Assembly: GCF_001677475.2 (NCBI RefSeq)
Contig: NZ_CP012497.1
Source of the DNA: Escherichia coli
GTDB taxonomy: Bacteria > Pseudomonadota > Gammaproteobacteria > Enterobacterales > Enterobacteriaceae
Reading direction: 5' to 3' (one strand)
Length of the DNA stretch: 64,000 bases
Shown here piece by piece: positions 1-64,000 of the stretch. The position numbers and the translations under genes are program-made. The notes beneath the pieces are model-generated. The model saw only the letters and a list, made by a program, of their open reading frames with translations, made no database searches and had not been told where the DNA came from. How positions within the stretch are numbered: the stretch's first letter is position 1; each line of letters starts with the position of its first letter.

Positions 1-1
1 T

Positions 2-1549
<1,548 letters not shown>

Positions 1550-1580
1550 GAAAAGCCCGGCGATCGGGCTTTTCTTTTAT
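1550..1580. terminator. bidirectional intrinsic terminator between convergent genes
   Basis: GC stem AAAAGCCCG/CGGGCTTTT with flanking A/T runs between the + strand gene ending 1549 and the - strand gene ending 1595. Confidence 0.5.
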
Positions 1581-1594
1581 AATGGGTTCAATTT

Positions 1595-2593
1595 TTATCC
1601 GTTACCGCACGACGGTTTCTGCGTGATAAACGTCTCAAGCATCTTTTCCGCAATTGCCGACCAGGTGTGACACTGGACCTTTTCAGCATTTTTCACGCGA
1701 TCAACGCGAGCAATAACCTCATCCCAATCAATCCGCGACTTGATAACCATATGGTTCACCAAAGCCAGGCGATCTGGCGGAAGGCAATCGGGAGGCGTTA
1801 ATACCAACGCCCCGCACATTGCCGCCTCAAGAACAGTTAATCCAAGGCTTTCGGGATGCGTAACGATAAAAACGTCACTCTTACGCAATTCAGCTGCAAA
1901 TTCGGTTGCTGGCACCGGCGTCCGTCTGTATGGAATTACCGAAATATTCCCCGGATCAATGGTAACCAATCCGTCATCAGTCAACGTTCTGGCCTCATAC
2001 GGAACGGTCAGACGCTGAAGGTTCATAAGGATACTTAAGGAGTGATCAAAACCACTAACATCAAATGCAGCGTGGTCTACAAAAATACGCAGAACATCGT
2101 CTGTTTTGGTTTCCAGATGGAACAGATCCTGATTCGCTGCCCATCCAACATGTTTGTTAAAGCGATTATGACGCTCTAACCTGCCGGGATTATCCAGGTA
2201 CCGCCAGGTATCATCGCGGACAGTAAAAGTAATATCGACTGGTGCCGAATCCAGCATAGAACCGTCGTATACCTGGGCTACCCATCCAGTGAATCGACGA
2301 CGCAGTTGCACGCCTATTTCCCTGGGCACCGTAGTAAAATACCGCAATCCTGGCGCTAAAATGGCTTTCGCAGAACACGAGGTCGCAGCGGTCAACACAG
2401 CTTCAACATAATCCTCCGGGCTTTCGACGCTGGGGGAATATGGACGATGGTATTGCAATGTTACCCCTGCCTCACTAAAGGCGCAGGCCAGGTTATAAGC
2501 CCACATTTCCGTATATGTTTTCACATCACTGATAGCTTCAAATTTTCGCCCAATGATCAGGATGTTCATCGGCTTTTCCTCATTCCATTGCAT
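1595..2593 (-). CDS. hypothetical protein downstream of ban (positional equivalent of P1 dbn)
   Basis: 332-aa ORF immediately downstream of and abutting the DnaB-like gene on the same strand. Confidence 0.45.
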   Translation of the reverse strand: MQWNEEKPMNILIIGRKFEAISDVKTYTEMWAYNLACAFSEAGVTLQYHRPYSPSVESPEDYVEAVLTAATSCSAKAILAPGLRYFTTVPREIGVQLRRRFTGWVAQVYDGSMLDSAPVDITFTVRDDTWRYLDNPGRLERHNRFNKHVGWAANQDLFHLETKTDDVLRIFVDHAAFDVSGFDHSLSILMNLQRLTVPYEARTLTDDGLVTIDPGNISVIPYRRTPVPATEFAAELRKSDVFIVTHPESLGLTVLEAAMCGALVLTPPDCLPPDRLALVNHMVIKSRIDWDEVIARVDRVKNAEKVQCHTWSAIAEKMLETFITQKPSCGNG

Positions 2594-3962
2594 TAATAAT
2601 CCTCTTGCCAGTCAGCACCGGCATAGTTATCAAACCGTGAGTATTGGCCGTTAAAAGCCAATCTCACCGTGCCAATTGGGCCATTTCGTTGCTTACCGAT
2701 AATTACCTCGGCAATGCCCTTCATTTCGCTATCCGGGTGATAAACTTCGTCACGATACAGAAACATGATCAGGTCTGCGTCCTGCTCAATTGCTCCTGAT
2801 TCACGTAAATCTGAATTTACCGGTCGTTTGTCCGCACGCTGTTCAAGCGATCGATTAAGTTGTGACAATGCCACCACCGGTACTTGTAATTCCTTCGCCA
2901 AAGCCTTCAGTGAGCGAGAAATCTCGGCAATTTCCAGCGTTCGGTTATCTTGCAGCTCGGGGACGCGCATAAGTTGCAGGTAGTCGATCATAATCATGCT
3001 CAAACCACCATTTTCTTTATAAACACGACGAGCGCGGGAACGAAGCTCTGTAGGTGTCAGGGCGCTTGAGTCATCAATAAAAATATTCTGCTTGTCCAAC
3101 AGAATCCCCATTGCGCCAGAAACCCGCGCCCAATCCTCGTCGTTAAGTTGCCCTGTTCGAATACGAGTCTGATCAACGCGTGCAAGAGAAGCCAGTGAGC
3201 GCATCATCAGCTGGTGGCTCGGCATCTCAAGGCTAAAAACCAATACGGGCTTATCGTTACGGACTGCGGCATTTTCGACGAGATTCATCGCAAACGTAGT
3301 CTTCCCCATCGATGGGCGGGCGGCGACAATAATGAGATCGGACGCCTGAAGTCCTGCCGTCTTCTTATTGAGATCGGTAAATCCGGTATCAAGCCCGTTA
3401 CACCATCATGCGGTCGCTGAAACAACTCTTCTATGCGAGATACCGTTGCATCGAGAATGCTGGCGATATCTTTTGGACCACTACCGCTCTTTTGTCGTTT
3501 TTCAGCTATTTCAAAAACGCGGCGCTCGGCCATATCCAGCAATTCATTGCTGCCCCTGCCATCCTGCGCATATCCAGCTTCAGCTATTTCATTTGCGACG
3601 GAAATCATTTCACGAACAACCGCGCGTTCACGAACGATATCCGCATAAGCACAAATATTTGCCGCGCTGGGCGTGTTCTTTGACATCTCCGCAAGGTACG
3701 CAAAACCACCGGCGCGTTCTAATTTACCGTTCTGTTCAAGTGCTTCAGCAAGTGTTATCAAATCAATCGGTTTGCCATGACTTAATAACCTCTCCATCTC
3801 ACTGAAAATTTCACGATGAGCACTGGTATAAAAATCATCAGCAACTATACGATCTGCAACTTCATCCCAGCGGCAGTTATCAAGCATTAAGCCACCAAGT
3901 ACAGCTTGTTCTGCACTAAGGGAATTTGGCATGGATTCAAGAGGGGATGCAGACATTAGCAC
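2593..3962 (-). CDS. ban: DnaB-family replicative helicase (P1 Ban-like), frame broken by a 1-nt indel
   Basis: N-terminal ORF 3285-3962 matches the DnaB N-domain up to HDGVTG; C-terminal ORF 2593-3309 starts MGKTTFAMNLVENAA (Walker A) with full RecA-like core; an alternate frame reads DTGFTDLNKKTAGLQASDLIIVAARPS bridging them; break at about 3388-3392. Confidence 0.85.
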
Positions 3963-4241
3963 TCCACCCAGGCGTGCTGAATGTCAGATATAATCGGCAT
4001 ACTCAAATCACTCCTAACGATATGAGTCATCACCAGAAAATCAGGATTAATGCGCCGGACTCTTCCCGGCTGTCACACCGAATCGCCAGGATGGTGAGTC
4101 CCTGTATCCGCTATCCCTCCAACGGTGACTTGCACATTTCGGCTACCTGGTTTGTTGCCTGAGCTAGGGGAAAAGGTAACCCCTTTAACGTTACCAGACC
4201 GCTAACGACGCATGTGCCAGACGCCGTGTTACAACCAAATA

Positions 4242-4317
4242 TGGTGGCCCCTACCGGACTTGAACCGGTGACCGTGCGATTATGAGTCGCCAGCTCTAAC
4301 CACTGAGCTAAAGGGCC
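4242..4317 (-). tRNA. trnI: tRNA with CAU anticodon (Ile2/lysidine-type-like, or Met)
   Basis: Reverse complement folds as a cloverleaf GGCCCTT..GCTCAGTGGTTAGAGC..CTCATAA..GGTTCAAGTCCGG..AGGGGCCACCA; close to the E. coli ileX sequence as recalled; CCA encoded. Confidence 0.8.
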
Positions 4318-4320
4318 GGA

Positions 4321-4428
4321 TTACTGTTTCCTAAGTGCTTCAATGGCGCTAACAATACCGCCTACAACTATGGCAACAATGATAATGAGAACAATTGGAT
4401 ACTTATCTGCAAAATCCCAGAAGCTCAT
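4321..4428 (-). CDS. tiny hydrophobic membrane protein (35 aa)
   Basis: Hand-translated MSFWDFADKYPIVLIIIVAIVVGGIVSAIEALRKQ; start ATG overlaps the upstream stop (TGATG); not in the ORF track because under 60 aa. Confidence 0.35.
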   Translation of the reverse strand: MSFWDFADKYPIVLIIIVAIVVGGIVSAIEALRKQ

Positions 4429-4592
4429 CACTGATCCTTCGAGGCTGGTTTAAATATCGGCCATACCAATGTTACAGCTACTGCTACCAACGCCCCGTCG
4501 GATAAAACCGACAGGATTGTGCTGGTGAAATCCACCAGCACAGATAGCACGAGAAAAACCAAAGCCAGAATTAGACGTGCTTTTATAACCAT
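4428..4592 (-). CDS. small membrane protein (54 aa)
   Basis: Hand-translated MVIKARLILALVFLVLSVLVDFTSTILSVLSDGALVAVAVTLVWPIFKPASKDQ; start overlaps the TerB-like stop (TGATG), suggesting translational coupling. Confidence 0.4.
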   Translation of the reverse strand: MVIKARLILALVFLVLSVLVDFTSTILSVLSDGALVAVAVTLVWPIFKPASKDQ

Positions 4593-5017
4593 CAGATATA
4601 CTGTTCCAGTGGCAATTGAAGAGCCTGGGCAATTTTCTTCAATTGCTCCTGCTCTTCTGCCCCAATGCCATCCTGGTCAGCAATATCAATGCATAGGCAC
4701 AGAACATCTACCGCATCATTAGTTCCAGACACGTCAGCCAGTTCACGTAAAGCCTGGGCATTCGCTCGGCGCGGCGAGGCTTCATATTGAGCGCGAATAT
4801 TGGCGCTCATCTGGGCAATTTCACCGGAGAACGGCGCAAAGGCAGGAAGTGCTGCAATGGTTTTTTCCAATACTGCAATTTCTTTCGCATCGCAGGTGCC
4901 GTCAGAGTATGCAATGGAATATGCGCCCCAGACAGTCGCTTCCACCGCATCACGGTTTTCCATCTTCTTGACTCCGCCAGCCGCTTTGCGGAATTTCTTT
5001 TTGAGAATACCGAGCAT
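4592..5017 (-). CDS. TerB-like protein (P1 Tci-type)
   Basis: 141-aa ORF with TerB-domain character (AYSDGTCDAKEIAVLEKTIAALP, acidic C-terminus); position between the tRNAs and ban matches the P1 tci cluster. Confidence 0.55.
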   Translation of the reverse strand: MLGILKKKFRKAAGGVKKMENRDAVEATVWGAYSIAYSDGTCDAKEIAVLEKTIAALPAFAPFSGEIAQMSANIRAQYEASPRRANAQALRELADVSGTNDAVDVLCLCIDIADQDGIGAEEQEQLKKIAQALQLPLEQYI

Positions 5018-5193
5018 TTATTAACCTCATTACTGGTTGGGAAATAAGGTTGCGGTGCCGGGTGCCTCCCGGTGTCCTTTGGCTGGTTATCCACCGTGGA
5101 CGGGGAAATAAGGAGAAATAATGGACAGATATAACCATTTCCCCGCGTGCGCTTAGCCGCATTCACCGCAACGGAAAGAGCATTCCTGGTGGA

Positions 5194-5944
5194 CCTGTAG
5201 ATTGGGATATGAACCCGTTACAGGAGAATGCTCTTACCTGTTACGTGCTCCGTTTCGTGGAGCTAACGGCGGGTGATCGGGCCGCACCAGACTGGACTTA
5301 TTTCAGCGTTATGCTCATGCCAGAGAATCAAACTGTGATGGTCGGTGCTGAACTCCGACACAGGGTTGTAGCAAGCCCCGCAAAGCGCGCACTACTGTAG
5401 TTGCGGCACATCAGCCTGTGCATTCACCACAATGTTGAGAACACTGGTTGTCACGCTGCAACGCAACATTTATTCGTAGATTGGGATATGACCCCGTTAC
5501 GCCAGTGTTCTCAACGTTGTAGTGCCGGTTACGGTTCCGGCCAGGCCTCTTCCTCAACGGGGTGTTCTCCATACGGACTACCGTTTATTGGTCGTTCCTG
5601 CGGTTTATGTTGTGAAGCCAGATGCTTATCTTCTGGTTGCTTCAAAGAGCTGCACTTCATCACAACGGTAAGAGCACTCGATGCATTTAAGCCAAGCCCC
5701 ATAAGGGAGAATGCCCTTACCTGTTGTGTTGTGATGACCGGTGCTGATCTCCGGCTTGCGGTTATTTCAGACTCTCACGGGCGTTTAATTGCCCCGCCGA
5801 ACAGCTCTTTTCCGCAATAGCTGCAATGTCTTTCGCGCATCAGCCTGCGCATTCATCACAACGGTAAGGGTACTTCGTAGGGATTCGAACCCTCTGCCAA
5901 GCTCGGCGATCTCCGACGTCGCAAAATACCCTTACCTGTTGTGC
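5194..5944. repeat. array of short repeats and tRNA-like remnants
   Basis: Two copies of a 25-bp palindrome-flanked core GTAGATTGGGATATGA(A/C)CCCGTTAC (5194-5224, 5475-5501); motif CCTTACCTGTTGTG/CTTACCTGTTACG at 5225-5250, 5706-5738, 5921-5944 and again at 6365-6390; no convincing ORF. Confidence 0.4.
5868..5931 (-). other. tRNA-like fragment (T-arm and acceptor remnant)
   Basis: Contains GGTTCGAATCC T-loop and a D-arm-like GCGA..TCGC, but does not fold into a complete cloverleaf. Confidence 0.3.
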
Positions 5945-6020
5945 TGGTGCCGATTAACGGACTCGAACCGCTGACATCCTGCTTACAAGGCAGGCGCTCT
6001 ACCAACTGAGCTAAACCGGC
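5945..6020 (-). tRNA. trnT: tRNA-Thr (anticodon UGU)
   Basis: Reverse complement GCCGGTTTAGCTCAGTTGGTAGAGCGCCTGCCTTGTAAGCAGGATGTCAGCGGTTCGAGTCCGTTAATCGGCACCA folds as a canonical cloverleaf, CCA encoded. Confidence 0.85.
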
Positions 6021-6025
6021 ATTGG

Positions 6026-6098
6026 CGATGGTGGATGGATTTGAACCATCGACCCGTTGATTAACAGTCAACCGCTCTAACCGCTGAGCTACACCATC
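6026..6098 (-). tRNA. trnA: tRNA-Asn (anticodon GUU)
   Basis: Reverse complement GATGGTGTAGCTCAGCGGTTAGAGCGGTTGACTGTTAATCAACGGGTCGATGGTTCAAATCCATCCACCATCG folds as a cloverleaf; 5 nt from the tRNA-Thr. Confidence 0.85.
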
Positions 6099-6763
6099 AC
6101 TTGCCGGGTACGTCTCCGGCGAGGGCTTCCACCTCCGTATGCTTTTCGGCGCACCGCGCCCTGGCTGCAATTCGGTAACAGGGGATGCACAACCCTGGCT
6201 TCCAGCGTGATTAGCGCCTTCAGCATGACGGGATATACCCGTAAATTCGTGGAACTGTACCCAAAGTGCTGTTAAGCACCGCTGTTACGCTGAAAAGAAA
6301 ACGCAACAGGAAAGGACGCTGACCAACAGATGGCCCCTTCTCGTTCATCTGGTTAATCACACCAGCGCCCTTACCTGTTGTGCCTCCCCGTTCCCTAATA
6401 CACAGACGGGGACACTCTGCGGTCGATTTTTTGACGGGGGACGACTCATACCCCGTGGCATCTGGCTTCTTAGGCCGCTACCATCATCAGATCATCGTTT
6501 GCATTTACTTTAATGGTCAGTTTCTAAACCGCCGCAAAGTCGCTAACTATGACGAAAACCCTGAAAAAAACGCCCACCCGAAGATGGGCAAACTGGAAGC
6601 TCGTAACGCACTTCGGCGTTGCCACTTAGGCGCATGGTCAACCTGGCAACTCGGTGGTTTGTCTGGGAGGACTAGGCCCAGCCATGCTTACCGCCGCGCC
6701 TGTCGCGGCTAACAGCTAAATCGCTCTATAAATCACGATTCATTGAGGCGATATTACACTAAT

Positions 6764-6780
6764 AAATTTATTAGAGCAAT
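6764..6780. promoter_or_regulatory. P1 C1 repressor operator, perfect consensus match, with overlapping promoter for the tRNA-tci-ban operon
   Basis: Reverse complement is ATTGCTCTAATAAATTT (17/17 to the C1 operator consensus); just downstream of the dmt stop and upstream of the tRNAs on the minus strand. Confidence 0.7.
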
Positions 6781-6799
6781 ATACCCAAAACGTCATGAG

Positions 6800-9700
6800 C
6801 TACACCTCGAGTGTCCCCTTACAAGACACAGAACGTCTGGCAAAAAGAGGTTCCACTCTGAAGCCACTGTCATGATAAAGCTCTCTGATGTTTGGCGCGC
6901 CACTGTTAGTAATGAGAACCTTTGCACCTCGACGATGAGCATCCGTCAACAGAGACACCAGGCGTTTTTGCTCTTCAAACTTAAAGTCATGACCGGAATA
7001 GTTCGTGAATCCCTCTGTATTTGGAAGCGGTTCATACGGCGGATCGCAAAAGATGACATCTCCTTCTCCGGCAGCTTCAATCACCGCTGCAAAATCACCG
7101 CATACAAACTCAGACCGCCCTTCCGCACCGAGGAAGGCTTCCATCTCCTGTAATGGGAAATACGGAGTTTTATACTTCCCGTAACCGACATTGAACTCAC
7201 CGGCCTGGTTGTAACGCGTCAATCCGTTAAAACAATGTCGGTTCAGGAACAAAAACGCCGCTGCGCGATGTAAATCATCATAGACTTGTTTGTTAAACGC
7301 ATTCCGTACTGCCAGGTATCCTTCCTGTGTGTTGTAGTCCTGGAAGAAACGATGTGCCAGAGTGATAAGTGAATGCGCCTCGCGTTGCAGAGTCTTGTAA
7401 AAGTTAATCAGGTCAGCATTCACATCATTTAGCAGATTTTCCTGGTATCCGGCATTCATGAAGACAGCTCCGCCACCAACGAAAGGTTCAATCAGGCGCT
7501 TCCCTTCTGGCAAATAGCGAAAGATTTGTTCCAGAACACCAAATTTTCCACCAGCCCATTTGAATATGGACCGTTCGAATTCTGCCGCTGGTTTAACTTT
7601 TCGCTCTTTTGTTTCACTTCCTTCTTTCTGCCGACATACGGCCTTAGTAATCCGATCGCCAATCCAGCGCATTACTGGTATTGCCATACTATTGCCGATC
7701 GCTTTGTAACGCGGTCCGTCAGCTGCAAGCATCGCGGCCTCTTCTTCGCTTAAATCTGGATAGTGATTGCGAAGATATGCCAGTTCATCTGAATTAACTT
7801 TTTTACGCTTTTCCGTCGGGATCAACGTATGCCCATCAGGAAAACCTTGCAGCCTTTCACATTCGACAGGGGTAAGACGGCGGACAGCTACTTCTGCGTT
7901 TCTTACTTCATAGCAAACAGCTGTTGGATTTTTAGCCATTAGAGATGGTGAAGTATTCTTAGTTGCAGCATGTTGTGTACCGCTCATACGCTCAGGAAAA
8001 GCCAATGTAACAAGATGCTCATGGCTTTCTTGCTCACGTGCCCGCAATGTACCATGCCCTTCTGACCAAAAACCTGCTCCTGTGCTGCTAAAAACGGCAA
8101 GGTCAGTGGCATCTTTAAAATCTCTTGCCTTTACTGTCGATGCGGTTTCATCGTCAATATATTCCCCAAATGCCGCCATCCTGAAAGCGTTTACGGCTTT
8201 CGTCGATTTCATACCGGGTGGCATGTCAGCGTGTAGGCATGGATTTAGGCTTTCGCCACTGATTGCAGCGCCATTTGCAATAATGGCGGAAGCGATTTCC
8301 TTCTTTTTTCGGCTCGGCGCAATATTCCGGCGCACGCCTTCGAACTCAAAAAGTACCGTTGCGGGATCGAGGTCTGTTCGAGCACTTGCGACAACAAACA
8401 CGCGTCGGCGTCGTTGTGCCACTCCGAAGTATTGGGCATCAAGGATTCTCCAGGCCACCTTTCGCTGCGGTCCATAAATACAACCACACTGCGGCCACTT
8501 TGGAGCATGGCAACCGGTTTTGCCATCCCACCGCCAGAACGCGTTACTTTTTCCTGATTCAGGTCGATCACCTGGTTCAAATGGCGCATCTTCTCCAGCC
8601 AATCCGGCAAGGAAACATCCGAAGGCGTTATCTGCCGATGACAGGACTCCTGGGACATTTTCCCAGACGATAACTGTCGGTTTGAGGAAGGACTCAGACC
8701 GTTTGTCGTCAATTGCATTTGCAAGCTCCACATACTTCAAAGTTAGCGCGCCGCGTTCATCATCAAGCCCACCACGTAAGCCCGCGATACTGAATGCCTG
8801 ACAGTTATGGACCACCGCACCATTGAGGATATAGGAATGATCACCTTCGACTTCTATGTTGTATACAGTATCTAGGCCTACCGATTTAAACTCTTTGACT
8901 GTTCGTAAAAGCATTCCATGAGCCAATCTTGATTTACGTGACAATTTCTGCGGGCAGATTGTTACCTGATAATAATTCCGTTGATTTACCACGCGATCCT
9001 CGATCACTTTTTTGGGCTCAACTTCAATAAAGCTGACCGAAGAAACATAACCACAAGTCTGTGACAACCCCGCAACGCCCCAAGCAAGCGCAGGACTAAC
9101 ACTATTAATTCTAAATCCCGCTTTACCACTTGGTGTCCCATCAGTATCAAGATAGCCTTGTAAAAACACATGACGCAATGGATGCGACATCACCCATGCA
9201 GGGATACGCTTAGCATGGCTTAACTCGCCAAAATGTTCATTAAGCCAATTGGCATAACACGTATCATTCAAGGTTACTTTGATGCTCCCTCGGATTTCGC
9301 TTGCCACGGAAAATATGTTTTCTGGTATGCGGCAATGAAACTTTCTCAATTTCTGGCAATTTATGCCAAAAACAACCGCCTTCTTAGATTTACCTCTCCA
9401 TCTCCTAATATATCCATCGCCAACATAAGCGCCCGCAAGATACATAGCCTGTTCTTCAGACAAGAACCGAGAACAAATATCTGGAGATGCAATATTGAAA
9501 TTAGTTAGAGCGCACCATTGATATCCCGGCATATCACATGCTGCTCGCCATTCCGGTTCAGACAACAACTCTCTCTTAAAATATGTGCCATTTTTCCGGG
9601 TGTTTTGGGCTTTCCACCGAACAGCCAGGAAGGGATGGTCATTGGTTGTTCTTATACCTAAAGGCTGCCCAACGGCATTAAGTAACCCCGTATTAGCTAT

Positions 9701-10056
9701 TTTTGAACCAACTCTTTTTACTTGTTGTAACCGCCCGAGATGACTGACTACGTAATCGCCAGGGCAAACATCTTCTATTGGTTTATAACCATTTTTACAA
9801 AGAACCATATGCCCCGCGGTAAAACATGGTGTTCCCCGACGAGCACGTCAGGGGATTCGATTTCCCCAGCCAAGACTTTTTTGGCAAGTTTTGTCATGTC
9901 GCCAAGGTTGGCGACATGGGGCCAGCGGAGCGCAAGAACGGCAGATGGAAAAGGCTCGATTTCAGCAAACCACGCCGGACGCATACCCAACGGTTCCCAG
10001 GCAATACTCGCGGCTTCAATTCCACTGCAAACAGATCCATAGCACAGCTCTTTCAC
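6800..10056 (-). CDS. dmt: bifunctional DNA methyltransferase (C5-cytosine domain plus Dam-like N6-adenine domain), intein-containing, frame broken near 9834-9837
   Basis: C5-MTase motifs [40 protein letters not shown]; Dam motifs FVGGGAV and DPPY at the C-terminus; GTG start overlaps the hrdC stop; the N-terminal 77 codons are in a different frame, joined across a C-run. Confidence 0.85.
8804..9826 (-). mobile_element. intein with LAGLIDADG homing-endonuclease domain, inserted at the catalytic Cys of the C5-MTase
   Basis: 341-aa insertion starting CFTAGHMVL and ending ILNGAVVHN followed by Cys+1 of CQAFSIAG; LAGLIDADG-like motifs [13 protein letters not shown] and [11 protein letters not shown]. 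Confidence 0.75.
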
Positions 10057-10961
10057 TGCTTAGCCTCTCCGCCAAGGGCATTTACCAGAGCATCAACCAG
10101 GCACGAAATTTCACTGGTCAACAGGAAGAAATCTGCGTCCAGTCGCTGCGCAACATCTTCACTATCAATATCAGAGTTCTGCTCAAGCAATTCATCCGCA
10201 AATTTGACGCTGGTAAGGCTGAAGTTATGGTCCAGTGTAAATTTAATGCGGTTCTGCCAGTCGAGTGCCAACTTAGTGACGAGCTTGCCAGCTTCCAGGT
10301 GTGTGGAAATTTCATCGCTTCCCAAATCCTGCTTTTTCACTCGGGCAATACCGCCATCCTCAAGCACTGCCTTAAGTTCTGCCGCATCCCCCATTTGAAA
10401 TCCCTGTGGAGCACTACCATCACGTACCCAGTCGGTCAGCGTTAATTCAATGGGATTTTCAACACTTAGGGGAACAACAGGAAGAGAACCCAGAGACTTA
10501 CGCATAAGTGCGAGCATATCCTCTGCCTGCCGCGCGCTGGCATTGATATAGATACGTTTAGTTGAACCATCGTAGATCGCCTGGATAACAGAAAACTTTG
10601 AAAAAGCCCGTGGCAGAAGAGAATGCAGAACTTCGTCTTTCAGGGAATCCTTCTCTGTTTTCTTCAGTTTACGCGCTTGTTCTTGCTCAAGTTTTTCAAT
10701 TTTTTCTTGAATAGCTCGCTGGATAACCGGCGGGGGAAGAATTTTTGTTTCGCGCTTTGCTTCAACAAGGATAAAACCATTTCCATGCATAGCGATAACT
10801 TCGGAATTATCACCAAATGGCGATACAAAACCGAACTTGGCCATATCCTGACTACCGCATGGCGTGAAAAGGATCATTTTCTTTTTATCTTCTAAGTCGG
10901 TCAGATCCGCCTCACGAGAAAGTTTATAAATAGTAATGTTTTTCCAGTGCTTAAACATGTT
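10053..10961 (-). CDS. hrdC: RdgC-like recombination-associated protein (P1 hrdC)
   Basis: Colinear similarity to E. coli RdgC ([59 protein letters not shown]); start taken at internal Met MFKHWKNI. Confidence 0.85.
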
Positions 10962-11306
10962 GTAACCCTTGAATATCAACCACAGAAAGCTCGTCTTTGT
11001 AGAAAAAGGCCAAGTTGTGGCACCCCCTCGTTTGAGCGTATGAGCTGGGACCAATTTCGTTCTTCCAGACAAATGGCTTCAAATCCGTACGGCGAAGCAT
11101 AAAAACGCGATTTGTTCCGCTCTGATTCCCAATGAGGCAAAAGCCTTCTTTCACCTTGATAGCCTGCAAGTTGTCGAGTTCACCGCTGGTTACACGGCTA
11201 TCGAACTCCTTGCGGCTTATTAGCTCCATCTGCATCTGACGACTCCAAACAAATGCCCATTGAAGGGCGATGGCTGAATGGTACCGAAAATACTACATAA
11301 AAAACA

Positions 11307-11323
11307 ATATTCATTAGAGCAAT
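11307..11323. promoter_or_regulatory. C1 operator-like site upstream of hrdC-dmt
   Basis: Reverse complement ATTGCTCTAATGAATAT, partial match to the C1 consensus, in an AT-rich intergenic region. Confidence 0.4.
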
Positions 11324-11403
11324 TATGCAATAGTGAACGCTATGTAGACCACAAGTAACATAGGTTAAAATAACGAAAACCAGAGCAAATAATTGGTGAT
11401 TAC

Positions 11404-11688
11404 GTGGCAAGTATTGCAACAAAAGACAGCATTTGTTCGGGGCACGGAGGATTCCCATCCAGGCCTCCTGTAGAGAGTGAACCACTACTTAAAGTCAACG
11501 GAGTCGAAGTGTTAGTTGATGGTAAGCAATATGCACAGCATACCGATGGAAACAGTACGCACGGTGGGCAAGCTATATCAACCAGGGCATGGTTTACCGT
11601 CAATGGTAAAGGGATCGTATGCGTTGGTGACCCTGTTTCATGCGGCTCTACCGTAGCGTCAGGTGACGGCCTGGTTCAGGTAAGTTAG
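11404..11688 (+). CDS. PAAR-like small protein
   Basis: GTG start; Gly/Cys pattern KVNGVEVLVDGK and TVNGKGIVCVGDPVSCGSTVASGDGLVQV resembles PAAR repeats. Confidence 0.45.
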   Translation: MASIATKDSICSGHGGFPSRPPVESEPLLKVNGVEVLVDGKQYAQHTDGNSTHGGQAISTRAWFTVNGKGIVCVGDPVSCGSTVASGDGLVQVS

Positions 11689-11696
11689 GAGATATC

Positions 11697-12484
11697 ATGC
11701 TGGAAAAAGACTACCAATTATCCGCATATAAAAAATTGGCCGCAGCCGGTGGGATGAAAACACCAGGTGCCATAACATCGGCACGAAGCAGTGCTAACAC
11801 GGCAAAACAGCTTGCAGAAGAATTGACCGGATTAATTTTGGATACAATTGTCTATCCTGACACTATTACCAGCTATGTTTCAACGATCAGAACAACCACA
11901 ACCGGCTTAACGAACATTGGAGAACTGGCAACTAAGCACGCGGACCTGTTGGCTGGTTATGCAGATCTGTCAATGCTGCTTCAACTCGATATTGGTTGGG
12001 ATGTTTACTGCCGTGCTAATGAGCGAGAAGTTTCAGAACTGCCAATCTCTATTGCCATTGGTGATGTGACTATTACTAAATCGCTTGAGGACGCTGTAAA
12101 CGCGCTTAATACATCAAGTTTAGTCGCTGCTATGGGGAGATTAACCAGACCCTTAACACTGGCTCTGAAAGCTCGTCAGGCACTGGTTCAGGCGGCGGCA
12201 CTGCCATTCCCCCACCAGCACTAACAGAAAAGCAAATTGAAGCTCTGAAAGTAGCAACTGAACAGTTTGGGGGAGTTTTCAACCAAACAACAGCGCCCAC
12301 TGTTGCATTGCAACAGCAGTATGAACGGGCGAAGGAAAGCGCCAGCATAGCCATAACTGCTTATGGCCATGCTATTGGTACCGCGCTTGCGGAAGCATCA
12401 GCAAATAAGACCAGCACAGCCAGCGCAGTCGCCGCTTTGGTTCCTGATTCTGTTCTTGATGAATTAAACAAAGCGGCACAGTAA
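11697..12484 (+). CDS. hypothetical protein, frame broken at a G-run
   Basis: 175-aa ORF 11697-12224 continues in another frame to 12484 (GSGGGTAIPPPALTEKQIEALKVATEQ) if the G4 run at 12134-12137 is G5. Confidence 0.4.
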
Positions 12485-12523
12485 CAAAGGACTTCATTGA
12501 TAATTTTTCTTCAGGAGGAAGAC

Positions 12524-12946
12524 ATGTCATTCTTTTCTACGTTAAAAACAGCTTTGTCTTTGAAGGAGAAACTTGCTGCTACTGGTGTTCTTGTTCTGAT
12601 TTGCGCACTTGTTGGTGCTGGGTTTGCATGGGAACGTCATCAGCTAAAGCAAGCCATGGAGAAAATTGGCAGTCTTGATCAGGCTGTTAAGGAACGTGAT
12701 AAGTCAATAATGGATCTTAACCAGACCATTGAGACGATGAACAAAGCAGAGCAACATTTTCACAGCCAGGAAGTGAAAAATGAATCAGAACAAGCCAAAT
12801 ATGCTGACAGGCAAATGGAACGAAAAGCTGAAGTTCAGAAACAACTGGTTGCGGCGGGTAATGTTCGCCAGCGCATTCCTGCTGACACTCAGCGGTTGCT
12901 CCGGGAGTCGATCAGCGAATTTAACGCCGACGCCGACAAAGGTTAA
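12524..12946 (+). CDS. Rz-like inner-membrane spanin candidate
   Basis: Start MSFFSTLK; N-terminal TM segment (ATGVLVLICALVGAGFAW) followed by a charged coiled-coil region. Confidence 0.45.
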   Translation: MSFFSTLKTALSLKEKLAATGVLVLICALVGAGFAWERHQLKQAMEKIGSLDQAVKERDKSIMDLNQTIETMNKAEQHFHSQEVKNESEQAKYADRQMERKAEVQKQLVAAGNVRQRIPADTQRLLRESISEFNADADKG

Positions 12947-13112
12947 CCACCCTGCCCCCAAAAGTGCATTTATGTGCAGAATGCCAGAGTTTAGCAGTGA
13001 ATATTTTGATGATCTGCCAGCGTATATCCTCGATACAGAAACGATGCTGATGGGGATTAACAGGAAGAATCGCAACGTTAATGATTACAACCGCGCTATC
13101 AGCGGTAACTAA
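12861..13112 (+). CDS. Rz1-like outer-membrane lipoprotein candidate
   Basis: Out-of-frame ORF overlapping the 3' part of the Rz-like gene; lipobox MFASAFLLTLSGCSG; could instead be a P1 Mlp-type lipoprotein. Confidence 0.4.
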   Translation: MFASAFLLTLSGCSGSRSANLTPTPTKVNHPAPKSAFMCRMPEFSSEYFDDLPAYILDTETMLMGINRKNRNVNDYNRAISGN

Positions 13113-13123
13113 AAGGGATTTTT

Positions 13124-13516
13124 ATGTCTGATAAAGTAACAGTAAAGCAAACTATCAACAAAGCGACTTCAATCTACAAAATTGAGCACATCACTGTTGG
13201 CAAGCCAGGATCTGAACAATACCGTCATGCTTTCGAGCTTGCCGATCAGCTTGGTTTAAAACACCCGGATTGCATCGAGCATGTATTTCCGACCTATGCT
13301 GATGAGCAATGTACTCATGTTCTTACCGAAGAGGATTTTTTCAGCACTGAAGAACGAGAAGGCGTTGATCGTTGCATTGGTGTGATTTGCTCTTCAGTGA
13401 GTTATGAGTTATTCCCTAATGTCCATGAAAATGGTGGTATTGGATACCAATTCCTGTACGAAGGCGATGAGCTTAAATGTTATGAACATGGTCTTCTTAT
13501 CGAAAGCGTAGAATAA
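13124..13516 (+). CDS. hypothetical protein
   Basis: 130-aa ORF with a strong context, last gene before oriR. Confidence 0.4.
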   Translation: MSDKVTVKQTINKATSIYKIEHITVGKPGSEQYRHAFELADQLGLKHPDCIEHVFPTYADEQCTHVLTEEDFFSTEEREGVDRCIGVICSSVSYELFPNVHENGGIGYQFLYEGDELKCYEHGLLIESVE

Positions 13517-13549
13517 TACCCTTCCTTCCAACCGGCTATGTTGGCCGGT

Positions 13550-13780
13550 TTTTCACTTATCCACATTATCCACTGGGTAGATCCAATAATTAGGTCCATA
13601 CAGATCCCAATTAGATCCATATAGATCCCTGATCGTTGCAGGCCGCGTCACGTCTGGCTTAGAAGTGTATCGCGATGTGTGCTGGAGGGAAAACGATGTG
13701 TGCTGGAGGGATAAAAATGTGTGCTGACGGGTTGCTAATGTGTGCTGGCGGGATATAGGATGTGTGCTGACGGGAAAGCC
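13550..13780. promoter_or_regulatory. plasmid replication origin oriR (DnaA boxes, GATC cluster, incC iterons)
   Basis: Tandem TTATCCACA/TTATCCACT DnaA boxes at 13557-13576, GATC sites at 13611-13634, then 5 direct 19-bp iterons upstream of repA. Confidence 0.75.
13674..13778 (+). repeat. incC iterons (5 direct repeats, RepA binding sites)
   Basis: Five copies of ATGTGTGCTGGAGGGAAA-like 19-mers at about 21-bp spacing. Confidence 0.85.
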
Positions 13781-13833
13781 TGGGTAGTTATCACCACTAA
13801 TAAAAACTATCCACATAATTCGGAAAAAGTAAT

Positions 13834-14694
13834 ATGAATCAATCATTTATCTCCGATATTCTTTACGCAGACATTGAAAGTAAGGCAAAAGAACTAACAG
13901 TTAATTCAAACAACACTGTGCAGCCTGTAGCGTTGATGCGCTTGGGGGTATTCGTGCCGAAGCCATCAAAGAGCAAAGGAGAAAGTAAAGAGATTGATGC
14001 CACCAAAGCGTTTTCCCAGCTGGAGATAGCTAAAGCCGAGGGTTACGATGATATTAAAATCACTGGTCCTCGACTCGATATGGATACTGATTTCAAAACG
14101 TGGATCGGTGTCATCTACGCGTTCAGCAAATACGGCTTGTCCTCAAACACCATCCAGTTATCGTTTCAGGAATTCGCTAAAGCCTGTGGTTTCCCCTCAA
14201 AACGTCTGGATGCGAAACTGCGTTTAACCATTCATGAATCACTTGGTCGCTTGCGTAACAAGGGTATCGCCTTTAAGCGCGGAAAAGATGCTAAAGGCGG
14301 CTATCAGACTGGTCTGCTGAAGGTCGGGCGTTTTGATGCTGACCTTGATCTGATAGAGCTGGAGGCTGATTCGAAGCTGTGGGAGCTGTTCCAGCTTGAT
14401 TATCGCGTTCTGTTGCAACACCACGCCTTGCGTGCCCTTCCGAAGAAAGAAGCTGCACAAGCCATTTACACTTTCATCGAAAGCCTTCCGCAGAACCCGT
14501 TGCCCCTATCGTTCGCGCGAATCCGTGAGCGCTTGGCTTTGCAGTCAGCTGTTGGCGAGCAAAACCGTATCATTAAGAAAGCGATAGAACAGCTTAAAAC
14601 AATCGGCTATCTCGACTGTTCAATTGAGAAGAAAGGCCGGGAAAGTTTTGTAATCGTCCATTCTCGCAATCCAAAGCTGAAACTTCCCGAATAA
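13834..14694 (+). CDS. repA: plasmid replication initiator RepA (P1 type)
   Basis: 286-aa ORF flanked by iteron arrays on both sides, the classic P1 R-replicon layout. Confidence 0.9.
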   Translation: MNQSFISDILYADIESKAKELTVNSNNTVQPVALMRLGVFVPKPSKSKGESKEIDATKAFSQLEIAKAEGYDDIKITGPRLDMDTDFKTWIGVIYAFSKYGLSSNTIQLSFQEFAKACGFPSKRLDAKLRLTIHESLGRLRNKGIAFKRGKDAKGGYQTGLLKVGRFDADLDLIELEADSKLWELFQLDYRVLLQHHALRALPKKEAAQAIYTFIESLPQNPLPLSFARIRERLALQSAVGEQNRIIKKAIEQLKTIGYLDCSIEKKGRESFVIVHSRNPKLKLPE

Positions 14695-14979
14695 GTGTGT
14701 GCTGGAGGGAAGCTGCATTAAAAAAATGTGTGCTGACGGGAAGGCTTGTCCAATTTCCTGTTTTTGATGTGCGCTGGAGGGGGACGCCCCGCAGTTTGCC
14801 CAGACTTTCCCTCCAGCACACATCTGTCCATCCGTTTTTCCCTCCAGTGCACATGTAATTCTCTGCCTTTCCCTCCAGCACACATATTTGATACCAGCGA
14901 TCCCTCCACAGCACATAATTCAATGCGACTTCCCTCTATCGCACATTCTGGTCCTGCATCATCCCTCCAGCACACATCT
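14693..14979. repeat. incA iterons (9 repeats, 3 direct and 6 inverted)
   Basis: TGTGTGCTGGAGGG-type 19-mers at 14693, 14725, 14765 (direct) and CCCTCCAGCACACAT-type at 14809, 14840, 14871, 14902, 14932, 14962 (inverted). Confidence 0.85.
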
Positions 14980-15087
14980 AATAGCCTCATCGCCATTTCT
15001 TTACGTGCAATAATTGACGCACGAATCAAAAAAAGTTGCACGTAGCAGAATCAAACGTACAATTCACTCATACGAAATGATAAGGAG

Positions 15088-16299
15088 ATGATGATGAAAC
15101 GCGATTACGGCGGTGTTGGCACCATAGCTCTTCGTGCAAGCGCATTACTTAAGGCCATGAGTCAGGATATTGAAGATCAGCGCAAAGAGTTCAATCAGAC
15201 CGAGTATTATCAGACGTTCACTCGTAACGCTGTGGCAAAGTTGCCGAAGCTGAGCCGCCGCATTGTGGAGCAGGCCATCAAAGAGATGGAAGATGATGGG
15301 TACCAGTTCAACAAGAAACAGGTCGGTAACGTTGAACAGTACGCGCTGACCATCCAGAACGTCATTGATATCTATGCCCACCGTAAGATCCCCAAATATC
15401 GCGACATTCACAAATCGCCTTACGTTATTTTTGTCGTAAACCTGAAGGGTGGCGTATCCAAAACGGTTTCCACAGTTACGTTGGCGCACGCTCTGCGTGT
15501 GCATCAGGATTTACTGCGTCACGATCTGCGCATTCTGGTAATTGACCTTGACCCTCAGGCATCCAGCACAATGTTCCTCGACCATACTCACAGTATTGGT
15601 TCCATCCTGGAAACCGCCGCGCAGGCGATGCTGAACGACCTGGACGCGGAGACGCTACGCAAAGAGGTGATTCGTCCGACCATCGTTCCTGGCGTAGACG
15701 TGATTCCAGCCTCTATCGACGATGGCTTTGTTGCCAGCCAATGGAAAGAGCTGGTTGAAGAGCATCTTCCCGGACAAAATCAGTACGAAATCCTTCGACG
15801 CAATATCATTGATCGTGTTGCGGATGATTATGACTTTATCTTTATTGATACCGGTCCACACCTGGATCCGTTCCTGCTCAACGGTCTGGCGGCCAGCGAT
15901 TTGCTGCTTACCCCTACCCCACCAGCCCAGGTTGACTTCCACTCAACACTGAAATATCTCACCCGTCTGCCAGAAATGCTGGAGCAACTGGAGGAGGAAG
16001 GCGTAGAACCGCGTTTGAGCGCCAGCATTGGTTTTATGTCGAAGATGACCGGCAAGCGCGATCACGAGACATCACACAGCCTTGCGCGTGAGGTTTACGC
16101 CAGCAACATTCTGGACTCTTCTCTGCCTCGTCTGGATGGCTTTGAGCGATGCGGCGAGTCTTTCGACACCGTAATCAGTGCCAACCCGCAATCGTATCCA
16201 GGCAGTGCAGAGGCGCTGAAGAAGGCACGAACCGAGGCCGAGCGTTTCACTAAGGCTGTGTTTGATCGAATTGAGTTTGTTAGGGGTGAGGCGGCATGA
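15088..16299 (+). CDS. parA: plasmid partition ATPase ParA (P1 type)
   Basis: Deviant Walker A NLKGGVSKTVSTVTLAHA and long N-terminal DNA-binding extension; colinear with P1 ParA as recalled. Confidence 0.9.
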   Translation: MMMKRDYGGVGTIALRASALLKAMSQDIEDQRKEFNQTEYYQTFTRNAVAKLPKLSRRIVEQAIKEMEDDGYQFNKKQVGNVEQYALTIQNVIDIYAHRKIPKYRDIHKSPYVIFVVNLKGGVSKTVSTVTLAHALRVHQDLLRHDLRILVIDLDPQASSTMFLDHTHSIGSILETAAQAMLNDLDAETLRKEVIRPTIVPGVDVIPASIDDGFVASQWKELVEEHLPGQNQYEILRRNIIDRVADDYDFIFIDTGPHLDPFLLNGLAASDLLLTPTPPAQVDFHSTLKYLTRLPEMLEQLEEEGVEPRLSASIGFMSKMTGKRDHETSHSLAREVYASNILDSSLPRLDGFERCGESFDTVISANPQSYPGSAEALKKARTEAERFTKAVFDRIEFVRGEAA

Positions 16300-17261
16300 A
16301 AAAAATAGTTTCCCGTGGACGAGTGCTGGGCAAGAATAGCTCCGAGTTTGCTCGCATGCTTGAAGGCAGTGAAGGCACCAAAACCTTTACCCTAAAATCT
16401 GGCCGCCAGGCTAAATTTTTGCTTACCGTTGTGCTGAGTGGTGAGATTGAGTCGCGCACGTTCGTTGACCCGGCAGTTAACGGCCGCGATCAGTCTCTGC
16501 TCACCCCTGAGTCGGTAAGCGATATTTCCCGCACCATTAAATTGCAACAGTTCTTCCCGGCTATCGGTCGTATGGTTGGGGAGCGCATTGAGGTATTGGA
16601 CGGATCACGTCGCCGCGCTGCGTGTATCTTCAATGAAACGAAATTTGAGATTCTGGTGACGAAAGATGAGATCAGCCTGGCAGATGCCCGCCAGCTGGCC
16701 ATTGATATCCAGACAGCCCGCGAACACACTCTGCGCGAGCTGGGTAAACGCTTCGAGGTTATGTACGGTAAGAATATGACCAAAGAAGAGATCGCCCGAG
16801 CTGAGAACATCTCAAAGGCTAAAGTGACGCGAGCTTTCCAGGCTGCCGCGGTGCCGGATGAGATGATTGCTGTCTTCCCTGTTGCCAGCGATCTCGCCCT
16901 GCCAGATTACCAGTTACTGCTCCAGATCGCCGAGGATGCTAACGCTAAAAGCGTGCCGATTGAAGAGCTGGTTGATACGGTGCGCGAACGAATTGCAGAG
17001 ACTGAGGGCGCGAAAGAGGATAAATCGAAGATACTGGCTATCTTCAAAGCGGAAAGCAAAAGCCTGAAGCCCGCGCCGGTTAAATCTGTGGTGATTGAGA
17101 AGCTGCGAGACTTCTCTGACCGTCGTCAATACGCCAGAAAGAAGTCCGATCCGAAAAAACGGGTAGTCGCCTACGAGTTCTCCAGACTCCCGTCTGAAGT
17201 GCAAACTGAAATTGACGAAGCAATAAAAAAAATCATTGGGAAAATGTCTGCTGGGGAATAA
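16296..17261 (+). CDS. parB: plasmid partition protein ParB (P1 type)
   Basis: Start overlaps the parA stop; ParB/Spo0J-like core (LDGSRRRAA, HTH region); colinear with P1 ParB as recalled. Confidence 0.9.
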   Translation: MKKIVSRGRVLGKNSSEFARMLEGSEGTKTFTLKSGRQAKFLLTVVLSGEIESRTFVDPAVNGRDQSLLTPESVSDISRTIKLQQFFPAIGRMVGERIEVLDGSRRRAACIFNETKFEILVTKDEISLADARQLAIDIQTAREHTLRELGKRFEVMYGKNMTKEEIARAENISKAKVTRAFQAAAVPDEMIAVFPVASDLALPDYQLLLQIAEDANAKSVPIEELVDTVRERIAETEGAKEDKSKILAIFKAESKSLKPAPVKSVVIEKLRDFSDRRQYARKKSDPKKRVVAYEFSRLPSEVQTEIDEAIKKIIGKMSAGE

Positions 17262-17304
17262 TCCCGCTGGTGGGAGGTGGTTTTAGCCTCCTCCCCTGCC
17301 TAAA

Positions 17305-17410
17305 ATGTCCTGCGCCAATTTCATTGATAACATTATGATTTAAATATATTTTTTAGAAAAATTTCAGACTGAAATTCCCACGATTTAACGCCTGCTTTCA
17401 CCGTCCACTT
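17305..17410. promoter_or_regulatory. candidate parS centromere
   Basis: Downstream of parB: boxB-like GCGCCA next to boxA-like ATTTCAT, an AT-rich possible IHF region, then TTTCACC. Confidence 0.4.
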
Positions 17411-17505
17411 CCCCGCATAAAAAATTTAAAAAATTACTTTTCGCGAGAAAGTCAACAAGTGACTTTCAATAAAATCTCTTCCGAAAAGGGATTCACACAA
17501 GTGCC

Positions 17506-19233
17506 TTGTGTTTAAGGAAGAGTAACTTGAGTAACTTACGCGAATACCAGAATCGTATTGCAGATATCGCAAAACGCTCTAAAGCCGTTCTTGGCTGGGC
17601 AAGTGCAGCACAGTTCGGTACTGATAACCAATTCATCAAAGATGATGCCGCGCGTGCCGCATCTATCCTTGAAGCTGCACGCAAAGACCCGATTTTTGCG
17701 GGTATCTCTGATAATGCCACCGCTCAAATCGCTACAGCGTGGGCAAGTGCACTGGCTGACTACGCCGCAGCACATAAATCTATGCCGCGTCCGGAAATTC
17801 TGGCCTCCTGCCACCAGACGCTGGAAAACTGCCTGATTGAGTCCACCCGCAATAGCATGGATGCCACTAATAAAGCGATGCTGGAATCCGTCGCAGCAGA
17901 GATGATGAGCGTTTCTGACGGTGTTATGCGTCTGCCTTTATTCCTCGCGATGATCCTGCCTGTTCAGTTGGGGGCAGCTACCGCTGATGCGTGTACCTTC
18001 ATTCCGGTTACGCGTGACCAGTCCGACATCTATGAAGTCTTTAACGTGGCAGGTTCCTCTTTTGGTTCTTATGCTGCTGGTGATGTTCTGGACATGCAAT
18101 CCGTCGGTGTGTACAGCCAGTTACGCCGCCGCTATGTGCTGGTGGCAAGCTCCGATGGCACCAGCAAAACCGCAACCTTCAAGATGGAAGACTTCGAAGG
18201 CCAGAATGTACCAATCCGAAAAGGTCGCACTAACATCTACGTTAACCGTATTAAGTCTGTTGTTGATAACGGTTCCGGCAGCCTACTTCACTCGTTTACT
18301 AATGCTGCTGGTGAGCAAATCACTGTTACTTGCTCTCTGAACTACAACATTGGTCAGATTGCCCTGTCGTTCTCCAAAGCGCCGGATAAAGGCACTGAGA
18401 TCGCAATTGAGACGGAAATCAATATTGAAGCCGCTCCTGAGCTGATCCCGCTGATCAACCACGAAATGAAGAAATACACCCTGTTCCCAAGCCAGTTCGT
18501 TATCGCGGCTGAGCACACGGTACAGGCGGCGTATGAAGCACAGCGTGAATTTGGTCTGGACCTGGGTTCCCTACAGTTCCGCACCCTGAAGGAATACCTG
18601 TCTCATGAACAGGATATGCTGCGTCTTCGCATCATGATCTGGCGCACTCTTGCGACCGACACCTTTGACATCGCTCTGCCGGTTAACCAGTCCTTTGATG
18701 TATGGGCAACCATCATTCGTGGCAAATTCCAGACTGTATATCGCGACATTATTGAGCGCGTTAAATCTTCTGGTGCGATGGGGATGTTTGCTGGTGCTGA
18801 TGCAGCATCTTTCTTCAAACAGTTGCCGAAGGATTTCTTCCAGCCAGCCGAAGACTATATCCAGACTCCGTATGTTCACTACATCGGTACCCTGTTCGGT
18901 AACGTGAAAGTGTACGAAGTACCTGCTGGTATTTGTAAGAACTTAACGACAGAGAACATTCAGTTCAGCTCGATGGATGTGCTGTGCTACGTCCGTGATG
19001 AAAATCCGGGTAAAGCAGGCTTCGTGACTGGTGATGCTGTCCCGGCCATCCCGTTCCAGCATCCGACCACTCCGGCGCTGGTCAACCGTACCACGCTGTG
19101 GGGTTCGGCTATCAACGATATGCACCCACGCAACGGCGCTGATTACTTCACTCGTGTAACGCTGACAATGGCCAAAAAAGGCGGGCTTAACTTCATAAGC
19201 GGCGACACGATTGATGCCGGTGACTCTGAGTAA
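17506..19233 (+). CDS. major capsid-like virion protein (position of P1 gene 23)
   Basis: 575-aa ORF directly after parS, as in the P1 parS-23-22-21 order; start may be the TTG at 17527 behind an AAGGAAG RBS. Confidence 0.5.
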   Translation: MCLRKSNLSNLREYQNRIADIAKRSKAVLGWASAAQFGTDNQFIKDDAARAASILEAARKDPIFAGISDNATAQIATAWASALADYAAAHKSMPRPEILASCHQTLENCLIESTRNSMDATNKAMLESVAAEMMSVSDGVMRLPLFLAMILPVQLGAATADACTFIPVTRDQSDIYEVFNVAGSSFGSYAAGDVLDMQSVGVYSQLRRRYVLVASSDGTSKTATFKMEDFEGQNVPIRKGRTNIYVNRIKSVVDNGSGSLLHSFTNAAGEQITVTCSLNYNIGQIALSFSKAPDKGTEIAIETEINIEAAPELIPLINHEMKKYTLFPSQFVIAAEHTVQAAYEAQREFGLDLGSLQFRTLKEYLSHEQDMLRLRIMIWRTLATDTFDIALPVNQSFDVWATIIRGKFQTVYRDIIERVKSSGAMGMFAGADAASFFKQLPKDFFQPAEDYIQTPYVHYIGTLFGNVKVYEVPAGICKNLTTENIQFSSMDVLCYVRDENPGKAGFVTGDAVPAIPFQHPTTPALVNRTTLWGSAINDMHPRNGADYFTRVTLTMAKKGGLNFISGDTIDAGDSE

Positions 19234-19293
19234 TCAGGGGAAGTTCTCCGTTTAACATAGCGCCCCCGTGCGGGGCGCATAACAGGGAAAGTT

Positions 19294-20883
19294 ATGTCTC
19301 AATATTCAATTCAACAGTCATTAGGTAATGCATCCGGCGTCGCGGTTAGCCCGATCAATGCAGATGCGACGTTATCTACCGGTGTTGCATTAAATAGCAG
19401 CTTGTGGGCTGGTATTGGCGTATTTGCGCGTGGCAAGCCGTTTACTGTTCTTGCGGTTACTGAGTCCAATTACGAAGATGTTCTCGGCGAACCGCTGAAG
19501 CCGTCTTCCGGCTCACAGTTCGAACCAATTCGCCATGTATACGAAGCTATTCAGCAAACGTCTGGTTATGTTGTCCGTGCTGTTCCGGATGATGCGAAGT
19601 TCCCGGTTATTATGTTCGATGAATCAGGCGAACCGGCTTACAGTGCGTTGCCATACGGTTCTGAAATTGAACTTGATAGCGGCGAAGCCTTTGCTATCTA
19701 CGTTGATGATGGTGATCCGTGTATTTCACCTACCCGTGAGTTAACCATCGAAACGGCAACAGCGGACAGCGCAGGTAATGAACGCTTCCTCCTGAAACTG
19801 ACCCAGACGACTTCGCTCGGCGTGGTAACGACCCTGGAGACACACACTGTGTCTTTGGCGGAAGAAGCGAAAGATGACATGGGCCGCTTGTGTTATCTGC
19901 CTACGGCTCTGGAAGCCCGTTCTAAATATCTGCGCGCGGTTGTTAATGAAGAGCTGATTTCGACGGCGAAAGTAACAAATAAAAAATCGTTGGCGTTCAC
20001 TGGTGGTACCAACGGTGATCAGTCGAAAATCTCAACCGCTGCGTACCTGCGTGCGGTGAAAGTGCTGAACAATGCGCCGTACATGTACACCGCTGTTCTT
20101 GGCCTGGGCTGCTATGACAATGCGGCTATCACCGCATTAGGTAAAATCTGTGCAGATCGCCTGATTGATGGCTTCTTTGATGTCAAACCGACATTAACGT
20201 ACGCAGAAGCACTACCAGCTGTTGAGGATACCGGTTTACTTGGTACCGATTATGTAAGCTGTTCTGTCTATCACTTCCCGTTCTCCTGCAAAGACAAATG
20301 GACCCAATCCCGTGTGGTCTTCGGTCTGTCTGGCGCGGCGTATGCGGCGAAAGCTCGTGGCGTTAAGAAAAACTCCGATGTCGGCGGTTGGCATTACTCA
20401 CCGGCTGGTGAAGAACGTGCCGTCATTGCTCGTGCATCACTTCAGCCGCTGTATCCTGAAGACACCCCGGACGAAGAAGCTATGGTCAAGGGCCGACTCA
20501 ATAAAGTATCTGTAGGTACTTCGGGCCAGATGATCATCGATGATGCTTTAACTTGTTGCACGCAGGACAACTATCTGCATTTCCAGCACGTACCATCCCT
20601 GATGAACGCAATCAGCCGTTTCTTTGTCCAGTTAGCCCGACAGATGAAGCATAACCCGGACGGCATTACTGAGTCTGGACTGACTAAAGGGATGACCAAA
20701 CTTTTAGATCGCTTTGTCGCCTCCGGCGCTCTGGTGGCTCCTCGTGATCCTGATGCTGACGGTACAGAACCGTATGTGCTGAAAGTTACGCAGGCGGAAT
20801 TCGATAAATGGGAAGTAGTCTGGGCCTGCTGCCCGACTGGCGTAGCCCGTCGTATCCAGGGCGTACCGCTGCTTATTAAGTAA
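19294..20883 (+). CDS. tail sheath-like protein (position of P1 gene 22)
   Basis: 529-aa ORF next to the capsid-like gene; size and position match the P1 sheath gene; no motif verification. Confidence 0.5.
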   Translation: MSQYSIQQSLGNASGVAVSPINADATLSTGVALNSSLWAGIGVFARGKPFTVLAVTESNYEDVLGEPLKPSSGSQFEPIRHVYEAIQQTSGYVVRAVPDDAKFPVIMFDESGEPAYSALPYGSEIELDSGEAFAIYVDDGDPCISPTRELTIETATADSAGNERFLLKLTQTTSLGVVTTLETHTVSLAEEAKDDMGRLCYLPTALEARSKYLRAVVNEELISTAKVTNKKSLAFTGGTNGDQSKISTAAYLRAVKVLNNAPYMYTAVLGLGCYDNAAITALGKICADRLIDGFFDVKPTLTYAEALPAVEDTGLLGTDYVSCSVYHFPFSCKDKWTQSRVVFGLSGAAYAAKARGVKKNSDVGGWHYSPAGEERAVIARASLQPLYPEDTPDEEAMVKGRLNKVSVGTSGQMIIDDALTCCTQDNYLHFQHVPSLMNAISRFFVQLARQMKHNPDGITESGLTKGMTKLLDRFVASGALVAPRDPDADGTEPYVLKVTQAEFDKWEVVWACCPTGVARRIQGVPLLIK

Positions 20884-20892
20884 GGGAATACA

Positions 20893-21708
20893 ATGAGCAA
20901 AAACTTTTTTCAATCCGGGGCATTTTTGGGGAATGGACTGTCCCGTTTCGCTTTGAACTCTGATCCTGTGCAGCTGATGGAGTCTGCCCGAGCAAGCGCC
21001 GAACCGCTAACAGATCCTGTTATTAATAATAATCCGGAACCGGCGGCACAGACTAACGATAACGTTCCATCTGACCCGGCTCCTGAGCAAATTCTGGAAG
21101 GGAAAGACGGTAAAGAATGGACCGTCGAACAGGCGCACCAGATGATTCTGGAAGCTGCAAATCGAAGTGCTATGCAGAATGCGTTGAGTGATGCGGCCGA
21201 CGCCGTTTTCGCCTGGGCTGATAGCGGTGATCTGACTTTCGACTCCCTTGATGGTTTCGTTCAAGCTATCGCTGGTATCTCTGACGACGACGACTCCGAA
21301 GTTACAGAAGAACAGGACGATGCCTATAACGAAGCATGGGCAAATGTTGCTGACTTCCTCGCAGCATGCGGTGTAGATGATGACCTGATCGAAGCACTGG
21401 CTGACGATGAGGACGACGACGCAGCTGCTGATGTTGGTGCCTCTATCGCTGGTTTAGATAGCGACGACCGCGACGAACTGGAAGCGGCGTTTGTTGTTGC
21501 TGGCACTTCTGATGAAATGCTGACTGAAGCATTTAAGAAGGTTGTTCGTAACGGTGAGATCAAACTCATCCGTAAACGCCTGCGTAAAAAACGTCTGACT
21601 GCGGCTCAAAAATCGGCGCTGAAAAAAGCTCGTCGAAAAGCCCAGACCGGCGCGGCAAAACTTGCCCGCAAAAAGTCAATGAAACTGCGCCGTAAGCGCC
21701 TTGGCTAA
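20893..21708 (+). CDS. acidic virion-associated protein with basic C-terminal tail
   Basis: 271-aa ORF, Asp/Glu-rich core and Lys/Arg-rich C-terminus (KRLRKKRLTAAQKSALKKARRKAQ). Confidence 0.35.
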   Translation: MSKNFFQSGAFLGNGLSRFALNSDPVQLMESARASAEPLTDPVINNNPEPAAQTNDNVPSDPAPEQILEGKDGKEWTVEQAHQMILEAANRSAMQNALSDAADAVFAWADSGDLTFDSLDGFVQAIAGISDDDDSEVTEEQDDAYNEAWANVADFLAACGVDDDLIEALADDEDDDAAADVGASIAGLDSDDRDELEAAFVVAGTSDEMLTEAFKKVVRNGEIKLIRKRLRKKRLTAAQKSALKKARRKAQTGAAKLARKKSMKLRRKRLG

Positions 21709-21743
21709 AGGAGGAGGCCGGAGAACTCCGGCCTTTAACTTGA

Positions 21744-22325
21744 ATGGCTCCTATAGCTTATGGGGTTTACAGCCAGGCTGACGGTGTATCGCCATATCTG
21801 AAAGTTACTTTAACGAACTCTCAGTACCAGGTTACCGGATATATCAGCCAGGGAGCGGCAATGAACATGGCCCAGAATTGGGAAGCGCCGTTTACCGGTA
21901 TGTCCATGGGATCTGTTTCTGGTGCTCTGGGTGGTTTTGTGCAAGTAGGTACTGAAACAACGTCGGTTGCCCGTTGGAATAGCTTAATGGTTTGGGAAGG
22001 GGGGACTCCGCCGACGTTCACGCTGCCTGTAACTTTCATTGCTTTGAACAATCCATTCATTGAAGTTTCAGGCGCTATCGCCGCGTTGACAGCCATGATT
22101 AGCCCGGAACTAAAAGCGGCCAATGTTGGTGGTCGAATCCCGGAGCGCGTGACGCTAAACATTGGTCGCCGGATCAACATCACCGATGTCGCCATCCAGG
22201 ACTTAAGTTTTGATCTCGATGCGCCAAGGGACAGTAATGGATATTTCCTGAAAAACACCGTCAACCTCCAGTTGACCGGTTCTTCGATATATAACAGCTC
22301 CGATATTGTTCGGGCGTTCCAGTAA
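21744..22325 (+). CDS. hypothetical tail protein
   Basis: 193-aa ORF in the late structural operon, followed closely by the next gene. Confidence 0.35.
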   Translation: MAPIAYGVYSQADGVSPYLKVTLTNSQYQVTGYISQGAAMNMAQNWEAPFTGMSMGSVSGALGGFVQVGTETTSVARWNSLMVWEGGTPPTFTLPVTFIALNNPFIEVSGAIAALTAMISPELKAANVGGRIPERVTLNIGRRINITDVAIQDLSFDLDAPRDSNGYFLKNTVNLQLTGSSIYNSSDIVRAFQ

Positions 22326-22336
22326 AAGGATTTTAT

Positions 22337-22846
22337 ATGGGGCACAATAACACTAAGGGAAACCGTAAATTTATTAAGGGCCGCTATACTGCCAACGCGG
22401 CCAAAGGCGAACGACTGGTATCTTCTGAATTCCAGCTCACTTTTGCAGGCCATGAAGATATCAGCGTACTGGTTCGCACGTCGCAAATCCCTGAAATGAC
22501 CCGCGAGGATGTGGAGGACTATGGCCCGAATGGTGTGAAGTTCAACCAGCACGGTCCAATCCGTAACTCCGGGGAAATCCAGGTCCAGTGCGTGGAGACT
22601 ATCGAAGGCGATATTCTTCAGTTCATTAAAGATCGCATTGCGGCGAAGGACTATGTTGATATCACGATGGCTGCGACCCCTGAATCCAAATCTTCCGGGG
22701 TTAACGCCGTGACAAAAGCTGCTACAACAATTGAAATGTTGGACTGCAAAATCTACAGTGATGCAATCGACTTTAGTACCGAAGATGTGAATGCTGCTGT
22801 GCGCCCGTCACTTCGTATCGTCTACAACTGGATTGAGTGGGATTAA
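22337..22846 (+). CDS. hypothetical tail protein (possibly tube-like)
   Basis: 169-aa ORF, last gene of the structural operon, followed by a terminator. Confidence 0.35.
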   Translation: MGHNNTKGNRKFIKGRYTANAAKGERLVSSEFQLTFAGHEDISVLVRTSQIPEMTREDVEDYGPNGVKFNQHGPIRNSGEIQVQCVETIEGDILQFIKDRIAAKDYVDITMAATPESKSSGVNAVTKAATTIEMLDCKIYSDAIDFSTEDVNAAVRPSLRIVYNWIEWD

Positions 22847-22865
22847 AAGTCATCCCTTGTATTTT

Positions 22866-22890
22866 AAAGCTCCTACGGGAGCTTTTTTGT
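22866..22890 (+). terminator. intrinsic terminator
   Basis: AGCTCC-TACG-GGAGCT hairpin followed by TTTTTT. Confidence 0.6.
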
Positions 22891-22929
22891 GCTTAAATTA
22901 TGCCGGTATAGATAGATTTTGAGCATGTT

Positions 22930-23226
22930 ATGGAAATTGATTTTTCATACTCTCCTGAGACGATAGAAAGAAGATTCGAAATAATTGGATGCATAACTAT
23001 TTCAGATGAGCATTATTGGATTCTCTATGATGCCAATACATGGTTATGTGCCTTAGCAGAATGTCAGGCATCGTTATGTGTAGGGGAGGGGGCTTTTCGA
23101 CATAAGGTGCTGGCTACACTTGAAGTGAACACGTTACGATATTGGTGTGTAGAAATACTTAGTGATAACAAAGAATTGCATTTATTATTGCTGAATAAGT
23201 GTGCTTCTCTGCGCAGAAAAGCATGA
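22930..23226 (+). CDS. hypothetical small protein (accessory island)
   Basis: 98-aa ORF in a low-GC island with no recognisable motif. Confidence 0.3.
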   Translation: MEIDFSYSPETIERRFEIIGCITISDEHYWILYDANTWLCALAECQASLCVGEGAFRHKVLATLEVNTLRYWCVEILSDNKELHLLLLNKCASLRRKA

Positions 23227-23391
23227 GAAAACCCAACCGCTCTCCCGTAATTATCAGAAGAATATGTGCGGAAAGTTATAGCTAGCTATTGAAAAGCTAA
23301 AGTAGATCGGTTAGATTTGCCTTACTCATCTACCATGTGTAGAAAGAGCGATCGAACCCGATACATAGTAATATGTGTCGGGTTCAGCTTT

Positions 23392-23856
23392 TTATGTCCC
23401 AAGTGCTCTTTTTCTGCTTTGTTTGAGTGTTCTGATTTTACTGTCATAGGTTACAACATAGGCTGTTTTGAGAAGCCAATAGTCTCTACGTGCGGATAGC
23501 ACAACAACGTAGTTTTCATACTCATTCCAGATTACCCACTCTTCAGTTGGTCCTCGTCTTTCAGACCAACATGATATATCGCAATGGTTATAATTCCTTA
23601 TCATATGCGCGATCCAGCGAATTCGTTTGCACCGTTCAAGATCGGGTATACGTTCTTCTTCTATTTTTCCCTCTGATACTAAATGCCAAAATCCGAACTC
23701 TTTCCCATCATATTCCGGTGAATAACGTAATCGAACAGGGAGACCCTTAAACGTTATATTAGAGATTAAAATATCTTCTCTGACAACATCATATACATCG
23801 TCTATATACTCTTGCCAACTTCCATTGAAGTACAATAAATCTGGCATTTGAAGCAT
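23392..23856 (-). CDS. hypothetical protein, downstream partner of the DUF3800-like gene (possible Rx5H HEPN-like motif)
   Basis: About 154 aa starting MLQMPDLLYF; ATG overlaps the upstream stop (TGATG); contains RIRWIAHMIRNYNH; low GC. Confidence 0.4.
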   Translation of the reverse strand: MLQMPDLLYFNGSWQEYIDDVYDVVREDILISNITFKGLPVRLRYSPEYDGKEFGFWHLVSEGKIEEERIPDLERCKRIRWIAHMIRNYNHCDISCWSERRGPTEEWVIWNEYENYVVVLSARRDYWLLKTAYVVTYDSKIRTLKQSRKRALGT

Positions 23857-24560
23857 CAGCGAGCCTCCCACACGAAAATATTAAATTTACTTTCTGTTGG
23901 AAGAGTGCTTTTTAGTAACTCCCTGTTTGTATGTGATTTTATCCTGTTTATGACTTGGATTTTTCCCGCGTTGCTATTCATTCCTCGATGAACGTAGCCT
24001 AACGCACCAATGAAAAGATCCGTTAGCTGCAATTGTTGCACTTCATGAGATCGTATATGTTGAATTCTGTTTATCGACTCATGATTGTAATCATAGCGAT
24101 CATTGTGAAGAACCCCTCTTAATTTCTCAATTTTTTCAATACCTAAAGTATCTTTTATATCTAGGTAGATATTGTATGTGTTGTTACTTTCTATTATGTT
24201 TTTTAAGACATAAAAAAACATCTTATAATAGAAAGTATTATGATCTTGATGGAATCGAGCATGGTCCAGTTGCTCTTTATCAGGAACAACAACACCTCTA
24301 AAGCGCAATGCTGGGTTGCTGAAGAAGTAATCTACGACATCTAAGTAAAATTCAACTTTGGACGCAGATACTTTAGTCCACTTGATTTCGAAATCAGGTT
24401 TTAGATTGTGTTTTAATTTTAATTCCTTGATGTCTCTAGCAATTTTTTTTGTGATAGTGCCTGGACACCAAAGCGCACCCAATACCATGACTTTATTATG
24501 ATCATTTAGTAGGTGACAGGATTCATCGCAGAATACATTAAATGTTCTTCGGTTCAACAT
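23856..24560 (-). CDS. DUF3800-like protein (candidate defence/accessory effector)
   Basis: 234-aa ORF with N-terminus NVFCDESCHL, similar to the xIDESG start recalled for DUF3800 proteins; low GC; sits where P1 rlfA/rlfB would be, downstream of repL. Confidence 0.45.
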   Translation of the reverse strand: MLNRRTFNVFCDESCHLLNDHNKVMVLGALWCPGTITKKIARDIKELKLKHNLKPDFEIKWTKVSASKVEFYLDVVDYFFSNPALRFRGVVVPDKEQLDHARFHQDHNTFYYKMFFYVLKNIIESNNTYNIYLDIKDTLGIEKIEKLRGVLHNDRYDYNHESINRIQHIRSHEVQQLQLTDLFIGALGYVHRGMNSNAGKIQVINRIKSHTNRELLKSTLPTESKFNIFVWEAR

Positions 24561-24710
24561 GTTAACTCCACTTATTGTTAGGTAGAATTGTCCGTTAGTT
24601 GTTTATTAATTGCAATAATGGGACGTCCAGTTTTGGCAACTGTGTCCTCTTACCAAGACGCCTATGAGTTTGCCTCATGGCAAACTAGAAGTGTTGAAAG
24701 TATGTATAGT

Positions 24711-24725
24711 TCTAATTAGAGCAAT
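24711..24725. promoter_or_regulatory. C1 operator-like site between repL and the DUF3800-like operon
   Basis: Reverse complement ATTGCTCTAATTAGA, partial match to the C1 consensus. Confidence 0.35.
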
Positions 24726-24728
24726 TCA

Positions 24729-25574
24729 TTAACCTCTGAATCCTGCCGGTATACCCCATTGTTCGTTATCTTTATTTTTGGCTAAAACCTCATTAAGAGC
24801 TTCGTTTACCGTCATGCAATGCGGCAGATTATCGAAGTTTGATATCCCGCCAATATCAGGAGAACGCTTGTTCTTCAGGTAAGCATATTTCCGCGCTGCC
24901 GCCTCTACTTTCTGCTTGAACTCATGTTTTTGAGCGCGTTTTTTGGATAACCGCAGATTGTCAGCCTTTGCTTTTGCCTCAGCGATCCATGAAGTCAGTT
25001 TTTTGAGGCTGGTCGTTCCGGTACCGCCGGAAACTGATCTTTTTGTTTTTTTAATTTGTGACTTCTTATTCTTTATTGCCACGTCATCCTGACAGGGGGA
25101 GGGGGTATCATTTTGACATGGGGGTGTGGATAAAAAATCAAATAAAGCCAATGTGTTAGCGAGAACAGCTTTAACCTTGGTTGCGGCTGAAGAGATCTTT
25201 AATTTGCTTTCAATTAGCGCATTTTTGGCTTGTTGAGCAAAGGCTAAAAAGGATGGTGTAAACCGGTACAGGTTAGCGCGGCGTTCACGGTGATCGCCGA
25301 TAACAATCTCTACCGACAGGATTCCTTTGTTTACAGCTTCACGGAATGCACGAACGACGGTTGATTGGCTATAACCAGTTTCTGCCGCGATCAGGCGGTG
25401 AGGCTTGTGAATGAAGTATTCACTGGTTGTTGCCGCGAGATTTGCACATTGCGACAGGATATGCCCGGCGCTACGGGATAGACCGGAGTGTGTTACAAAG
25501 CAGGCCAATTCATAGCCAGAAAAAGTAAAATCGCTCATCGTTATACAGCTCAGGAAAGTGACTTTAGCCAGCAT
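24729..25574 (-). CDS. repL: lytic replication protein RepL-like
   Basis: 281-aa ORF immediately downstream of kilA as in P1; HTH-like segment GYSQSTVVRAFREAVNKG. Confidence 0.55.
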   Translation of the reverse strand: MLAKVTFLSCITMSDFTFSGYELACFVTHSGLSRSAGHILSQCANLAATTSEYFIHKPHRLIAAETGYSQSTVVRAFREAVNKGILSVEIVIGDHRERRANLYRFTPSFLAFAQQAKNALIESKLKISSAATKVKAVLANTLALFDFLSTPPCQNDTPSPCQDDVAIKNKKSQIKKTKRSVSGGTGTTSLKKLTSWIAEAKAKADNLRLSKKRAQKHEFKQKVEAAARKYAYLKNKRSPDIGGISNFDNLPHCMTVNEALNEVLAKNKDNEQWGIPAGFRG

Positions 25575-25603
25575 TACAATGCTGGTGGTTCTTACTACGT
25601 CTG

Positions 25604-26404
25604 TTAGCGCGTTGCCGCGACAGGTACCAGCACACCAGCATCAAGCAATCGCTTCATCAGCCACTGCTGACCTTTGCCGGTTATACGAGTCGTGAAAGAA
25701 ATCCTGCTTCCATTGCTTGTATCGATCACGGTTTCTTTAAGGGTGAAATACCCATGGGATATGTATTCTTGTTTGGGGACGTTCCTGCGTTCACCGGTTG
25801 CGATCAGAATTCCGTTATCACGCAACCAGGTGAAGAGATAGTTTTGGCCCAGGCCGAGCACTTTGGCATAGTTGCCGATTAGAACCCCGCTGGCGGTAGC
25901 AACGCGTTCGGCGAATTCGACTTTAGGTGCATCCATAAGCATTTTTTGCTCCAGCCGTTGCTTTTGCTCTGCCAGGTCGGCAGCCAAACGGAGAGCTTCA
26001 GGGAGACTCTGCGGAATAGCAGGTTGTAATCTTCCGGCTCGATAGTCGATAAATGTCTGGTTTACCTTCAGCCGAAACGCGGGAGAAATCCAGCCTGCGT
26101 ACTCCACAGCGAGCAATTCATGGGCAAACGTGCCGCCGCCACGGCCTTCGAACGAAACTATGCAATTCTGCATAGTTTCTTTTTCAAGCTCTTCGATGAG
26201 CTGTTTGGCTGACAGCGTTCTTAGCCATTGAGCTGGCGCTTTATGGGCACCGAGTCCGCTCGCTCTGTGTAGAGCATTAAGGTTGTAACGGCCAGCGCGG
26301 TCGGTCGTAATTTCAACACCACAAATAACGGGCAGAGTGGTTGAAGGATCGACATTTTGATGAAGGTTTGATATATTCATATCCGCATTGAATGTTTGTT
26401 GCAT
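25604..26404 (-). CDS. kilA: KilA (KilA-N domain plus antirepressor-type C-terminal domain)
   Basis: 266-aa ORF; KilA-N-like N-terminus (VICGVEITTDRAGRYNLNALHRASG); C-terminal domain paralogous to the Ant C-terminus. Confidence 0.8.
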   Translation of the reverse strand: MQQTFNADMNISNLHQNVDPSTTLPVICGVEITTDRAGRYNLNALHRASGLGAHKAPAQWLRTLSAKQLIEELEKETMQNCIVSFEGRGGGTFAHELLAVEYAGWISPAFRLKVNQTFIDYRAGRLQPAIPQSLPEALRLAADLAEQKQRLEQKMLMDAPKVEFAERVATASGVLIGNYAKVLGLGQNYLFTWLRDNGILIATGERRNVPKQEYISHGYFTLKETVIDTSNGSRISFTTRITGKGQQWLMKRLLDAGVLVPVAATR

Positions 26405-26473
26405 TTTTTCTCCAAATTTGCATCAACCTTCAATCACCAGCTCGAAATGGTGATTATTTGCACTTATAAAACG

Positions 26474-26490
26474 AAATTTATTAGAGCAAA
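26474..26490. promoter_or_regulatory. C1 operator (P1 Op53-like) upstream of kilA-repL
   Basis: Reverse complement TTTGCTCTAATAAATTT (16/17 to consensus), about 70 nt upstream of the kilA start. Confidence 0.65.
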
Positions 26491-26568
26491 TTTTTCTAAC
26501 TCGATCCAGATCGGGTTGGACGATCTGCTCAGAAACCTGCCAGTTTGCTGGCAGGTTTTTTTCTTTTA

Positions 26569-27612
26569 TTAACCTATTGCTACTGGTTTTAACAAACCAG
26601 CATCAAGTAGCTTGCGAGTTAACCACTGCTGGCCTTTACCCGTTAATTGGGGCGTCAGCCGTATCTGGTAGCCATTTTCATCATCCAGCACCACTTCTTT
26701 CACCGTGAAATACCCGGCATTAATGTATTGCTGGCGCGGTACGTTTTTGCGCTCACCAAAAGCCATGAGAATGCCGCTCTGGCGCAACCATGAGAAAAGG
26801 GCGTTTTGCTTAAGTCCAACGACCTTTGCAAAGTTCCCGATCAGGATTCCATTGGCCACTGATACCCGGTCGGCAAAATCGACTTTAGGGGCTGCGGCCA
26901 CCAGCTGTTGTTCCAACTGCATTTTCTGTTCTGCCAACTCGGCAGCCAGGCGTAGAGCTTCTGGTAATGTTTGGGGGATCGATGGGGCAGGGGAGTTTGC
27001 CTGCTGCAATTCTTCCAGTTTGTCGATCAGCGAACGGCGGACCGCTTTTGACTCGCGCGCGGCAACTCGCAGGGCTTGTTTGTAGGTCATGGTTATGACA
27101 ACCATAGGCGTACCGCCACCTGGCGGCACGGTTGCACTTTTTGTGTAACCGTCCTCACCTTCTAATTCGTCGAGTATTTTTTCGATGAATTTATTGTTTC
27201 TAACCAATGGTTCTCCACATAACTTGCGTGCCTCATTGACCATCTTCAACAATGTTTGGCTGTCGATTGTGTCTCCGGTGTTGGGGATGACATTCACGGC
27301 TGGTGCTGGCGTAGCTGAAGCAACAGGTGCTGGTTTTTCAACATTCAAATTATTACCGGTCATTCTATGTGCCTCCTTTCTCATTTCTGCTGCCACTGTT
27401 GCGTAACGTAGACGTCCTTGTTCAATCAAATAATCCCTGATCTCGGCTATCAGTAGCCTGTTGATCACAGCCTTATCTATCCGGGTATAAAAACGCTTGG
27501 TTATCATGAAATAGTTGGCAATTGCGCCGGGGATCTCCCGTGTCGGCATACAGGCAGTATGCAGGGCGATCGCTTCGGCTATTTCATTCCGGGTGACGAG
27601 AGGTTTTTTCAT
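26569..27612 (-). CDS. ant: antirepressor Ant-like protein
   Basis: 347-aa ORF whose C-terminal domain (LPEALRLAAELAEQK..GILIGNFAKVVGL..) is paralogous to the KilA C-terminus; start overlaps the icd stop. Confidence 0.7.
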   Translation of the reverse strand: MKKPLVTRNEIAEAIALHTACMPTREIPGAIANYFMITKRFYTRIDKAVINRLLIAEIRDYLIEQGRLRYATVAAEMRKEAHRMTGNNLNVEKPAPVASATPAPAVNVIPNTGDTIDSQTLLKMVNEARKLCGEPLVRNNKFIEKILDELEGEDGYTKSATVPPGGGTPMVVITMTYKQALRVAARESKAVRRSLIDKLEELQQANSPAPSIPQTLPEALRLAAELAEQKMQLEQQLVAAAPKVDFADRVSVANGILIGNFAKVVGLKQNALFSWLRQSGILMAFGERKNVPRQQYINAGYFTVKEVVLDDENGYQIRLTPQLTGKGQQWLTRKLLDAGLLKPVAIG

Positions 27613-27830
27613 AAACCCCCCTGAACGTCGGCAGAGAAGGGGAGGTTCCAGTAACTAAGTGAATTGCGCGAGTTAGTTGAAAAACGGGCAGTAAAAATGC
27701 AGGGGCCATCAGGCAATTGAGAGCGTGCTTCGTCTTCTGTTGCTGCGATAACGAAGTGATAGTGGTGTTTTTGGCAGGAGTAAAAGCGCCAGATAAATTC
27801 AGGATGAGTAGGGGTAGGGATAGTAGCCAC
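27609..27830 (-). CDS. icd: Icd-like small protein
   Basis: 73-aa ORF overlapping the ant start (ATGA), same size and position as P1 icd. Confidence 0.5.
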   Translation of the reverse strand: MATIPTPTHPEFIWRFYSCQKHHYHFVIAATEDEARSQLPDGPCIFTARFSTNSRNSLSYWNLPFSADVQGGL

Positions 27831-28163
27831 AATGGCAGCCTCCTTTTGCTAATTTAAGGAGCTACCGCGTGAGGTTCCAATCTCAATGGCGGTAGCACTG
27901 ACTGGGTTGGAACTACCGGCGCAAAAGGGAACCGGCCTGCCTTTCGGCAGCCCAGCCAGCACTACCATTGATCTCGGAGCTATGTGCTACGTATGGCTGT
28001 GCGATGGCATGACACAAAAAAAGACGCTTTTGGCGTCTGTGTCGCCTTTTGCATTATCCGGGGTTCCAATCCCGGCATCCATTTTACTAAGATGCCTGTT
28101 TAGGATAAACCGAAAATGCATTAGCACGCAAGCAAGTTAATGTAGCATATGAAGCTAAAAAAA

Positions 28164-28180
28164 TAAAATAATTAGAGCAA
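28164..28180. promoter_or_regulatory. C1 operator-like site (P1 Op51-like) upstream of the icd-ant leader
   Basis: Reverse complement contains TTGCTCTAATTATT, partial consensus match in an AT-rich region. Confidence 0.4.
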
Positions 28181-28327
28181 CTTGTAACCATGTAAATTAT
28201 TTCCCTGGTAACTAAAATGTATGAGTTTAATTGATATGGGTCAAAGATTTTGACCATTGCATGGTGAAACTTTATGCTACAAAATGTTATTTTAAGGCGT
28301 TTTATCTGTGGCAGGAGATAGTTAATC

Positions 28328-28678
28328 ATGTCATCTGAACATGTTCGTAAAGGTGTAACAAATGCGAAATTCAATGAAGAGCAATCTAATATTCTCTTTA
28401 TTGAAATAGGAATTCTGTCAATACTGATAGGTTTAATGTCTAAATCATGGTGGGCCTTTGGCGGTTCTTTTCTTGGACTGATTTTTAGTTTAAGAATAAA
28501 ATTTCTGGCAATACCATTGATGATTGTATTTAGCTTAGTATGGGGAGCTATTGGCTATAGTATTGGTACTTTGTTTGAATCAACAGCAGCAAGTATTGTT
28601 TTGGGGGTAATTGCTTTCCTGAGTGGTTTGGGTACTCATTTTGCTGCCGTGCAATGGGCAAATGATATTGCAGAATAA
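28328..28678 (+). CDS. small polytopic membrane protein (about 4 TM helices)
   Basis: 116-aa ORF with four hydrophobic segments; low GC; first gene of a 3-gene + strand island. Confidence 0.5.
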   Translation: MSSEHVRKGVTNAKFNEEQSNILFIEIGILSILIGLMSKSWWAFGGSFLGLIFSLRIKFLAIPLMIVFSLVWGAIGYSIGTLFESTAASIVLGVIAFLSGLGTHFAAVQWANDIAE

Positions 28679-28700
28679 TTACAGATAAGAAGCGAAAAGA

Positions 28701-29177
28701 ATGAATATGAGATGGTTTTTATTATTTGTATCGTTAGTTTCAGCAGGAACATTTGCAAAAATTGATCCTCTACAATGGAATGTAATTGAAGAGAGAGGGG
28801 GGAGAGAATATACAATCCATAATCATAATGGTGATAAGATAAGTTTTTTATGTGATATGGGATTCATGTATGGTTCACCAGATAGTGCAGGTAGTTTAGG
28901 CTTGTTGCTAAGTTCGTCGAATAATAAAAAAGAGTATAATGCTGACAAGAATAAAATAGTATTAACTATAGATGGTGAGCAATATCCTTTTAGCAATCTT
29001 GGATCAATGGTTGGAGATTCTTGGTGGTATGCCTTTTGGCAAGATGCAGCAGATTCAAATGCTAATATGATTGATGCTTATGTTGATAATGAAAAAATTG
29101 CTACATTCCCTCTTTCTGGGCTAAGTAAGTTGTATCAACAAGCCAAAATGGATGGATGTATTAAACGAGGCAAATGA
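28701..29177 (+). CDS. secreted periplasmic protein
   Basis: 158-aa ORF with signal peptide MNMRWFLLFVSLVSAGTFA; Trp/Tyr-rich; low GC. Confidence 0.5.
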   Translation: MNMRWFLLFVSLVSAGTFAKIDPLQWNVIEERGGREYTIHNHNGDKISFLCDMGFMYGSPDSAGSLGLLLSSSNNKKEYNADKNKIVLTIDGEQYPFSNLGSMVGDSWWYAFWQDAADSNANMIDAYVDNEKIATFPLSGLSKLYQQAKMDGCIKRGK

Positions 29178-29218
29178 TCTTTCTGTGTTAAAGATTAACG
29201 CAATCAATAAAACATTGG

Positions 29219-30286
29219 TTGCGTAATATTCTATTATATAAATGGAATAATATGACAAAAATTACTAATTCTAATGAGTTGAAGTTACTGTATAAACAGT
29301 CAGTGCTCATTCCATCATACAAAGATCACGTAGCGATCTTGCAAAAACAATTAGGAATAGAAAAACATTCTTTTCAAAATATGACAAGATTGAATAGACA
29401 AGCTGTAATTAGTAACTCTCTTCGAAAACAATTGGCTAGTATGCCGAACTTGGCTGGAATAGGCAGCAAGTATCGTGAACATATCGCGATTTTACAGAAA
29501 CAGACTCAGGCTCTTTTCCCTCATGACGCAAATAGATATATTCAAATGCTAAGGAAACAGGCCGAAATAGCTATGCCATTACGAAAACAGCTTGAGGTGC
29601 TTAATAAGCAAGCTGGTTTAAATAACATGCAAGCGATACTTAAAGAATTACAACAAAGTGCAAGTTATAAAACAGATGTAAGCCAAGACATAAAGAAAGT
29701 ACTAGATCACTATGCTAGAACAAGAAATGCTTCATTACATCAAATAATAGAGCAGGGGATTTCATCTATTGCGCAGGCTTATGCTGAAGGTGCTACTGAA
29801 ACATCACACACCAAAAGTAATGTTCAAAATAAAGGATTAAATAAACCTAGCTCAAAGTTTGTTGATTCATTTAAAGAGCTTCCTTATCCACTGCAATGGT
29901 TACTAATGGTTATATTTTCTCAAGTTGTGTTTGGTGCTTTTATTGATTACGGAAAAGAGAAAACCTTGCTGGGAATACACAAGGCAGAATCATATTTTAT
30001 ATCTCTGTTTGAGGATAAACCAATATCAAAACAACAATTAATTAAAGAAAACAAAGAAATTAGTTGGGAAGATCTCAATGGTTTTCGTTTTATAACTGGT
30101 GAGAACGTAAGATTACACGTCAGTCCTTCTATAAATAGTGAGGTGATTGAATGCATTGGCAAAAATACTATAGTGGCTGTTTTAGATAAAAAAGATCGCC
30201 AATGGCTTTTCGTGCAGGTTAAATCAGGGGACGAGTTTATTACTGGATGGATTACACGAACATACACAAAGCCTCTTAAGGCTTGA
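29219..30286 (+). CDS. membrane-anchored coiled-coil protein with C-terminal SH3b-like domain
   Basis: 355-aa ORF with tandem helical repeats (HVAILQKQ, HIAILQKQ, LRKQ), one TM helix (LQWLLMVIFSQVVFGAFIDYG) and an SH3b-like C-terminus (GENVRLHVSPS..IVAVLDKKDRQWLFVQVKSGDEFITGWI); low GC. Confidence 0.5.
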   Translation: MRNILLYKWNNMTKITNSNELKLLYKQSVLIPSYKDHVAILQKQLGIEKHSFQNMTRLNRQAVISNSLRKQLASMPNLAGIGSKYREHIAILQKQTQALFPHDANRYIQMLRKQAEIAMPLRKQLEVLNKQAGLNNMQAILKELQQSASYKTDVSQDIKKVLDHYARTRNASLHQIIEQGISSIAQAYAEGATETSHTKSNVQNKGLNKPSSKFVDSFKELPYPLQWLLMVIFSQVVFGAFIDYGKEKTLLGIHKAESYFISLFEDKPISKQQLIKENKEISWEDLNGFRFITGENVRLHVSPSINSEVIECIGKNTIVAVLDKKDRQWLFVQVKSGDEFITGWITRTYTKPLKA

Positions 30287-30415
30287 ATTTTATCACCGTA
30301 TCTTGGGGCTGGGTGTTGATGACGATGTGCTACTTGAAGTACTTGGGTTTTTTAACGCAGCATCTGAAATGTGTAGACTGACCGGTAACAAATGACAACT
30401 CGTAGAATCGGGTAA

Positions 30416-30772
<357 letters not shown>

Positions 30773-30807
30773 GTTAGAAGCGCGCATATGGAAGTTATTC
30801 AAGATAA

Positions 30808-30837
30808 AACAGCGGCATTGGCCGCTGCTTTTTTATT
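30808..30837. terminator. bidirectional intrinsic terminator
   Basis: CAGCGGC-ATTG-GCCGCTG hairpin with A-run upstream and T-run downstream, between the + ORF end 30772 and the mom stop 30850. Confidence 0.6.
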
Positions 30838-30849
30838 CATTACGTGGGA

Positions 30850-31587
30850 TCACTTCGGGTATGGCTGAATCCTGAATAGCTTAGTATTTAGTCGCTTTTT
30901 TGCGCGCTTGTTCAGGAATCTGATGTAGCGATACTGATTAAATTTGTGTACCACCGCCCGCTCCTTATTAGCCCGCAAATACTCGCCTCGTTGTCCTCCA
31001 CGCTTAATCGCGTTCATCGTTATCTCGTGATACCACTCGCCGTCCAGCTCGTAGAACGTGCTTTCATGGCTACCAATAAAATCAAAATTAGATGCCTGAT
31101 ACACAACACCTGCACGTCCGCAGCGTTCGTCTGCAAAGGACTGAACCCACTCCACTGATGGATACAGTAACCTGATGGTTTTCAGTGCGTAGCTGATAGC
31201 CCGTGATTCAGAGTTGCGGGGCATGTCGTCGTGTAACCACATGCGGTTCAGTTCCATATAGCCCCGGTTATCCGTTTCCAGCACGACCCGACGCCCTGAG
31301 TTGGGATTAAGGGCGTATCCCCACTGGAGAACGCCAACCAGATCACGTCCGCTGAATACCCCCAGATGCAACCAGGAGTTATTCACAAAACGGCGGGAAT
31401 AGTGCTTTGTCTGAATGATTGTGCGGGCCAGCCAGCAGGATATGGTTTCAACGCGCAGTTCCCTTGAACCATAGCCGACAATACGGCCTTCATACTCAAT
31501 AACGCAGGGTTTTGTAAGGATGCGTGATTTCTTCTCTTTTCCCACAATACAGCTCCGTGGGATGCTCCCGGGCACTCGACATGACAA
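30850..31587 (-). CDS. mom: Mom-like DNA modification protein
   Basis: ORF directly downstream of and overlapping a Com homologue, the Mu com-mom arrangement; true start probably downstream of 31587. Confidence 0.7.
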
Positions 31588-31681
31588 TGTAACGTTTACA
31601 ACGAGGGCATTTGATTTCTATATGCTTAAAACTTCCTTTAAACAGCAATTTATTGCAGTTTTTACAACGAACAGCATCCAT
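31496..31681 (-). CDS. com: Com translational regulator (zinc finger)
   Basis: 61 aa [43 protein letters not shown], colinear with Mu Com as recalled (CxxC..CxxC). Confidence 0.85.
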
Positions 31682-31803
31682 GATCCCACCTGTGTATTAA
31701 CCAGATACGATAGCCCTGAGGGCCAGGGTATTTAATCACAGATGATGCAAACTGACGATCGATACGATTGTATCGATCGTTATAAACTATACAAAATGAT
31801 GAC

Positions 31804-32393
31804 TTAATAACCGGGCGTTAACGCTCTTATATCGCTCAGTGTGGACAGCAGGGAAAGTTGCTCTTTCATCTCGCGCTGGCGTTCGTGGATTTTAAAGCCC
31901 TCCGCCACCATGGCCACCATCATGGCATCGTTCAGCGCAATAAGTTTCTCCCTGGTCAGTACGACGTTGTTATTATCCGCATCAGTCCAGAAAAATCCCT
32001 CCGGAAGCAGTCCGGCCTGCGCTGCTGCAACCACGGGGCAAGGCGTGACTGCGAGGTTTTTCCGCCATCAAAACGACGGCCATCAAACGTGAAAATAAAC
32101 TCAACGTTTTCCTGACTGTCGCGCCATGCCTCAATTTCCCGCCTTTTGGCATCCTTTGCCGCTGCAATAAGTTCCGGCGTGACGGTGAACGGGGCGATTT
32201 CGCCCCATTTCCCGCTTTGCAGCTCCTGCCAGATGTGCTGGCCTGTCGGGGCCATATCATCCTGTATGGCAGTATACAGGGCGAACTCCGTTTCACCTTC
32301 AAATAACACCTCGCAGTCAACCGCACCATTTTCAAGATAATGTGCGTTTCTGATACCTTTCACCGCTCTGATTTTCATGCCTGATTTCCTCAT
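31804..32393 (-). CDS. tail fibre assembly protein, frame broken at a T/A run near 32057-32061
   Basis: ORFs 31956-32393 and 31804-32034 are N- and C-terminal parts of one Tfa-like protein; an alternate frame reads KNLAVTPCPVVAAAQAGLLPEGFFW across the junction. Confidence 0.6.
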
Positions 32394-34684
32394 TACTCAA
32401 TGCGTACAAAAAGACCGATAAAGCCACGCTGAGTACCATAATTGTTACCCAGGCCCGAAAGCGCCGTGTAACGACCGGGGAAGTTGTATTCACCGGCACC
32501 GCCAATCACAACCTGCGGTGAGGATGCGTATGTCCCTGTATCACTAACCTGTGCACTCATGGCCAGAGGACCAAGACGGGAACCCGGCACAGTATCACCG
32601 AGTCCCAGAGAAGCATTTTCACCAAAACTTTCTCCCTGATATACCGCCATAATCGGCACACCGACGGCCGGGTATTGGTAATATGAGAACGGACCATTAC
32701 CGGCGGTTGAGGACATCAGATATGCCAGGGAGTTGCCGTCATACACAATAAGGCTTGATGTTGCATTCCAGCTGTTACCACTGTAGCGATAACGCATACA
32801 ATGTATGCTGTGCTCATCCTCGTAATACTGGTTGTAGTACAGCAGCGTTTTGAATTTACGCGCTGAGTCTGAACCATCGTTATCAGAGGGTGACCACATC
32901 ACATCAATGATACCGTTAAATTTCGTGGTGCCCACCAGCAGCGTGGAGGAGTCCGCAATACTGACCGCATAACGCCCCGGGGTGACTGTCTGCAGCCATA
33001 TAACGAAATCAGCCTGTCCGTTAAATGACAGAGCTTCGGCGCTGGTGAATGCCTGTCCAAACCCATACATCCCGGACAGGGCCAGCCTGCCCGGTGTGCG
33101 GTCACGGATATCACTCTGGGGTTCCATCGTCGCAGCCGTGCTCAGCTCAAGCTCCGTGCGCATGGCTTCAGCCGTGTCATGCGCCAGCAATGCGCGGCCC
33201 TTCTCTGACAGCAGAGACAGTGAGGCATTCCCGTCTGTATTGAAGTACAGAAGATTATCTGCCCGTTGCGTCAGTGCGCTGATTGCCGTTAAGACGTCAT
33301 TAAGCGGTTGTTTGCCTGCCAGCGCGTTTGTGATTGTCGTCGCAAAGTTCGGGTCATTGCCCAGCGCCGCTGCCAGCTCGTTCAGGGTGTCCAGAACTTC
33401 CGGCGATGAGCCAACCAGCGCAGCAAGCAGTTTGCGCACAAACGCTGCGTTCGCTGCTTCCAGACCGGCGGCATCATCCGGTGGGGTTGGGGTGGTTGGG
33501 GTGCCGGTGAAGGCCGGGCTGTCCAGTGGCGCTTTTGTTTTCGTCTCGTCCATGACGGTTTTGACAGCCTTTGGCGTGGCAGCCAGTTCCTCGCTGTCGT
33601 TGTCCGTATCACTACACAGTTGCACCAGACCTTTTTCTGTCGTGGAGGCATTTGTTGCATTCAGGTCATCAACTATCTGCTGCGCCTCATCCCTGTACTG
33701 TTTCGCTTCCTGCGCATTGTCTGCACCTGCATCCTGGCTGGCTTTAGCCTGTCGGGCGTATTCGGCGGCGCTGTTTTCATGCCCGAGTGCAGCATTTGCT
33801 GCATTTTCCGCGCTGGTTGCAGCTGATGATGCGGCATTATGATAAAGGCGGGCGCGTTCGGCGGCATCGACTGATTCGTCCCGCGCTGTGCCTGATGACT
33901 GTGCGCTGTTTTCTGCCTCACCCGCAAAACGTTCCGCATCACTGCGGGCTGTTACCGTTGCCTGCACATCCTGTGCGGTCTGCTGTGCGCTTTGTGCTGC
34001 ATTATCAGCGTGATTTTCCGCATTCTGTTCGCTTTGTGCGGCAGCTTTGGCACTGGCTTTTGCCTCGCCGGTCAGCGTTGCAGCATCAGCAAGTTTATCG
34101 ACCGCTTTCCGGACTATCGTGTCGGCATCCTTAACGGCCTGCTCTGCGCGGGCTGCATTCTGACTGGTTTCAGAGGCAAGCTCTTCAGCTTTCTGCACAT
34201 TGCCTGCAATTTCTTCTGCATCCTGCCGTATTTCCCCGGCGAGGGTTTCTGTATCCTGGCGGGCCTGTTCAGCCGCGTCCGCGTGCTCTCCGGCTTCTTC
34301 CGCGCTTTGCTGCGCCTGTTGCGCCAGTTCTTCGAATTTCTTCAGGGCTTCCGGGCGCAGGTCAATATCGGTTGCACCCAGAAAATCATTCAGTGAACCG
34401 TCCTGTGAATCTTCATAAACACGAATGACACCGATTTCTGAAAGGCGCTGTTCGCTTTGTGTCAGGCGAACGCTGTACACACCCGGCTGAACGGAAAAGT
34501 CGTACTCCCCGCTCTGTGTGGTTACGTGGCTGAAAACACCTTTCAGGATCCCTGCACGGTTGTGCAGGGAGGTCAGAGTAATGGTTGCGCCGCCCAGCGC
34601 TTCTCCCGTGGGCGTTTTAATCACACCTTTAAGCTGCGGCATCGGGACGCTCCGGCCAGTTGATGGCATTAAAGGAGGCTTCAT
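32393..34684 (-). CDS. side tail fibre protein (lambda Stf-like architecture)
   Basis: 763 aa; N-terminus like the Stf N-domain (GVIRVYEDSQDGSLNDFL), Ala/Ser/Glu-rich repeats, conserved blocks LAATPKAVKTVMDETKTKAPLDSPAFTGTPT and LNELAAALGNDPNFATTITNALAGKQP. Confidence 0.8.
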   Translation of the reverse strand: MKPPLMPSTGRSVPMPQLKGVIKTPTGEALGGATITLTSLHNRAGILKGVFSHVTTQSGEYDFSVQPGVYSVRLTQSEQRLSEIGVIRVYEDSQDGSLNDFLGATDIDLRPEALKKFEELAQQAQQSAEEAGEHADAAEQARQDTETLAGEIRQDAEEIAGNVQKAEELASETSQNAARAEQAVKDADTIVRKAVDKLADAATLTGEAKASAKAAAQSEQNAENHADNAAQSAQQTAQDVQATVTARSDAERFAGEAENSAQSSGTARDESVDAAERARLYHNAASSAATSAENAANAALGHENSAAEYARQAKASQDAGADNAQEAKQYRDEAQQIVDDLNATNASTTEKGLVQLCSDTDNDSEELAATPKAVKTVMDETKTKAPLDSPAFTGTPTTPTPPDDAAGLEAANAAFVRKLLAALVGSSPEVLDTLNELAAALGNDPNFATTITNALAGKQPLNDVLTAISALTQRADNLLYFNTDGNASLSLLSEKGRALLAHDTAEAMRTELELSTAATMEPQSDIRDRTPGRLALSGMYGFGQAFTSAEALSFNGQADFVIWLQTVTPGRYAVSIADSSTLLVGTTKFNGIIDVMWSPSDNDGSDSARKFKTLLYYNQYYEDEHSIHCMRYRYSGNSWNATSSLIVYDGNSLAYLMSSTAGNGPFSYYQYPAVGVPIMAVYQGESFGENASLGLGDTVPGSRLGPLAMSAQVSDTGTYASSPQVVIGGAGEYNFPGRYTALSGLGNNYGTQRGFIGLFVRIE

Positions 34685-35159
34685 CAGTAACGGTGCTTAA
34701 ATCCAGCGCCTTCACCGCTTTGATATATGCCATCCACTGCGTAAGACGGGCTTTGTCATCGTCGCTGATGGTGCCCAGATCCAGCTCGGTTCGCCAGTCG
34801 GAGGTGATGTCCCTGGCTTCAGCCAGAAGACGCTGGCGTTGCTTTTCTGCCAGTTGCGAATAATCAACCGGAACCGGCAGCACTTCGCCATCCAGGTAAT
34901 ACCAGCAGGCTTCAATGCCAAAACCCTCCGGCAGTTCGTCCACTTCCACAATAGTGAAACCAGCCGGATAAAGACGGGACACATCTTCCGCCATCGAAAA
35001 AATCACGCCTGTGTCAGGGTGAATACACAATTTGTATTTCTTCGTGAATTTATCCAGTGATTCATAAAAATCCTGTCCGTCTTCACTGCGGAAATACTGA
35101 ATGTTTTCACCATAAGGCATTTCTTCCGGGTAATAACGCGTGACGTTTCTGAGTTCCAT
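34629..35159 (-). CDS. tail fibre assembly protein
   Basis: Tfa-like ORF directly downstream of the first tail-fibre gene; start taken at internal Met MELRNV to avoid an overlap artefact. Confidence 0.65.
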   Translation of the reverse strand: MELRNVTRYYPEEMPYGENIQYFRSEDGQDFYESLDKFTKKYKLCIHPDTGVIFSMAEDVSRLYPAGFTIVEVDELPEGFGIEACWYYLDGEVLPVPVDYSQLAEKQRQRLLAEARDITSDWRTELDLGTISDDDKARLTQWMAYIKAVKALDLSTVTDEASFNAINWPERPDAAA

Positions 35160-35173
35160 TATTTTCTCCTTAA

Positions 35174-36169
35174 TTAACCGGATACGGTGCGCCATGAGCC
35201 ATTGATATAAACCTGAGTTTGTTTGTAATACACGCCGCCGATGTTATCCGAAGAACTTCTTCCCGTTTCCTGAACGTAAATACCTGACAAAACGCAACCT
35301 GAGGGCGCGCGAAACGTCCAGGTGATTTCGTTACCTCCGGGATTGTGAAACACTTCGCTGGTGTATCTGAAATCACGCACAGCACCAGAATCGGTACTGC
35401 TGATGGTGATATCGCTGGTGCCATCAAATGCCACATTATTAATCTTGCGGGCTGTCTGGAGTTTTGTAGCAGTTGCTGCGTTGAAACTGTCTTTTGAGGT
35501 AAAAACCTGTGCCCATTCAGACCATTCCGCCTCGTCATTGTCTCGTCTTGAGCGGATGTAAACCGGGGCATGTGCACCACTTGTGCCACTCCAGCCAATC
35601 AGTAATTCGCCTTCACCTGACGCTGTCCCCCCCTTCAGATGCAGCACATTGCCGTATGGAATGGGATAGCCGTTGTTATACGCTTCGTACATCTGAAGTC
35701 CGGTTGCTCCCTGTGAGCCACCGCTTAATGCTGTTATTCGCCCTGATGATAAAAGGGTGTCCGGTGACAGGCCAATTGCTTTAATAAACTCACTGCCGCT
35801 GTTTTTTCCAAGAATACTGCGCACAAACGCACTGAGCGGCGTTAATGCCATTGTGTCTTCGCCGGTAAAATACGGGAACGTATTATTCTCACCGGTTAAT
35901 CCGGCAATAGCTCCGGCTGAACCACTGTTCGTAATAAACTGTTTTTTCAGGGCTGCCATTATCTGACCGGTATCTGCTTTATCCGGCGTTATTCCGGCTT
36001 CTTCGAGAATTTTCAGTAATTCAGACTGAATAATATTAAACCAGTCTGGTCCTGGATAAGTGGGTGGAATACCGTTCCCGCCTTCGGTGAAATAAAGCGT
36101 TGTTTTGCTTAATTCAGCCGCAACAGGCGGCATAACAGGCACACCCGTATTATTGTCCACGTGAAACAT
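35174..36169 (-). CDS. tail fibre protein (Mu S position)
   Basis: 331-aa ORF after the gp48-like baseplate gene and before a Tfa gene. Confidence 0.65.
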   Translation of the reverse strand: MFHVDNNTGVPVMPPVAAELSKTTLYFTEGGNGIPPTYPGPDWFNIIQSELLKILEEAGITPDKADTGQIMAALKKQFITNSGSAGAIAGLTGENNTFPYFTGEDTMALTPLSAFVRSILGKNSGSEFIKAIGLSPDTLLSSGRITALSGGSQGATGLQMYEAYNNGYPIPYGNVLHLKGGTASGEGELLIGWSGTSGAHAPVYIRSRRDNDEAEWSEWAQVFTSKDSFNAATATKLQTARKINNVAFDGTSDITISSTDSGAVRDFRYTSEVFHNPGGNEITWTFRAPSGCVLSGIYVQETGRSSSDNIGGVYYKQTQVYINGSWRTVSG

Positions 36170-36172
36170 AAA

Positions 36173-36757
36173 TTATTCTCCGGTGTAATAATATTCATAT
36201 TCCGTACCCGCCAGCCGGTAATGCTTCAGCAGGCATTCCAGCTCGCGGGTACGTTCGCTGATTAATGGCGTCATGACGTCATCAATACAGGTAAACCGCC
36301 CGGCATCGTTGTCCGGGACTTCCACTTTCAGCAGCCAGCGATACCGTGCCGGATGCAGCGGGTACATGCAGTCACGCAGGCAGTGGTGCGGCAGAACGGC
36401 CGTCACCTTAATGGTGAAGCCCAGCGCCGCCGCAGCGGCTTCAATCTGCCAGGTTGCCAGCCCGCCTTTGCGGCGGTATTTCTCCACAACGGCCCGGCGG
36501 CGGGCTTCCGTTGTGGTGGCGGCAATTCCGCATTCCGGCAGCGCCAGATATTGCTCCCACTCCGGCAGCAGCTGGAGCGTGGTTTCCGGTCGCATCTCCA
36601 CATGCAGGCGCGAGGCATCGTATTCAACGCGGGTTAAACGCTCTGCCAGTGCCCTTAAAAAGCGGTTTAAATCCGCGTCGTTATCACGAGGCCATGCCTT
36701 ACCCCGTGGCATGACCTGTTGCAGTGCGGTCAGCCATTCCGTCACGCTGTGAGCCAT
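36173..36757 (-). CDS. baseplate protein, Mu gp48-like
   Basis: 194-aa ORF in the Mu-order baseplate cluster. Confidence 0.55.
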   Translation of the reverse strand: MAHSVTEWLTALQQVMPRGKAWPRDNDADLNRFLRALAERLTRVEYDASRLHVEMRPETTLQLLPEWEQYLALPECGIAATTTEARRRAVVEKYRRKGGLATWQIEAAAAALGFTIKVTAVLPHHCLRDCMYPLHPARYRWLLKVEVPDNDAGRFTCIDDVMTPLISERTRELECLLKHYRLAGTEYEYYYTGE

Positions 36758-37851
36758 GTCACCTCCCCGATGGTGATAAGCTCATCCACATCACTGGTGG
36801 TGTCTTCCCCGATGTTAAGAAAGTAATCCGTGATACCGGACGTCATACCGATGGCCGTGCGCAGCGAGGACACCGGCAGCATCTGACCGGGGGCCAGCGT
36901 TTTCTGTAATGCGGTCAGGTTTGCCCGGACGGCGTTCCTGTTCGCCTGGCTGTCCGGTGTCAGACGGATGGACAGGTCGATTTTCTTCAGCCTGACCTGT
37001 ACCGGCCAGACCTCGATGCCGCCCGGTTTGCCCACCATCACGCCGGTGGCCGGGTGTTTGTGGCAGAACAGATACTGCTCCATGGTCTTCAGGTCGTCCC
37101 GTGTGGGGATAATGTCTTCACGGTCATCATAAAGCCATGCCAGCCCGACCGTGCCGGGGCCGTGCCACGCATCCCACGCCCACGCACGGCTGACGCCCGG
37201 CACTTCACGCGCCCATATCACGTAGTCATGCAGCGCACCACCTACCGGGGGATTACGGCGCACATACAGCAGACGGTCCAGCAGCTCTGCGATGGATTCG
37301 ATATCTGCGCCACCGGTGATGCCACTTTCAGTCACCGCGCCTGTGCTGCCCGTTCCGGGCAACGGGGACAGCAGGGTCAGCACGGCACCGGCAGCAAGAT
37401 TGCCCGCAACACCGGCTTCTTCAGCCTGCACGATGACAGTGACCTCGCCGTTCTGTACCTCGCCGGATGTGAGTACCTGATACACCTGATTCGTGTCGTA
37501 CTGCATCCGGGTTTCTGCCGGAATGGGGGACTGACTGGTGAAGGTCACCGGCCCGCTGGCAAAGGTGGCCTGCTTGCGGATAACCCCTTCATACGTTGCT
37601 GTTTTGATAATGGTTTCATCATCAGACGCGGTGGACGGAATTATCTGGTCCTTAATCCAGCTCTGATGGTCGTATAAATCCCGGACCTGACTGCTGAATG
37701 ACACGTTCAGTGCCTGCTCAACACTGACAGGCGGCAGCTTTTGCAGGCCGAGTTCATACGCAATATCTTTTTCGCCGTCGGCAATCAGTTTGCCCAGCGT
37801 GGGGATTTCATACGGCATTAATGGTGGCCTCCCATCGGCGGGTGATTTCAA
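36742..37851 (-). CDS. baseplate J-like protein, Mu gp47-like
   Basis: 369-aa ORF, position and size consistent with the gpJ/gp47 family. Confidence 0.65.
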   Translation of the reverse strand: MKSPADGRPPLMPYEIPTLGKLIADGEKDIAYELGLQKLPPVSVEQALNVSFSSQVRDLYDHQSWIKDQIIPSTASDDETIIKTATYEGVIRKQATFASGPVTFTSQSPIPAETRMQYDTNQVYQVLTSGEVQNGEVTVIVQAEEAGVAGNLAAGAVLTLLSPLPGTGSTGAVTESGITGGADIESIAELLDRLLYVRRNPPVGGALHDYVIWAREVPGVSRAWAWDAWHGPGTVGLAWLYDDREDIIPTRDDLKTMEQYLFCHKHPATGVMVGKPGGIEVWPVQVRLKKIDLSIRLTPDSQANRNAVRANLTALQKTLAPGQMLPVSSLRTAIGMTSGITDYFLNIGEDTTSDVDELITIGEVTWLTA

Positions 37852-38260
37852 TTGTGAGCGTGGTTTTGTCCGGGCGGGTTAACACCACCTGAAAGGCAAT
37901 ACGGTCAGGGACGATGATTCTGGCCGTGACGGTGGCGTTACGGGCGTAACCGGCCCGCAGCAGCGGTTGCATGGACAACCGCGCGTAGTCTTCCACGCGC
38001 AGGCGGACATCTTCCGTCAGTTTTTCGCGCTCAAGCAGCCACAGGCGGGAACCCCACGAAAAATCGCTGTACGTGTCGCCCGGCCATCCGCGCGGGTCGC
38101 CGGAACCATCAGGAATGACATCATCGTCATCAGCACGGGCATCGGTGAAAAGGCAGATAAGAACCTGAGTGACCAGCCCCTCATCCAGTGAGAGGCCGTT
38201 ATGGGTGACGGTGATGTCACCCCGTGAGAGCATGTTATTCCAGCGGATTCCTGTCGTCAT
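37808..38260 (-). CDS. baseplate wedge protein, Mu gp46-like
   Basis: 150-aa ORF between the gp45-like and gp47-like genes. Confidence 0.55.
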   Translation of the reverse strand: MTTGIRWNNMLSRGDITVTHNGLSLDEGLVTQVLICLFTDARADDDDVIPDGSGDPRGWPGDTYSDFSWGSRLWLLEREKLTEDVRLRVEDYARLSMQPLLRAGYARNATVTARIIVPDRIAFQVVLTRPDKTTLTIEITRRWEATINAV

Positions 38261-38793
38261 ACGGGCGGTGATGTATTCTCATTGTCGCCGTCCTTATGAA
38301 TGTGTTCGCTGAAAGATTTGCCGTTGATTCTGACATCTTCAGTAAACTCACAGGGACCGACGAATTTCATATTTCCTGCATTTATAGCCAGTAATTCGTC
38401 GGCGGTGAGATTTACCGTTTTCCCTGAAACGTTTAATTGTTCCCCTGTGATTTCAATAATTCCGCCTTTCCTTAACGTGATATGTGATTTGCCGTCCTGG
38501 TGATACAGCCGGACGTCGCCGGGGGACAGCCCTTTCGGGCGACATCGCTTGTCCTCCACCGCGATGGCAACCAGCCCGTCACGCCGCCCGCTAACGGCCA
38601 GCACTATGGCTTCAGAACCTTCCGGCGGCACGGATGTAAAACCGTAGTTCTGGAAGCGTTCCACGTCGTCGTCGGTGGCATCTGCCAGCGTCTGGATTTG
38701 CAGGTTCTGCCGCTCCAGACTGTCAGACACCATGCGGACAATGGCACGGTCAACCATCAGTCGCAGACGGCGGGCAATGGCGTTTAATCCCAT
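38257..38793 (-). CDS. baseplate spike protein, Mu gp45-like
   Basis: 178-aa ORF with gpV-like features, in the Mu baseplate cluster. Confidence 0.6.
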   Translation of the reverse strand: MGLNAIARRLRLMVDRAIVRMVSDSLERQNLQIQTLADATDDDVERFQNYGFTSVPPEGSEAIVLAVSGRRDGLVAIAVEDKRCRPKGLSPGDVRLYHQDGKSHITLRKGGIIEITGEQLNVSGKTVNLTADELLAINAGNMKFVGPCEFTEDVRINGKSFSEHIHKDGDNENTSPPV

Positions 38794-39854
38794 GTGGCCA
38801 CCGCCTTTGTTTTCTTCGTCTTCGCTTTCATTTCCGGCATATCCAGTGATTCAGGCGGAACCAGCGCCAGAACCGTCATCCGCCCCTGTGCACCATCCGT
38901 CCAGGTCACCCCGGATATCAGCCAGGTGGTTTTCAGGTTCTGAATGCTGTCGTCGATATCGACAAGGCGGTTGGTCTGCCACAGCGGACCGCTGTCGCCC
39001 TGTTCGCGCCAGCCTGCCACCGTGATTTCCGTCGTGCGGGCCTCTCCCAGCATCCGGGCTTTGTACCATTCCCCGCGAATGCTGGCACCGCCCACGGTCA
39101 GACTGTCTTCATTGACCAGAATGCGCGGGCGGTAACGGTTAATTTCCGGGTCTTCGGTGATGTACTGGCGACCGCCCACCATCGGGGCAGGCTGGCTGTC
39201 CCACAGTTTGCCACCGGCACTGGTGGTGCCCTTGATGATGTACTGACTGTTACGCTCCCGCCAGCTGAAGCGCCCACGGGCGGCGAGGATATTTTTTCCC
39301 AGCACCAGTGACACGCCCGCGCGAACGGAAGAAGCGCGGGTGATAATCAGGTTACCCGCTCCGTCAGACGTCAGCAGAACACCGCGCTGTTTTGCCAGCC
39401 GGTCGAGCAGTTCAAAACCCGTTTCACCCTGTTCCAGAACAACGGACGCAAACGCCTCCCCGGTCGGGGTTTCCGTGATGACGGTTATTCCGAACGGGCG
39501 GCAGACATCCGCCGCCACCTGTTCAAGCCGCACGCCTTTCCATTTCCCGGACGAATGCACCACAGAGCAGTCCACCAGGTCGCCGGTTTTGTCGCGCCCC
39601 ATGACACGAATTTCCACATTGTCCGCGTCATAGCTGGGAATAAAATCATCGATATACCCCGTCAGCACGGTATCCGCACCCAGCCTGACCGTACAGGGTT
39701 GCCCCTCACGAATCACGCGCGGTGCCGCCGCTGACCAGCGTGTTGTCACACTGAGATCAAACTCACCGGCAATCGCCTTCAGGGAACGGCTGACGGACAT
39801 TTCCGTCCAGCCTTCCCACAGTTTACCGTCAACGGTAAGAATCACGGATCCCAT
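38784..39854 (-). CDS. tail/baseplate hub protein, Mu P (gp44)-like
   Basis: 356-aa ORF between the N-like and gp45-like genes. Confidence 0.6.
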   Translation of the reverse strand: MGSVILTVDGKLWEGWTEMSVSRSLKAIAGEFDLSVTTRWSAAAPRVIREGQPCTVRLGADTVLTGYIDDFIPSYDADNVEIRVMGRDKTGDLVDCSVVHSSGKWKGVRLEQVAADVCRPFGITVITETPTGEAFASVVLEQGETGFELLDRLAKQRGVLLTSDGAGNLIITRASSVRAGVSLVLGKNILAARGRFSWRERNSQYIIKGTTSAGGKLWDSQPAPMVGGRQYITEDPEINRYRPRILVNEDSLTVGGASIRGEWYKARMLGEARTTEITVAGWREQGDSGPLWQTNRLVDIDDSIQNLKTTWLISGVTWTDGAQGRMTVLALVPPESLDMPEMKAKTKKTKAVATWD

Positions 39855-41128
39855 CAGTCGGTGATCTCCACAGGTTGCGTCGGCAGAATGAATGATGGAT
39901 GGCGCAGGCGGTTACGCTGCACGATTTCATCCCGTCGGCTTGTATCCCCATGCTCGCGCCATGCCAGCAATGCGGCAGATGTGGTTGTGGTCAGCGTCAC
40001 CTGCCGGGTTTCCGGCAGACGGGCGGCACGCTCGCGGGCATCCGTAATCACGGCCTGCCGTAAATCGCGCAGCGTTCGCCACAATGCCCGCTGGTTATTT
40101 TCCACTGCTGCCACCGCCTGCTCATGCAGTTCAGCCGCCAGCACGTCACCGGCAGATAATGCCGCATCACTGGTATCGAACGTCATCGAGGCCACGGCAT
40201 TTGCCTGTCCCAGCAGAGTTTCCAGCACAACCACCAGGCGGAAGTCGTCAATGTTCTTTTGCAGGCTGTCAGATACAGGCTGATAATCCGGTGACAGCCC
40301 GATAGCAAAGCCAGGTTCGCCGTCTGCCACGCTGCCTGGCTTCACTGTGATATCTTCCGGCAGTGCGCCGGTGGCAACCTGTCGGGAGCGTTCTCCGGCC
40401 CACTGGTTGCGTAATGTCGTGTAAACCGCCAGTGCTTCGGGTGCTTCCGTCACCAGATCAACCACGCCGTTAATGAACGAGGACAGCTCACTGACCAGAC
40501 GCCCCGGCGTGGCAATGATGGTTCCGGCCATCTCCTTAAAATGGTTCAGCCTGTCCATCCACTGATTCAGTGCTGCCGGTAACGTGGGCAGGTTAGCCAC
40601 AAGGTTTTCCATATCGGCCAGAAAGCTGTCGGCCATGTCACCCAGCCCGTCAGGTACACCGAACCAGTCGCCAGCATCAATAGCCGCTTTTACCGCATCA
40701 ATACCCGTCAGCACCTCCTGCTGCGTGTTATCCGCCGCAGACGGGAACAGGCGCTCGCCTGCCTCAAACACTTCAAAGGTGACATATGCAATGCCATCTT
40801 CCTCCGTGCTGAGGCGATGGGTGACCTTGCCAACCTGTACGGTCTGTATTCCGAACCACGGGTGGATAAGCTCACCGGGGCCGGGGGTATTGAGTGCATC
40901 TAAAAGGGCGTTTAAATCATCCTGGAAGTTTTTACCCAACAGCTTTGCGTTAATCTGCTGTTGCCCCGGAACGGCCCCGTTATCATCCGTCCAGGCGGTT
41001 TCACGCCGGGGATACGCACGGGGAATGGCACGACGGCCACCGGTGCCTTCCGTATCCACCAGAAAGAAGGGGACGCCACGAAACGAAGCGTCGCGCAGCC
41101 CGTCCCATTTGCCGTTGCTTGTTGTCAT
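39854..41128 (-). CDS. DNA circularisation protein N (gp43)-like
   Basis: 424-aa ORF directly downstream of the tape measure gene, Mu order. Confidence 0.6.
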   Translation of the reverse strand: MTTSNGKWDGLRDASFRGVPFFLVDTEGTGGRRAIPRAYPRRETAWTDDNGAVPGQQQINAKLLGKNFQDDLNALLDALNTPGPGELIHPWFGIQTVQVGKVTHRLSTEEDGIAYVTFEVFEAGERLFPSAADNTQQEVLTGIDAVKAAIDAGDWFGVPDGLGDMADSFLADMENLVANLPTLPAALNQWMDRLNHFKEMAGTIIATPGRLVSELSSFINGVVDLVTEAPEALAVYTTLRNQWAGERSRQVATGALPEDITVKPGSVADGEPGFAIGLSPDYQPVSDSLQKNIDDFRLVVVLETLLGQANAVASMTFDTSDAALSAGDVLAAELHEQAVAAVENNQRALWRTLRDLRQAVITDARERAARLPETRQVTLTTTTSAALLAWREHGDTSRRDEIVQRNRLRHPSFILPTQPVEITD

Positions 41129-42975
41129 TACCCTTGCTCCACGCTGGTGACGCCAGCCTGCGCACTGAGTCTGACGCCGGGTTGATCCACTCTGACACTT
41201 TTCACGCGGGCGTCACCTTCCACCACCACACGGATTTCCCCCTGCAACTGCTGCGGAAGGAAAGGATAATTCTGTGTGCCCTGCATACCTGCCCACGGTC
41301 GCGGGTCAGCAATGTTCTTGTCACCCAGCGAACTGAACCAGTCCGTTACCTTACGCCAGACGGACTCGAGCGCTTTCTGGTTGTCCTGACTTTGTTGCGC
41401 GAACTCGCGCTCCCACGGGCTGGCGCTGGGGTCAGCAGCCACAGATTTCGTGAGTGAGTCTGTTTCATCCGGCAGGGCGTATAGTGTTTCCAGACGCTCT
41501 TTTACAGCCATTGCCCCCAGCACAGGACCGAGGATTTTCCCTATAAAACGTCCCCGACCGTTACCTGAACCGCCGGAGTTTTCCGGTAACTCCGGGAGGT
41601 CAGGGAGATCCGGCAGACCACCGTCCTTACCCGGACCAAAGCTGCCCATATTGACCACATAAACAGGTATCACGCCGGAACCAAAAACGTCAGTAATGGC
41701 ACCGGGTATTCCTTTGCCTTTCCCTTTGGGATTCATGATGTCGTGGAGGGTTTTACCTAACTGGTACGTTTTTCTGATGGCGATAATGCCGCCCACAGCA
41801 ATCGCCATATATTTACCGACCTGCAACCAGTTCTGGACGGTATGCTGGTCCACGCTGTTGAGCGCATCCGCCAGCTCCTGAACGGGTTTTGCCAGTTGTC
41901 CTTCAGCAAAACGTTGCCATTCGTTATTCAGTGACTGTATTGCGGCATTAAAGCCTTCGGCATTGGTCTGTGCGGCCTTTTGCGTGGAACCCAGCTCAAT
42001 CGTGCCGTAAATCATTTGTTCCATCAGTTGCCGGTTTTCAGGGTTAAGCAGCGCCTTAATCCCCTGCATTCCGGTCAGATCAAACACATCCTGAAGTTTC
42101 AGCGGATCGTATTTGGCCCGTTTAAGGATTTCCATCATCAGCTCATAGGGCTTTTTGATGTCTTTTGTGCCTTTGACAAAAACGTCAATGCCGTTTTTTT
42201 TCAGGAACTCGATGTTCTTTTTGTCCGACAGGGAAGCATACATGGCCTGAATACTGGTTACCGTCTCATCAATGCTGCCTTTGTTTTTGGCGAACACCTG
42301 AGCAAATGCCCCCATCTGGGCAATGGCTTCCGGTCCCTGATCCTGAATGATGGAAAACAGTTTCGGGGCAGCGCGGGCAACATCGGCAACGCTAACAGAC
42401 CCCACTGCGAACTGCGAATACAGCCTGTCCATCATGTTATTGACCGCCTCAGCACCCCGGACGTTTTTTTCCCAGAACTGGGCCATCAGCCCGGCTGCAA
42501 CCTGTCCGTCAACACCGAACGCCTGCATCATCAACCCCATGTTGCGGAGGTTGTCCACCACATACTGATAATCACCGGTTTTCCCCAGAAGTTCGCTGGC
42601 CCCCTGACCAAGCGCAGAAGCATCAATACGAATATCTTTCTGGTTCGATACATCCCTGATTTTGTCGTGAAGCGTCTTTACCTGTTCAGTGGTTAACTGG
42701 GCATCCGTACCCATCCGGCGCATCTGCGCATCAAAATCGGCAACCTGTTTGATGGTAAGACTACTGCCAAGCCCGGCTATCATTGCCGTGTAGCGGTTAC
42801 CAAGCGTATCAAGGCCGCGTCCTGCGGCCTCCGTTGTGGCTTTGACAAGGCTCATAGCCTTCTGATGGTTCCGGGCGAACTGCGACATATTTGCGCCGTA
42901 CTGCCGGGCTTTGGCGGTCAGGTTCCCGGCAAGGTTGATCATGATTTCCGTGCTGAGACGGTTACCTGTTGCCAT
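41128..42975 (-). CDS. tail tape measure protein
   Basis: 615 aa; helical N-half, Gly-rich segment, downstream of the chaperone frameshift pair. Confidence 0.75.
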   Translation of the reverse strand: MATGNRLSTEIMINLAGNLTAKARQYGANMSQFARNHQKAMSLVKATTEAAGRGLDTLGNRYTAMIAGLGSSLTIKQVADFDAQMRRMGTDAQLTTEQVKTLHDKIRDVSNQKDIRIDASALGQGASELLGKTGDYQYVVDNLRNMGLMMQAFGVDGQVAAGLMAQFWEKNVRGAEAVNNMMDRLYSQFAVGSVSVADVARAAPKLFSIIQDQGPEAIAQMGAFAQVFAKNKGSIDETVTSIQAMYASLSDKKNIEFLKKNGIDVFVKGTKDIKKPYELMMEILKRAKYDPLKLQDVFDLTGMQGIKALLNPENRQLMEQMIYGTIELGSTQKAAQTNAEGFNAAIQSLNNEWQRFAEGQLAKPVQELADALNSVDQHTVQNWLQVGKYMAIAVGGIIAIRKTYQLGKTLHDIMNPKGKGKGIPGAITDVFGSGVIPVYVVNMGSFGPGKDGGLPDLPDLPELPENSGGSGNGRGRFIGKILGPVLGAMAVKERLETLYALPDETDSLTKSVAADPSASPWEREFAQQSQDNQKALESVWRKVTDWFSSLGDKNIADPRPWAGMQGTQNYPFLPQQLQGEIRVVVEGDARVKSVRVDQPGVRLSAQAGVTSVEQG

Positions 42976-43457
42976 GCTGTTTCTCCAGTTGCTTTATCAG
43001 GCGGAACAGCTGCCGCAGGGGCAGCTGTTCCAGGTACTGAATGCTGAATCTCGAAGACAGGTTAACCAGCAGGTTCATCAGTGCCGCCGCCAGCGGCATC
43101 AGTTCGCCCCCGCGTTGCCACCTCCTCAAGCATGTCATCCAGCGCAGCAGCTTTCGTGCTGATAAGCTCAAGGTCTGCGGGGTGGAGCATTCGCAACTGT
43201 TTCATGTCCAGCGGGCCGGGAATACTGCCGATGGCCGCAACCTGACGGCGCATCATCTCCAGCCCCATCAGCACTTCAGAGCAGTAGGCCACCGCCTTTC
43301 CGTTCCCGCCCATGACGACGCGTTCTGCGGCCAGTTGCGCATCAATCACATCACTGGCAGTCAGTTCGCGCAGCTTCACGGTTTTATGCAGGGTTTCATC
43401 TGCCGTGCCTTTGCCGGTCAGAAGCCCGTGTTTCAGTTCAAATTCCATCGCGGCCAT
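42962..43457 (-). CDS. tail assembly chaperone with overlapping frameshift extension
   Basis: 131-aa ORF 43062-43457 plus overlapping out-of-frame ORF 42962-43171, located between tail tube and tape measure genes. Confidence 0.5.
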
Positions 43458-43458
43458 G

Positions 43459-43815
43459 TCACACCTTCACGCATTTTTCACCGATAAAGTTTGCACTGAT
43501 GGTGCCGGAATCCTCGTCCAGCTCCGCCGGGTTATCCGTGGCGGACCCCGTCATCATGTAGTTCAGGCCGTTGTCGCCGTAGAACATCACCGTGACGTCT
43601 TCCCAGCTGCTGATTTCAATCACGTCCATATCCGCAGCCGCCGCAATGGTCACTTTGATGGACGGCGAGGCCATCTTGCTGGAGATGCCCCAGACCTTGC
43701 CGCCGCCCATATGCTGGGTGCGACTGAAGCCGCCTGGATTCAGCGTGGATTTCCCCTCGGTTTTAATTTCGCGGCCATTCACGCGAATGGTCGCCATGCC
43801 AAGAATTTTTGCCAT
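43459..43815 (-). CDS. tail tube protein (Mu M-like)
   Basis: 118-aa ORF directly downstream of the sheath gene. Confidence 0.6.
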   Translation of the reverse strand: MAKILGMATIRVNGREIKTEGKSTLNPGGFSRTQHMGGGKVWGISSKMASPSIKVTIAAAADMDVIEISSWEDVTVMFYGDNGLNYMMTGSATDNPAELDEDSGTISANFIGEKCVKV

Positions 43816-43823
43816 GCGGCCCC

Positions 43824-45368
43824 TTAAACTCTGAACTGAATCAGGCCTGCCAGCACACGCAGCTGGTTCACCAGATTCGGGTGGCAGATAAAGTTCAGGC
43901 GGTTTTTATCGCTGCTGTCGCGTGTCACCTGAAGCGTGTCCCTGTAATCGCTGAAGTTCTCCACAAGGCCTGCCGGGATAAGTTCGGTCTGGCAGATATC
44001 CAGCAGCTCTGCGGTGCACAGCTTCGGCGTCATCACCGGCTGCCCCGCATCCAGCGAGTCCAGCACGTCATCATCCGCCAGCTTGTGGCGCGGATAACGG
44101 TTCGAGAAACGGTTTTTGATGATGTAACGGATACGGCCCAGCGTGGCGGGCGACTGCACATCCAGGTACGACACATCCGCATCACCGTACTGATTAACCC
44201 GGTACATGGTGATTTCACGCTCTATGCAGACGTTATCCCCGGCGTCCACCATGTGCGTGGCAATGCCGTCATGCAGCAGCAGGTTACGTTCCGGCATATC
44301 CCAGCGAACATTACGCGCAGGCGGCAGAATGCCGGTCAGGACCAGCGTCTGAAGCGGACGCGCCGGGTCAATGGCAAGGTGATACGCTGCCGTTGCGCCG
44401 TATGACGCGGCCCACATCCACGCCGGATGCGGTGACAGGTTGGTGCCGATACAGCTAATCAGCCAGTCATTGCGGGTTTCACCAAACGTGCCTGTCTCGC
44501 CGTGCGTGCCACGAAACGCCGTCCATAGCTGCGCTTCCATCATCCTGAGCGGCCCCCAGCGGTTCAGCAGTTCATCACGCAGGGTGTTCAGGCTTTGCGT
44601 GTCGGTGAACGGGGCGATGATATCGGTAAACCACTCCGGGCCGATGGCCGCAACGGCGTCTGCCATTTCCGGTGTCCCGGTGCCGCCGGTAAACGCGGTT
44701 GCGGTCACCTTCACACCTGCCGGGAAGGCTTCACCGGTGTAGTAGTTCAGGCGAACGTCGGCACCGTTGCCGGTGACGCCGTGCCAGTTCACGGTCAGCT
44801 CCACGGTATCCGTGGCATCATCCTTCACCGCAGCGGCCACCTGCGTGGCAGGCTTTTTCGTCACCGCATCAGCAATGGCTTTTGCAATGTTTTCTTTGGT
44901 ATCCCCGGCGCTCACGCCCACCTGAACGGAGACACCGTTAATCAGTAGTGCCACCGTTCCGGCCTCTGTTGCTGTCCCCAGCACGGTCAGCGTGGCTTTT
45001 GCGGCAGCGCCAACAGGTGCGGCAACCGGCATTGCCCAGGTTTCCGTGTACGTGTTGGCACGACGCAGTATTTTGAGCATTTCAGCCAGCATAGACCCTT
45101 TGCCATAAAGCTGCTCTGCCTGGCTGTCACTGGTGATGCGGGTCAGTGACAGGGCGTCTGCGCTGCCGGACGATACCGCATGGCCCATGACCAGAATTTT
45201 TCGGCTTTGCGCGGATGCACTGTCCAGCGCCTGTGAATTGTCAATATCGATCACGACGAGCGGGACGCGGATATCATCAGGAATTGAACCCAGCGACATA
45301 GATTTACTTCCTCTTTCGTTTCTGATTTTTGGTTTCAGGGAGGGATGTTTCTGCCGGAACATCAGCAA
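43824..45368 (-). CDS. tail sheath protein (Mu L-like)
   Basis: About 490-514 aa; true start probably MSLGSIPDD near 45299. Confidence 0.75.
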   Translation of the reverse strand: MLMFRQKHPSLKPKIRNERGSKSMSLGSIPDDIRVPLVVIDIDNSQALDSASAQSRKILVMGHAVSSGSADALSLTRITSDSQAEQLYGKGSMLAEMLKILRRANTYTETWAMPVAAPVGAAAKATLTVLGTATEAGTVALLINGVSVQVGVSAGDTKENIAKAIADAVTKKPATQVAAAVKDDATDTVELTVNWHGVTGNGADVRLNYYTGEAFPAGVKVTATAFTGGTGTPEMADAVAAIGPEWFTDIIAPFTDTQSLNTLRDELLNRWGPLRMMEAQLWTAFRGTHGETGTFGETRNDWLISCIGTNLSPHPAWMWAASYGATAAYHLAIDPARPLQTLVLTGILPPARNVRWDMPERNLLLHDGIATHMVDAGDNVCIEREITMYRVNQYGDADVSYLDVQSPATLGRIRYIIKNRFSNRYPRHKLADDDVLDSLDAGQPVMTPKLCTAELLDICQTELIPAGLVENFSDYRDTLQVTRDSSDKNRLNFICHPNLVNQLRVLAGLIQFRV

Positions 45369-45487
45369 TCACCACATCCCCCTCGGCTTCACGACGTCGC
45401 CAGTACGCCCCGACGTCGAGACGTTCCCCTTCCGGGGATAAATGCGCGCCATCCGGTTTACGGACACGGACGTTTTCCCGCGCTGGC

Positions 45488-46099
45488 TTAATCAGTTTCT
45501 GTTCCATCGTCACCCCGTACATGGATCACGTCGTTAATCTCAGTATGTTCACCGCTGCGCAGCGTCGCTCCGAGGCGCAGGAAGTCCGGGAGCGCGGCGA
45601 GATCAATCTCTTCATCCAGCTGAAATTCCTGCTCCCACGTCACCGCCCACATGGTGACACCCAGCCCGTCGAGGCTGGCGGAGTAAATGTTGTCTGCCCG
45701 CACATCAGCGGCCATGCGTTCAGCCCCCATGCCCGCTGTGGCATCCGACGACAGCAGGCGTTTGATCACCTTTTCGGCCAGCACTTCACAGCGCACGTCG
45801 CGGGAATACCCCCACGAATCCGTTGCCATGATGTAAGCCACCCAGGTGACCAGACCGGACAGCCCGCCGCGCGGGTTGATATCCCGGACACGCAGGGCAG
45901 CTACCCGGATACAGCCGGTACGACCGGACAGATAGCGCTTCACTTCTTCCGGGCTGTTGAACTGGCCGATGTGACGCTCCACCACGTCGGCCCGGTCAGG
46001 GGTTTTCCCCTGAAGTGCTGTTTTCAGCCAGGCCACAATGCGCTCTGCGGCCGCAACGGTGCTCCCCGGTGTGCGCAGTTCAGGGCGTTGTTCTGTCAT
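45488..46099 (-). CDS. Mu gp37-like protein
   Basis: 203-aa ORF between G-like and sheath genes. Confidence 0.5.
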   Translation of the reverse strand: MTEQRPELRTPGSTVAAAERIVAWLKTALQGKTPDRADVVERHIGQFNSPEEVKRYLSGRTGCIRVAALRVRDINPRGGLSGLVTWVAYIMATDSWGYSRDVRCEVLAEKVIKRLLSSDATAGMGAERMAADVRADNIYSASLDGLGVTMWAVTWEQEFQLDEEIDLAALPDFLRLGATLRSGEHTEINDVIHVRGDDGTETD

Positions 46100-46641
46100 G
46101 GCAGAACCTCCTTCCAGAAATGACTGATAACCTGTTGCAGCTCCTGCTGGTTGGCAGAAGACAGCCCCAGAAATTCACGTTGTGGAATGTTCATCATGCG
46201 GTTATGTGCGCCGACGGTCTGCCAGACCGGATATTTCAGCGCCCGCCCGAAACACTGCGAGATAAGCCGTTTGTGGGCGCTGACCGGCACACTGCCGGAA
46301 AAGCCGTCATTCATGATGCGGGCATAATCCAGCGGTGAACCGATACGCACCACACGGTTTTCCACGATGTACTGGATACTCTCCAGCAGATGGCCTTCAC
46401 CGCGCAGCAGACTCTGGTTGCCGTGGCGGGTCTTTTTGTACCCGTCAGACCAGTCCGGCCAGCGTTCGCCACCCGGACTGGTTTTCTCATCGATGATGCG
46501 GCGGCGGGTCTGTGATTCCACCACCGCACCGATGCTTTCCAGCAGCTCTGCCTGCAATGAACCATCTGCCAGCTTTTCAACGGCGCGGCGGATATCCTCC
46601 AGACGCTGGTCACCGCTGACCTGTACAGAAATCCCCATCAC
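46096..46641 (-). CDS. virion morphogenesis protein (Mu G-like)
   Basis: 181-aa ORF, translationally coupled to neighbours, Mu order. Confidence 0.6.
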   Translation of the reverse strand: MMGISVQVSGDQRLEDIRRAVEKLADGSLQAELLESIGAVVESQTRRRIIDEKTSPGGERWPDWSDGYKKTRHGNQSLLRGEGHLLESIQYIVENRVVRIGSPLDYARIMNDGFSGSVPVSAHKRLISQCFGRALKYPVWQTVGAHNRMMNIPQREFLGLSSANQQELQQVISHFWKEVLP

Positions 46642-47075
46642 AGCACCCCTTTCAGGTTGTTACGGGTGAACAGCCGGGCATTGGCACCCACTACAATGAT
46701 CTTCCCGTGGTCGGTTTCTGCCGGGGTGGCATACGTCGGCAGACCCAGGTCACGGGTGCCGTTCGCCATCTCACGCAGGGTTTTAATGGCGTCGTCGTAG
46801 CGTTTCTGGATCAGCTCAGTGATTTGATTGTCACGCTCTGACAACCAGTAAAACGCCAGCGATACTGCCACGCGTTGCAGCGGGCGCGGGATTTCCGTCA
46901 CTCCCAGCGGCAGCTGGTAGCGGCGGGACAGAAACGAATCAATTTCCGCTTCGGCATCACTGATGGCCTGACGGATTTTGTCCTCGTCCAGCCCGTTGGT
47001 TTCCCGGTTAATCGCCATGTTCCAGACAAGATTGCCGTCCGCGCGTAACAGGTCTTCCTGCGTGATGTACCCCAT
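46638..47075 (-). CDS. Mu gp36-like protein
   Basis: 145-aa ORF downstream of the major head region. Confidence 0.5.
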   Translation of the reverse strand: MGYITQEDLLRADGNLVWNMAINRETNGLDEDKIRQAISDAEAEIDSFLSRRYQLPLGVTEIPRPLQRVAVSLAFYWLSERDNQITELIQKRYDDAIKTLREMANGTRDLGLPTYATPAETDHGKIIVVGANARLFTRNNLKGVL

Positions 47076-47386
47076 CAGCCTTTCTCCGCTTCCCGGACAA
47101 TCAGATTCGGCTCTGCCATCAGGCGGGTGGCAACCGCAGCGATCACCGCCACATTCTCACCGGCATGTGACCAGAAACGGCCACAGCGCCAGAACCCGTT
47201 TTCAGACACGGCCCGGACGTTCAGCCGGACAGGGGCGTCACCCTGTACAGCAACCGGGTCTTCAGCCGGACGTGGTTCATTCGCCTGACCGTCAGCCACA
47301 ATAACGTCTGCCAGCGGTGCCGGGTTTTCCTGTGCAGCGCTGTTCTTTGCGGCTTTCGCGCCTTTGGTTCCTGCTTTTTCACTCAT
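47075..47386 (-). CDS. Mu gp35-like small protein
   Basis: 103-aa ORF directly downstream of the major head gene. Confidence 0.4.
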   Translation of the reverse strand: MSEKAGTKGAKAAKNSAAQENPAPLADVIVADGQANEPRPAEDPVAVQGDAPVRLNVRAVSENGFWRCGRFWSHAGENVAVIAAVATRLMAEPNLIVREAEKG

Positions 47387-47464
47387 GACTCTGCCTTTTA
47401 AAAGGCAGTTAAAAGGGCATTCGCAGCGCCTTTTAACTGCGGGTTACAGATTACGGATGACGGG

Positions 47465-48370
47465 TTATGCCGGGGTGGTGATGTACGGGCTGTCCACGAT
47501 CTCCACATCCTTGTACCAGATGTTGGAATCGCCGCCGTTAACCAGCATGGCGTCAATAATGAGCTTCGCGTCCGCACGGTTTTTCGGCCCCACCACAAGG
47601 GTGGTCGGGCGGATGCCCAGCGGCTCACCGTTGGTGCCCTTCATGCCCCGCAGCAACTCATTGGCTTTTTTGTAGTTCTCCACCGTCAGTGCTGCACGGG
47701 AACCGACGGCGGTCTGCCAGAAGCCGAAGCCCGCATTACAGCGACCGTCCACGCCGTACAGGAACTCGTGGTTCTTGAAGGTGTGCTCGCTGTTCAGATC
47801 GTCCAGGGCTTCAAATTTAAAGGCGCGTCGCGTCTGCCAGATGATGGGTTTCAGCACCTGCGACTCATCAATCAGAAACCACGGTTCGCCCTGGTCCGTT
47901 CCTGGTGTACCGACAACGTTGCTGTAGGTGCCGTCGCCCAGCGGGTGGTCTTCATCAAAGAAGTTCTGGCCGTCAAAGCACAGGGTGTTAAACCCGGCAC
48001 ACAACAGGGCGTAACACAGCTTGTCCGGGAACACAGCAGTCATACGGCCATAGCGTTCGGCGGTAATGCTGTACTGACCTATCTGGTCATCTTCAATGTG
48101 TTCGCGCTTAACGCGAATGGAACTTTCCCAGAGTTTGTTGGTGATGGTGTAACCATAACCGTCCAGCGTTGCCAGCTGACGCTCACCGACCCATTCTTTG
48201 ATGTCCGGTAAATCTTTCATCCAGCCGTAGGTGTTGGAGGCGGACGAACTCGGCACCTCAGAAGCAATACGATTCCACTGCGGTTCGACACCACTCAGTC
48301 CACGGGTAAAGGCGGCGCTCAGGCAGGTGGTCAGTGCATGAAGGATTTCAGAACTGATAGTCTGTGACAT
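47465..48370 (-). CDS. major head subunit (Mu T-like)
   Basis: 301-aa ORF following the protease/scaffold gene. Confidence 0.75.
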   Translation of the reverse strand: MSQTISSEILHALTTCLSAAFTRGLSGVEPQWNRIASEVPSSSASNTYGWMKDLPDIKEWVGERQLATLDGYGYTITNKLWESSIRVKREHIEDDQIGQYSITAERYGRMTAVFPDKLCYALLCAGFNTLCFDGQNFFDEDHPLGDGTYSNVVGTPGTDQGEPWFLIDESQVLKPIIWQTRRAFKFEALDDLNSEHTFKNHEFLYGVDGRCNAGFGFWQTAVGSRAALTVENYKKANELLRGMKGTNGEPLGIRPTTLVVGPKNRADAKLIIDAMLVNGGDSNIWYKDVEIVDSPYITTPA

Positions 48371-48377
48371 GTGTTAC

Positions 48378-49334
48378 TTACTCCTGTTTCGGTTTAGCGG
48401 CGAGGAACTCTTCCCCGGTAATACCCATGCTGCGGCACATCGCCAGTTCGGTGTCGGTCAGTGTCTGCGCGGGTTTATCCTTGCCCTGGCTGGGCTTGTC
48501 GTTGTTCACCAGCGGCTGTGCGCCTCTGGTGTACTCCGCAAACTGTTTGCGGCCTTCTTCCGTGCGGCAGGTGGCAAGGAACATGTCACGGTTTGCCGGG
48601 GCCACTTTTCCGGCTTCGATGGCCGCATCCACAAGCGCTTCTGCTTCCTTCTCTTCAAGTTGCTGAAGGCGTTGTTCTGCGGTTTCGGCACGGTTCAGGG
48701 CCAGATTGTGGGTTTCCACCGGCACAAACTTCGTCAGATCAGGTGTCTGTGCGCGGTTCAGCGCCACCTGTTCGTTCTCCTGAAGTTGTTTAATGGCGGC
48801 CACGGTATCGTCCACCGTGGCAGATTCAGCCAGCCCAAGCAGGCCGGTGATTTGCACAGGTACTGTCATCAGGTTTTTCTCCGTATTCAGTGCAGGAAAA
48901 TCCAGGTTAGGTTTGTTGGTCAGCCCGACGCTGGACAGGCGCGTCACTACGCCTTCCGCGTCAAAGAAAAACGCCGGGCTGTAATAGCGGTAGCGGCGCT
49001 CGCTCAGCATCCAGCGGGCGGACTCGCTCCAGACAACACGCCCTTCAATGGTGCTGCTGTCCGTCACCCGCAGTTCTTCCACCCAGCCATACGCCGGAGC
49101 ATCTTCACCACGCGGGCCTTTAATTTCGGTGGCGTGTTCAATATCCACCGGAATTTTGATGCCGGACGAACGGGCAACCACCTCATGCGGATTGCGGTTA
49201 ATCCACGTCCGGCCATCGCGCCCGGTGAACTCACCCGCAGGGACAAGTTCGAGCCATTCCGGCAGTTGAGCAGGTGTCAGCTCAGGGATGGGTTCTGGCA
49301 GGGAAAAACACAGCGCCAGCAGTTCCGGTTGCAT
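48378..49334 (-). CDS. head protease/scaffold protein (Mu I-like)
   Basis: 318-aa ORF; N-terminal protease-like region, C-terminal coiled coil (LQQLEEKEAEALVDAAIEAG). Confidence 0.65.
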   Translation of the reverse strand: MQPELLALCFSLPEPIPELTPAQLPEWLELVPAGEFTGRDGRTWINRNPHEVVARSSGIKIPVDIEHATEIKGPRGEDAPAYGWVEELRVTDSSTIEGRVVWSESARWMLSERRYRYYSPAFFFDAEGVVTRLSSVGLTNKPNLDFPALNTEKNLMTVPVQITGLLGLAESATVDDTVAAIKQLQENEQVALNRAQTPDLTKFVPVETHNLALNRAETAEQRLQQLEEKEAEALVDAAIEAGKVAPANRDMFLATCRTEEGRKQFAEYTRGAQPLVNNDKPSQGKDKPAQTLTDTELAMCRSMGITGEEFLAAKPKQE

Positions 49335-49380
49335 GTCAGTCTCCGTCGTCTGGGGTTACCGACGGTCAGTATGCGGAAGG

Positions 49381-49410
49381 CAGAAAAAAAGCCGGATTTA
49401 CCGGCTTCAC
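49381..49410 (-). terminator. intrinsic terminator between F and I
   Basis: On the minus strand TGAAGCCGGTAAATCCGGC followed by T7; identical copy at 57113-57140. Confidence 0.55.
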
Positions 49411-49547
49411 TGAAAACGGGGAAATACCCCCTTCAAAACCCCTTCAAAAACGCCACAGCATCTTCAAAAACGTCAGAATGCACATTCACGCCATCAGAAT
49501 AAAAAACGCGTTTCTGATGCGTTTCAGGGGGATTTACGGCGGGAGGG

Positions 49548-50276
49548 TTACTCACTGTCAAAACGGGCCTGTTTTGTCGCCAGCTGGCGCGCCAGCTCCT
49601 GCTCACGGTTTATACCGGGATTGTAGTTCCAGCCCGGATCAATCCCTTCCGGCACCTCTTCCTCTTCGCCCGTACGTTTGTTCACCCAGCGGACAGTCCT
49701 GATTTCCGGCGCTTCGGTGTGAATGGTGCCCTGTGCCGCCAGTTGCGCATACTCACCACGGCTGACCTGACGGATGGTGCATTTGCAGCCCCAGCCGTTA
49801 GGGGCGAAATGCGTCTGCCAGAACGGGTGGTCTACAGGCAGACACAGACGCGCCCATTTCACATGCTCCGCCCGGTGCTCGCGGGATGGCCCCAGCTCAT
49901 AAATCAGATACGGCATGGCCCGCTTTGTCCGCTGAATGCGTTCCCACTGGCCCGCCGCGCGGGCGGTGCGCATGTTGGTGTCAAAAATCGTGCGGAGGCG
50001 GCGGTCGCTGCCCAGTTGCACGGTGCGCCTTTCGCCCGTCAGCGGATCATCCATCTCCTGTACGCCCCACCATCCGCGTTTTATCAGCAGCGGTTGCAGC
50101 ATCTCCCGGAACTCGCTGAACGTCTGCCCGCTTTGCAGGGCGTCTTCCACAAGGGATTTCACATCCGACAACAAATCCAGTTGCAGCATTTTTGCCACGG
50201 TGAAGCTGTTCCGGTGTTCTTCCCGCCACACATCCCGGTAATCAAAACCGGGCGCAGCTTCTTCGCCTTCAGCCAC
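49548..50276 (-). CDS. head morphogenesis protein (Mu F-like)
   Basis: 242-aa ORF directly downstream of the portal gene. Confidence 0.65.
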   Translation of the reverse strand: MAEGEEAAPGFDYRDVWREEHRNSFTVAKMLQLDLLSDVKSLVEDALQSGQTFSEFREMLQPLLIKRGWWGVQEMDDPLTGERRTVQLGSDRRLRTIFDTNMRTARAAGQWERIQRTKRAMPYLIYELGPSREHRAEHVKWARLCLPVDHPFWQTHFAPNGWGCKCTIRQVSRGEYAQLAAQGTIHTEAPEIRTVRWVNKRTGEEEEVPEGIDPGWNYNPGINREQELARQLATKQARFDSE

Positions 50277-50303
50277 GCCAGCGCCTCTTTCGGGATGAGG
50301 GTT

Positions 50304-51875
50304 TCACGCATGACCAGTGTCTCCCAGCGCACGGGCCTTAAAGCACACCTCCGCCAGTTGCAGGGCAAAGTCGTCCGCGTTCAGCGTTTCCTGAAGCTCA
50401 GGCAGGCGTTTCAGAAAGTCATCAAAACTGTCGCATTCCTGCGCCAGTGTCAGCACCGGGTTTGTGAACGCCTCGCCGGTTTTCTGCCAGTCACGCAGGG
50501 CATCATCCACCATCTGTGCCAGTTCGTCGGGGTGTTCCCGGTTCAGGGCGACGCGCTCGTGGTTCATCGCCATATCACCTGACATTCCGGCAGACACCGG
50601 ATGCAGAACATCAGCCCCTTCGTCCGGTTCCGCCAGGCCGAACCGATCCCGCAGCTCCGATTCCTGAACCCGCATCCCCCGGTCAATCAGTGGCACCAGA
50701 GCATCAGTCAGCGCCTTCAGATCTTCGGCTTCACTGATACGCAGAACAACACGGGGATAGTGCGCCTGTGGCCCGTAGTTGGCCTCGATGTAGGGACGCA
50801 CCAGATATTCATTCAGCGTGTTAGCCAGCTGTCGCGCGTCCCAGCGCACAATGTCCATGCGCACCTGATTGTGCACGTCCGCCTGTGAACGCGAACTGCC
50901 ATTATCTGTGGTCATGGTCTGCCCCAGTACGGCTTTACTGATTTGCGCATCGCACCATTCAGCCATTTCACGGAACAGCGCGCCGCCGTTATTCCGGCTG
51001 GCGGTTTCCTGCATCTCCAGTTGCATGGACTGCGGAATGGCACACCCGGCATCTGAGGCAATGGAGGCAATCGCATCAATCAGCACGCGGATTTGCTCCT
51101 CCGTGGCGTTGGGACCGTATTTCCCCACCGTAACCGGAATGCCGAATTTTTCCGCAAATGCCCACCAGTCACGCACGGTAAAGGATTTCAGCATATACAT
51201 CACAGCCACCAGACGGGCCAGACCGTTACGCAGCGGCAGACCGGATTTCAGACGCGGCTGGTGAACAATGAATTTTCCCGGTGTCAGCGGTACGCCATCC
51301 ACCGGTTCATCGTCAGTCAGCAGGCGGAACCGGCGCAGAGTGGGCTTTTCGGCTTTCAGAAAACGGGGATCAACCCACTCATAATCACGGGGCACCCAGT
51401 GGTTGTTGCGGGTGTTCCACAAAATTTCACAGACCGCCACGCCTTTTCCCAGCCCGTCGAGCAAATCAAACATCAGCTCGGGGATTTGCGGGGCTTCCAT
51501 CAGCGCACGTATGGCATCCGCCAGCTGTACGTCGGCATCGTCATCACTGGCAGCCACCACCACCGGTTCAATACCCGCCACCGTCAGCTTGCGGGTGCGC
51601 AGCACCGAGGCGTAATGCAAATCGCGTTCTTCCATCTCTTCGGCAAGGATAAAAAAATCACGCGTGATACCGTTGGCGGCATTGCGCAGAATGCCTGCCA
51701 GCCTGCCGGGATTCAGCCCGGAGGCGATGCTGATGCCCGGCGAGGCCGGACGCACGCCAGCCTGACGCGGACGGGCCTGTGCTTCGTTGAGCGCCTCTTT
51801 TTTCAGCGTGTCTTCCTCACCGGTTGCCGGGTTCAGCAGACGGCGTGCGGCCCCGGCCTGTTGTTTCTGGTTCAC
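50304..51875 (-). CDS. portal protein (Mu gp29/H-like)
   Basis: 523-aa ORF; GTG start overlaps the terminase stop (GTGA). Confidence 0.8.
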   Translation of the reverse strand: MNQKQQAGAARRLLNPATGEEDTLKKEALNEAQARPRQAGVRPASPGISIASGLNPGRLAGILRNAANGITRDFFILAEEMEERDLHYASVLRTRKLTVAGIEPVVVAASDDDADVQLADAIRALMEAPQIPELMFDLLDGLGKGVAVCEILWNTRNNHWVPRDYEWVDPRFLKAEKPTLRRFRLLTDDEPVDGVPLTPGKFIVHQPRLKSGLPLRNGLARLVAVMYMLKSFTVRDWWAFAEKFGIPVTVGKYGPNATEEQIRVLIDAIASIASDAGCAIPQSMQLEMQETASRNNGGALFREMAEWCDAQISKAVLGQTMTTDNGSSRSQADVHNQVRMDIVRWDARQLANTLNEYLVRPYIEANYGPQAHYPRVVLRISEAEDLKALTDALVPLIDRGMRVQESELRDRFGLAEPDEGADVLHPVSAGMSGDMAMNHERVALNREHPDELAQMVDDALRDWQKTGEAFTNPVLTLAQECDSFDDFLKRLPELQETLNADDFALQLAEVCFKARALGDTGHA

Positions 51876-53406
51876 AGTAAACCTCCCTCATTTTTCAGGC
51901 CGCGCGTCAGCTTCAGCTGGCGGCGCGCGTTGCGTTCTTCCGGTTTCGCCGGGCGGTTCAGACGGTGCAGTTCGTAACGGTGGCAGTCATCTTTACTGGC
52001 AAGGAAGCCCAGGAAAATGGCCACAGCGGCGTCGCCGTGACGTTTGTGACCGTCGCTGCCTCTGGTTCGTGAATCATCAATGCCGGGAACGCCACGCAGT
52101 AACTGAATGGCCCGAGGTCATTGATCACGTCTTCATGCTTCGGAAGGATCAGCTCATCATCTTCAAACGCCGCACGGAAACGGGGCATGTTTTCACGGTA
52201 AAACGCCACGGACAGCATCACCTGTTCCACCTCGTCGCCGTACCGCTCCGCCGCCTGTTCTGCCAGATACTGACCATTCCCCCGCGCATCCATTTTGATG
52301 CCGTCACGACGGGGCAGACGATCGCAAAGCCAGAACAGTACCTGCTCCTGCTGTTTAAACGGCACATTGGCAAGCTCAACCAGGAACGGCACCTCGCGGG
52401 TGGTGTCGTCGTTCACCGTCACCGGGGCCAGCACAGTCAGGTCACCCGAACGCGCAAAGTCTTCCCCCAGACAGTGGCGCAGGTTCTGTGGGAGTTTTTC
52501 CAGTTCAGGGCGCACCACCGTTTCCAGCCATTCCCGGATATCTGCCCGGCGCTGGCTTTCCGTCAGTGCGTTAAATTCCGGTGTGCCGGTAAAGCGCAAC
52601 ACTTTTCCGGTGCCACGGGCTGCACGTTCACGCATTGAGCGGGGGATATACGTGCCGCCGCCGTTTTTCGGGACGCAGTAATATTCCTCCAGGGCGTCTT
52701 CGCGGGTGGCGGTATTTCGCAGCAGGCCTTCTTTCCATTCCGCCTCGGCCTCCGGTGACCACTCCATGCCGCGTACCTGACAGATACGCCGGTACAGCCC
52801 GTCACTGCAGGCGTCATCCAGCGTGATGGTGTGAATACGGTAATCTTTTTTGCCTGCGCGGCTCTCCTGAATCAGCTGGTTAAACGGGTTGTCCACGCCG
52901 TCATGGGTGGAGATAAGGCGAACCTTACCGCCCCACGTGGTCAGTGGTGTGACCGCCTTGAGTACCTCATCCAGTTTTTCATGAAACGCCGCTTCGTCGA
53001 TGGTGACATTCCCCTGCATCCCGCGAATGTTGCCCGGATTGCTGGACAGCGCCTTGACCTTAAAACCGCTGGCGAAGTACACGACGAACGTCAGAATGTC
53101 CATGTCTTCGTCGGTGATCACTTCCTCGCGGATTTCTTCCGCTGCCGCATTAAACGCTTTCGCCCACATCGCTACGGCGTCGATAAATTCGCGGGCCATC
53201 TCCTTATTCGAACCGATATAAAAGTGATCGCGCCCGCCGTTTTCCTTCTTCAGTGATGCGGTCAGTGCTGCATCTGCCGCTTCCGCCCAGGTTAACCCGG
53301 TACGGCGTGATTTCTCGGCGATTTTCAGTTTTGAATCATCCGCCACCCAGCGTTTCTGATACGGCAGCAGAACATCGGATTCACTGAACGTGTTCATCTG
53401 TGTCAT
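51872..53406 (-). CDS. terminase large subunit (Mu gp28-like), frame broken near 52111-52113
   Basis: ATPase N-domain; the ORF-track C-terminus is out of frame, and the corrected frame gives ..GVPGIDDSRTRGSDGHKRHGDAAVAIF.. ending at a stop that overlaps the portal start. Confidence 0.8.
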
Positions 53407-54005
53407 GCGCTAATCCCCAGAATGTCTCGTTTGATGGTGTCAGCCGCACCGCCTGACAGACCACCCGTTCTGACCAGCTCTTCGGTTTTCTCAGCCATCT
53501 CCTGTGCAAACGCATCGCGGATCGCTTTCTCGCGTTTATGGCTGGTCATGGCTGCCGCTTCCAGACGCTGGGCAACCAGCGCCAGTTGCCCCAGCGCCTT
53601 TGGTGCTACAGGTTTGTCGTCTTCTGCCATCGACATGGACGTTTCAAAGGCCAGCGTTTTTACAAACTCCATCAGCAGCCTGCCGACGTCTGATGTTGGC
53701 GCGGAACCCAGCTTTGCCGCCCAGACTTCGGCCATTTCGCGGGAGGCGCGGATTTTGGCCCCGACTTTTTCCATGCGGCTGGCATAACGGTTTAAACCCG
53801 TCCGGCTTAACTGCATCTCTTCCGGCAGGTTGTGTTCGTCAATCAGGGCGTTGATGGCTTCGCGGATTTCTTCCTGCGTGTGCCGCTTTTCCCGCAGCAT
53901 CTGATGCAACTGCTCCCGGATGCTGTCCGGGAGTAAATCCACTTTGGAAAGACGGCCACGGGTGGGGCGTTGTTCATTTTCCATGTTTGCCCTCCTGTTG
54001 CTCAC
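53403..54005 (-). CDS. terminase small subunit (Mu gp27-like)
   Basis: 200-aa ORF immediately upstream of and overlapping the large-subunit start. Confidence 0.6.
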   Translation of the reverse strand: MSNRRANMENEQRPTRGRLSKVDLLPDSIREQLHQMLREKRHTQEEIREAINALIDEHNLPEEMQLSRTGLNRYASRMEKVGAKIRASREMAEVWAAKLGSAPTSDVGRLLMEFVKTLAFETSMSMAEDDKPVAPKALGQLALVAQRLEAAAMTSHKREKAIRDAFAQEMAEKTEELVRTGGLSGGAADTIKRDILGISA

Positions 54006-54121
54006 TACGCTGTAAACTTTCGTATGCAGATTTCAGCGCGCCGCTCTGGATTTCCCGCCATGTCAGGTTGTGCGCCAGACGGCGGAGTTCATCACGGGAC
54101 GCTTTACTTATCGGATTCTTT

Positions 54122-54421
54122 TTACGGTTCACGACGGCCCCCGTCTTCAGTTCCCGGTGTTTTCAGACCGGCGTATATTTCTTCGCGAACGGACCGGATA
54201 TCCTTACCCAGCAGCTTCCACAGCCGCGCACATGCCGGTGATGACCGCAGAAAGCGTTTCATGGGGCTGTCCGGTGCATCCGGGCTCCAGGGCTTTCCGG
54301 TCTGTTGTTCGTATGCACGGACAATGGCGTTTTGCTCAATATCTGCCAGCACAAGGCAGTACGCCAGTTGCCGCACGACGGCCCGTTCTCCGCGACTTAA
54401 CGGCTTCAGTTTTCGGGCCAT
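54122..54421 (-). CDS. hypothetical protein
   Basis: 99-aa ORF between the lysis region and terminase genes. Confidence 0.35.
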   Translation of the reverse strand: MARKLKPLSRGERAVVRQLAYCLVLADIEQNAIVRAYEQQTGKPWSPDAPDSPMKRFLRSSPACARLWKLLGKDIRSVREEIYAGLKTPGTEDGGRREP

Positions 54422-54423
54422 GC

Positions 54424-54717
54424 TCAGCCCCTCGCACGGGGTTTTTTAACGCCCGGAACGCTGGACAGGCCGTTTGCCACATCCTCGCCGCTGCCGGTGA
54501 TTTCAGCCACGTAACAGCCGCCCACATCAGACAGACGAACCAACCCCTGCTCGCGAAGCCATGCAAGCTGGGTGCGCACCACATCACGGGATACCTTATG
54601 ACCATAAGCCTGAAGGCAGGTCTGCAACACGGATTCATTCGCGCTGTCGCCACAGTCCAGCAGGGAACGCAGCAACACCAGACGACGGTCTTCAGTGAGG
54701 ATCTCTTTCATCGCCAT
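54424..54717 (-). CDS. hypothetical protein
   Basis: 97-aa ORF, tightly packed. Confidence 0.35.
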   Translation of the reverse strand: MAMKEILTEDRRLVLLRSLLDCGDSANESVLQTCLQAYGHKVSRDVVRTQLAWLREQGLVRLSDVGGCYVAEITGSGEDVANGLSSVPGVKKPRARG

Positions 54718-55022
54718 TAATTTTTTACCTTTAACTCGTTCTCTAATAACAAATCACTGATGCGGGAAACCTGGCGTATGGATGGCCCCAGTTCCCGGAT
54801 TTCGCCCCGCAGGTTGCTGATATCCAGTTGCAGGCGGTGAAATTCATTGCGGTCGGGGAGCTGATTCACCAGACCTTCCATCACCGACACACGGGAACGC
54901 AGCGAATCAAACTCTTCGCGTTTGACGTAAGTCTTTGCCAGAATCAGCTGAAGCAAATTTATCGCTGTCATCAACAGCGCCCATAAAATGGGCCAGTTGG
55001 CCCGGATCACTTCCCAGGACAT
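54717..55022 (-). CDS. membrane protein, lysis-associated candidate
   Basis: 101 aa; N-terminal TM (NWPILWALLMTAINLLQLILA) followed by a coiled coil. Confidence 0.4.
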   Translation of the reverse strand: MSWEVIRANWPILWALLMTAINLLQLILAKTYVKREEFDSLRSRVSVMEGLVNQLPDRNEFHRLQLDISNLRGEIRELGPSIRQVSRISDLLLENELKVKN

Positions 55023-55234
55023 GTCTTCCTCCTGCGCTCACGCATCTGCTGGCAGTCAATACAGGTCACCACATCCGGCAGCGCCGCAAGGCGCTGTGCC
55101 GGAATAACGTTCCCGCAGTCATTGCAGAAGCCCCGACTGTGGGGCGCTTCTTTTGTCCGCGTCTGCCAGGCTTTAACGACGCACTGACGCTCGTTCAGAA
55201 CCACTTCACTGATGCGGTCGATTTCATCGGTCAT
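55007..55234 (-). CDS. TraR/DksA-family C4 zinc-finger protein
   Basis: 75 aa with CNDCGNVIPAQRLAALPDVVTCIDCQ. Confidence 0.6.
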   Translation of the reverse strand: MTDEIDRISEVVLNERQCVVKAWQTRTKEAPHSRGFCNDCGNVIPAQRLAALPDVVTCIDCQQMRERRRKTCPGK

Positions 55235-56237
55235 TTCAGCCCCGCAGACATTTTGTGACGGCTTGATTTGCTGTAACGGGCAAAGCCGTCAAGGGTTCGC
55301 ACGCCGAGATAGCCCAGCGCAGGGGTAAGCAACATCAGCGTGATATCCCAGTCCGGTGTTGGCATATGCAGCGTGATACCTCTGGCACCGGCAACGGCTC
55401 CGGCAATCTGGCCGCAGGAGAGCAACAGCACATAGGCCAGACCGCTGTAACAGGAAAGGCGGGCCAGCAGCGGGCGCGTCTGGCGCACATAGCTGTCCGT
55501 GGCGTTGTCACCATTGCGGATGGTTTCCTGCTGTTCGTGGTGTGCGGCCTGCTGGTCAGCCAGCACCAGCTTCTGCCGCTCCACCTCCAGTTGTTGCAGC
55601 TGAATTTTCAGGGTTTCCAGTTGTATCTGTTGTTCCGGTGGTAACATCGCCATCTTCTGTTCCAGAACGCGCTGCTGTTCAGCCACCGGCAGGCTTTCCC
55701 GGACGCTTTCCACCATACCGGCCACCGAGTCAGCGGCGGCAGATGTACCGCCACCAAACCAGCGCCCGACGGAACGAATCAGCCCCGGCCCGGCTTTCAG
55801 CAGAACGGAGGCGATGCCTGAAAGGGTTAACGGATCCACGGGAAACCTCCATACAGATAACGCTGAAGACAGAGCAGAGCGCCGCAACCGCCACCACACA
55901 GCCAGAACACCGGGTGTGCCGGTGACATCATCATCAGCGTGCTGAAGACGCAGCAGAAATATCCCAGCGCCCAGACCACCCATGACCACACGATGATGTG
56001 GCGACCAAAAGCCCGGTAACGGACCTCAGGCAGCAGGCGAAATGGCACATTCCCGAGGCTTGCGCTGTATGAAAACAACACCACCCCGGCAAAGGACAAC
56101 AACATCAACACGAACGATCGCCAGCCACATAACATGCTGATGATGAACATACAGAGCGTCAGTCCGGCCAGCGGCCATGGGGTTCTCATCAGTCGGGAAC
56201 AAATCAGCCAGTCACACAGTTTTAAAATTTTGTTCAT
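55231..56237 (-). CDS. polytopic membrane protein (lysis cassette), probably one gene split by an indel near 55840-55845
   Basis: ATG at 56237; multi-TM N-part in ORF 55827-56462; the frame of ORF 55231-55989 continues with coiled coil and C-terminal TM segments. Confidence 0.35.
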
Positions 56238-56462
56238 AACCTTTTTCCACATTGAATTTTTCCCTGTACTTCTGGCACTGCCAGAAAATGTCCCGTGTAT
56301 CCACGGAGTTCCAGCCACGCATGTAGTAGCTGGCGTGTGTGCCGTCATGGCCGGTATAGTCCAGCGGTTTCGGGGCGGACCTCCGGCCATGCGGTGCAGA
56401 ACCTCCTGACGCAGGCGGTCGCGCCGCCCGGCTTTCAGAGAGGCATCCCAGCCTTTGCCCAT
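56212..56462 (-). CDS. small protein downstream of the endolysin, frame broken at a G-run (56372-56375)
   Basis: MGKGWDASLKAGRRDRLRQEVLHRMAGGPP continues in another frame as KPLDYTGHDGTHASYYMRGWNSVDTRDIFWQCQKYREKFNVEKGYEQNFKTV. Confidence 0.3.
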
Positions 56463-56463
56463 A

Positions 56464-57060
56464 TCACCCCCGCGTGGCGGACATGATGCCTGGAGGGGTA
56501 TCGATGATTTCCAGACAGGCGTCGGTCAGCTTTTCCATGCGGTTAAACCAGCCGTTCAGGTATTTGCCCTGGGCGGGTTTGGACTTGATGATGTCGGCAT
56601 AAAAGCGGGAACGACGGACAATGCAGCGGGCCAGCAGCCAGTCCGGGGTGGACAGGCTCACGGCCTTACGGGTACGGGGGCCGATGATGCCGTCAGCATC
56701 CACATCCGCGGCTTCCTGCAAAATCCTGATAGCTTTTTTAACGCCATGCTGAACCGCCGCATCGAACACAAACATCGCCACGCCATCAGGCCACTGGTCA
56801 CATCCGGCAGGCAGCCAGTAATCGCGCCAGTAAATCTGAGCAACCTGTTCGCGGGTTAAATCCCTGATGCGGGTATCCGGTTTGCCGTCGCCGTTGACAT
56901 CGGTTTTGCCGTCAGTCACACCGTCGCGGCGGTCAGAAATGCCGTATTTGGTTTCACCGCCACGGTCAGTGGGGTCATTGGCATAGACGCCTTCGATATC
57001 GGGACGCAGAATGAAATTCAGCGCATGTTCAAAGGCCGGGGAGAATTTTTGATTTTCCAT
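56464..57060 (-). CDS. lys: endolysin (GH108-like catalytic domain with peptidoglycan-binding C-terminus)
   Basis: 198 aa with GVYANDPTDRGGETKYGIS and ADGIIGPRTRKAV motifs. Confidence 0.8.
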   Translation of the reverse strand: MENQKFSPAFEHALNFILRPDIEGVYANDPTDRGGETKYGISDRRDGVTDGKTDVNGDGKPDTRIRDLTREQVAQIYWRDYWLPAGCDQWPDGVAMFVFDAAVQHGVKKAIRILQEAADVDADGIIGPRTRKAVSLSTPDWLLARCIVRRSRFYADIIKSKPAQGKYLNGWFNRMEKLTDACLEIIDTPPGIMSATRG

Positions 57061-57112
57061 AAAAGCACCTGTGAAGCAGATTTAAACGTGGTCTGCTTCA
57101 TGGTGCCGGAGG

Positions 57113-57140
57113 CATAAAAAAAGCCGGATTTACCGGCTTC
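57113..57140 (-). terminator. intrinsic terminator between mor and lys
   Basis: Same 25-nt sequence as at 49381-49410: hairpin GCCGGATTTACCGGC with a T-run on the minus strand. Confidence 0.55.
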
Positions 57141-57145
57141 ATTGA

Positions 57146-57595
57146 TTAAGGGCGTCGTGGTGGACGACGAACGGGGTGAGGCAGGTTCGGGGAGGGGTAA
57201 AACAAATCCGGCTGGTATTTATTGCGCTCCAGACGTCGCATCCGTTTGATGGCCTTGTAGACGGTTTTATACGTCACCCCGTAACGCTGAACCAGTTCAG
57301 GAATATTATGACCGTTAAAATCACGCCAGATACGCATATCCCGGACAAGATTCTCCAGAATATTCCCCCTCGGAACATAAACCTGCATCCCGCCGATATG
57401 GCGACAAATCGCCACAACCAGCTCAAGGGAATGAGCAGGGTCTGCGCCAATCCGGGCCAGCTCTTTACGCAGCAGTGCGTTCAGTTCAGAAAGTAACGCC
57501 GGATAAGCGGTGTTTTCCTGGTAATCATGAAGATATTCCAGAACGCTGTCGTCCCGAAGGTCTTCGAATAAATCCTGCTCTTTCATCTGTTTCAT
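57146..57595 (-). CDS. mor: middle operon regulator Mor (Mor/C family transcription activator)
   Basis: 149 aa, colinear with Mu Mor as recalled (DPAHSLELVVAICRHIGGMQVYVPRG, VTYKTVYKAIKRMRRL). Confidence 0.8.
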   Translation of the reverse strand: MKQMKEQDLFEDLRDDSVLEYLHDYQENTAYPALLSELNALLRKELARIGADPAHSLELVVAICRHIGGMQVYVPRGNILENLVRDMRIWRDFNGHNIPELVQRYGVTYKTVYKAIKRMRRLERNKYQPDLFYPSPNLPHPVRRPPRRP

Positions 57596-58143
57596 ACAGC
57601 AATTCTCCCGCTGTTTCGTGCGCGGGCATATGCACTGGTCAGTGCATCATATCCGCGTAGTTCCCGCCCGGATGGGCTTGCAGGTAACGGCACACCATGT
57701 CGGGCAAAGGCTTCCCGGATGCAGCGCATGTGCCACTGCTTGAGCGTTTCGAGCACAACCTGCAACGATTCCCCGTGACACCAGACCAGCGTGGAAACAC
57801 CCTGACCGCCATTACGTCTGGCCGTCAGGCGTTCAACGTATTTGTCCAGCGCGGCGTCGCTGATATCGGAGACGAAACCATCAAGAAACATCTGCTGCCA
57901 GATTTTGTAAATCTTCTCGCGTGGTGTGACATGCCCCTTAAAGCGACGGCGGGGATGTTTTTTCTGCTTCTTAAAACCGCGCTCTTTCATGGCATCGAGC
58001 ACCAGTTCCAGTTGTGCGAAGGTCAGCTCGCGGCAACTGGTCTTGCCTGTGCACTGCACCAGAAAGGCGCGGTAAGTGTCATCGTCGAGTTGCAACTCCC
58101 GACGGGCAACATGAATTAATTTAATCAGGGATGTGCGGCTCAT
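57592..58143 (-). CDS. gemA: GemA-like protein (Mu gp16 family)
   Basis: 183-aa ORF immediately upstream of mor, translationally coupled. Confidence 0.65.
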   Translation of the reverse strand: MSRTSLIKLIHVARRELQLDDDTYRAFLVQCTGKTSCRELTFAQLELVLDAMKERGFKKQKKHPRRRFKGHVTPREKIYKIWQQMFLDGFVSDISDAALDKYVERLTARRNGGQGVSTLVWCHGESLQVVLETLKQWHMRCIREAFARHGVPLPASPSGRELRGYDALTSAYARARNSGRIAV

Positions 58144-58456
58144 TATGTCCCCCGGATTTAAAAATTAATTCAGTGTTGAATAGCTCTTTACTCATTCGCT
58201 GTAGCACATCGAGGGCGGCAACTGCCGCCACTTTATCATGGCTGGCAATGATTCCCCGCAACTCTTCGATAATCCATGCAGGGCTTAATGATTCAGCAAT
58301 CATCGTGAGCTTTTCCGAAATTAAATTTTCTCTGGCCTGCTCATAGTGTTGGTATACGACATTATCCAGAAAATCATTTACCTTTTGTTCTGACATGCCA
58401 CTGGAAACTAAGGTTGCAGCCATTAAATCAGCATCAGTAATCATCTGTATTTTCAT
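58121..58456 (-). CDS. hypothetical early protein
   Basis: 111-aa ORF in the Mu semi-essential early region. Confidence 0.35.
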   Translation of the reverse strand: MKIQMITDADLMAATLVSSGMSEQKVNDFLDNVVYQHYEQARENLISEKLTMIAESLSPAWIIEELRGIIASHDKVAAVAALDVLQRMSKELFNTELIFKSGGHNEPHIPD

Positions 58457-58829
58457 CTCTTAATACCTTTTCAGGATTCAGGAAAACTGCGCCGGTAACC
58501 TCCAGCAGATTCACCAGAGCATGGGTCGCAATTGCTGCGGCCAGACAATCACCGCTATAACAAGCATTGTCGACAACGCTTTTTATTATTCTGATCAGCG
58601 ATGGAAGTGTGGTATTTTCCATAATTTCCAGCTTGTACCGCTTCAGCCAGTATTCATATTCAGCTTCATCAAATGGAAGCTGTCCCATCAGTTCTGTCAT
58701 AGTTGTATCGGCCTGCTCCGGTGTATATCCACTGACAACCAGTTGCGCCCGCATTTCAGCCCGATATTTAGGGTCGTCATAAATATGCTTACTCATTTCG
58801 TAATACCTCTTCGCAATAAAAAACTTCAC
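58434..58829 (-). CDS. hypothetical early protein
   Basis: 131-aa ORF. Confidence 0.35.
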   Translation of the reverse strand: MKFFIAKRYYEMSKHIYDDPKYRAEMRAQLVVSGYTPEQADTTMTELMGQLPFDEAEYEYWLKRYKLEIMENTTLPSLIRIIKSVVDNACYSGDCLAAAIATHALVNLLEVTGAVFLNPEKVLRDENTDDY

Positions 58830-59067
58830 CGGGATAGCGTTTTTGTAAGCGTTCCTGCACCTGCATACATGTCTGCTCTGTGGGCCAGATTTTTTCCGTT
58901 ACCGGAATGGCATCACAGGCATCATTCCCGCAGGTGCCAACCAGCAGGACAAAGCCAGTTGACTTAACCATGCTCGCTGATTTCCTGTGTTTCTGCCGGA
59001 ACCGGTGAATAATCAAGAATGAGATAGCGCAGGATGTGGTCGGTGATATTCCAGCCACTGGAGCCAC
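58789..59067 (-). CDS. hypothetical early protein (Cys-rich)
   Basis: 92-aa ORF. Confidence 0.3.
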   Translation of the reverse strand: MAPVAGISPTTSCAISFLIIHRFRQKHRKSASMVKSTGFVLLVGTCGNDACDAIPVTEKIWPTEQTCMQVQERLQKRYPGEVFYCEEVLRNE

Positions 59068-59506
59068 AAATAAAACGACCCAGCCGGATATCGATATAAG
59101 CCATCACAAAACGGGGCATTCCCTGTTTGCACATCTCGTCATCCACTTCAGCAACGATGTAAACCGACTCGCAGGTCAGTACGCCTGTCGCGAATTCTTT
59201 TGCCAGTGCCGGAATGGCATTGCCTTCCAGCCAGGGCAAAGAGCGGCGGAACGCGCACCATTGAGCATCATCAACATCGGGGTGTTCAGTTGTTGCGTTT
59301 CGTCTTACTGGCGGCGTTGGACGAGGGCGCGGAACGTCATAAAATCCGTTGCATTCAGTGAGAACTCCGGCATCAACCGCATCACGCAGGAAATACACCA
59401 TTGAGGAAGGTGGCATCTTCATTTTTTCAGCCAGAACGCCGCAGGTCAGACGCCCGTAAACCTGTAATAATGTGCTGACGCCGCTCAGAACTTTTGTATT
59501 AATCAT
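58964..59506 (-). CDS. hypothetical early protein
   Basis: 180-aa ORF. Confidence 0.35.
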   Translation of the reverse strand: MINTKVLSGVSTLLQVYGRLTCGVLAEKMKMPPSSMVYFLRDAVDAGVLTECNGFYDVPRPRPTPPVRRNATTEHPDVDDAQWCAFRRSLPWLEGNAIPALAKEFATGVLTCESVYIVAEVDDEMCKQGMPRFVMAYIDIRLGRFICGSSGWNITDHILRYLILDYSPVPAETQEISEHG

Positions 59507-59604
59507 TTTTTATATCCCGTATATCAGATTCAGGCGCGAGCAATCCCCTGACGCATCGCGCCATAATTAAAAGAAAGTGAACTAATTAAATATTTGTGGT
59601 GGTA

Positions 59605-60129
59605 TTAAATACCGGCTTCCTGTTCAAACGGAATAATAGAAAAATCTTCAATGCCCGATTTAACTGTAATTCCGGCAACACCTGCGACCGCTTTCGGTTC
59701 CAGTAAAATCGCTTCCTTGTTGATTTCCTGTTTCGTGCGAATAAAGCGTTGCAGGCCAAGACGCTCCAGCGTTTCCATCACCGCATCCACACCGCGAATA
59801 CTTACCGATGGTGGGCGCTGACGCCATGACACATCGCCGGTTACCAGGTTGGCCGTCTTCACCTTGCCGCCGTTCGTCAGTTCGTCACGGTTCGCTTCAC
59901 ACCACCCCTGAACGCCTTTTGAAAGGGTTTCAATACGGGTTTTAAGCGGCGCAATCCGTGAGGCGTATTTCTCCGTAATTTCAGCAATAGCGTCATTCAT
60001 TTCCGTTTCAAGTCGTACCGCTTCGCGTTGCAGGTCACCAATCCAGCGAATATCACACACCACGGCATCCCGGGATTGAGGAACATAAGCTGCTGCGGCA
60101 TTCCTGATTCGTTTTGCTGGTTTAGCCAT
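59605..60129 (-). CDS. gam: host-nuclease inhibitor Gam (Mu Gam, Ku-like)
   Basis: 174 aa, near-identical to Mu Gam as recalled (MAKPAKRI..DLQREA.RLETEMNDAIAEITEK..GITVKSGIEDFSIIPFEQEAGI). Confidence 0.9.
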   Translation of the reverse strand: MAKPAKRIRNAAAAYVPQSRDAVVCDIRWIGDLQREAVRLETEMNDAIAEITEKYASRIAPLKTRIETLSKGVQGWCEANRDELTNGGKVKTANLVTGDVSWRQRPPSVSIRGVDAVMETLERLGLQRFIRTKQEINKEAILLEPKAVAGVAGITVKSGIEDFSIIPFEQEAGI

Positions 60130-60149
60130 ATAAATAAAGCTCCTGTTAA

Positions 60150-60437
60150 TTAATATTCTCTGTATACAATGCTGGATACAGCCCGATTGCTTAATTCCAT
60201 CTTTTGGGCAATGACATGAATAGCCACCCCTTCTTTATAAAGTTCACGACACAAATATTTGTCGTGCTCACTGATTTTGTATACACACAACGATATTCCG
60301 TACCTTCTGGCATGTGCCCGCAGGGCGCTTGTGGCAACGTTCAGTTTTTTCGCCATTTCTTCAACAGTCATTTTCCCGACACTGGCTTCGATAAATTCCC
60401 GGTCTTCACGTGACCATCTTTTGCGAGGGATTATCAT
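60150..60437 (-). CDS. small HTH-like early protein
   Basis: 95-aa ORF with HTH-like segment MTVEEMAKKLNVATSALRAHARRYG. Confidence 0.4.
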   Translation of the reverse strand: MIIPRKRWSREDREFIEASVGKMTVEEMAKKLNVATSALRAHARRYGISLCVYKISEHDKYLCRELYKEGVAIHVIAQKMELSNRAVSSIVYREY

Positions 60438-60453
60438 GATGATGCCCTCCTTA

Positions 60454-60873
60454 TCAGTGCACCGGGAGTTCGAATCGTGCCGACAGCATATGCCGCACAG
60501 ATAGCTGAACCGCTTTCAGGGCAAGGGAAGAATACGTCCCCTGCGTCCAGCCTTTCGCCATTTGCCGGTAATCGCGCCAGATGTTCTTCCACTGCTCCCG
60601 TGCGTCCGGGTCTGACGCGCTGATGTATTCGCGGTCCATGACGTATTCCCATAAATCCACATTGAAGGCATTGCCAAACGTAATGGCGCGGAATACCGCC
60701 TCCCCGCAATAACGCGCACAAATGCTGTAATGGTCAAATGCAATCAGGTAAGTCTTTTCGCCATACCCCTCAACTTCGCGCGCGCAAATAAACTCGCGTA
60801 AGTCTCTGCCATTGTTATTACGCATTTTAATTCGAATTAATGCCTGAATTTCGTTTCTGATTTTGGCTTTCAT
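60454..60873 (-). CDS. hypothetical early protein
   Basis: 139-aa ORF. Confidence 0.4.
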   Translation of the reverse strand: MKAKIRNEIQALIRIKMRNNNGRDLREFICAREVEGYGEKTYLIAFDHYSICARYCGEAVFRAITFGNAFNVDLWEYVMDREYISASDPDAREQWKNIWRDYRQMAKGWTQGTYSSLALKAVQLSVRHMLSARFELPVH

Positions 60874-60893
60874 TGTCAGAGTTCCTTTATGAA

Positions 60894-61163
60894 TTAATGT
60901 TTGGCTGCATCCGGTTTATACCGGAATAACTCGCCTTCGGCTTCCAGTCCAAGTTGTCTGGCTGACTTCAACAACTCCTGGGTTGCTTTTTCAATAATTT
61001 CAGGAGCCATGCTCTTGATAATGCCTGCCATTACGTCATGTGGTCCGATTTGCTCCTTAGGAGACCGTTCTTCCAGTTGCACACTCATTCCTACAAAGAA
61101 ACCTCCTTTTTTCTGAAACTCAACATCTTCCATGCGGTTAAATTCAAAGATTACTTTTGCCAT
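60894..61163 (-). CDS. hypothetical early protein
   Basis: 89-aa ORF. Confidence 0.35.
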   Translation of the reverse strand: MAKVIFEFNRMEDVEFQKKGGFFVGMSVQLEERSPKEQIGPHDVMAGIIKSMAPEIIEKATQELLKSARQLGLEAEGELFRYKPDAAKH

Positions 61164-61174
61164 TTTGTTTCTCC

Positions 61175-61429
61175 TTATTGATTCTGAATAACTGCGCTGA
61201 CCTTTATTTTCGCGCCTTCTACCTGTTTAAAGAAAACACCACTACACCACGGACAACATGTGAAGGAGTCCCATACTTCATTTTCGGGGGAACTTTGCGT
61301 CATAAGTTGTTTGCCACATCCTGGGCATTTATATGTCGTCAAAGGCACTCCGTGGCGCTGACAATGTTTAACCCACTCAATATATTTTCCAGACCTGATA
61401 CTCATCGTTATCTCCAGATAATCTGACAA
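61175..61429 (-). CDS. zinc-finger small protein (Mu kil-region)
   Basis: 84 aa with CPGCG and CCPWC motifs. Confidence 0.4.
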
Positions 61430-61635
61430 CCATTAAGACGGGCCGTCCATACTGAACGGGCAACCCCGGATTTATGCTCCATAATCCTGACAGCGTTTCT
61501 GACCAGCTCTGGTGGCGGGCAGGTGATTTCAAGCACCGGGCGGGCCACGCCCAGCCAGGATTCGTTGACGTGGCTGCCGCGCTCCTGTAACCAGGTCTTT
61601 ACTTCCGTTGCCATTTTGATATTCCGTGACATCAT
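61408..61635 (-). CDS. hypothetical small protein downstream of B
   Basis: 75-aa ORF. Confidence 0.3.
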
Positions 61636-61647
61636 GGTTTATGCCCC

Positions 61648-62601
61648 TTACTGCCAGTTCAGCAACTTAGGGTTGCTGTAAGCCTCCTTAAAAGCCGCTT
61701 TTATGTGACTTTTATTCAGGGATGAACCAGCACCTTTCGCCGCCAGCCACGCATGATTCAGTGTGTGAGTTAATACACGCAATCCCCCGGGCTTTTCGGC
61801 AACCCTCATCAGCAGATCCAGCTCATCTTCCTGTGTTACTCCCCATGCTTTGGCTACAGCCATCACATCAGTCTTTTTCACTTTGCGCAGTTGTTTTGTC
61901 ATGGCAAAACGGCTGAACAAACGAGCCAGTTCATCAGTCCCACGACGGGTGGCATCCGCCATCTGTTTCGGGTTGCCAATTAAAACCATCCCCACGCCAG
62001 TAGCATCCTGAATGGCGCGTAATTGCTCCAGACCATCCACACTTAAGTGATCAGCTTCATCAATAATCAGCAGGGGGTTAACACGGCCACTGGTTTCTTT
62101 ACCACCGCCCAGTTTTCTGCGAATGGCGCGGGTTATATTCCCCTTATTTCTTCCCGGATTATTAATTTCCAGCGCATATGCTATTTCAAGGAGGCATTCC
62201 GTTACGCTCGAATGTGCCGGTGCAAGCGTCACCATCCAGGCATTAGCTGTCTTGCGGCAATATTCCCGTGCAGCAAAAGTTTTGCCGACACCCGGTACGC
62301 CAACAACAACACTGATAATCCCGAGTGAGCGCACTGTTTTAAACAGCTCATGCAAATCACAAAATGTCTGGGTCTTCACAACGCCGGGGGCACCTGACAA
62401 ATTCTGCCCTTTTTGCCAGACCCGATACCATTCCTGTAATTTGTCATGCATACCTTCGACATTGCCTTTGTATTCTCCTTTACGCAGAGCCGAGAGTGTT
62501 GCCGGAGACATTCCGGCCTCATCAGCAATATCTTCCTGGGGCTTGTCGCCCTCGTTGATCAACGTATTAATAGTGTTGAAAACATCATCAATATCAGTCA
62601 T
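61648..62601 (-). CDS. B: transposition ATPase B (Mu B-like)
   Basis: 317 aa, colinear with Mu B as recalled (Walker A GVPGVGKT, IIDEADHL, ARLFSR). Confidence 0.85.
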   Translation of the reverse strand: MTDIDDVFNTINTLINEGDKPQEDIADEAGMSPATLSALRKGEYKGNVEGMHDKLQEWYRVWQKGQNLSGAPGVVKTQTFCDLHELFKTVRSLGIISVVVGVPGVGKTFAAREYCRKTANAWMVTLAPAHSSVTECLLEIAYALEINNPGRNKGNITRAIRRKLGGGKETSGRVNPLLIIDEADHLSVDGLEQLRAIQDATGVGMVLIGNPKQMADATRRGTDELARLFSRFAMTKQLRKVKKTDVMAVAKAWGVTQEDELDLLMRVAEKPGGLRVLTHTLNHAWLAAKGAGSSLNKSHIKAAFKEAYSNPKLLNWQ

Positions 62602-62676
62602 AGTATTTCCTCCATCATTACAGATTCACTTTGTTTTCCTTGTTTAACAGTCCGTTCCCGCGGACTGTTTTTTTAT

Positions 62677-64000
62677 TCAGGCCAGCGGATCATCTTCTTC
62701 CTGCATGGCAAAAAGTTTTTGCATCCCCAGTCTGAAATCGCGTTCAAATTCTTCGTCATGCTCTTCTTCATATTCCGGTTGCTGAACGGCCACCACATTA
62801 CCAACCGGGCGATAAACATTATCCAGCCAGGGTTCAGCCTGTTTGTGTTCCAGAATCTGAATACCTTCATCTTCAGCATCGCGAATTTTTTCCTCAGCGC
62901 GTTTGCGCATCCCTTTAATACGCTGCTGTTGTTTGTGATATTCCGCACTGACAGGGAAGGCTGCGCGTTTATTGCCGTTCCATATCGCCTCACAGATAAA
63001 GCTGCCGTCCTTGCGACGTACCGTAATTCGCTCGGCGTCATGAATGTCATAACTGATAAGCACTTTGCGACCGTGTTCGTCACGCAGCTCCGGCGCGTAA
63101 TAAATATTGCCAAGCCATTTGATTTCACAGCGTTTTACCGGACGCTCCACCATCGGGCGGAACATGTCGCGCAGCTCAAGATCACTCAGCCACTCAATTT
63201 CGGTGTCTTCTTCTGCCAGGCGTTTTTTTCTGAACTCTGCCGGGCTGTAATGCCGCCCGTTCGGTTTCATAGGCAGCTCAGAATGCGGGCGGTTGTTGTA
63301 CCATTCCACGCCTTCACGAATAGCCTCAATAAGCTCCGCCCACGATGGTAGCTCGCGCATTGCAGCTTTCTGGCGGTCGTTCAGAGGCTTGTCCTGTTGC
63401 AGGGCGTTAAACGCTGAACGCAGATCACGGTTAAGTACACGCAACGATTCCCGGTCAGCACCCTTGCCAAAATAGGTGCGATACCTCCTGGCTATACGCA
63501 TCGGCAGTGTCCGGTTCAGGCGTTCAATAATGCCGCGCCCCTGTGGATTACCGGCAATACCTGTTGGGTGTTTAATCCCCAGGCGGGCAGAATACCCACG
63601 ACCTCTTTGTCAAGCATGTCAGCCGTTTCACCAGAACCGTTATCCGAGTAATACAGGAACGGTTTTCCGTGGTTGCGAATGCCGTGCTGTATCGCTCCGG
63701 CAACGGCGAAAACGTTCTCGGCAAGATCAAGACTCCAGCCAACAACAAACCGGGTTCCACCGTCGATCACAAACGTGACTTCTGGTGAGAATGGACGCCC
63801 GTGGATCGGATGCGCACATTTCAGCTTCATACCGTGACCGTCACCAATCCAGACATAATTCACCGGCATAGCTGTCCAGTCGCGGCGGGTGAATCCTTCA
63901 AGCTGACGGTATTCACTGCCGGTAACACGGCCTTTTTGTTTCACCACTTCCGGCAATTTCTTCATGGCATAACGAACCACATCGTAAGAGGGCATCACCT
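62677..64000 (-). CDS. A: transposase A (Mu A-like), 5' end beyond the window, frame broken at a C-run (63577-63580)
   Basis: ORF 63516-63998 carries the DDE catalytic core (YYSDNGSGETAD) and ORF 62677-63501 the C-terminal domain; an alternate frame reads GIKHPTGIAGNPQGRGIIERLNRTLPMRIARRY across the junction. Confidence 0.85.

What the first reader, a model, noticed from the sequence alone, without database searches (positions are those of the whole stretch)
2593..63998. Recurrent single-base frameshifts in homopolymer runs split at least eight conserved genes
ban (about 3388-3392), dmt (C4 at 9834-9837), the 11697 ORF (G4 at 12134-12137), the tail fibre assembly gene (T5 at 32057-32061), terminase large subunit (CCC at 52111-52113), two lysis-region genes (about 55840-55845 and G4 at 56372-56375) and transposase A (C4 at 63577-63580) each read through perfectly in a second frame if one base is added to a homopolymer. 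In every case the alternate frame restores conserved sequence, for example DTGFTDLNKKTAGLQ in Ban and GIKHPTGIAGNPQGRG in MuA. A uniform deletion bias in homopolymers across unrelated essential genes points to sequencing or assembly indel error rather than pseudogenisation. This matters for every ORF boundary in the window.
Basis: seen in the sequence. Interest (0 to 1): 0.5.

Follow-up and report, generated by a model that had tools for sequence, protein, structure and literature searches.

The report
Homopolymer deletion errors splitting phage genes
Nine one-base deletions in short G/C runs, eight of which break conserved phage genes, are almost certainly consensus-calling errors of this one assembly, because independent assemblies of the same plasmid and prophage are otherwise identical and carry the extra base; four further "frameshift-like" run lengths are genuine natural alleles.

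Summary
The window is a P1-like plasmid-prophage (1-30723) carrying a Mu-like prophage (30724-64000).

The site at 55840-55845 is an ordinary gene overlap. Two homopolymer positions were misplaced.

Exact-protein look-ups found more than ten independent assemblies of the same lineage. About 57.5 kb of the window lies in stretches with zero substitutions against one of them.

Against these, the window's only private differences are nine 1-bp deletions. There are no substitutions and no insertions. All nine are in G/C runs: 5 of 56 true 5-mers, 4 of 245 true 4-mers, 0 of 645 A/T runs of 4 or more. They are at 299-302, 3394-3396, 9834-9837, 32035-32038, 43820-43823, 50250-50252, 52111-52113, 56372-56375 and 63585-63587.

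That pattern indicates consensus error, not decay.

Four other short runs are shared by the independent assemblies and are natural alleles: 1592-1596, 6815-6818, 12134-12137 (upfB) and 17411-17414.

The dmt run also carries a real -1 in another, clean lineage, so that one site is less certain.

Verdict: mostly an artefact, of low biological interest, but important for annotating this window.

The parts
299..302 (+). C4 run in P1 gene 6 (tail length). It is C5 in all relatives. Window-only 1-bp deletion that splits gp6 into ORFs 8..313 and 409..924.
   Evidence: Nine independent contigs, five of them with 0 mismatches (L042, L043, L044, L046, L047), have C5.
3394..3396 (-). CCC run in ban (DnaB-like helicase). 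It is CCCC in relatives. Window-only deletion that splits ban into ORFs 3285..3962 and 2593..3309.
   Evidence: Other public contigs with a split ban are broken elsewhere and still have CCCC here.
9834..9837 (-). C4 run (G-run on the coding strand, encoding the GG of VGGTPC) in dmt. It is C5 in the five contigs of the identical lineage. Window-only within the lineage, but the same -1 recurs in other lineages.
   Evidence: L015-L018; L042. Recurrence.
32035..32038 (-). G4 run in the DUF4376 tail-fibre assembly gene of the Mu-like prophage. It is G5 in relatives. Window-only deletion.
   Evidence: L068-L070 have 0 mismatches over 1.6-1.8 kb and this single gap.
43820..43823 (-). C4 run in the 8-nt spacer between the sheath stop codon and the tube start codon (RBS region). 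It is C5 in relatives. Window-only deletion, intergenic.
   Evidence: L031 has 0 mismatches from 35017 to 52972 and carries C5; L032-L034 agree.
50250..50252 (-). G3 run 60 nt into the Mu F-like head morphogenesis gene. It is G4 in relatives. Window-only deletion.
   Evidence: L065 and L067 have 0 mismatches.
52111..52113 (-). CCC run in the terminase large subunit gene. It is CCCC in relatives. Window-only deletion. The gene reads 53406..52078 in one frame and 52111..51875 in another.
56372..56375 (-). G4 run in a small Mu gp18-like gene (83 aa in relatives). It is G5 in relatives. The window-only deletion fuses it to the next gene as the 211-aa ORF 55827..56462.
   Evidence: Pfam PF26867 on the intact homologues.
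63585..63587 (-). G3 run in the MuA transposase gene. It is G4 in relatives. Window-only deletion.
   Evidence: L084 has 0 mismatches over 60737-64000 and this single gap.
12134..12137 (+). G4 run in upfB (G5 in P1 and P7). This is a natural allele of the lineage, not an error. It gives a 175-aa product.
   Evidence: The exact 175-aa product is on at least 6 independent contigs. L015-L018 are identical to the window here.
6815..6818 (-). C4 run near the 3' end of dmt. It is a natural polymorphism within the lineage: C4 gives a 1085-aa Dmt, C5 a 1095-aa Dmt.
   Evidence: C4 in L015, L017 and L046; C5 in L016 and L043.
1592..1596 (.). T5 run between gene 5 and dbn (T6 in P1). Natural allele of the lineage.
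   Evidence: No gap in the 0-mismatch contigs L042-L044, L046 and L047.
17411..17414 (.). C4 run between parB and gene 23 (C5 in more distant relatives). Natural allele of the lineage.
   Evidence: No gap in L015-L017.
55830..55839 (-). Normal 10-nt overlap of two intact genes (a 202-aa and a 136-aa product).
   Evidence: Both proteins align in full at 99.5-100% identity in a single frame each. There is no indel against L008.

Best explanation
The window comes from an assembly whose consensus is correct base for base, except that it systematically under-counts short G/C homopolymers. True G/C 5-mers are called as 4 in about 9% of cases, and true 4-mers as 3 in about 1.6%.

Nine such under-calls lie in the 64 kb. 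Eight fall in coding sequence and artificially split gp6, ban, dmt, the DUF4376 tail-fibre assembly gene, the Mu F-like head gene, the terminase large subunit, a gp18-like gene and MuA. The real plasmid and prophage most likely have all of these genes intact.

Shown here: the deletions are private to this assembly, they are restricted to G/C runs, and no substitutions accompany them.

Inferred: they arose in base-calling or consensus of an error-prone, probably long-read-only, assembly rather than in the cell. The platform cannot be identified from the sequence.

Four other short runs that look the same when compared with phage P1 are real alleles of this plasmid lineage: upfB G4, dmt 3' C4, and the intergenic T5 and C4.
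For: 1. Independent assemblies of the same lineage exist.
- GCA_002516285.1 has 0 mismatches over window 1-22224 and over 35017-57784.
- Others are GCA_012921415.1, GCA_012665465.1, GCA_018683295.1, GCA_033745465.1, GCA_016125675.1, GCA_032411005.1, and Logan assemblies of SRR25942434 (a contig seen in 12 samples), SRR11608754, SRR3929499 and ERR10434848.
- 57.5 kb of the window lies in stretches of at least 1.5 kb with zero substitutions against one of them.

2. Against these assemblies the window's private differences are 9 single-base deletions, 0 insertions and 0 substitutions.
- In mismatch-repair-defective E. coli, indels are about 15% of point mutations: 5,324 indels against 30,061 substitutions (PMC8510543).
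- At that share, 9 of 9 differences being indels has a probability of about 4e-8.

3. All nine deletions are in G/C runs: 5 of 56 true 5-mers and 4 of 245 true 4-mers. None is in the 645 A/T runs of 4 or more, including 18 A/T runs of 7-8 nt (Fisher p = 3e-5). The natural indel rate rises exponentially with run length (PMC8510543), so that spectrum would hit the long A/T runs first.

4. No sign of decay.
- There are 0 in-frame stops in 65 genes.
- Private coding substitutions, measured against relatives that differ by 2-5%, are mostly synonymous: 69 synonymous to 20 non-synonymous in the P1 part and 88 to 42 in the Mu part, with 0 nonsense. This matches intact RefSeq relatives.

5. Split genes of this kind mark noisy public assemblies. 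Other contigs with a split ban have many other genes split and are broken at different places. False deletions at 4-5-nt homopolymers are the dominant residual error of long-read assemblies (PMC12007338; PMC8812927).

6. Adding the base that the relatives have restores 97-100% identical full-length proteins.
Against: - No reads were available, so the error is inferred rather than observed.
- The source record could not be retrieved. It is probably a 136,480-bp E. coli plasmid whose dmt fragment is QTP16660.1, locus tag GJ11_p00475. Its sequencing platform is unknown.
- That the comparison assemblies are accurate short-read drafts is inferred from their fragmentation and accession types, not verified.
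- The dmt run shows a genuine -1 in an otherwise clean lineage (L085: one gap in 19.5 kb). This proves that at least this run mutates in nature.
- Four look-alike short runs in the same window are real alleles, so run length alone does not identify an error.
- The strict G/C specificity, with untouched A/T 7-8-mers, is not the textbook nanopore profile. Kastor found more A/T-associated than G/C-associated deletion errors.
Confidence: 0.9

Rival explanations
1. The nine deletions are real mutations. This isolate carries a defective P1-like plasmid and a defective Mu-like prophage that are decaying by frameshift.
For: - None of the eight broken genes is needed for plasmid maintenance; repA, parA and parB are intact.
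- Real homopolymer alleles exist in this lineage: upfB and the dmt 3' end.
- A real -1 in the same dmt run exists elsewhere.
- Related prophages in RefSeq carry occasional annotated frameshifts.
Against: - There are zero private substitutions over 57.5 kb alongside nine indels. This is incompatible with any measured E. coli mutation spectrum.
- There are no nonsense mutations, insertions, larger deletions or IS elements.
- Only G/C runs of 4-5 are hit, while the A/T runs of 7-8 that should mutate most easily are untouched.
- The genuine dmt pseudogene in L085 looks different. It is split into three ORFs although it has only one gap, which implies an added stop, and it has 51 substitutions to its nearest relative.
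- More than ten sister assemblies all have intact genes.
Confidence: 0.05
2. The deletions are real and were produced in one burst by a frameshift-specific process that targets G/C runs. Candidates are Pol IV (DinB)-type stress-induced -1 frameshifting on episomal DNA, or exposure to an acridine/ICR-191-type mutagen. This idea rests on established knowledge, not on a test done here.
For: All events are -1 in G/C runs with no substitutions. That is the qualitative signature of such processes.
Against: - The density is about 1.4e-4 per bp. Genome-wide it would mean several hundred frameshifts, which is not viable. No known process confines such a rate to a plasmid.
- The Mu-like and P1-like parts are hit at similar density.
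- No independent isolate shows even one of eight of the nine events.
Confidence: 0.02
3. The split genes are expressed through programmed ribosomal frameshifting or transcriptional slippage at the runs, or the runs are phase-variable switches.
For: The breaks sit in homopolymers. The dmt run and the dmt 3' run do vary in length among natural plasmids.
Against: - Identical-lineage sequences encode the same proteins as single uninterrupted ORFs.
- The runs are only 3-5 nt, whereas contingency loci use runs of about 7 or more.
- Eight of the nine sites show no length variation in dozens of relatives.
- Variation is in one direction only.
Confidence: 0.01

Closest known systems
Residual homopolymer-length errors in long-read-only bacterial assemblies, which cause artificial gene fragmentation (described for example in PMC12007338 and PMC8812927)
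   Same: Single-base false deletions at runs of 4-5 identical bases, an otherwise perfect consensus, genes split into two adjacent ORFs that rejoin when one base is added, and errors detected by comparison with close references.
   Different: Here the errors are confined to G/C runs, and A/T runs up to 8 nt are untouched. The nanopore example read here found more A/T-associated deletions. The platform is unknown.
Pseudogenisation of defective prophages
   Same: Structural and replication genes of two prophages are interrupted by frameshifts.
   Different: There are no nonsense mutations, no insertions, no larger deletions, no excess of non-synonymous change and no private substitutions at all. 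Sister assemblies are intact.
Natural homopolymer-length alleles in P1-like plasmids (upfB G4, dmt 3' C4/C5, dmt G5 to G4 in another lineage)
   Same: One-base differences in short G/C runs relative to phage P1, which change reading frames.
   Different: These are shared by independent assemblies of the lineage, or occur in a clean assembly with accompanying substitutions. The nine window-only sites are not.

Membership tests
Sequencing/assembly homopolymer indel artefact | The difference is confined to the length of a homopolymer run. | tested here: met
   All 9 window-only differences are 1-bp shortfalls in C or G runs.
Sequencing/assembly homopolymer indel artefact | The difference is private to one assembly, while independent assemblies of the same clone or lineage agree with each other. 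| tested here: met
   More than ten independent assemblies with 0-3 mismatches over kilobases all carry the longer run. Exception: the dmt run also reads C4 in L019, a noisy contig of another lineage.
Sequencing/assembly homopolymer indel artefact | No accompanying substitutions, and a systematic direction and base bias. | tested here: met
   0 substitutions and 0 insertions in 57.5 kb. The split is 9 of 306 G/C runs of 4 or more against 0 of 645 A/T runs, p = 3e-5.
Sequencing/assembly homopolymer indel artefact | Raw reads or an orthogonal technology show the longer run in the same DNA sample. | not testable with these tools
   The source contig was not found in the viral, genome or metagenome collections. 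No reads are available.
Decaying/defective prophage (pseudogenisation) | A mixed lesion spectrum (nonsense, +1 and -1 indels, larger deletions, IS elements) and relaxed selection. | tested here: not met
   0 stops in 65 genes. Only -1 events are seen. Synonymous to non-synonymous counts are 69:20 and 88:42, like intact relatives.
Decaying/defective prophage (pseudogenisation) | The lesions are inherited, that is, shared by close relatives. | tested here: not met
   Not met for the nine window-only sites. Met for upfB G4 and dmt 3' C4, which are therefore classed as natural alleles.
Programmed frameshift / transcriptional slippage | The split-ORF arrangement and the slippery run are conserved in relatives. 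| tested here: not met
   Relatives, including those with 0 mismatches, encode single ORFs: ban 454 aa, gp6 338 aa, TerL 511 aa, F 254 aa, MuA 694-698 aa.
Phase-variable contingency locus | A long tract (about 7 or more) whose length varies in both directions among isolates. | tested here: not met
   The runs are 3-5 nt. Eight of nine sites are invariant in all relatives. Only the two dmt runs vary among natural plasmids, so that part is inconclusive.

The most novel reading that the evidence does not exclude
The nine -1 deletions are real. On this reading, a P1-like plasmid carrying a Mu-like prophage was hit in one isolate by a G/C-run-specific, substitution-free frameshift process, such as Pol IV-type stress-induced mutagenesis focused on an episome, which inactivated eight phage genes at once.

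A milder version concerns only dmt. Its G5 run sits three codons before an intein inserted at the catalytic PCQ motif. It may be a recurrent natural off-switch for the cytosine-methyltransferase half of Dmt.
Probability: 0.04. Interest if true: 0.5.

Novelty: not a real feature. Interest (0 to 1): 0.12.

Why it matters
This matters mainly for annotation. Eight genes in this window should be read as intact: gp6, ban, dmt, a tail-fibre assembly gene, the F-like head gene, the terminase large subunit, a gp18-like gene and MuA. The plasmid and prophage should not be scored as defective.

There is also a methodological point. Comparison with references that differ by 2-5% made four genuine lineage alleles look like errors. 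Only assemblies of the identical lineage separated artefact from natural variation.

If the same error rate holds for the whole source genome, at about one error per 7 kb, several hundred of its genes would be falsely frameshifted.

Tried and rejected
1. It gave 13 'window-private' homopolymer deletions. Four of them (1591, 6814, 12133, 17410) were later shown to be shared by assemblies of the identical lineage, so the 13-site list was dropped in favour of 9.

2. I searched for the source contig with an exact 34-mer across the P1/Mu junction in viral contigs, genome contigs and metagenome contigs. It was not found.

3. Exact look-up of the tail-fibre protein found nothing on record.

4. The 238-aa Ban C-terminal fragment lies on 46 contigs, which at first suggested a circulating ban frameshift. 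I rejected this. Those contigs are noisy or N-gapped, they break ban elsewhere, and they have CCCC at 3394-3396.

5. I tried to name the platform from the literature. That homopolymers are a weakness is documented for PacBio Quiver and for nanopore, but nothing I read pins down a G/C-only profile, so no platform is claimed.

6. A search for a paper on a 136,480-bp plasmid found nothing.

7. Programmed frameshifting and phase variation were considered and rejected, because sister sequences have uninterrupted ORFs.


Full report
**What the window is**

- Bases 1-30723 are a P1-like (IncY-type) plasmid-prophage. It is about 98% identical to phage P1, phage P7 and over a thousand plasmids.
- Bases 30724-64000 are a Mu-like prophage lying on the minus strand, from mom/com at the low end to MuA at the high end. 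It has no close relative among deposited phages or plasmids. It is 94-97% identical to chromosomal prophages of E. coli.

**Checking the observation**

I took the annotated proteins of close relatives and ran tblastn against the window.

- Ten coding frame switches appear in nine genes: gp6, ban, dmt (two sites), upfB, a DUF4376 tail-fibre assembly gene, the Mu F-like head morphogenesis gene, the terminase large subunit, a small gp18-like gene and MuA.
- Identity on both sides of each switch is 88-100%.
- None of the 65 genes tested has an in-frame stop.
- Two are in the right gene but at the wrong run. The tail-fibre assembly gene is short at G4 32035-32038, not T5 32057-32061. MuA is short at G3 63585-63587, not C4 63577-63580.
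- The claimed site at 55840-55845 is not a frameshift. Two intact genes overlap there by 10 nt, as in relatives, and there is no indel.

**First-pass pattern**

Against six references for each half, the window had 13 one-base deletions shared against all references and no insertions. Twelve of the 13 were in G/C runs. RefSeq-quality references had 0-2 private 1-bp indels each.

The window's private coding substitutions were mostly synonymous and included no nonsense change, just like intact relatives: 69 synonymous to 20 non-synonymous in the P1 part, and 88 to 42 in the Mu part. At that stage everything pointed to error.

**The decisive comparison**

I looked up the window's own ORF products by exact sequence. 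I then fetched contigs encoding exact copies of neighbouring proteins. This uncovered many independent assemblies of the very same lineage.

- GCA_002516285.1 has zero mismatches to the window over 1-22224, and again over 35017-57784.
- Other draft assemblies cover other segments with 0-3 mismatches. They include Logan assemblies of sequencing runs, one contig of which is seen in 12 samples.
- In all, 57.5 kb of the 64 kb lies in stretches of at least 1.5 kb with zero substitutions against some independent assembly.
- One of these contigs spans the P1/Mu junction at 100% identity (window 26850-32025). The plasmid-borne Mu-like prophage is therefore itself real.

**Result of that comparison**

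The 13 sites fall into two classes.

- Four are shared by the independent assemblies and are therefore natural alleles of this lineage.
  - T5 at 1592-1596.
  - G4 in upfB at 12134-12137. Its 175-aa product is encoded on at least 6 contigs.
  - C4 at 17411-17414.
  - C4 at 6815-6818. This one is polymorphic within the lineage and only changes the last residues of Dmt (1085 aa against 1095 aa).
- Nine are found only in the window. Every independent assembly has one more base at each of them.
  - 299-302 (gp6)
  - 3394-3396 (ban)
  - 9834-9837 (dmt)
  - 32035-32038 (tail-fibre assembly)
  - 43820-43823 (intergenic, between sheath and tube)
  - 50250-50252 (F-like gene)
  - 52111-52113 (terminase)
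  - 56372-56375 (gp18-like gene)
  - 63585-63587 (MuA)

**Why the nine are best read as errors**

- The window's private differences from its own lineage are nine deletions, no insertion and no substitution.
- Even in mismatch-repair-defective E. coli, small indels are only about 15% of point mutations: 5,324 against 30,061 substitutions (PMC8510543). At that share, nine of nine being indels has a probability of about 4e-8.
- Natural indel rates rise exponentially with run length (same paper). Here 5 of 56 G/C 5-mers and 4 of 245 G/C 4-mers are affected, while none of 645 A/T runs of 4 or more is, including eighteen runs of 7-8 nt (Fisher p = 3e-5).
- There is no other sign of decay: no stops, no insertions, no larger deletions and no excess of non-synonymous change.
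- A genuine dmt pseudogene found in another lineage (L085) looks different. It has one gap in 19.5 kb, 51 substitutions to its nearest relative, and a second break that must be a stop codon.
- Public contigs with a split ban are generally noisy, with many broken genes, and they break ban at other positions.
- False deletions at 4-5-nt homopolymers are the typical residual error of long-read-only assemblies (PMC12007338; PMC8812927).

**Caveats**

- No reads could be examined and the source record was not retrievable. Protein accessions suggest it is a 136,480-bp E. coli plasmid.
- That the comparison assemblies are accurate short-read drafts is my inference.
- The dmt run at 9834-9837 encodes the GG of VGGTPC, three codons before an intein inserted at the catalytic PCQ motif. 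It is also one base short in a noisy contig of another lineage (L019) and in a clean one (L085). It is therefore a hot spot for real mutation, for error, or for both, and this single site is less certain than the other eight.
- The strict G/C specificity is not the profile reported for the nanopore example I read, so I do not name a platform.

**Verdict**

- It fails for upfB, which is a natural allele, and for 55840-55845, which is not a frameshift.
- Biologically the finding is ordinary. Its value lies in correcting eight gene models and in showing that only identical-lineage comparisons separate artefact from natural homopolymer alleles.

Noticed in passing
window 30723/30724 (junction); 26850-32025: The right (mom) end of the Mu-like prophage abuts P1-like DNA, truncating a P1 gene (ORF 30440..30772). 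So the Mu-like phage is inserted in the P1-like plasmid. An independent draft assembly (GCA_018683295.1, L074) spans the junction at 100% identity, so the arrangement is real and is present in more than one isolate.
   Followed up: partly
window 6800-10056 (dmt, minus strand): Dmt of this lineage (1085-1095 aa) contains an intein (Hint_2, Intein_splicing and LAGLIDADG_3 domains, residues about 77-418). It is inserted exactly at the catalytic PCQ motif of the C5-cytosine methyltransferase domain (…VGGTP|C…HN|CQAFS…). P1's own Dmt (754 aa) lacks it.
   Followed up: partly
window 9834-9837; L085 10220-10224; proteins P0002-P0005: The same G5 run of dmt (coding strand) is one base short in several other sequence backgrounds. 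One is a clean assembly series (SRR14239359 and five similar contigs) in which dmt also carries a second break. This suggests that natural inactivation of the cytosine-methyltransferase half of Dmt recurs in P1-like plasmids.
   Followed up: partly
window 11697-12481 (upfB): upfB is naturally truncated to 175 aa in this plasmid lineage. It is also more diverged from P1 (88-93% aa identity) than the neighbouring genes (98-100%), which suggests a mosaic or decaying accessory gene.
   Followed up: partly
L002 (AP027478.1, plasmid pLR-13_1): This public plasmid has five private 1-bp indels in 23 kb, a split dbn and a truncated dmt. It probably carries assembly errors of its own.
   Followed up: no
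window 33544-35016: All 34 mismatches between the window and the otherwise identical prophage of GCA_002516285.1 cluster in the tail-fibre and tail-fibre-assembly region. This is consistent with a swapped host-range cassette, or with collapsed repeats in the draft assembly.
   Followed up: no
window 41131-42975: The tape-measure protein is only 54% identical to that of the closest complete prophage (E. coli RM9088), while flanking genes are 96-100% identical. This looks like a mosaic replacement.
   Followed up: no
the nine window-only sites: Read in the C orientation, 8 of the 9 under-called runs are preceded by G and 7 of 9 are followed by G (G-Cn-G). This may be a context signature of the sequencing or consensus method.
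   Followed up: no
window 28000-30300: A low-GC segment (34.5%) inside the P1-like part encodes small hypothetical proteins and an SH3-domain protein. It is shared with a subset of P1-like plasmids.
   Followed up: no

Follow-up and report, generated by a model that had tools for sequence, protein, structure and literature searches.

What is a gene for a TerB-like protein, chained to two very small hydrophobic ORFs, doing among the tRNA genes upstream of a DnaB-like helicase gene? The locus lies in a 64,000-nucleotide stretch of Escherichia coli DNA (the window; NZ_CP012497.1). Alignment shows that its genes are tciA, tciB, and tciC in the C1-repressed ban operon of a P1-like phage-plasmid. 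Across positions 4200–5200 the window is 99.6% identical at the DNA level to Salmonella phage SJ46 and 97.9% identical to P1, onto which its features map one to one. The three genes are already known, having been annotated in GenBank AF234172 in 2004; since then the P1 annotation has also included their order, the tRNAs, and the promoter under repressor control. A 2022 description lists the locus among the variable regions of P1-like phage-plasmids. In the order in which the operon would be transcribed, its features are:

6751–6796, minus strand: Pban promoters P2ban and P1ban with the bivalent C1 operator Oban-ab (6780–6753), placed by mapping to P1
6554–6656, minus strand: the "dicF-like region" of P1, ending in a hairpin (6590–6571) and a T-run, placed by mapping to P1
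6023–6098, minus strand: tRNA-Asn (GTT), from ARAGORN (Rfam tRNA 74.5 bits)
5945–6020, minus strand: tRNA-Thr (TGT), from ARAGORN (Rfam tRNA 72.9 bits)
5018–5944, minus strand: repeat-rich structured noncoding leader, from repeat families, folds, Rfam, and mapping to P1
4592–5017, minus strand: tciA, encoding a 141-aa soluble TerB-family protein (ATG at 5017, TGA at 4594–4592)
4428–4592, minus strand: tciB, encoding a 54-aa hydrophobic DUF3927 protein (ATG at 4592–4590, TGA at 4430–4428)
4321–4428, minus strand: tciC, encoding a 35-aa predicted single-pass membrane peptide (ATG at 4428–4426, TAA at 4323–4321)
4242–4317, minus strand: CAU tRNA, ileX-like (tRNA-Ile2; trnI in P1), the right-hand boundary of the cassette, from ARAGORN and the P1 annotation
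2593–3957, minus strand: ban (DnaB-like helicase), the last known Pban-driven gene, from ORFs and alignment

The order tciA-tciB-tciC-trnI and its context are common to the window and P1 (GenBank AF234172 / NC_005856), as are both stop/start overlaps and the 3-nt gap before trnI. Relative to P1, the window carries an SJ46-type allele of tciC and of the last TciB residues (TciC differs at 9 amino acids), one additional 196-nt repeat unit upstream, and an intein in dmt. The arrangement described in the initial annotation holds up well. Its TerB-like ORF agrees with the curated P1 annotation and with the Pfam TerB score of TciA, its two hydrophobic mini-ORFs of 54 and 35 aa lie on the minus strand at the coordinates given and are tciB and tciC, and TGATG chaining is found on that strand at both the tciA/tciB and tciB/tciC junctions. 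The tRNA, said to begin 4 nt past the last stop, follows a 3-nt TCC spacer and starts at the fourth base. The ORF tool reports tciC as 36 aa, counting from a GTG at 4431.

Control of the operon follows P1 closely. Positions 6780–6764 read ATTGCTCTAATAAATTT, a base-for-base match to the P1 C1 operator Oban-a, and an inverted repeat was detected at this Oban-ab site; the elements of P1ban lie at 6779–6774 (−35) and 6756–6751 (−10). The proposal of a single operon read from this operator-controlled promoter stands for the layout and the operator, both as in P1, but a strong intrinsic-terminator-like hairpin with a T-run (6590–6564, terminator scan) lies between Pban and the tRNAs, so expression from Pban needs read-through. 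In P1 the bac mutation at Pban renders ban constitutive, an effect that implies read-through past this hairpin. No terminator-like sites were predicted on the operon strand from tRNA-Asn to ban. A promoter scan of positions 3900–6900 returned zero sigma-70-like sites, but it also misses the documented Pban and is therefore too insensitive to exclude internal promoters. Aligned with the ban genes of P1 and SJ46, the window's own copy shows a 1-nt deletion near 3393 that splits it in two.

The leader between tRNA-Thr and tciA holds several repeat families, with predicted folds reaching z-scores of −2.9 to −5.3, and a related repeat unit outside it (6390–6295) folds with z −5.6. An Rfam scan of the leader for families of the DicF, AgvB, AsxR, and Pas types gave only a sub-threshold STnc100 match: an STnc100-like element at 5170–5051, directly 5′ of tciA, scores 39.2 bits (gathering threshold 47). 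Rfam gives no match to DicF in the dicF-like region. The strand opposite the leader carries plp and upl in the P1 annotation. At the other end of the cassette, the call of a tRNA-Ile2-like gene is borne out by the CAU anticodon, the ileX-like body, and the correspondence to P1 trnI; judged by sequence, the gene is assigned to the ileX type of tRNA-Ile2 and does not have a tRNA-Met body. It is 89.5–90.8% identical to a chromosomal tRNA-Ile gene (RefSeq label) present in 5425/5426 E. coli genomes. The ARAGORN label "tRNA-Met" derives from the anticodon alone.

By profile comparison, TciA is a full-length TerB homologue. Pfam TerB (PF05099) scores 28.4 bits against it (cut-off 24.4, E 2.1e-06), and a TciA-family profile (95 members) matches Klebsiella TerB (PDB 2JXU) over residues 11–149 with E 1.5e-26. 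Residues G40, E46, G117, and E122 are near-invariant in the family, and two DGxxxxxE motifs are conserved. AlphaFold2 predicts six helices (pLDDT 91.6). Foldseek found only a weak PDB match for this model (TerB-like 2H5N, E 0.042) and did not recover 2JXU among its PDB matches; the claim of homology to TerB is carried by the sequence profile. TciA is 100% identical in amino acids to its P1 counterpart, has zero transmembrane segments, and carries 7 Lys/Arg within its first 18 residues; a GAGG Shine-Dalgarno lies 7 nt 5′ of its ATG. Mass spectrometry of P1 preparations recovered two TciA peptides (PMC9024508). This partial experimental support for translation concerns TciA alone among the three products.

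The two small genes follow without a gap. The tciA stop and the tciB ATG share an A (TGATG), and the tciC start likewise overlaps the tciB stop (TGATG), with an AAGGA Shine-Dalgarno 6 nt upstream. From this geometry only, we infer that tciABC may be translationally coupled; in relatives the junctions are TGATG, TAATG, ATGA, or GTGA overlaps, or gaps of ≤3 nt. TciB matches Pfam DUF3927 (PF13064) at 101.3 bits (cut-off 25, E 2.7e-29), its residues 2–54 spanning positions 1–53 of the 53-position profile, and its family is phrog_1470; TciC falls in phrog_23152 (E 1.9e-26), so that all three products are assigned to PHROG families. Both small proteins are strongly hydrophobic with basic ends. AlphaFold2 models TciB alone as one long helix, a model compatible with either a hairpin or a single-span topology, and the hydrophobic core of TciC covers residues 12–29. 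The idea that DUF3927 mimics a segment of TerC was rejected after a profile comparison with phage TerC gave a probability of 0.1%.

Does the arrangement persist beyond this plasmid? The ORFs, the overlapping junctions, and the short tRNA gap are kept in P1, P7, SJ46, D6, and four P1-like or D6-like plasmids, and the expectation that related phage-plasmids would conserve the mini-ORFs was thus confirmed for both tciB and tciC. Together with the Pfam and PHROG matches, this conservation speaks for an arrangement that did not arise by chance. P7 and D6 encode a TerB only ~30% identical to TciA, yet have nearly the same C-terminal part of TciB and nearly the same TciC, which argues that any contact of TciA with TciB and TciC must use very conserved surfaces. 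More widely, 13/16 loci examined from very different phages have a DUF3927-like ORF adjacent to the TerB gene or overlapping it. They come from phage-plasmids of Klebsiella and E. coli, metagenomic contigs, Pseudomonas phage ZY21 (Nickievirus), an Erwinia jumbo phage, and P1-like, lambdoid (Fostie, JLK-2012), and N4-like (Pollock, SP-076) phages. Outside the P1 lineage these pairs (PHROGs 632 and 1470) form the same two-gene unit of abutting or overlapping ORFs as in the window, often with tRNA genes close by, and do not include TciC. Their carriers include strictly virulent phages, and in lambdoid phages the homologues lie 3′ of Q: the order in JLK-2012 is Q, tRNA-Asn, tRNA-Thr, tRNA-Gly, tciA, tciB. 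We considered whether the P1 and lambdoid modules of tRNA-Asn/Thr plus TerB are shared DNA and rejected this; JLK-2012 carries other alleles of tRNA-Asn and tRNA-Thr, so what is common is the organisation and not the DNA.

Within P1-like phage-plasmids the locus corresponds to "variable region 7," which about half of the subgroup 1 members lack (PMC9603915). CRISPRi found tciA, tciB, and tciC each to be non-essential (PMC10695390), and tciABC is dispensable for plaque formation. In RCS47 the place of tciABC is taken by an SPFH/Band 7 lipoprotein, the borders of the swap lying in the STnc100-like stem (window 5043) and, at window 4326, in the final 6 nt of tciC together with the tRNA. Judged from these alignments, the cassette occupies a swappable slot. 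The RCS47 gene sits in exactly the same position, from the STnc100-like leader to trnI, and its product is likewise envelope-associated, but it differs from TciABC in having an unrelated fold and in being a single protein of 275 aa (labelled "putative serine protease" in its record).

Taken together, the explanation we favor, and consider on balance probable, is that TciA-TciB(-TciC) is a dispensable envelope module of lytic growth. Loss of C1 repression would switch the operon on early in lytic growth, and tRNA-processing enzymes would cut the polycistronic RNA at the flanking tRNAs, leaving tciABC on a message whose 3′ end lies 3 nt past the tciC stop. With no good Shine-Dalgarno of its own, tciB would be translated by ribosomes that finish tciA and reinitiate at the overlapping ATG; tciC would be read through its own AAGGA together with the overlap, a scheme under which the three products would be made together. 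TciA, soluble and all-helical, with a basic N-terminus and its two DGxxxxxE motifs conserved, would be anchored to the inner membrane through TciB (the DUF3927 protein), joined by the single-pass TciC in the P1/P7/D6 lineage. The complex would be a dispensable accessory module acting on the envelope of the infected cell, most likely by buffering membrane or ion stress or by blocking entry of superinfecting phages or colicins during phage replication, and would not be a prophage-expressed determinant of tellurite resistance. Lytic timing is suggested by the C1-controlled promoter and by homologues in virulent phages and downstream of lambdoid Q; membrane location by the hydrophobic TciB and TciC with their basic ends and by the N-terminal Lys/Arg cluster of TciA; and an accessory envelope role by the CRISPRi non-essentiality, variable region 7, and the SPFH swap in RCS47. 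The 13/16 loci speak for a partnership of TciA and TciB, and the TerB-containing anti-phage systems supply an analogy. Several observations weigh against the explanation: the hairpin between Pban and the cassette, the weak sequence constraint on tciC, the single long helix modelled for TciB, the divergent TerB of P7 and D6, and the lack of any PADLOC relation to known defence proteins.

A broader proposal, which we advance tentatively and rate as possible rather than probable, is that TerB plus DUF3927 (joined in one lineage by TciC as a third subunit) constitutes a widespread two-component phage membrane module that, during lytic growth, excludes superinfecting phages and colicins or neutralises host membrane-surveillance immunity based on TerB. 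Its carriers would then be phage-plasmids and lambdoid, N4-like, and jumbo phages, and in P1-like elements it would fill a cargo slot, bordered by the sRNA-like leader and tRNA-Ile2, in which envelope-acting genes are exchanged. Since TerB domains occur in anti-phage systems as presumed membrane sensors, the phage module is a reasonable candidate for a role in superinfection exclusion or counter-defence.

Comparison with host defence bears on the second of these roles. The initial annotation had noted that TerB-like proteins with small membrane partners recur in stress and phage-resistance contexts, and the literature agrees on phage resistance: Dionysus, Shango, and Bunzi are anti-phage systems in which TerB proteins work alongside membrane partners, and a role in membrane survey has been proposed for these proteins. 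Dionysus (DinA, DinB, DinC), Shango (SngA), and Bunzi (BnzA) resemble tciABC in combining TerB-like with membrane proteins at a mobile or variable locus. They differ from it in that tciABC has no helicase, ATPase, MAEBL, or pore-forming-toxin partner and is encoded by phages, virulent ones included, whereas these systems reside in host defence islands. For tciABC itself, such a link finds no backing in PADLOC. Neither TciA, TciB, nor TciC matched PADLOC-DB 2.0 at E up to 1 (the library predates Dionysus), an NCBIfam search gave no meaningful match, and partner genes of Shango and Bunzi (helicase/ATPase or other) are absent from the operon. Filing the cassette under a known defence system was rejected, the PADLOC result being empty. 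A counter-defence function, in which the phage TerB and its anchor serve as a decoy or antagonist of TerB-sensor immunity (Shango, Bunzi, Dionysus) or of other membrane-triggered abortive infection, would fit the spread over virulent and temperate phages, the expression during lytic growth, the highly variable accessory slot, and the proposal that TerB domains are membrane-surveillance modules in several defence systems. We nevertheless judge it unlikely, as defence TerB proteins go unmatched in PADLOC even at an E of 1; E. coli K-12, in which P1 grows normally without the tci genes, would not show such a role either way.

The favored explanation assigns TciC to the complex in the P1/P7/D6 lineage, to which the peptide is confined. 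Alternatively, tciA, perhaps with tciB, could be the sole gene here, with the 35-codon tciC frame open by chance and serving, untranslated, as a spacer or as the 5′ leader of the tRNA. The window and P1 give this some footing: 13/21 of their differences fall in tciC (9 nonsynonymous and 4 synonymous), with neither a third-position bias nor a synonymous excess, which suggests only weak constraint on the sequence. An open frame of 35 codons arising by chance is not very improbable, PGAP annotation of the plasmids gives just the TerB and DUF3927 genes (in an incomplete gene table), and a TciC-like ORF following DUF3927 was not found outside the P1/P7/D6 lineage. Against it, none of the four alleles seen, not even the D6 type with only 29% amino-acid identity, interrupts the frame, and each of them, in phage and plasmid loci, keeps the overlapping start, an AGGA-type Shine-Dalgarno, an N-terminal M.FW...DK.P motif, the hydrophobic core, and a basic C-terminus. 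Where TciC of the window and of P1 differ, moreover, all nine substitutions are conservative (Ile/Val, Val/Ala, Ala/Gly, Ser/Gly, Ala/Val, Tyr/His). We therefore regard an untranslated tciC as improbable, the case for the gene being made by retention of the ORF, the Shine-Dalgarno, the conserved FW..DK.P motif, and hydrophobicity.

Finally, the "tellurite resistance" label under which TerB plus DUF3927 recurs in many unrelated phages is unsupported by its context. The terZABCDE operon offers the obvious comparison, since its TerB (Klebsiella, PDB 2JXU) is homologous to TciA over the full length, about the same size, all-helical, and equipped with two DGxxxxxE motifs, and the ter operon of IncHI2 plasmids confers resistance to tellurite and colicins and inhibits phages (PMC9603915, PMC8123226). 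tciABC differs in having none of the partners TerZ, TerA, TerC, TerD, and TerE: terZ, terA, terC, terD, and terE are absent from the operon, and no TerC or TerD gene adjoins tciA. In place of TerC, the membrane partner adjoining TciA is a DUF3927 protein of 54 aa, which has no profile similarity to TerC, and tciA, unlike terB, is phage-borne behind a lytic promoter. The least probable reading, lysogenic conversion in which TciABC from the prophage gives tellurite or colicin resistance or inhibits division as the plasmid ter operon does, can draw on a true full-length TerB homologue, on the IncHI2 precedents, and on a weak internal promoter compatible with the insensitive scan, but it is hard to reconcile with a cassette behind a C1-repressed promoter in an operon missing all five of those ter genes, with the occurrence of the TerB/DUF3927 pair in N4-like and jumbo phages, which are strictly virulent and have no lysogenic state, and with absence of the cassette from about half of the close P1-like phage-plasmids. 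Carriage by virulent phages, a promoter repressed in the prophage, and the lack of terC, terD, and terE argue against the label and for a membrane function in lytic growth. No test of the P1 tci genes for tellurite, colicin, or phage inhibition turned up in the literature searched. From Pban to dbn the operon contains tRNAs, noncoding RNA-like DNA, tciABC, and ban only.

The pairing of a TerB gene with a DUF3927 gene, as in the tciABC cassette of phage P1, is general, whereas the third gene, tciC, is not. The cassette itself is a rediscovery of already annotated genes: nucleotide identity over window 4200-5200 is 99.6% with Salmonella phage SJ46 and 97.9% with P1, and both annotate the three ORFs as tciA, tciB, and tciC and the tRNA as trnI. 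To this annotation our analysis adds that the pairing is general and TciC confined to one lineage, together with the exact boundaries of the cassette and an SPFH lipoprotein as alternative cargo. The genes lie as follows.

5017-4592, minus strand, tciA (ORF, 141 aa)
4592-4428, minus strand, tciB (ORF, 54 aa)
4428-4321, minus strand, tciC (ORF, 35 aa)
4317-4242, minus strand, tRNA with CAU anticodon (ARAGORN), 3 nt past the tciC stop

The initial annotation had this ORF chain, its overlaps, and the tRNA spacing correct to the base. At the tciA/tciB and tciB/tciC junctions, both TGATG, stop (TGA) and start (ATG) have the A in common; the ORF listing gives tciC as 36 aa, counted from a GTG one codon 5′ of the ATG. 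Shine-Dalgarno sequences precede tciA (GAGG, 7 nt 5′ of the ATG) and tciC (AAGGA, 6 nt 5′ of the ATG), and inspection of the tciB start found no convincing one, making tciB the gene that leans most on re-initiation. ARAGORN calls the CAU tRNA "Met" from its anticodon; because the tRNA is 89.5% identical to a chromosomal gene annotated as tRNA-Ile and present in 5425/5426 complete E. coli genomes, the Ile2-like reading proposed initially is favored.

TciA scores above the Pfam TerB threshold, and an exhaustive search found relatives in 140 clusters, nearly all stand-alone proteins of ~145 aa. A profile from 95 TciA relatives matches Klebsiella TerB (PDB 2JXU) over the whole length (E 1.5e-26), four residues that mark two DGxxxxxE motifs (G40, E46, G117, and E122) are near-invariant in the family, and AlphaFold2 gives a confident model with six helices (pLDDT 91.6). 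No transmembrane segment is predicted in TciA, two peptides of which were recovered by mass spectrometry of purified P1 preparations (PMC9024508). TciB matches the full length of DUF3927 (E 2.7e-29; family phrog_1470), and both TciB and TciC (family phrog_23152) are hydrophobic.

Judged from sequence, tciC is probably translated, though its status is less secure than that of tciA or tciB. Four alleles occur across P1, P7, SJ46, D6, and four plasmids, all with an open frame, a start overlapping the tciB stop, and an AGGA-type Shine-Dalgarno 5′ of the start, and the gap from the tciC end to the tRNA is 3 or 9 nt throughout. The D6 allele is only 29% identical, yet retains M.FW...DK.P along with a hydrophobic core and a basic tail; it is an unannotated 37-codon ORF (D6 locus L004, NC_050154.1, 3766-3879; MMDFWTYIDKNPGWSLLFLLVIVYGVEQVAKNLRRRK) that overlaps the D6 tciB homologue at the stop codon of the latter and terminates 9 nt 5′ of the CAU tRNA. 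The window differs from P1 at 21 sites in 1001 nt, 13 of them in tciC (9 non-synonymous and 4 synonymous, with third-position bias absent), and the nine amino-acid changes are all conservative for a membrane helix; constraint on the tciC sequence is weak. Separately, one database protein (P0003, 196 aa, from a single Logan contig) carries TerB and DUF3927 fused in one chain; this single occurrence probably reflects a frameshift at the TGATG junction and not a natural fusion.

TciA-like genes are present in 128 phage records. Pairing was examined at 16 loci, 13 from phages and 3 on metagenomic contigs, and in 13 of the 16 the TerB gene has a DUF3927-like ORF abutting or overlapping it: P1, P7, and D6, the lambdoid phages Fostie and JLK-2012, the N4-like phages Pollock and FSL SP-076, an Erwinia jumbo phage, Pseudomonas phage ZY21 (genus Nickievirus), two phage-plasmid-like elements of ~84-109 kb (Klebsiella ST13-OXA48phi12.3 and E. 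coli CMS-2020a), and two metagenomic contigs. Lacking the pair are a Vibrio phage in which TerC sits between two TerB genes, Pseudomonas phage PMBT3, and metagenomic contig L021. At the examined loci, the pair is followed by a hydrophobic third ORF only within the P1/P7/D6 lineage. JLK-2012 has a P1-like organization (Q, tRNA-Asn, tRNA-Thr, tRNA-Gly, tciA, tciB), although its tRNAs are other alleles than those of P1. Plasmid matches number >1100, ~500 of them at only 60-80% identity; the plasmids listed as examples in this band are ~100-120 kb long and carry TerB and DUF3927 annotations. In the literature searched, DUF3927 is mentioned only in one work on phage-plasmid antibiotic resistance (preprint and journal versions), which uses the term once.

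The cassette occupies a slot whose content is exchanged. A survey of P1-like phage-plasmids treats tciABC as "variable region 7," absent in about half of subgroup 1 (PMC9603915). Homology between phage RCS47 and the window stops at window 5043, where a sub-threshold STnc100-like stem ends, and restarts at window 4326, with the final 6 nt of tciC, TCC, and the tRNA. In RCS47 the slot encodes a protein of 275 aa (RCS47 locus L005, 3902-4729, FO818745.1) whose product name, "putative serine protease," appears wrong; the protein has an SPFH/Band 7 domain (E 9.7e-31) and bears a lipoprotein signal (…LCLTGC). Both alternative cargos would thus be envelope-associated. The match to STnc100, a prophage sRNA family, that forms the tciA leader (window 5051-5170, minus strand) scores 39.2 bits, below the gathering score of 47; this element is retained where P1-like phages have replaced tciABC and so delimits the slot on the left. 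A 2026 preprint places TerB among the conserved neighbors of prophage sRNAs PasA and PasC, with STnc100 hits frequent nearby.

The cassette lies behind a lytic promoter. The curated P1 record gives the order dmt, P2ban and P1ban (together Pban), a dicF-like region, tRNA-Asn and tRNA-Thr, plp/upl (on the opposite strand, between tRNA-Thr and tciA), tciABC-trnI, and ban and dbn, with a bivalent operator of the C1 repressor, Oban-ab, overlapping both promoters. Features placed by alignment of the window with the P1 locus are as follows.

6780-6764, minus strand, Oban-a, sequence ATTGCTCTAATAAATTT
6779-6774 and 6756-6751, minus strand, P1ban -35 and -10
6656-6554, minus strand, dicF-like region

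The interval 6764-6780, initially read as an operator-controlled promoter, thus coincides exactly with P1 Oban-a. A strong terminator-like hairpin (6590-6564, minus strand; 8 bp, UUCG-type loop, then a T-run) closes the dicF-like region ~160 nt downstream of Pban. It is the only such site predicted on the operon strand from the promoter to ban, and Rfam does not recognize 6554-6656 as DicF. Transcription from Pban must read through this hairpin, which could bound a short sRNA and attenuate the operon. The P1 bac mutation at Pban makes ban constitutive, so read-through takes place. As tRNAs flank the genes, tRNA processing would cut the transcript 3 nt past tciC. The tci genes are detected in P1vir transcriptomes during infection. 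In a CRISPRi knock-down, tciA, tciB, and tciC were non-essential for P1 plaque formation (PMC10695390).

We propose that TciA, TciB, and TciC would be produced together and that TciB (in this lineage also TciC) would tether TciA to the inner membrane. The complex may act on the infected-cell envelope, as a buffer against membrane or ion stress or as a barrier to superinfection and colicin entry. Counter-defense against TerB-based immunity (Shango, Bunzi, Dionysus) is a live rival to this envelope role, although PADLOC similarity is absent. The "tellurite resistance" label is unlikely to fit, because the promoter is repressed in the prophage, the cassette is without a terC, terD, or terE partner, and the pair also occurs in phages that never lysogenize.

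Two neighboring genes have broken frames. The DnaB-like helicase gene ban (window 2593-3962, minus strand) has a 1-nt deletion near 3393 relative to P1 and SJ46 (GGGACTT to GGGCTT) that leaves two ORFs, of 225 and 238 aa, representing either a pseudogene or an assembly error. The dmt gene (window 6771-10056, minus strand) contains an intein (CFTAGHM…VVHN) directly before the catalytic Cys of its C5-methyltransferase motif, between GTP and CQAFS, an insert shared with RCS47 Dmt (1095 aa). Two single-nucleotide deletions in G5 runs (9837/9838 and 6818/6819), apparently homopolymer sequencing errors, break the dmt frame in the window.

Five long-stem RNA-like units lie in window 5018-5944 and 6295-6390 (minus strand), with the common sequence ACAACAGGUAAGRG…CYCUUACCGUUGUGAUGAAUGC plus a small GC hairpin and fold z-scores of -3.2 to -5.6. 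The unit at about 5870-5935 has a canonical T-arm (GGGUUCGAAUCCC), and the D6 record has a doubtful tRNA-Ser annotation in the corresponding position. Compared with P1, the window has one additional 196-nt unit (5868-5673). The P1 ORFs plp and upl, which may be spurious, run antisense to the units, and pieces of this DNA are 96-98% identical to unannotated lambdoid and Stx phage DNA.

Follow-up and report, generated by a model that had tools for sequence, protein, structure and literature searches.

Precedents for RNA processing in phages are the RNase III hairpin in the N leader of lambda and the RNase III sites in the early mRNA of T7. Mimicry of tRNA is known from the thrS operator of E. 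coli, which copies the anticodon arm of tRNA-Thr and binds ThrRS, and from tRNA-like small RNAs that are cut from longer transcripts, such as YrlA, mascRNA and the C4 RNA precursor of P1 and P7, which is a substrate of RNase P. The initiator tRNA is itself a target in enteric bacteria, where VapC toxins cut tRNA-fMet within the anticodon loop. Also relevant here are the PasD small RNAs of prophages, which are related to STnc100 (RF02076) (bioRxiv 10.64898/2026.05.13.724894), and the put RNA of HK022, a V-shaped RNA of two stems and about 70 nt that is placed just downstream of promoters (PMC9378689).

Here, we describe an interval in the ban operon of a P1-type phage or plasmid prophage, contained in a 64,000-nucleotide stretch of E. 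coli DNA that we refer to as the window. The ban operon is located on the minus strand, and the interval is placed between the tRNA-Thr gene and tciA, a TerB-like gene. The original prediction described it as a degenerate array of repeats with tRNA-like remnants, located in the leader of the ban operon. The reading that we favour, and consider on balance likely, is that the minus strand of the interval is an untranslated leader of the ban operon, composed of processing hairpins with tRNA-like tips that would be shown to a host factor. The placement in the leader of the operon is thereby retained, as the evidence below supports a non-coding reading.

Organization of the ban operon leader

The order of the features on the minus strand is Pban, the dicF-like region with a terminator, hairpin E, tRNA-Asn, tRNA-Thr, the interval, tciABC, the tRNA with the anticodon CAU, and ban (Table 1). 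The leader from Pban to tciA is longer than 1.5 kb, untranslated, and almost wholly base-paired in the predicted fold. The tRNA-Asn and tRNA-Thr genes, with scores of 74.5 and 72.9 bits to the Rfam tRNA model, are bracketed by hairpins E and D, and ARAGORN calls the three real tRNAs only. Positions 5000-6100 are 99.7% identical to phage JL22. No sigma-70-like promoter was found on either strand of positions 4900-6900, and the annotations list no recombinase gene from dmt to ban. The knock-down of plp, upl, trnT, and tciA by CRISPRi did not affect the plating of P1, and the region is dispensable for plaque formation in P1 (PMC10695390), as expected of an accessory element.

Table 1. Features of the ban operon leader in the order of the minus strand, followed by the two plus-strand reading frames
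Feature	Position	Strand	Evidence and remarks
dmt	6800-9808		First in the ban operon order listed
C1-controlled Pban region and segment annotated as dicF-like in P1			After dmt
Hairpin E	6300-6385	-	MFE -40 kcal/mol, z = -4.7; R1 21.3 bits, E = 0.0013
tRNA-Asn	6023-6098	-	ARAGORN, Rfam tRNA model; genuine tRNA gene
tRNA-Thr	5945-6020	-	ARAGORN, Rfam tRNA model; genuine tRNA gene
Hairpin D	5852-5943	-	MFE -41.4 kcal/mol, z = -5.6; 7 kcal/mol more stable than the plus strand
Module S1	5729-5851	-	Motif scan; closing stem GUGAUGA/UCAUCAC; first hairpin GCGCAGGCUGAUGCGC (5834-5851), last hairpin CCGGAGAUCAGCACCGG (5738-5754)
Hairpin C	5656-5728	-	MFE -33.6 kcal/mol, z = -6.1; 10 kcal/mol more stable than the plus strand; R1 19.7 bits, E = 0.004
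Spacer with two small hairpins, GAAGCAACCAGA...UCUGGCUUC and GCCGGAACCGUAACCGGC	5525-5655	-	Predicted fold
Hairpin B	5423-5524	-	R1 37.9 bits, E = 1.2e-8; MFE -49 kcal/mol, z = -7.7; tip ACGGGGUCAUAUCCCAAUC (5479-5497), like the initiator tRNA anticodon arm
Module S2	5246-5422	-	Motif scan; hairpins GCACAGGCUGAUGUGC (5405-5422) and UCGGAGUUCAGCACCGA (5342-5358)
Hairpin A	5162-5245	-	R1 45.5 bits, E = 6.1e-11; MFE -35 kcal/mol, z = -6.0; tip ACGGGUUCAUAUCCCAAUC (5200-5218), like the initiator tRNA anticodon arm (aligned to metZ)
STnc100-like element	5051-5170	-	RF02076; between hairpin A and the tciA start codon
tciA (TerB-like gene)	4592-5017	-	Start codon at 5017; followed by tciB, tciC
tRNA with anticodon CAU	4242-4317	-	After tciC, before ban
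ORF, upl of P1	5209-5400	+	63 aa; annotated in P1 and JL22
ORF, plp of P1 (plp-like)	5401-5820	+	139 aa; start at 5488 in JL22

The interval consists of the long hairpins D, C, B, and A, which alternate with the Y-shaped modules S1 and S2, and the STnc100-like element is the last in the row. The arms of the hairpins read CACAACAGGUAAGRG and CYCUUACC-GUUGUGAUGAA, with a bulged A, and the basal stems, of 20-25 bp by prediction, contain a conserved bulge or 1x1 loop. Hairpins A-E have z-scores from -4.7 to -7.7 against shuffled sequences, and in each case the fold of the minus strand is more stable than that of the plus strand, by 6-10 kcal/mol. All copies of the motifs in the window and in 12 related loci are placed on the sense strand of the operon.

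The repeats listed in the original prediction are parts of these hairpins: the 14-mer CCTTACCTGTTGTG is the hairpin arm, and its complement is the opposite arm, while the 25-mer is the hairpin tip. The three or four copies reported for the 14-mer correspond to matches at 5715, 5930, and 6369, to which a degenerate copy at 5232-5245 and an inverted degenerate one at 6302-6315 can be added; the number of matches is 4, where 0.28 would be expected, and none of 100 shuffles reached 4. The copy at 5930-5943, described as abutting tRNA-Thr, is 2 nt away from the CCA end of this tRNA, and hairpin D likewise begins 2 nt past the CCA. The 25-bp element GTAGATTGGGATATGA(A/C)CCCGTTAC is present exactly twice in the 64-kb window, at 5197-5221 and 5476-5500, where 0.00 copies with up to three mismatches are expected. 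The inverted repeats said to frame it are also found, but they are not short, being the arms of the 20-25 bp stems.

The hairpins differ in their apical parts. The tip ACGGG-N-UCAUA-N-CCCAAUC is present in A and B and absent from C, D, and E. Hairpin B has a basal stem of 23 bp and a three-way junction, and the second of the two small hairpins in the spacer upstream of it also precedes B-type hairpins in other phages, with the recurring context GCCGGAACCGTAACCGGC. Hairpin E shares its 5' arm CACAACAGGUAAGGGC with the other hairpins. Hairpin D is composed of a long basal stem, a 7-bp acceptor-like stem, a single arm, and a T-arm-like tip, GAGGGUUCGAAUCCCUAC (5875-5891), in which GGUUCGAAUCC is placed on a 4-bp stem beside the acceptor-like stem. 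The same T-loop segment, GGTTCGAATCC, had been described as unable to fold into a full tRNA, which agrees with the lack of a call by ARAGORN or the Rfam tRNA model; its best weak matches in Rfam, mascRNA with 14.9 bits and tRNA-Sec with 14.6 bits, are not significant. Nor is there any match to the Rfam tRNA model within 5162-5943 at E-values up to 10, or any cloverleaf called by ARAGORN.

The S1 and S2 modules have a common layout, with GUGRUGAAU at the start, a small hairpin GCRCAGGCUGAUGYGC, a CCGG...CCGG hairpin, and finally YCAYCAC. The first and the last of these motifs are complementary, and the two ends of each module can therefore pair; in S1, the closing stem covaries among the copies. 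The element at the end of the interval matches RF02076 with 39.2 bits (E = 2.4e-6), which is under the gathering score of 47, and its closing stem shows compensatory changes relative to the copy in phage 933W. The S1 and S2 modules have no match to the STnc100 model at E-values up to 10.

A hairpin family in temperate phages and its tip

Hairpins A and B are members of a family of hairpins that is common in temperate phages of Enterobacterales. A scan of viral contigs for the tip motif identified at least 120 loci, in which the stems differ by evident paired changes. To describe the family, we used a covariance model, R1, with a seed of 25 lambdoid copies only. In the seed alignment, 93.1% of the cells pair and nine pairs have changed on both sides; the covariation counts include inherited changes, since most members come from closely related enterobacterial phages. 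The covariation score was not reached by any of 500 shuffles, and controls in which the alignment was slid paired at 36-51%. Similarly, in 93 contexts that were picked by the tip alone, pairing is found in 75.6% of the cells over the seven positions to either side, against 30-51% in the slid controls. The 19-nt tip of the family, ACGGGNUCAUANCCCAAUC, is fixed while the stems covary. The R1 model finds hairpins A and B in the window, whereas C and E are marginal and D is missed, and the assignment of all five hairpins to one family rests for this reason on their shared arms.

In a search of one genome per species, strong R1 members were found in Kosakonia, Citrobacter, Enterobacter, Mixta, Trabulsiella, Phytobacter, and Pseudescherichia, and members with unrelated stems in Pantoea, Yersinia, Raoultella, and one Acidobacteriaceae MAG. 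The typical site is directly after the U-run of an intrinsic terminator, ahead of early genes that encode YfdP/YfdQ-like or RdgC-like proteins, or ahead of a holin-endolysin cassette. The family is found at the start of early-left and lysis operons, and also, as in the window, beside phage tRNA genes. Searches of Rfam 15, including permissive scans of short pieces, gave only long-hairpin matches of the miRNA-precursor type and insignificant tRNA-like matches, and no description of the family was found in the literature to which we had access. The reading as a conserved hairpin family with a tip like the initiator anticodon arm appears to be new, while the sequence has been public since the P1 genome paper.

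Parts of the 801-nt interval are matched in 1328 of 5426 complete E. coli genomes, or about a quarter, and the modules occur in several combinations. Segments with 97-98% identity to S1 are present in mEp460, Stx2 phages, IME207, and hundreds of chromosomes of E. coli, and all of them are on the sense strand of their operon. In the mEp460-type and Stx2 phages, S1 is located in the pL leader, where the repressor gene and the first early-left gene flank it, and in the Klebsiella phage IME207 it is located upstream of tRNA-Ser and tRNA-Arg. Between Q and the holin gene of E. coli prophages, near-identical C-type hairpins follow the tR' terminator directly, and copies of S2 with about 95% identity follow the C-type hairpin in the late leaders of E. 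coli prophages. A D-type hairpin in the Enterobacter phage BUCT554 has 85% identity and four compensatory changes in the acceptor-like stem, with an unchanged tip. The leader between Q and stx in phage 933W contains neither the hairpin nor the S motifs. There is no hairpin upstream of yfdP in the CPS-53 prophage of K-12, and published RNase III maps of K-12 are therefore of no help.

The tip resembles a specific tRNA. A literature search with the string GGGCUCAUAACCC, which is the anticodon stem-loop of the E. coli initiator tRNA, returned only papers on tRNA-fMet, and the likeness was recognised in this way. The tips of the lambdoid copies share 14 consecutive identical bases, CGGGCUCAUAACCC, with metZ, which encodes tRNA-fMet in E. 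coli; A and B share 12 of the 14, and differ from tRNA-fMet at the loop positions 32 and 38. The tip and the initiator arm have in common three consecutive G-C pairs, a 7-nt loop, U33, the anticodon CAU, and A37. The three G-C pairs, U33, CAU, and A37 are defining features of initiator tRNAs. The stem of the tip consists of the three G-C pairs only and is flanked by an internal loop. The tRNA with the anticodon CAU in the window itself lacks the GGG/CCC pairs. A literature search for mimics of initiator tRNA in prophages returned only reviews of toxin-antitoxin systems.

When the family was retrieved by the stem instead of the loop, all members had kept UCAU. The CAU triplet is present in 78 distinct contexts, while each of the other triplets tested is present in at most two distinct hairpin contexts. 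Patterns that forbid CAU gave about as many matches as expected by chance, with single or paired occurrences in true hairpins (GAU, UAU, CGU, CCU, AGU). The fixed tip suggests recognition by a factor that reads the initiator anticodon arm.

Recombination, possible decay and coding capacity

The interval has been rearranged by recombination. The only difference from P1 is an extra unit of 196 bp, which is made up of hairpin C and module S1, and the two identical 3' arms, 5852-5872 in D and 5656-5676 in C, are spaced 196 bp apart, which is the size of the indel. In SJ46, a hybrid hairpin combines the 5' arm from B with the 3' arm from A, which points to a deletion between the two 25-bp tips. The tRNA pair is flanked by direct repeats of the arm, at 6367-6382 in hairpin E and at 5928-5943. 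Taken together, the spacing of the arms, the deletion in SJ46, and the arm repeats around the tRNA pair make the idea of recombination sites in the original prediction right as a description of how the region has evolved. The repeated arms act as points of homologous recombination at which units are added, deleted, and shuffled.

It could be argued from the exact placement of the indel, the SJ46 deletion, the direct repeats, and the shuffling of modules among P1-like, lambdoid, P22-like, and Klebsiella phages that the role of the arms is at the level of the DNA, where they would bound modules or serve in recombination and so mobilise tRNA and moron cassettes, and that the hairpins are a by-product. 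However, recombination requires identity rather than compensatory change, yet stems of unrelated sequence keep the fold and the tip. Furthermore, the minus strand is consistently the more stable, the orientation to transcription is fixed, and the region from dmt to ban has no annotated recombinase gene. We consider a primary role at the level of the DNA improbable.

Equally improbable is the reading as decayed tRNA gene copies, one of those offered in the original prediction, by which the units would stem from turnover of the tRNA cassette and have no present function. Features similar to tRNAs do exist, since A and B carry a copy of an anticodon arm, and D has the T-loop consensus and a 7-bp acceptor-like stem; in addition, the units adjoin real tRNA genes, and in related phages further tRNAs occupy these positions, a tRNA-Ser in D6 and a tRNA-Tyr in Ro157c2YLVW. 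A reading as decayed genes is, however, not supported. No cloverleaf was detected with ARAGORN or Rfam, and the elements are a family of hairpins in many phages in which the tip is kept while the stems change in a compensatory manner across distant hosts, a conservation and covariation that decaying pseudogenes would not show. The hairpins also have fixed sites after terminators in operons without tRNA genes, and a pseudogene would not hold CAU in 78 distinct contexts.

The coding capacity of the plus strand has to be considered since, contrary to the original prediction, in which the window was thought to differ from its P1 relatives by the lack of plp and upl, the interval is itself the plp/upl sequence of P1. 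The identity to P1 is 99.3%, the alignment to an intact plp/upl segment in the relatives is colinear, and both plus-strand ORFs are present. The repeats, for their part, are found in the relatives and correspond to structured RNAs. The plus strand would then encode Upl and Plp, and the repeats would be paralogous translation-start regions, with a Shine-Dalgarno-like GGGAT and an ATG, and the N-termini that follow. The ORFs are annotated in both P1 and JL22, Upl matches PHROG 14500, and many of the antisense peptides of other members start with M-S/N-P-S.

On the other hand, the ATGs of upl (5209) and of plp in JL22 (5488) are the complement of the conserved CAU, for which reason both ORFs are probably artefacts, and the covariation joins the 5' part of the ORF to sequence upstream of the ATG. 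The antisense peptides of the other members have nothing in common past the first four residues, vary from 12 to 63 aa, and have different stops. The Plp protein matches Plp of P1 for 93 residues, after which an indel of 196 bp, a length that is not divisible by three, replaces the C-terminus. No PHROG was found for Plp, the PGAP annotation of identical plasmids and the P7 annotation have no CDS between tRNA-Thr and the TerB gene, and the search of positions 4900-6900 gave no sigma-70-like promoter on either strand.

The pattern of substitutions is less uniform. In the frame of the antisense ORF, the numbers of variable columns at codon positions 1, 2, and 3 are 3, 6, and 6, without enrichment at the third position, whereas the numbers of minor-allele cells are 13, 14, and 42. 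A short antisense micro-peptide is possible because this third-position count is ambiguous. A test of the strand by wobble pairs gave moderate support for the minus strand, with 46 sense-specific G-U cells against 26 A-C cells, of which 18 are at one position. We conclude that upl and plp are probably annotation artefacts, an antisense shadow of structured RNAs, and regard it as very improbable that the plus strand is the functional one. The correction concerns a 20-year-old annotation of P1 that has been copied into many records of P1-like phages.

Finally, the long, untranslated, and nearly fully base-paired leader between Pban and tciA is what would be expected if the array were generic structured filler that keeps the leader free of loading sites for Rho and has no specific partner, but this would leave the near-invariant 19-nt tip, its identity to the initiator arm, and the conserved bulge in the stem without an explanation, and we find it hardly probable.

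Proposed processing and comparison with known systems

In the reading that we favour, that of an untranslated leader on the minus strand, transcription of the ban operon would let the hairpins fold into double-stranded stems, which may serve as processing points for an endonuclease, most likely RNase III by analogy with the lambda N leader and the T7 early region. We propose that the hairpins punctuate the precursor since, similar to RNase III sites, they have long irregular stems, are positioned between a terminator and the first gene or between tRNA and mRNA, and, in the case of D, are in direct contact with tRNA-Thr. Cleavage would divide the precursor into its tRNAs, small RNAs, and mRNAs, with the release of stable apical fragments. 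The predicted stems have the approximately 20 bp or more of double-stranded RNA that is expected of an RNase III site, often with an internal loop or bulge, while the match to the weak RNase III consensus, WNAGWG...CWCUNW (PMC4357697), is partial and comprises UAAGAG/CUCUUA only.

The tRNA-like tips may then become accessible to a host factor that recognises the anticodon arm of the initiator tRNA, and act as a decoy or an operator. Candidate partners are MetRS, an anticodon nuclease, for instance a VapC-type toxin, and the P site of the 30S subunit together with IF3. The next start codon is more than 150 nt and more than 400 nt away from the two tips in P1, which speaks against a simple translational operator in cis and fits a processed, trans-acting or decoy role better. 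The most specific version, in which RNase III releases the tips from highly transcribed early and late leaders as decoys or operators that bind a VapC-type toxin, another nuclease of tRNA-fMet, or the 30S P site and IF3, and thereby protect or retune translation initiation while the phage develops, is speculative, and we consider it unlikely as it stands. If the decoy reading were true, it would provide an RNA counterpart to the anti-defence role that is now proposed for the neighbouring phage tRNA genes.

A fixed copy of the initiator arm in phage leaders turns the identity of its reader, be it the P site, MetRS, or a tRNA-fMet nuclease such as the enteric VapC, into a testable question. Its identity is relevant to the question of why tRNA genes and tRNA-like RNAs are present in phages.

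Several other candidates were considered and rejected. The put antiterminator RNA of HK022 follows promoters, whereas the hairpins described here follow terminators. Sites similar to the attC of integrons are not supported by the arms, which depart from RYYYAAC/GTTRRRY, or by the annotation, which has no integrase in the vicinity. An attP core for an integrase that targets tRNA-fMet was rejected as the copies are kilobases away from int, have a fixed orientation, and covary. Pairing of the tip with downstream start codons by kissing was not upheld, since the complementarity is inconsistent among the variants. For the Pas small RNAs, no sequence match was found in the set searched, and they end in terminators. 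The segment UGCUCUUAC in the 3' arm may resemble boxA, the site for NusB/S10, and is base-paired in every copy.

Among the known systems, the upl/plp segment of P1 (NC_005856) is the same DNA, but the evidence presented here is for a non-coding RNA on the opposite strand. The STnc100 and PasD RNAs are similar in their location in prophage operons and their linkage to TerB genes, and S1 and S2 share with STnc100 the closing stem, the GGUGAAU motif, and the terminal CCGG hairpin, a similarity that concerns the layout only. They differ in that the element in the window scores below the threshold of the model, S1 and S2 are not detected, and there is no 3' terminator. Hairpin D resembles the tRNA mimics C4, YrlA, and mascRNA in the acceptor-like stem, the single arm, the canonical T-loop, and the long stem, but it has no significant score to mascRNA, no match to YrlA, and no CCA end.

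The thrS operator is, like A and B, a hairpin in an mRNA leader that copies the anticodon stem-loop of one tRNA. However, it abuts the ribosome-binding site, whereas the next start codon is here from about 45 to more than 400 nt away, and the tRNA that is copied is the initiator. The RNase III hairpin of the lambda N leader differs in having no sequence similarity to the hairpins, in line with the lack of a match when the lambda pL leader was searched with R1, and no tRNA-like tip, and cleavage of the P1-type hairpins is a prediction. The lambda hairpin and the inter-cistronic sites of the T7 early region share with the hairpins described here a branched structure of about 100 nt on a long, irregular basal stem, and a position in a phage leader, either between cistrons or ahead of the first gene and behind a regulatory or terminator site.

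The interrupted dmt gene

In the window, the dmt gene is split into two open reading frames. The first, at 9775-10056, encodes 93 amino acids and bears the C5-methyltransferase motif I, while the second, which follows it, encodes 1002 amino acids. Residues 1 to about 335 of the latter show matches to intein-splicing, Hint and LAGLIDADG domains, and this intein-like part ends at the junction VVHN/CQAFS, at the catalytic PCQ motif. A single additional G in the G-run near 9843-9846 would place both open reading frames in one frame. Intein-type domains that end at PCQ, together with a frame offset of one G, suggest that dmt contains an intein and, in addition, a frameshift or sequencing error.

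Features in the window and in related phages
Feature	Location	Strand	Remarks
tRNA, anticodon CAU	window 4242-4317	(-)	identified by ARAGORN
STnc100-like element	window 5051-5170	(-)	flanked by hairpin A and the start of tciA
Intrinsic-terminator-like hairpin	window 6564-6593	(-)	followed by seven U
dmt	window 6800-10056	(-)	interrupted
Hybrid hairpin	Salmonella phage SJ46 (L012) 1366-1445		5' arm of B and 3' arm of A
GGCAUAUGGCACAUGUGUCGU... leader segment	Enterobacter phage BUCT554 (L427) 1330-1500		
GGCAUAUGGCACAUGUGUCGU... leader segment	mEp460 (L003) about 2650-2870		

Copies and neighbours of the hairpins in other phages

Hairpins A and B are long RNA hairpins in the ban operon leader, each tipped by a 25-bp element. 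The hybrid hairpin in SJ46 is the product of a deletion between two such tips, and its 5' and 3' arms are mismatched because they are derived from different hairpins. The further conserved leader segment is located 5' of the hairpin and the Y-shaped S modules in unrelated phages. mEp460 also encodes the IsrK small RNA (Rfam RF01394, 67 bits) at 4980-5056 (+), within the region of the Rha antirepressor. The family members in lambdoid prophages (L252, L283, L286, L291 and other loci) are repeatedly followed, just on their 3' side, by a small hairpin, GGCGG-(U)KGCAG-CCGCC, that is similar to their variable second arm. A contig labelled Chryseobacterium sp. 18061 (L278, 6192-6305) contains a copy of the hairpin that is of enterobacterial type (89 bits), which likely reflects contamination or recent transfer.

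Small RNA elements and the tRNA with anticodon CAU

At 39.2 bits, the STnc100-like element falls short of the gathering score that Rfam sets for this family (47). Compared with the copy in 933W, its closing stem (UGCGGUG/CACCGCA) shows compensatory changes. The terminator-like hairpin is placed about 170 nt downstream of Pban, within the segment that is annotated as "dicF-like" in P1, and the Rfam DicF model had no match in this segment of the window. The anticodon stem of the tRNA lacks the three G-C pairs of the hairpin tips. While ARAGORN classifies this tRNA as Met, it is annotated as Ile (Ile2) in P1 and by PGAP.

Follow-up and report, generated by a model that had tools for sequence, protein, structure and literature searches.

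The C1 repressor of phage P1 recognizes asymmetric sites of 17 bp overlapping sigma-70 promoters, and in the lysogen its binding shuts off early lytic functions. The operator consensus and a count of about 22 operators have been published (PMC8546580). In P1, the genes rlfA and rlfB, named as "replication-linked", are dispensable for plaque formation (PMC10695390), and their transcripts are reported to change together with repL during P1vir infection (bioRxiv 10.64898/2025.12.28.696737). With pmgF, they form a variable region of P1-like phage-plasmids (PMC9603915; PMC6906374). DUF3800 genes, to which rlfA belongs, have been associated with 11 RNA motifs (PMC5737381). PADLOC lists a two-gene "phage defence candidate", PDC-M04, that corresponds to this pair; PDC systems are candidates only, their proposal having relied solely on "guilt by embedding" within loci for BREX, DISARM or type I RM (bioRxiv 10.1101/2024.01.29.577857). 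Here, we describe the C1 operators in a 64,000-nucleotide stretch of Escherichia coli DNA (the window), which can be securely classed as a P1-type phage-plasmid with the standard C1 regulon, and consider how repressor control may reach rlfA and rlfB.

The phage-plasmid and its C1 operators

The P1-like phage-plasmid occupies the left half of the window (1-30723) in reversed orientation relative to the P1 reference, and this region aligns with P1 75253-46293 at 97-99% identity. At 30724, pmgC is interrupted by the insertion of a Mu-like prophage; with this prophage in pmgC, full phage function of the element may be doubtful. Because c1 (P1 93.2-94.1 kb) falls past the left end of the window, a repressor encoded by this element is presumed; C1 of the closest plasmid relative is identical to P1 C1 at 282 of 283 residues. 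The operator half-sites, together with one chance match to the consensus, are as follows.

6753-6769, plus strand: Op72b (Obanb), ATTACACTAATAAATTT, 15/17 consensus positions
6764-6780, minus strand: Op72a (Obana), ATTGCTCTAATAAATTT, 17/17; forms, with Op72b, the bivalent operator of the ban (tRNA-tci-ban) operon
11307-11323, minus strand: Op68 (Odmt), ATTGCTCTAATGAATAT, 15/17; upstream of uhr-hrdC-dmt
24709-24725, minus strand: Op55 (Orlf; in P7, Op(rap)), ATTGCTCTAATTAGAAC, 12/17; 11-base core perfect, 3' half non-consensus
26474-26490, minus strand: Op53 (OrepL), TTTGCTCTAATAAATTT, 16/17; operator of P53 (PkilA), the promoter of the kilA-repL lytic replicon
28165-28181, minus strand: Op51 (Oc4), GTTGCTCTAATTATTTT, 14/17; precedes the c4-icd-ant (immI) leader
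35775-35791, plus strand: chance match, 14/17, in unrelated Mu-like DNA

All six half-sites coincide, as confirmed by alignment, with protein_bind features labeled "phage repressor C1" in the P1 RefSeq record (NC_005856), and the three around repL are annotated in the P7 record too. Judged from sequence and position, the six half-sites are very probably the C1 operators of a P1-type prophage-plasmid, copies of Op72ab, Op68, Op55, Op53 and Op51. An earlier, sequence-only reading of this DNA had proposed a set of C1 operators, and each site that it listed falls at an operator annotated in P1; the names Op72, Op53 and Op51 that it gave likewise match the annotated positions. It placed Op51 one base off, at 28164-28180, and missed Op72b, the second half of Op72ab. 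The sites that it reported at 11307 and 24711-24725 are real but were already known as Op68/Odmt and Op55/Orlf, the full 17-mer of the latter being the one listed above.

Op72a is identical to P1 68667-68683, which is annotated Obana and overlaps P1ban/P2ban. Op72b is inverted relative to Op72a and overlaps it by 6 bp, the whole bivalent Op72ab extending over 6753-6780; its counterpart, P1 68678-68694, is annotated Obanb and lies in a region identical between window and P1. Op68 is orthologous, with one substitution, to P1 65145-65161, which adjoins the -35 of Pdmt, and Op53 has the same sequence as P1 49810-49826, where the operator overlaps the -10 of PkilA. For Op72ab, Op68 and Op53, overlap with or adjacency to a promoter is thus given by near-identity to annotated P1 promoter regions, operator and promoter together being identical or nearly so. 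Op51 overlaps a promoter-like site (TTTACA-17-AATTAT, 28196-28168), and C4 RNA lies downstream at 27885-27972.

A search of the window with the consensus ATTGCTCTAATAAATTT, allowing up to three mismatches, returned 6 sites against 0.17 expected by chance. The exact 11-base core ATTGCTCTAAT occurs three times (0.03 expected), and the 8-mer GCTCTAAT occurs five times, confined to the operator sites; every copy is on the minus strand, and none lies in the Mu-like half. We also scored the sites with a matrix built from 13 P1 operators outside the region covered by the window and compared the scores with 300 shuffles. None of the shuffles reached Op72a (28.0 bits), Op68 (24.2 bits) or Op72b (24.1 bits), whereas the score of Op53 (21.4 bits) was reached in 3 and that of Op51 (18.0 bits) in 20. 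These five are strong half-sites with classic geometry, set apart from background by an independent matrix. The sequence-only reading had suggested a matrix scan for its partial sites, and the result divides them: Op68 stands clear of the shuffles, but Op55 scores 11.8 bits, is equaled or bettered in 258 of 300, and ranks eighth, under the chance site in Mu-like DNA (12.2 bits). Its full-length matrix scores range from 11.8 to 13.4 bits with ranks of 6 to 8, which is the background level, although an exact 11-base core like the one it carries is expected only 0.03 times per window.

Two matches, at 35775-35791 and 2587-2603, were rejected as operators since both are at background level and the former lies in Mu-like DNA. 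A role of C1 operators as general module boundaries was also rejected; the other breakpoints between P1 and the window (8803/9824, 14981/17358 and 27803/30387) lie away from operators.

Overall, the operator set is real but ordinary. In a lysogen, C1 would shut off the ban helicase operon, the uhr-hrdC-dmt methylase operon, kilA-repL and one c4-icd-ant promoter. The discovery value is small; among the modest gains is the placing of the window as a P1-type phage-plasmid with the standard C1 regulon.

rlfA-rlfB and the kilA-repL replicon

Four genes, all on one strand, frame the question of how rlfA and rlfB are controlled.

23392-23871, minus strand: rlfB, partner gene overlapping the end of rlfA
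23856-24560, minus strand: rlfA, DUF3800 protein of 234 aa
24729-25574, minus strand: repL, lytic replicon, directly upstream of rlfAB
25604-26404, minus strand: kilA, lytic replicon (24729-26404 in all), expressed from the Op53-controlled promoter

The sequence-only reading had described a DUF3800-like operon as an accessory operon; it is P1 rlfA-rlfB itself, not an additional cassette. RlfA is 100% identical to P1 RlfA and matches Pfam DUF3800 (PF12686) with an E-value of 5.2e-14 over model positions 1-148 of 149, and RlfB is identical to P1 RlfB at 152 of 154 residues (99%). The two genes, adjacent on the minus strand and overlapping by 16 nt with the stop codon included, match the A and B profiles of PDC-M04 (PDC-M04A, E 1e-95; PDC-M04B, E 5e-52). 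In the search for function, neither protein had a match in PDB or NCBIfam, and RlfB had none in Pfam.

No terminator-like site was found on the minus strand of the repL-rlfA interval, and the only strong hairpin follows rlfB. Because rlfAB lies downstream of kilA-repL, on the same strand and with no terminator between, rlfA-rlfB would depend on C1 mainly via read-through from the Op53-controlled kilA-repL promoter, and we consider this the more likely source of their C1 dependence; the reported joint change of rlfA/B and repL transcripts in P1vir infection speaks for it. The contribution of Op55 would be at most auxiliary: it might block leaky read-through, or it might be a partner site of low affinity similar to Op99c. 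A structured RNA in the spacer between repL and rlfA is unsupported: despite a fold z-score of -2.7, none of 42 pairs is compensatory across six haplotypes, and an Rfam search of the spacer returned no structured RNA even at E up to 5.

The site between repL and rlfA

Op55 is a weak, core-only site that does not adjoin a promoter. It lies 148 nt upstream of the rlfA ATG (165 nt counted from its 5' end), and the predicted -35 of PrlfA in P1 is 94 nt downstream, across a spacer conserved in the window. Op55 therefore neither overlaps nor abuts the promoter that it would control, with the reservation that the promoter prediction is weak and the scan misses known P1 promoters. A sigma-70 scan of the repL-rlfA spacer found no promoter near Op55 on the relevant strand, a result that we set aside, since the scan fails to detect even the known promoters P53 and Pban.

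Of the rival readings, the likeliest is that the post-repL site is a remnant with no function, an operator-like core where the conserved repL block borders a cassette-exchange hot spot, which persists only through the close kinship of the sampled elements. We regard this as a credible minority reading. Directly after the 11-base core, the rlfAB class (13 loci in addition to P1 and the window) parts from the majority class (59 loci, with ATTGCTCTAATCTGGAG at this site), a third class is without any site, and the neighboring rlfA-rlfB-pmgF genes are the published variable region introduced above. The core is present in 72 of 72 anchored relatives; as proof of function, however, this conservation was rejected as weak, the relatives being very close and the majority class probably derived from one event. 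With variation at about 15% of spacer positions across the 6 class-A haplotypes, an unchanged 11-mer falls short of significance (by arithmetic, roughly 0.17). Nevertheless, an exact 11-mer matching the operator core is hardly a chance product (its chance in the 165-bp spacer is about 8e-5 by arithmetic), and the core remains constant though the adjoining 6 nt, on the 5' side, differ (TGATAG vs TAATGA). The older name Op55 also suggests that the site was recognized before genome annotation; a full-text literature search for "Op55" gave no match, and the older record X15639 is without operator features.

Alternatively, Op55/Orlf could be a bona fide operator that directly represses an rlfA-rlfB promoter in the lysogen. 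GenBank annotations, like the sequence-only reading, imply this view, which we think rather unlikely. The P1 record annotates the site as a C1-controlled operator, as does that of P7 ("regulates expression of..."), its 11-base core is exact, and positions 1-11 account for 17.8 of the motif's 23.5 bits. Like all other sites, it is oriented with its downstream genes; like P1 Op86a, Op88 and Op94, it directly follows the stop codon of the upstream gene; and the core TTGCTC is itself the -35 hexamer in several P1 promoters. Given that P1 sites as degenerate as 12/17 (Oc1c) are annotated as operators and that the core is improbable by chance, a real direct function is possible. Against it stand the background-level matrix score, the distance to the predicted PrlfA -35, and the lack of a convincing -10 at 16-18 nt past the core. 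Its 3' half also changes among relatives (TATAAC, TAGAAC or CTGGAG), while that of Op51 stays near consensus in all immI types and across divergent backgrounds, and five relatives (lineage L068-L072) retain Op53 and Op51 intact but are missing the Op55 site. In related loci with a site found at that position, the Op53 17-mer is unchanged in 61 of 61. By sequence comparison, then, Op53 and Op51 are conserved putative C1 sites around the lytic replicon, and the post-repL site is lineage-specific.

Finally, it is improbable that Op55 is a real low-affinity C1 site acting at a distance, through a roadblock or through looping with Op53 1.75 kb away, to silence rlfA-rlfB in the lysogen and allow them to be switched on with the lytic replicon. 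If this were true, rlfA-rlfB (a DUF3800, RNase H-like protein and its partner, homologous to PDC-M04) would be a "defence-like" module that serves phage lytic growth rather than the lysogen, and retention of the core alone, bordering the cassette hot spot, would allow varied cargo cassettes to come under the same C1 control.

Read-through from the Op53-controlled promoter is the reading that we favor. The sequence-only reading had suggested that the DUF3800-like operon may be under repressor control; the annotations as Orlf in P1 and Op(rap) in P7 agree, but the idea is not new and Op55 itself scores at background. Direct operator control of rlfAB is a reading made at the level of annotation, and the evidence for it is thin, a point of some relevance at a time when homologues of rlfAB are catalogued as a candidate defence system.

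Comparison with the operators of P1 and P7

The operators of the window, with their names and positions and including the one before rlfA, are already in the public P1 and P7 annotations. Op72ab, Op68, Op53 and Op51 share position, strand and neighboring genes with their P1 counterparts; the sequences of Op72ab and Op53 are identical to those of P1, and Op68 differs by one base. Op51 is AATGCTCTAATAAATTT in P1 and GTTGCTCTAATTATTTT in the window, where it stays near consensus although the surrounding immI/sim region is unalignable with P1 and P7; E. coli plasmids and 8 IMG/VR loci carry the window variant as well.

Op55 is orthologous to P1 51575-51591 (ATTGCTCTAATTATAAC), labeled "C1-controlled operator Orlf" in the P1 record, and its P7 counterpart is labeled "Op(rap)". 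The window site shares with both its position, beginning 3 nt past the repL stop codon and upstream of rlfA (rapA in P7), as well as the 11-base core and the 12/17 match to the consensus. It is one base apart from P1 in the degenerate 3' half, which reads TAGAAC in the window and TATAAC in P1. A similar site in P1 is Oc1c (Op99c) of the c1-coi region, which likewise reaches 12/17, matching well in its 5' part and poorly in its 3' half, and overlaps no annotated promoter. Oc1c could serve as a model for an auxiliary role of Op55, whether by looping or otherwise, although such a role is conjecture. Oc1c has four other operators around it in the autoregulated c1 region, whereas Op55 stands alone, 1.75 kb from Op53.

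C1 operators in the P1-like region

A search of the whole window with the C1 operator consensus ATTGCTCTAATAAATTT, allowing up to three mismatches, returned six matches against 0.17 expected, and the exact 11-base core occurs three times against 0.03 expected. P1 has 20 annotated operators; to avoid circularity, the matrix used to score site strength was built from the 13 of them located outside the P1 interval that the window covers, and background was the number of 300 shuffles that contained an equally good match.

C1 operator sites and consensus matches, with strand, agreement with the consensus, matrix score and shuffles as good
Op72a (Obana): 6764-6780, minus; 17/17; 28.0 bits; 0/300
Op72b (Obanb): 6753-6769, plus; 15/17; 24.1 bits; 0/300
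Op68 (Odmt): 11307-11323, minus; 15/17; 24.2 bits; 0/300
Op55 (Orlf), after repL: 24709-24725, minus; ATTGCTCTAATTAGAAC; 12/17 with a perfect 11-base core; 11.8 bits; 258/300
Op53 (OrepL): 26474-26490, minus; 16/17; 21.4 bits; 3/300
Op51 (Oc4): 28165-28181, minus; 14/17; 18.0 bits; 20/300
Consensus match in non-P1 DNA: 35775-35791, plus; 14/17

The sequence-only reading correctly identified its sites as P1 C1 operators, and its observation is confirmed: 6764-6780, 11307-11323 and 26474-26490 were found where it placed them, Op51 is real but was put one base off, at 28164-28180, and Op72b was absent from its list. Op72, Op53 and Op51 were expected at P1 positions, and exactly the orthologous positions are indeed annotated as "phage repressor C1" binding sites in the P1 RefSeq record. 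In the P1 annotation, Obana and Obanb (formerly Op72a and b) overlap the ban promoters, Odmt adjoins the -35 of Pdmt, OrepL overlaps the PkilA -10, Oc4 overlaps one c4 promoter at its -35, and Orlf (formerly Op55) is placed between repL and rlfA. Aligned with P1, Op72ab and Op53 show no difference, Op68 and Op55 have one changed base each, and Op51 is a different 17-mer in an immI region that is unalignable with P1 or P7. In a lysogen, C1 sits on the strong sites and so keeps the promoters of ban, dmt, kilA-repL and c4 occluded. Only at the five operator positions does the 8-mer GCTCTAAT occur, in each case on the minus strand; the Mu-like half has none. The c1 gene lies outside the window; C1 of the closest plasmid relative is 282/283 identical to that of P1.

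Two operator-like sequences, ATTGCTTTAATAAACTC at 35775-35791 (plus), inside the Mu-like prophage, and ATTGCATTAATAATCCT at 2587-2603 (plus), near the ban/dbn junction and without P1 annotation, score at background level (10.7-14.8 bits).

The site between repL and rlfA

The "DUF3800-like operon" is P1 rlfA-rlfB (RlfA 234/234 and RlfB 152/154 identical). RlfA matches Pfam DUF3800. In PADLOC, RlfA hits PDC-M04 A (1e-95) and RlfB hits PDC-M04 B (5e-52); PDC-M04 is a candidate system put forward on the basis of "guilt by embedding" (bioRxiv 10.1101/2024.01.29.577857). PDB and NCBIfam searches with both proteins gave no match. A published model of the DUF3800 partner protein in type VII retrons is RNase H2-like (PMC7736814), and CRISPRi found rlfA-rlfB dispensable for P1 plaque formation (PMC10695390). 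RNA motifs are known to associate with DUF3800 genes (PMC5737381); none was detectable near rlfAB by Rfam or by folding with haplotype covariation. A predicted hairpin (24564-24589, minus) pairs the rlfA Shine-Dalgarno (GUGGAG) with upstream UUCUACC; all six haplotypes share it unchanged, and covariation therefore gives no evidence either way.

The match reported between repL and this operon exists, but in the matrix scan proposed as its check it is at background, ranking eighth in the window, under a chance match in the Mu-like prophage (12.2 bits). Motif positions 1-11 hold 17.8 of the 23.5 bits of the matrix, and Op55 is only "half" of a good operator. The chance of an exact 11-mer in the 165-bp spacer is ~8e-5, so the sequence is not accidental.

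Among 78 RepL-encoding loci from IMG/VR, the sequence after repL falls into three classes, and at least three alternative cassettes occur there in P1-like elements.

Sequence classes and cassettes downstream of repL
Class A (13 loci, P1 and the window): rlfAB, site ATTGCTCTAATTATAAC
Class B (59 loci): core followed by CTGGAG, then an unrelated cassette of an 83-108-aa membrane protein and a 210-aa protein (phrog_7522) on the opposite strand
Class C (L068-L072, RepL 93% identical): third cassette, ORFs of 171 aa and 83 aa; no operator-like site after repL

Within class A, the window departs from ATTGCTCTAATTATAAC in the 3' half of Op55, where it has TAGAAC. Class C keeps Op53 and Op51 at full strength. 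Op53 is one and the same 17-mer in all 61 loci with a site found at its position, and Op51, in at least seven variants, stays near consensus in its 3' half (AAATTT, TATTTT, GAATTG) despite unalignable flanks. The 3' half is therefore retained under divergence in genuine operators but not in the site after repL. Published work describes the rlfA-rlfB-pmgF segment as a variable region in P1-like phage-plasmids (PMC9603915; PMC6906374). Classes A and B part immediately after the last base of the core. Op55 could be an inert remnant left where cassettes join, which we regard as possible though doubtful. Across six haplotypes the spacer varies at about 15% of its positions, and with relatives this close the invariance of the core carries no significance.

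That Op55 directly represses an rlfA promoter, as the existing annotation implies, appears unlikely. Eighteen of the 20 P1 operators overlap or sit within ~20 nt of an annotated promoter hexamer; Oc1c, likewise a 12/17 site, and Orlf do not, the predicted PrlfA -35 being 94 nt downstream of Orlf. A promoter scan found nothing at Op55, a silence given no weight because the same scan misses the known P53 and Pban promoters. We consider it most likely that rlfAB is transcribed together with kilA-repL from the Op53-controlled promoter, and would thus be repressor-dependent whether or not Op55 works. No terminator-like element was found on the coding strand between repL and rlfA, a 14-bp hairpin follows rlfB, and rlfA/B are reported to co-vary with repL in P1vir transcriptomes (bioRxiv 10.64898/2025.12.28.696737), which fits shared transcription. 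Under shared transcription, Op55 would be at most an auxiliary low-affinity site, conjecturally a roadblock or a partner site like Oc1c.

P1 backbone and Mu-like insertion

P1 and its relatives match at ~97% identity (megablast, window 20000-32000). In the full comparison, 1-30723 follows P1 colinearly in reverse orientation, from 75253 to 46293, apart from three replaced or diverged stretches, and the sequence from 30724 to the window end is non-P1. There, pmgC is interrupted by a Mu-like transposable prophage.

Features of the P1-like part and the Mu-like prophage
8803-9824: replaced or diverged stretch inside dmt; extra ~1 kb segment near the dmt 5' end
14981-17358: replaced or diverged stretch, par region
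27803-30387: replaced or diverged stretch, c4/sim region
30723/30724: P1::Mu junction; P1 homology ends at 30723 (P1 46293)
30724-64000: Mu-like prophage
30826-31672: mom/com
59608-60129: Gam
61651-62601: MuB-like gene
62680-63998: MuA-like transposase, two ORFs (62677-63501 and 63516-63998+)

The extra segment accounts for the length of Dmt (6800-9808, minus; 1002 aa vs 754 aa in P1). The parA/parB region is ~65% identical to P1 or unalignable, and therefore of a different partition/incompatibility type. The immI/sim region, unalignable with both P1 and P7, encodes a C4 RNA (27885-27972) preceded by an isrK-like RNA (28017-28095; Rfam 58.9 bits), and three ORFs of 116, 158 and 355 aa replace the sim genes; this variant also occurs in E. 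coli plasmids, e.g., NZ_LR130557.1.

The insertion cuts pmgC down to 110 codons. The motif AAGCGCGCA...TTATTCAAGATA is repeated at 30727-30808, just inside the Mu-like end, probably as transposase-binding end repeats. The MuA-like ORFs match consecutive parts of one PHROG profile, and the apparently split gene may be a pseudogene or carry a frameshift. In other E. coli chromosomes, the host genes beside this prophage end differ; the P1::Mu junction is absent from RefSeq complete E. coli genomes and PLSDB plasmids.

Comparison with the P1 and P7 regulons

The window holds every P1 operator of the interval it covers and no additional one, so that the finding recovers a regulon already catalogued; its consensus and count of ~22 operators are restated in PMC8546580. 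The whole finding is already known, including the proposed C1 control of the DUF3800 operon, which is existing annotation in P1 and P7 but depends on the weakest of these sites. In P7, the same sites are annotated as Op(c4), Op(rep) and, for the site before rlfA, Op(rap).
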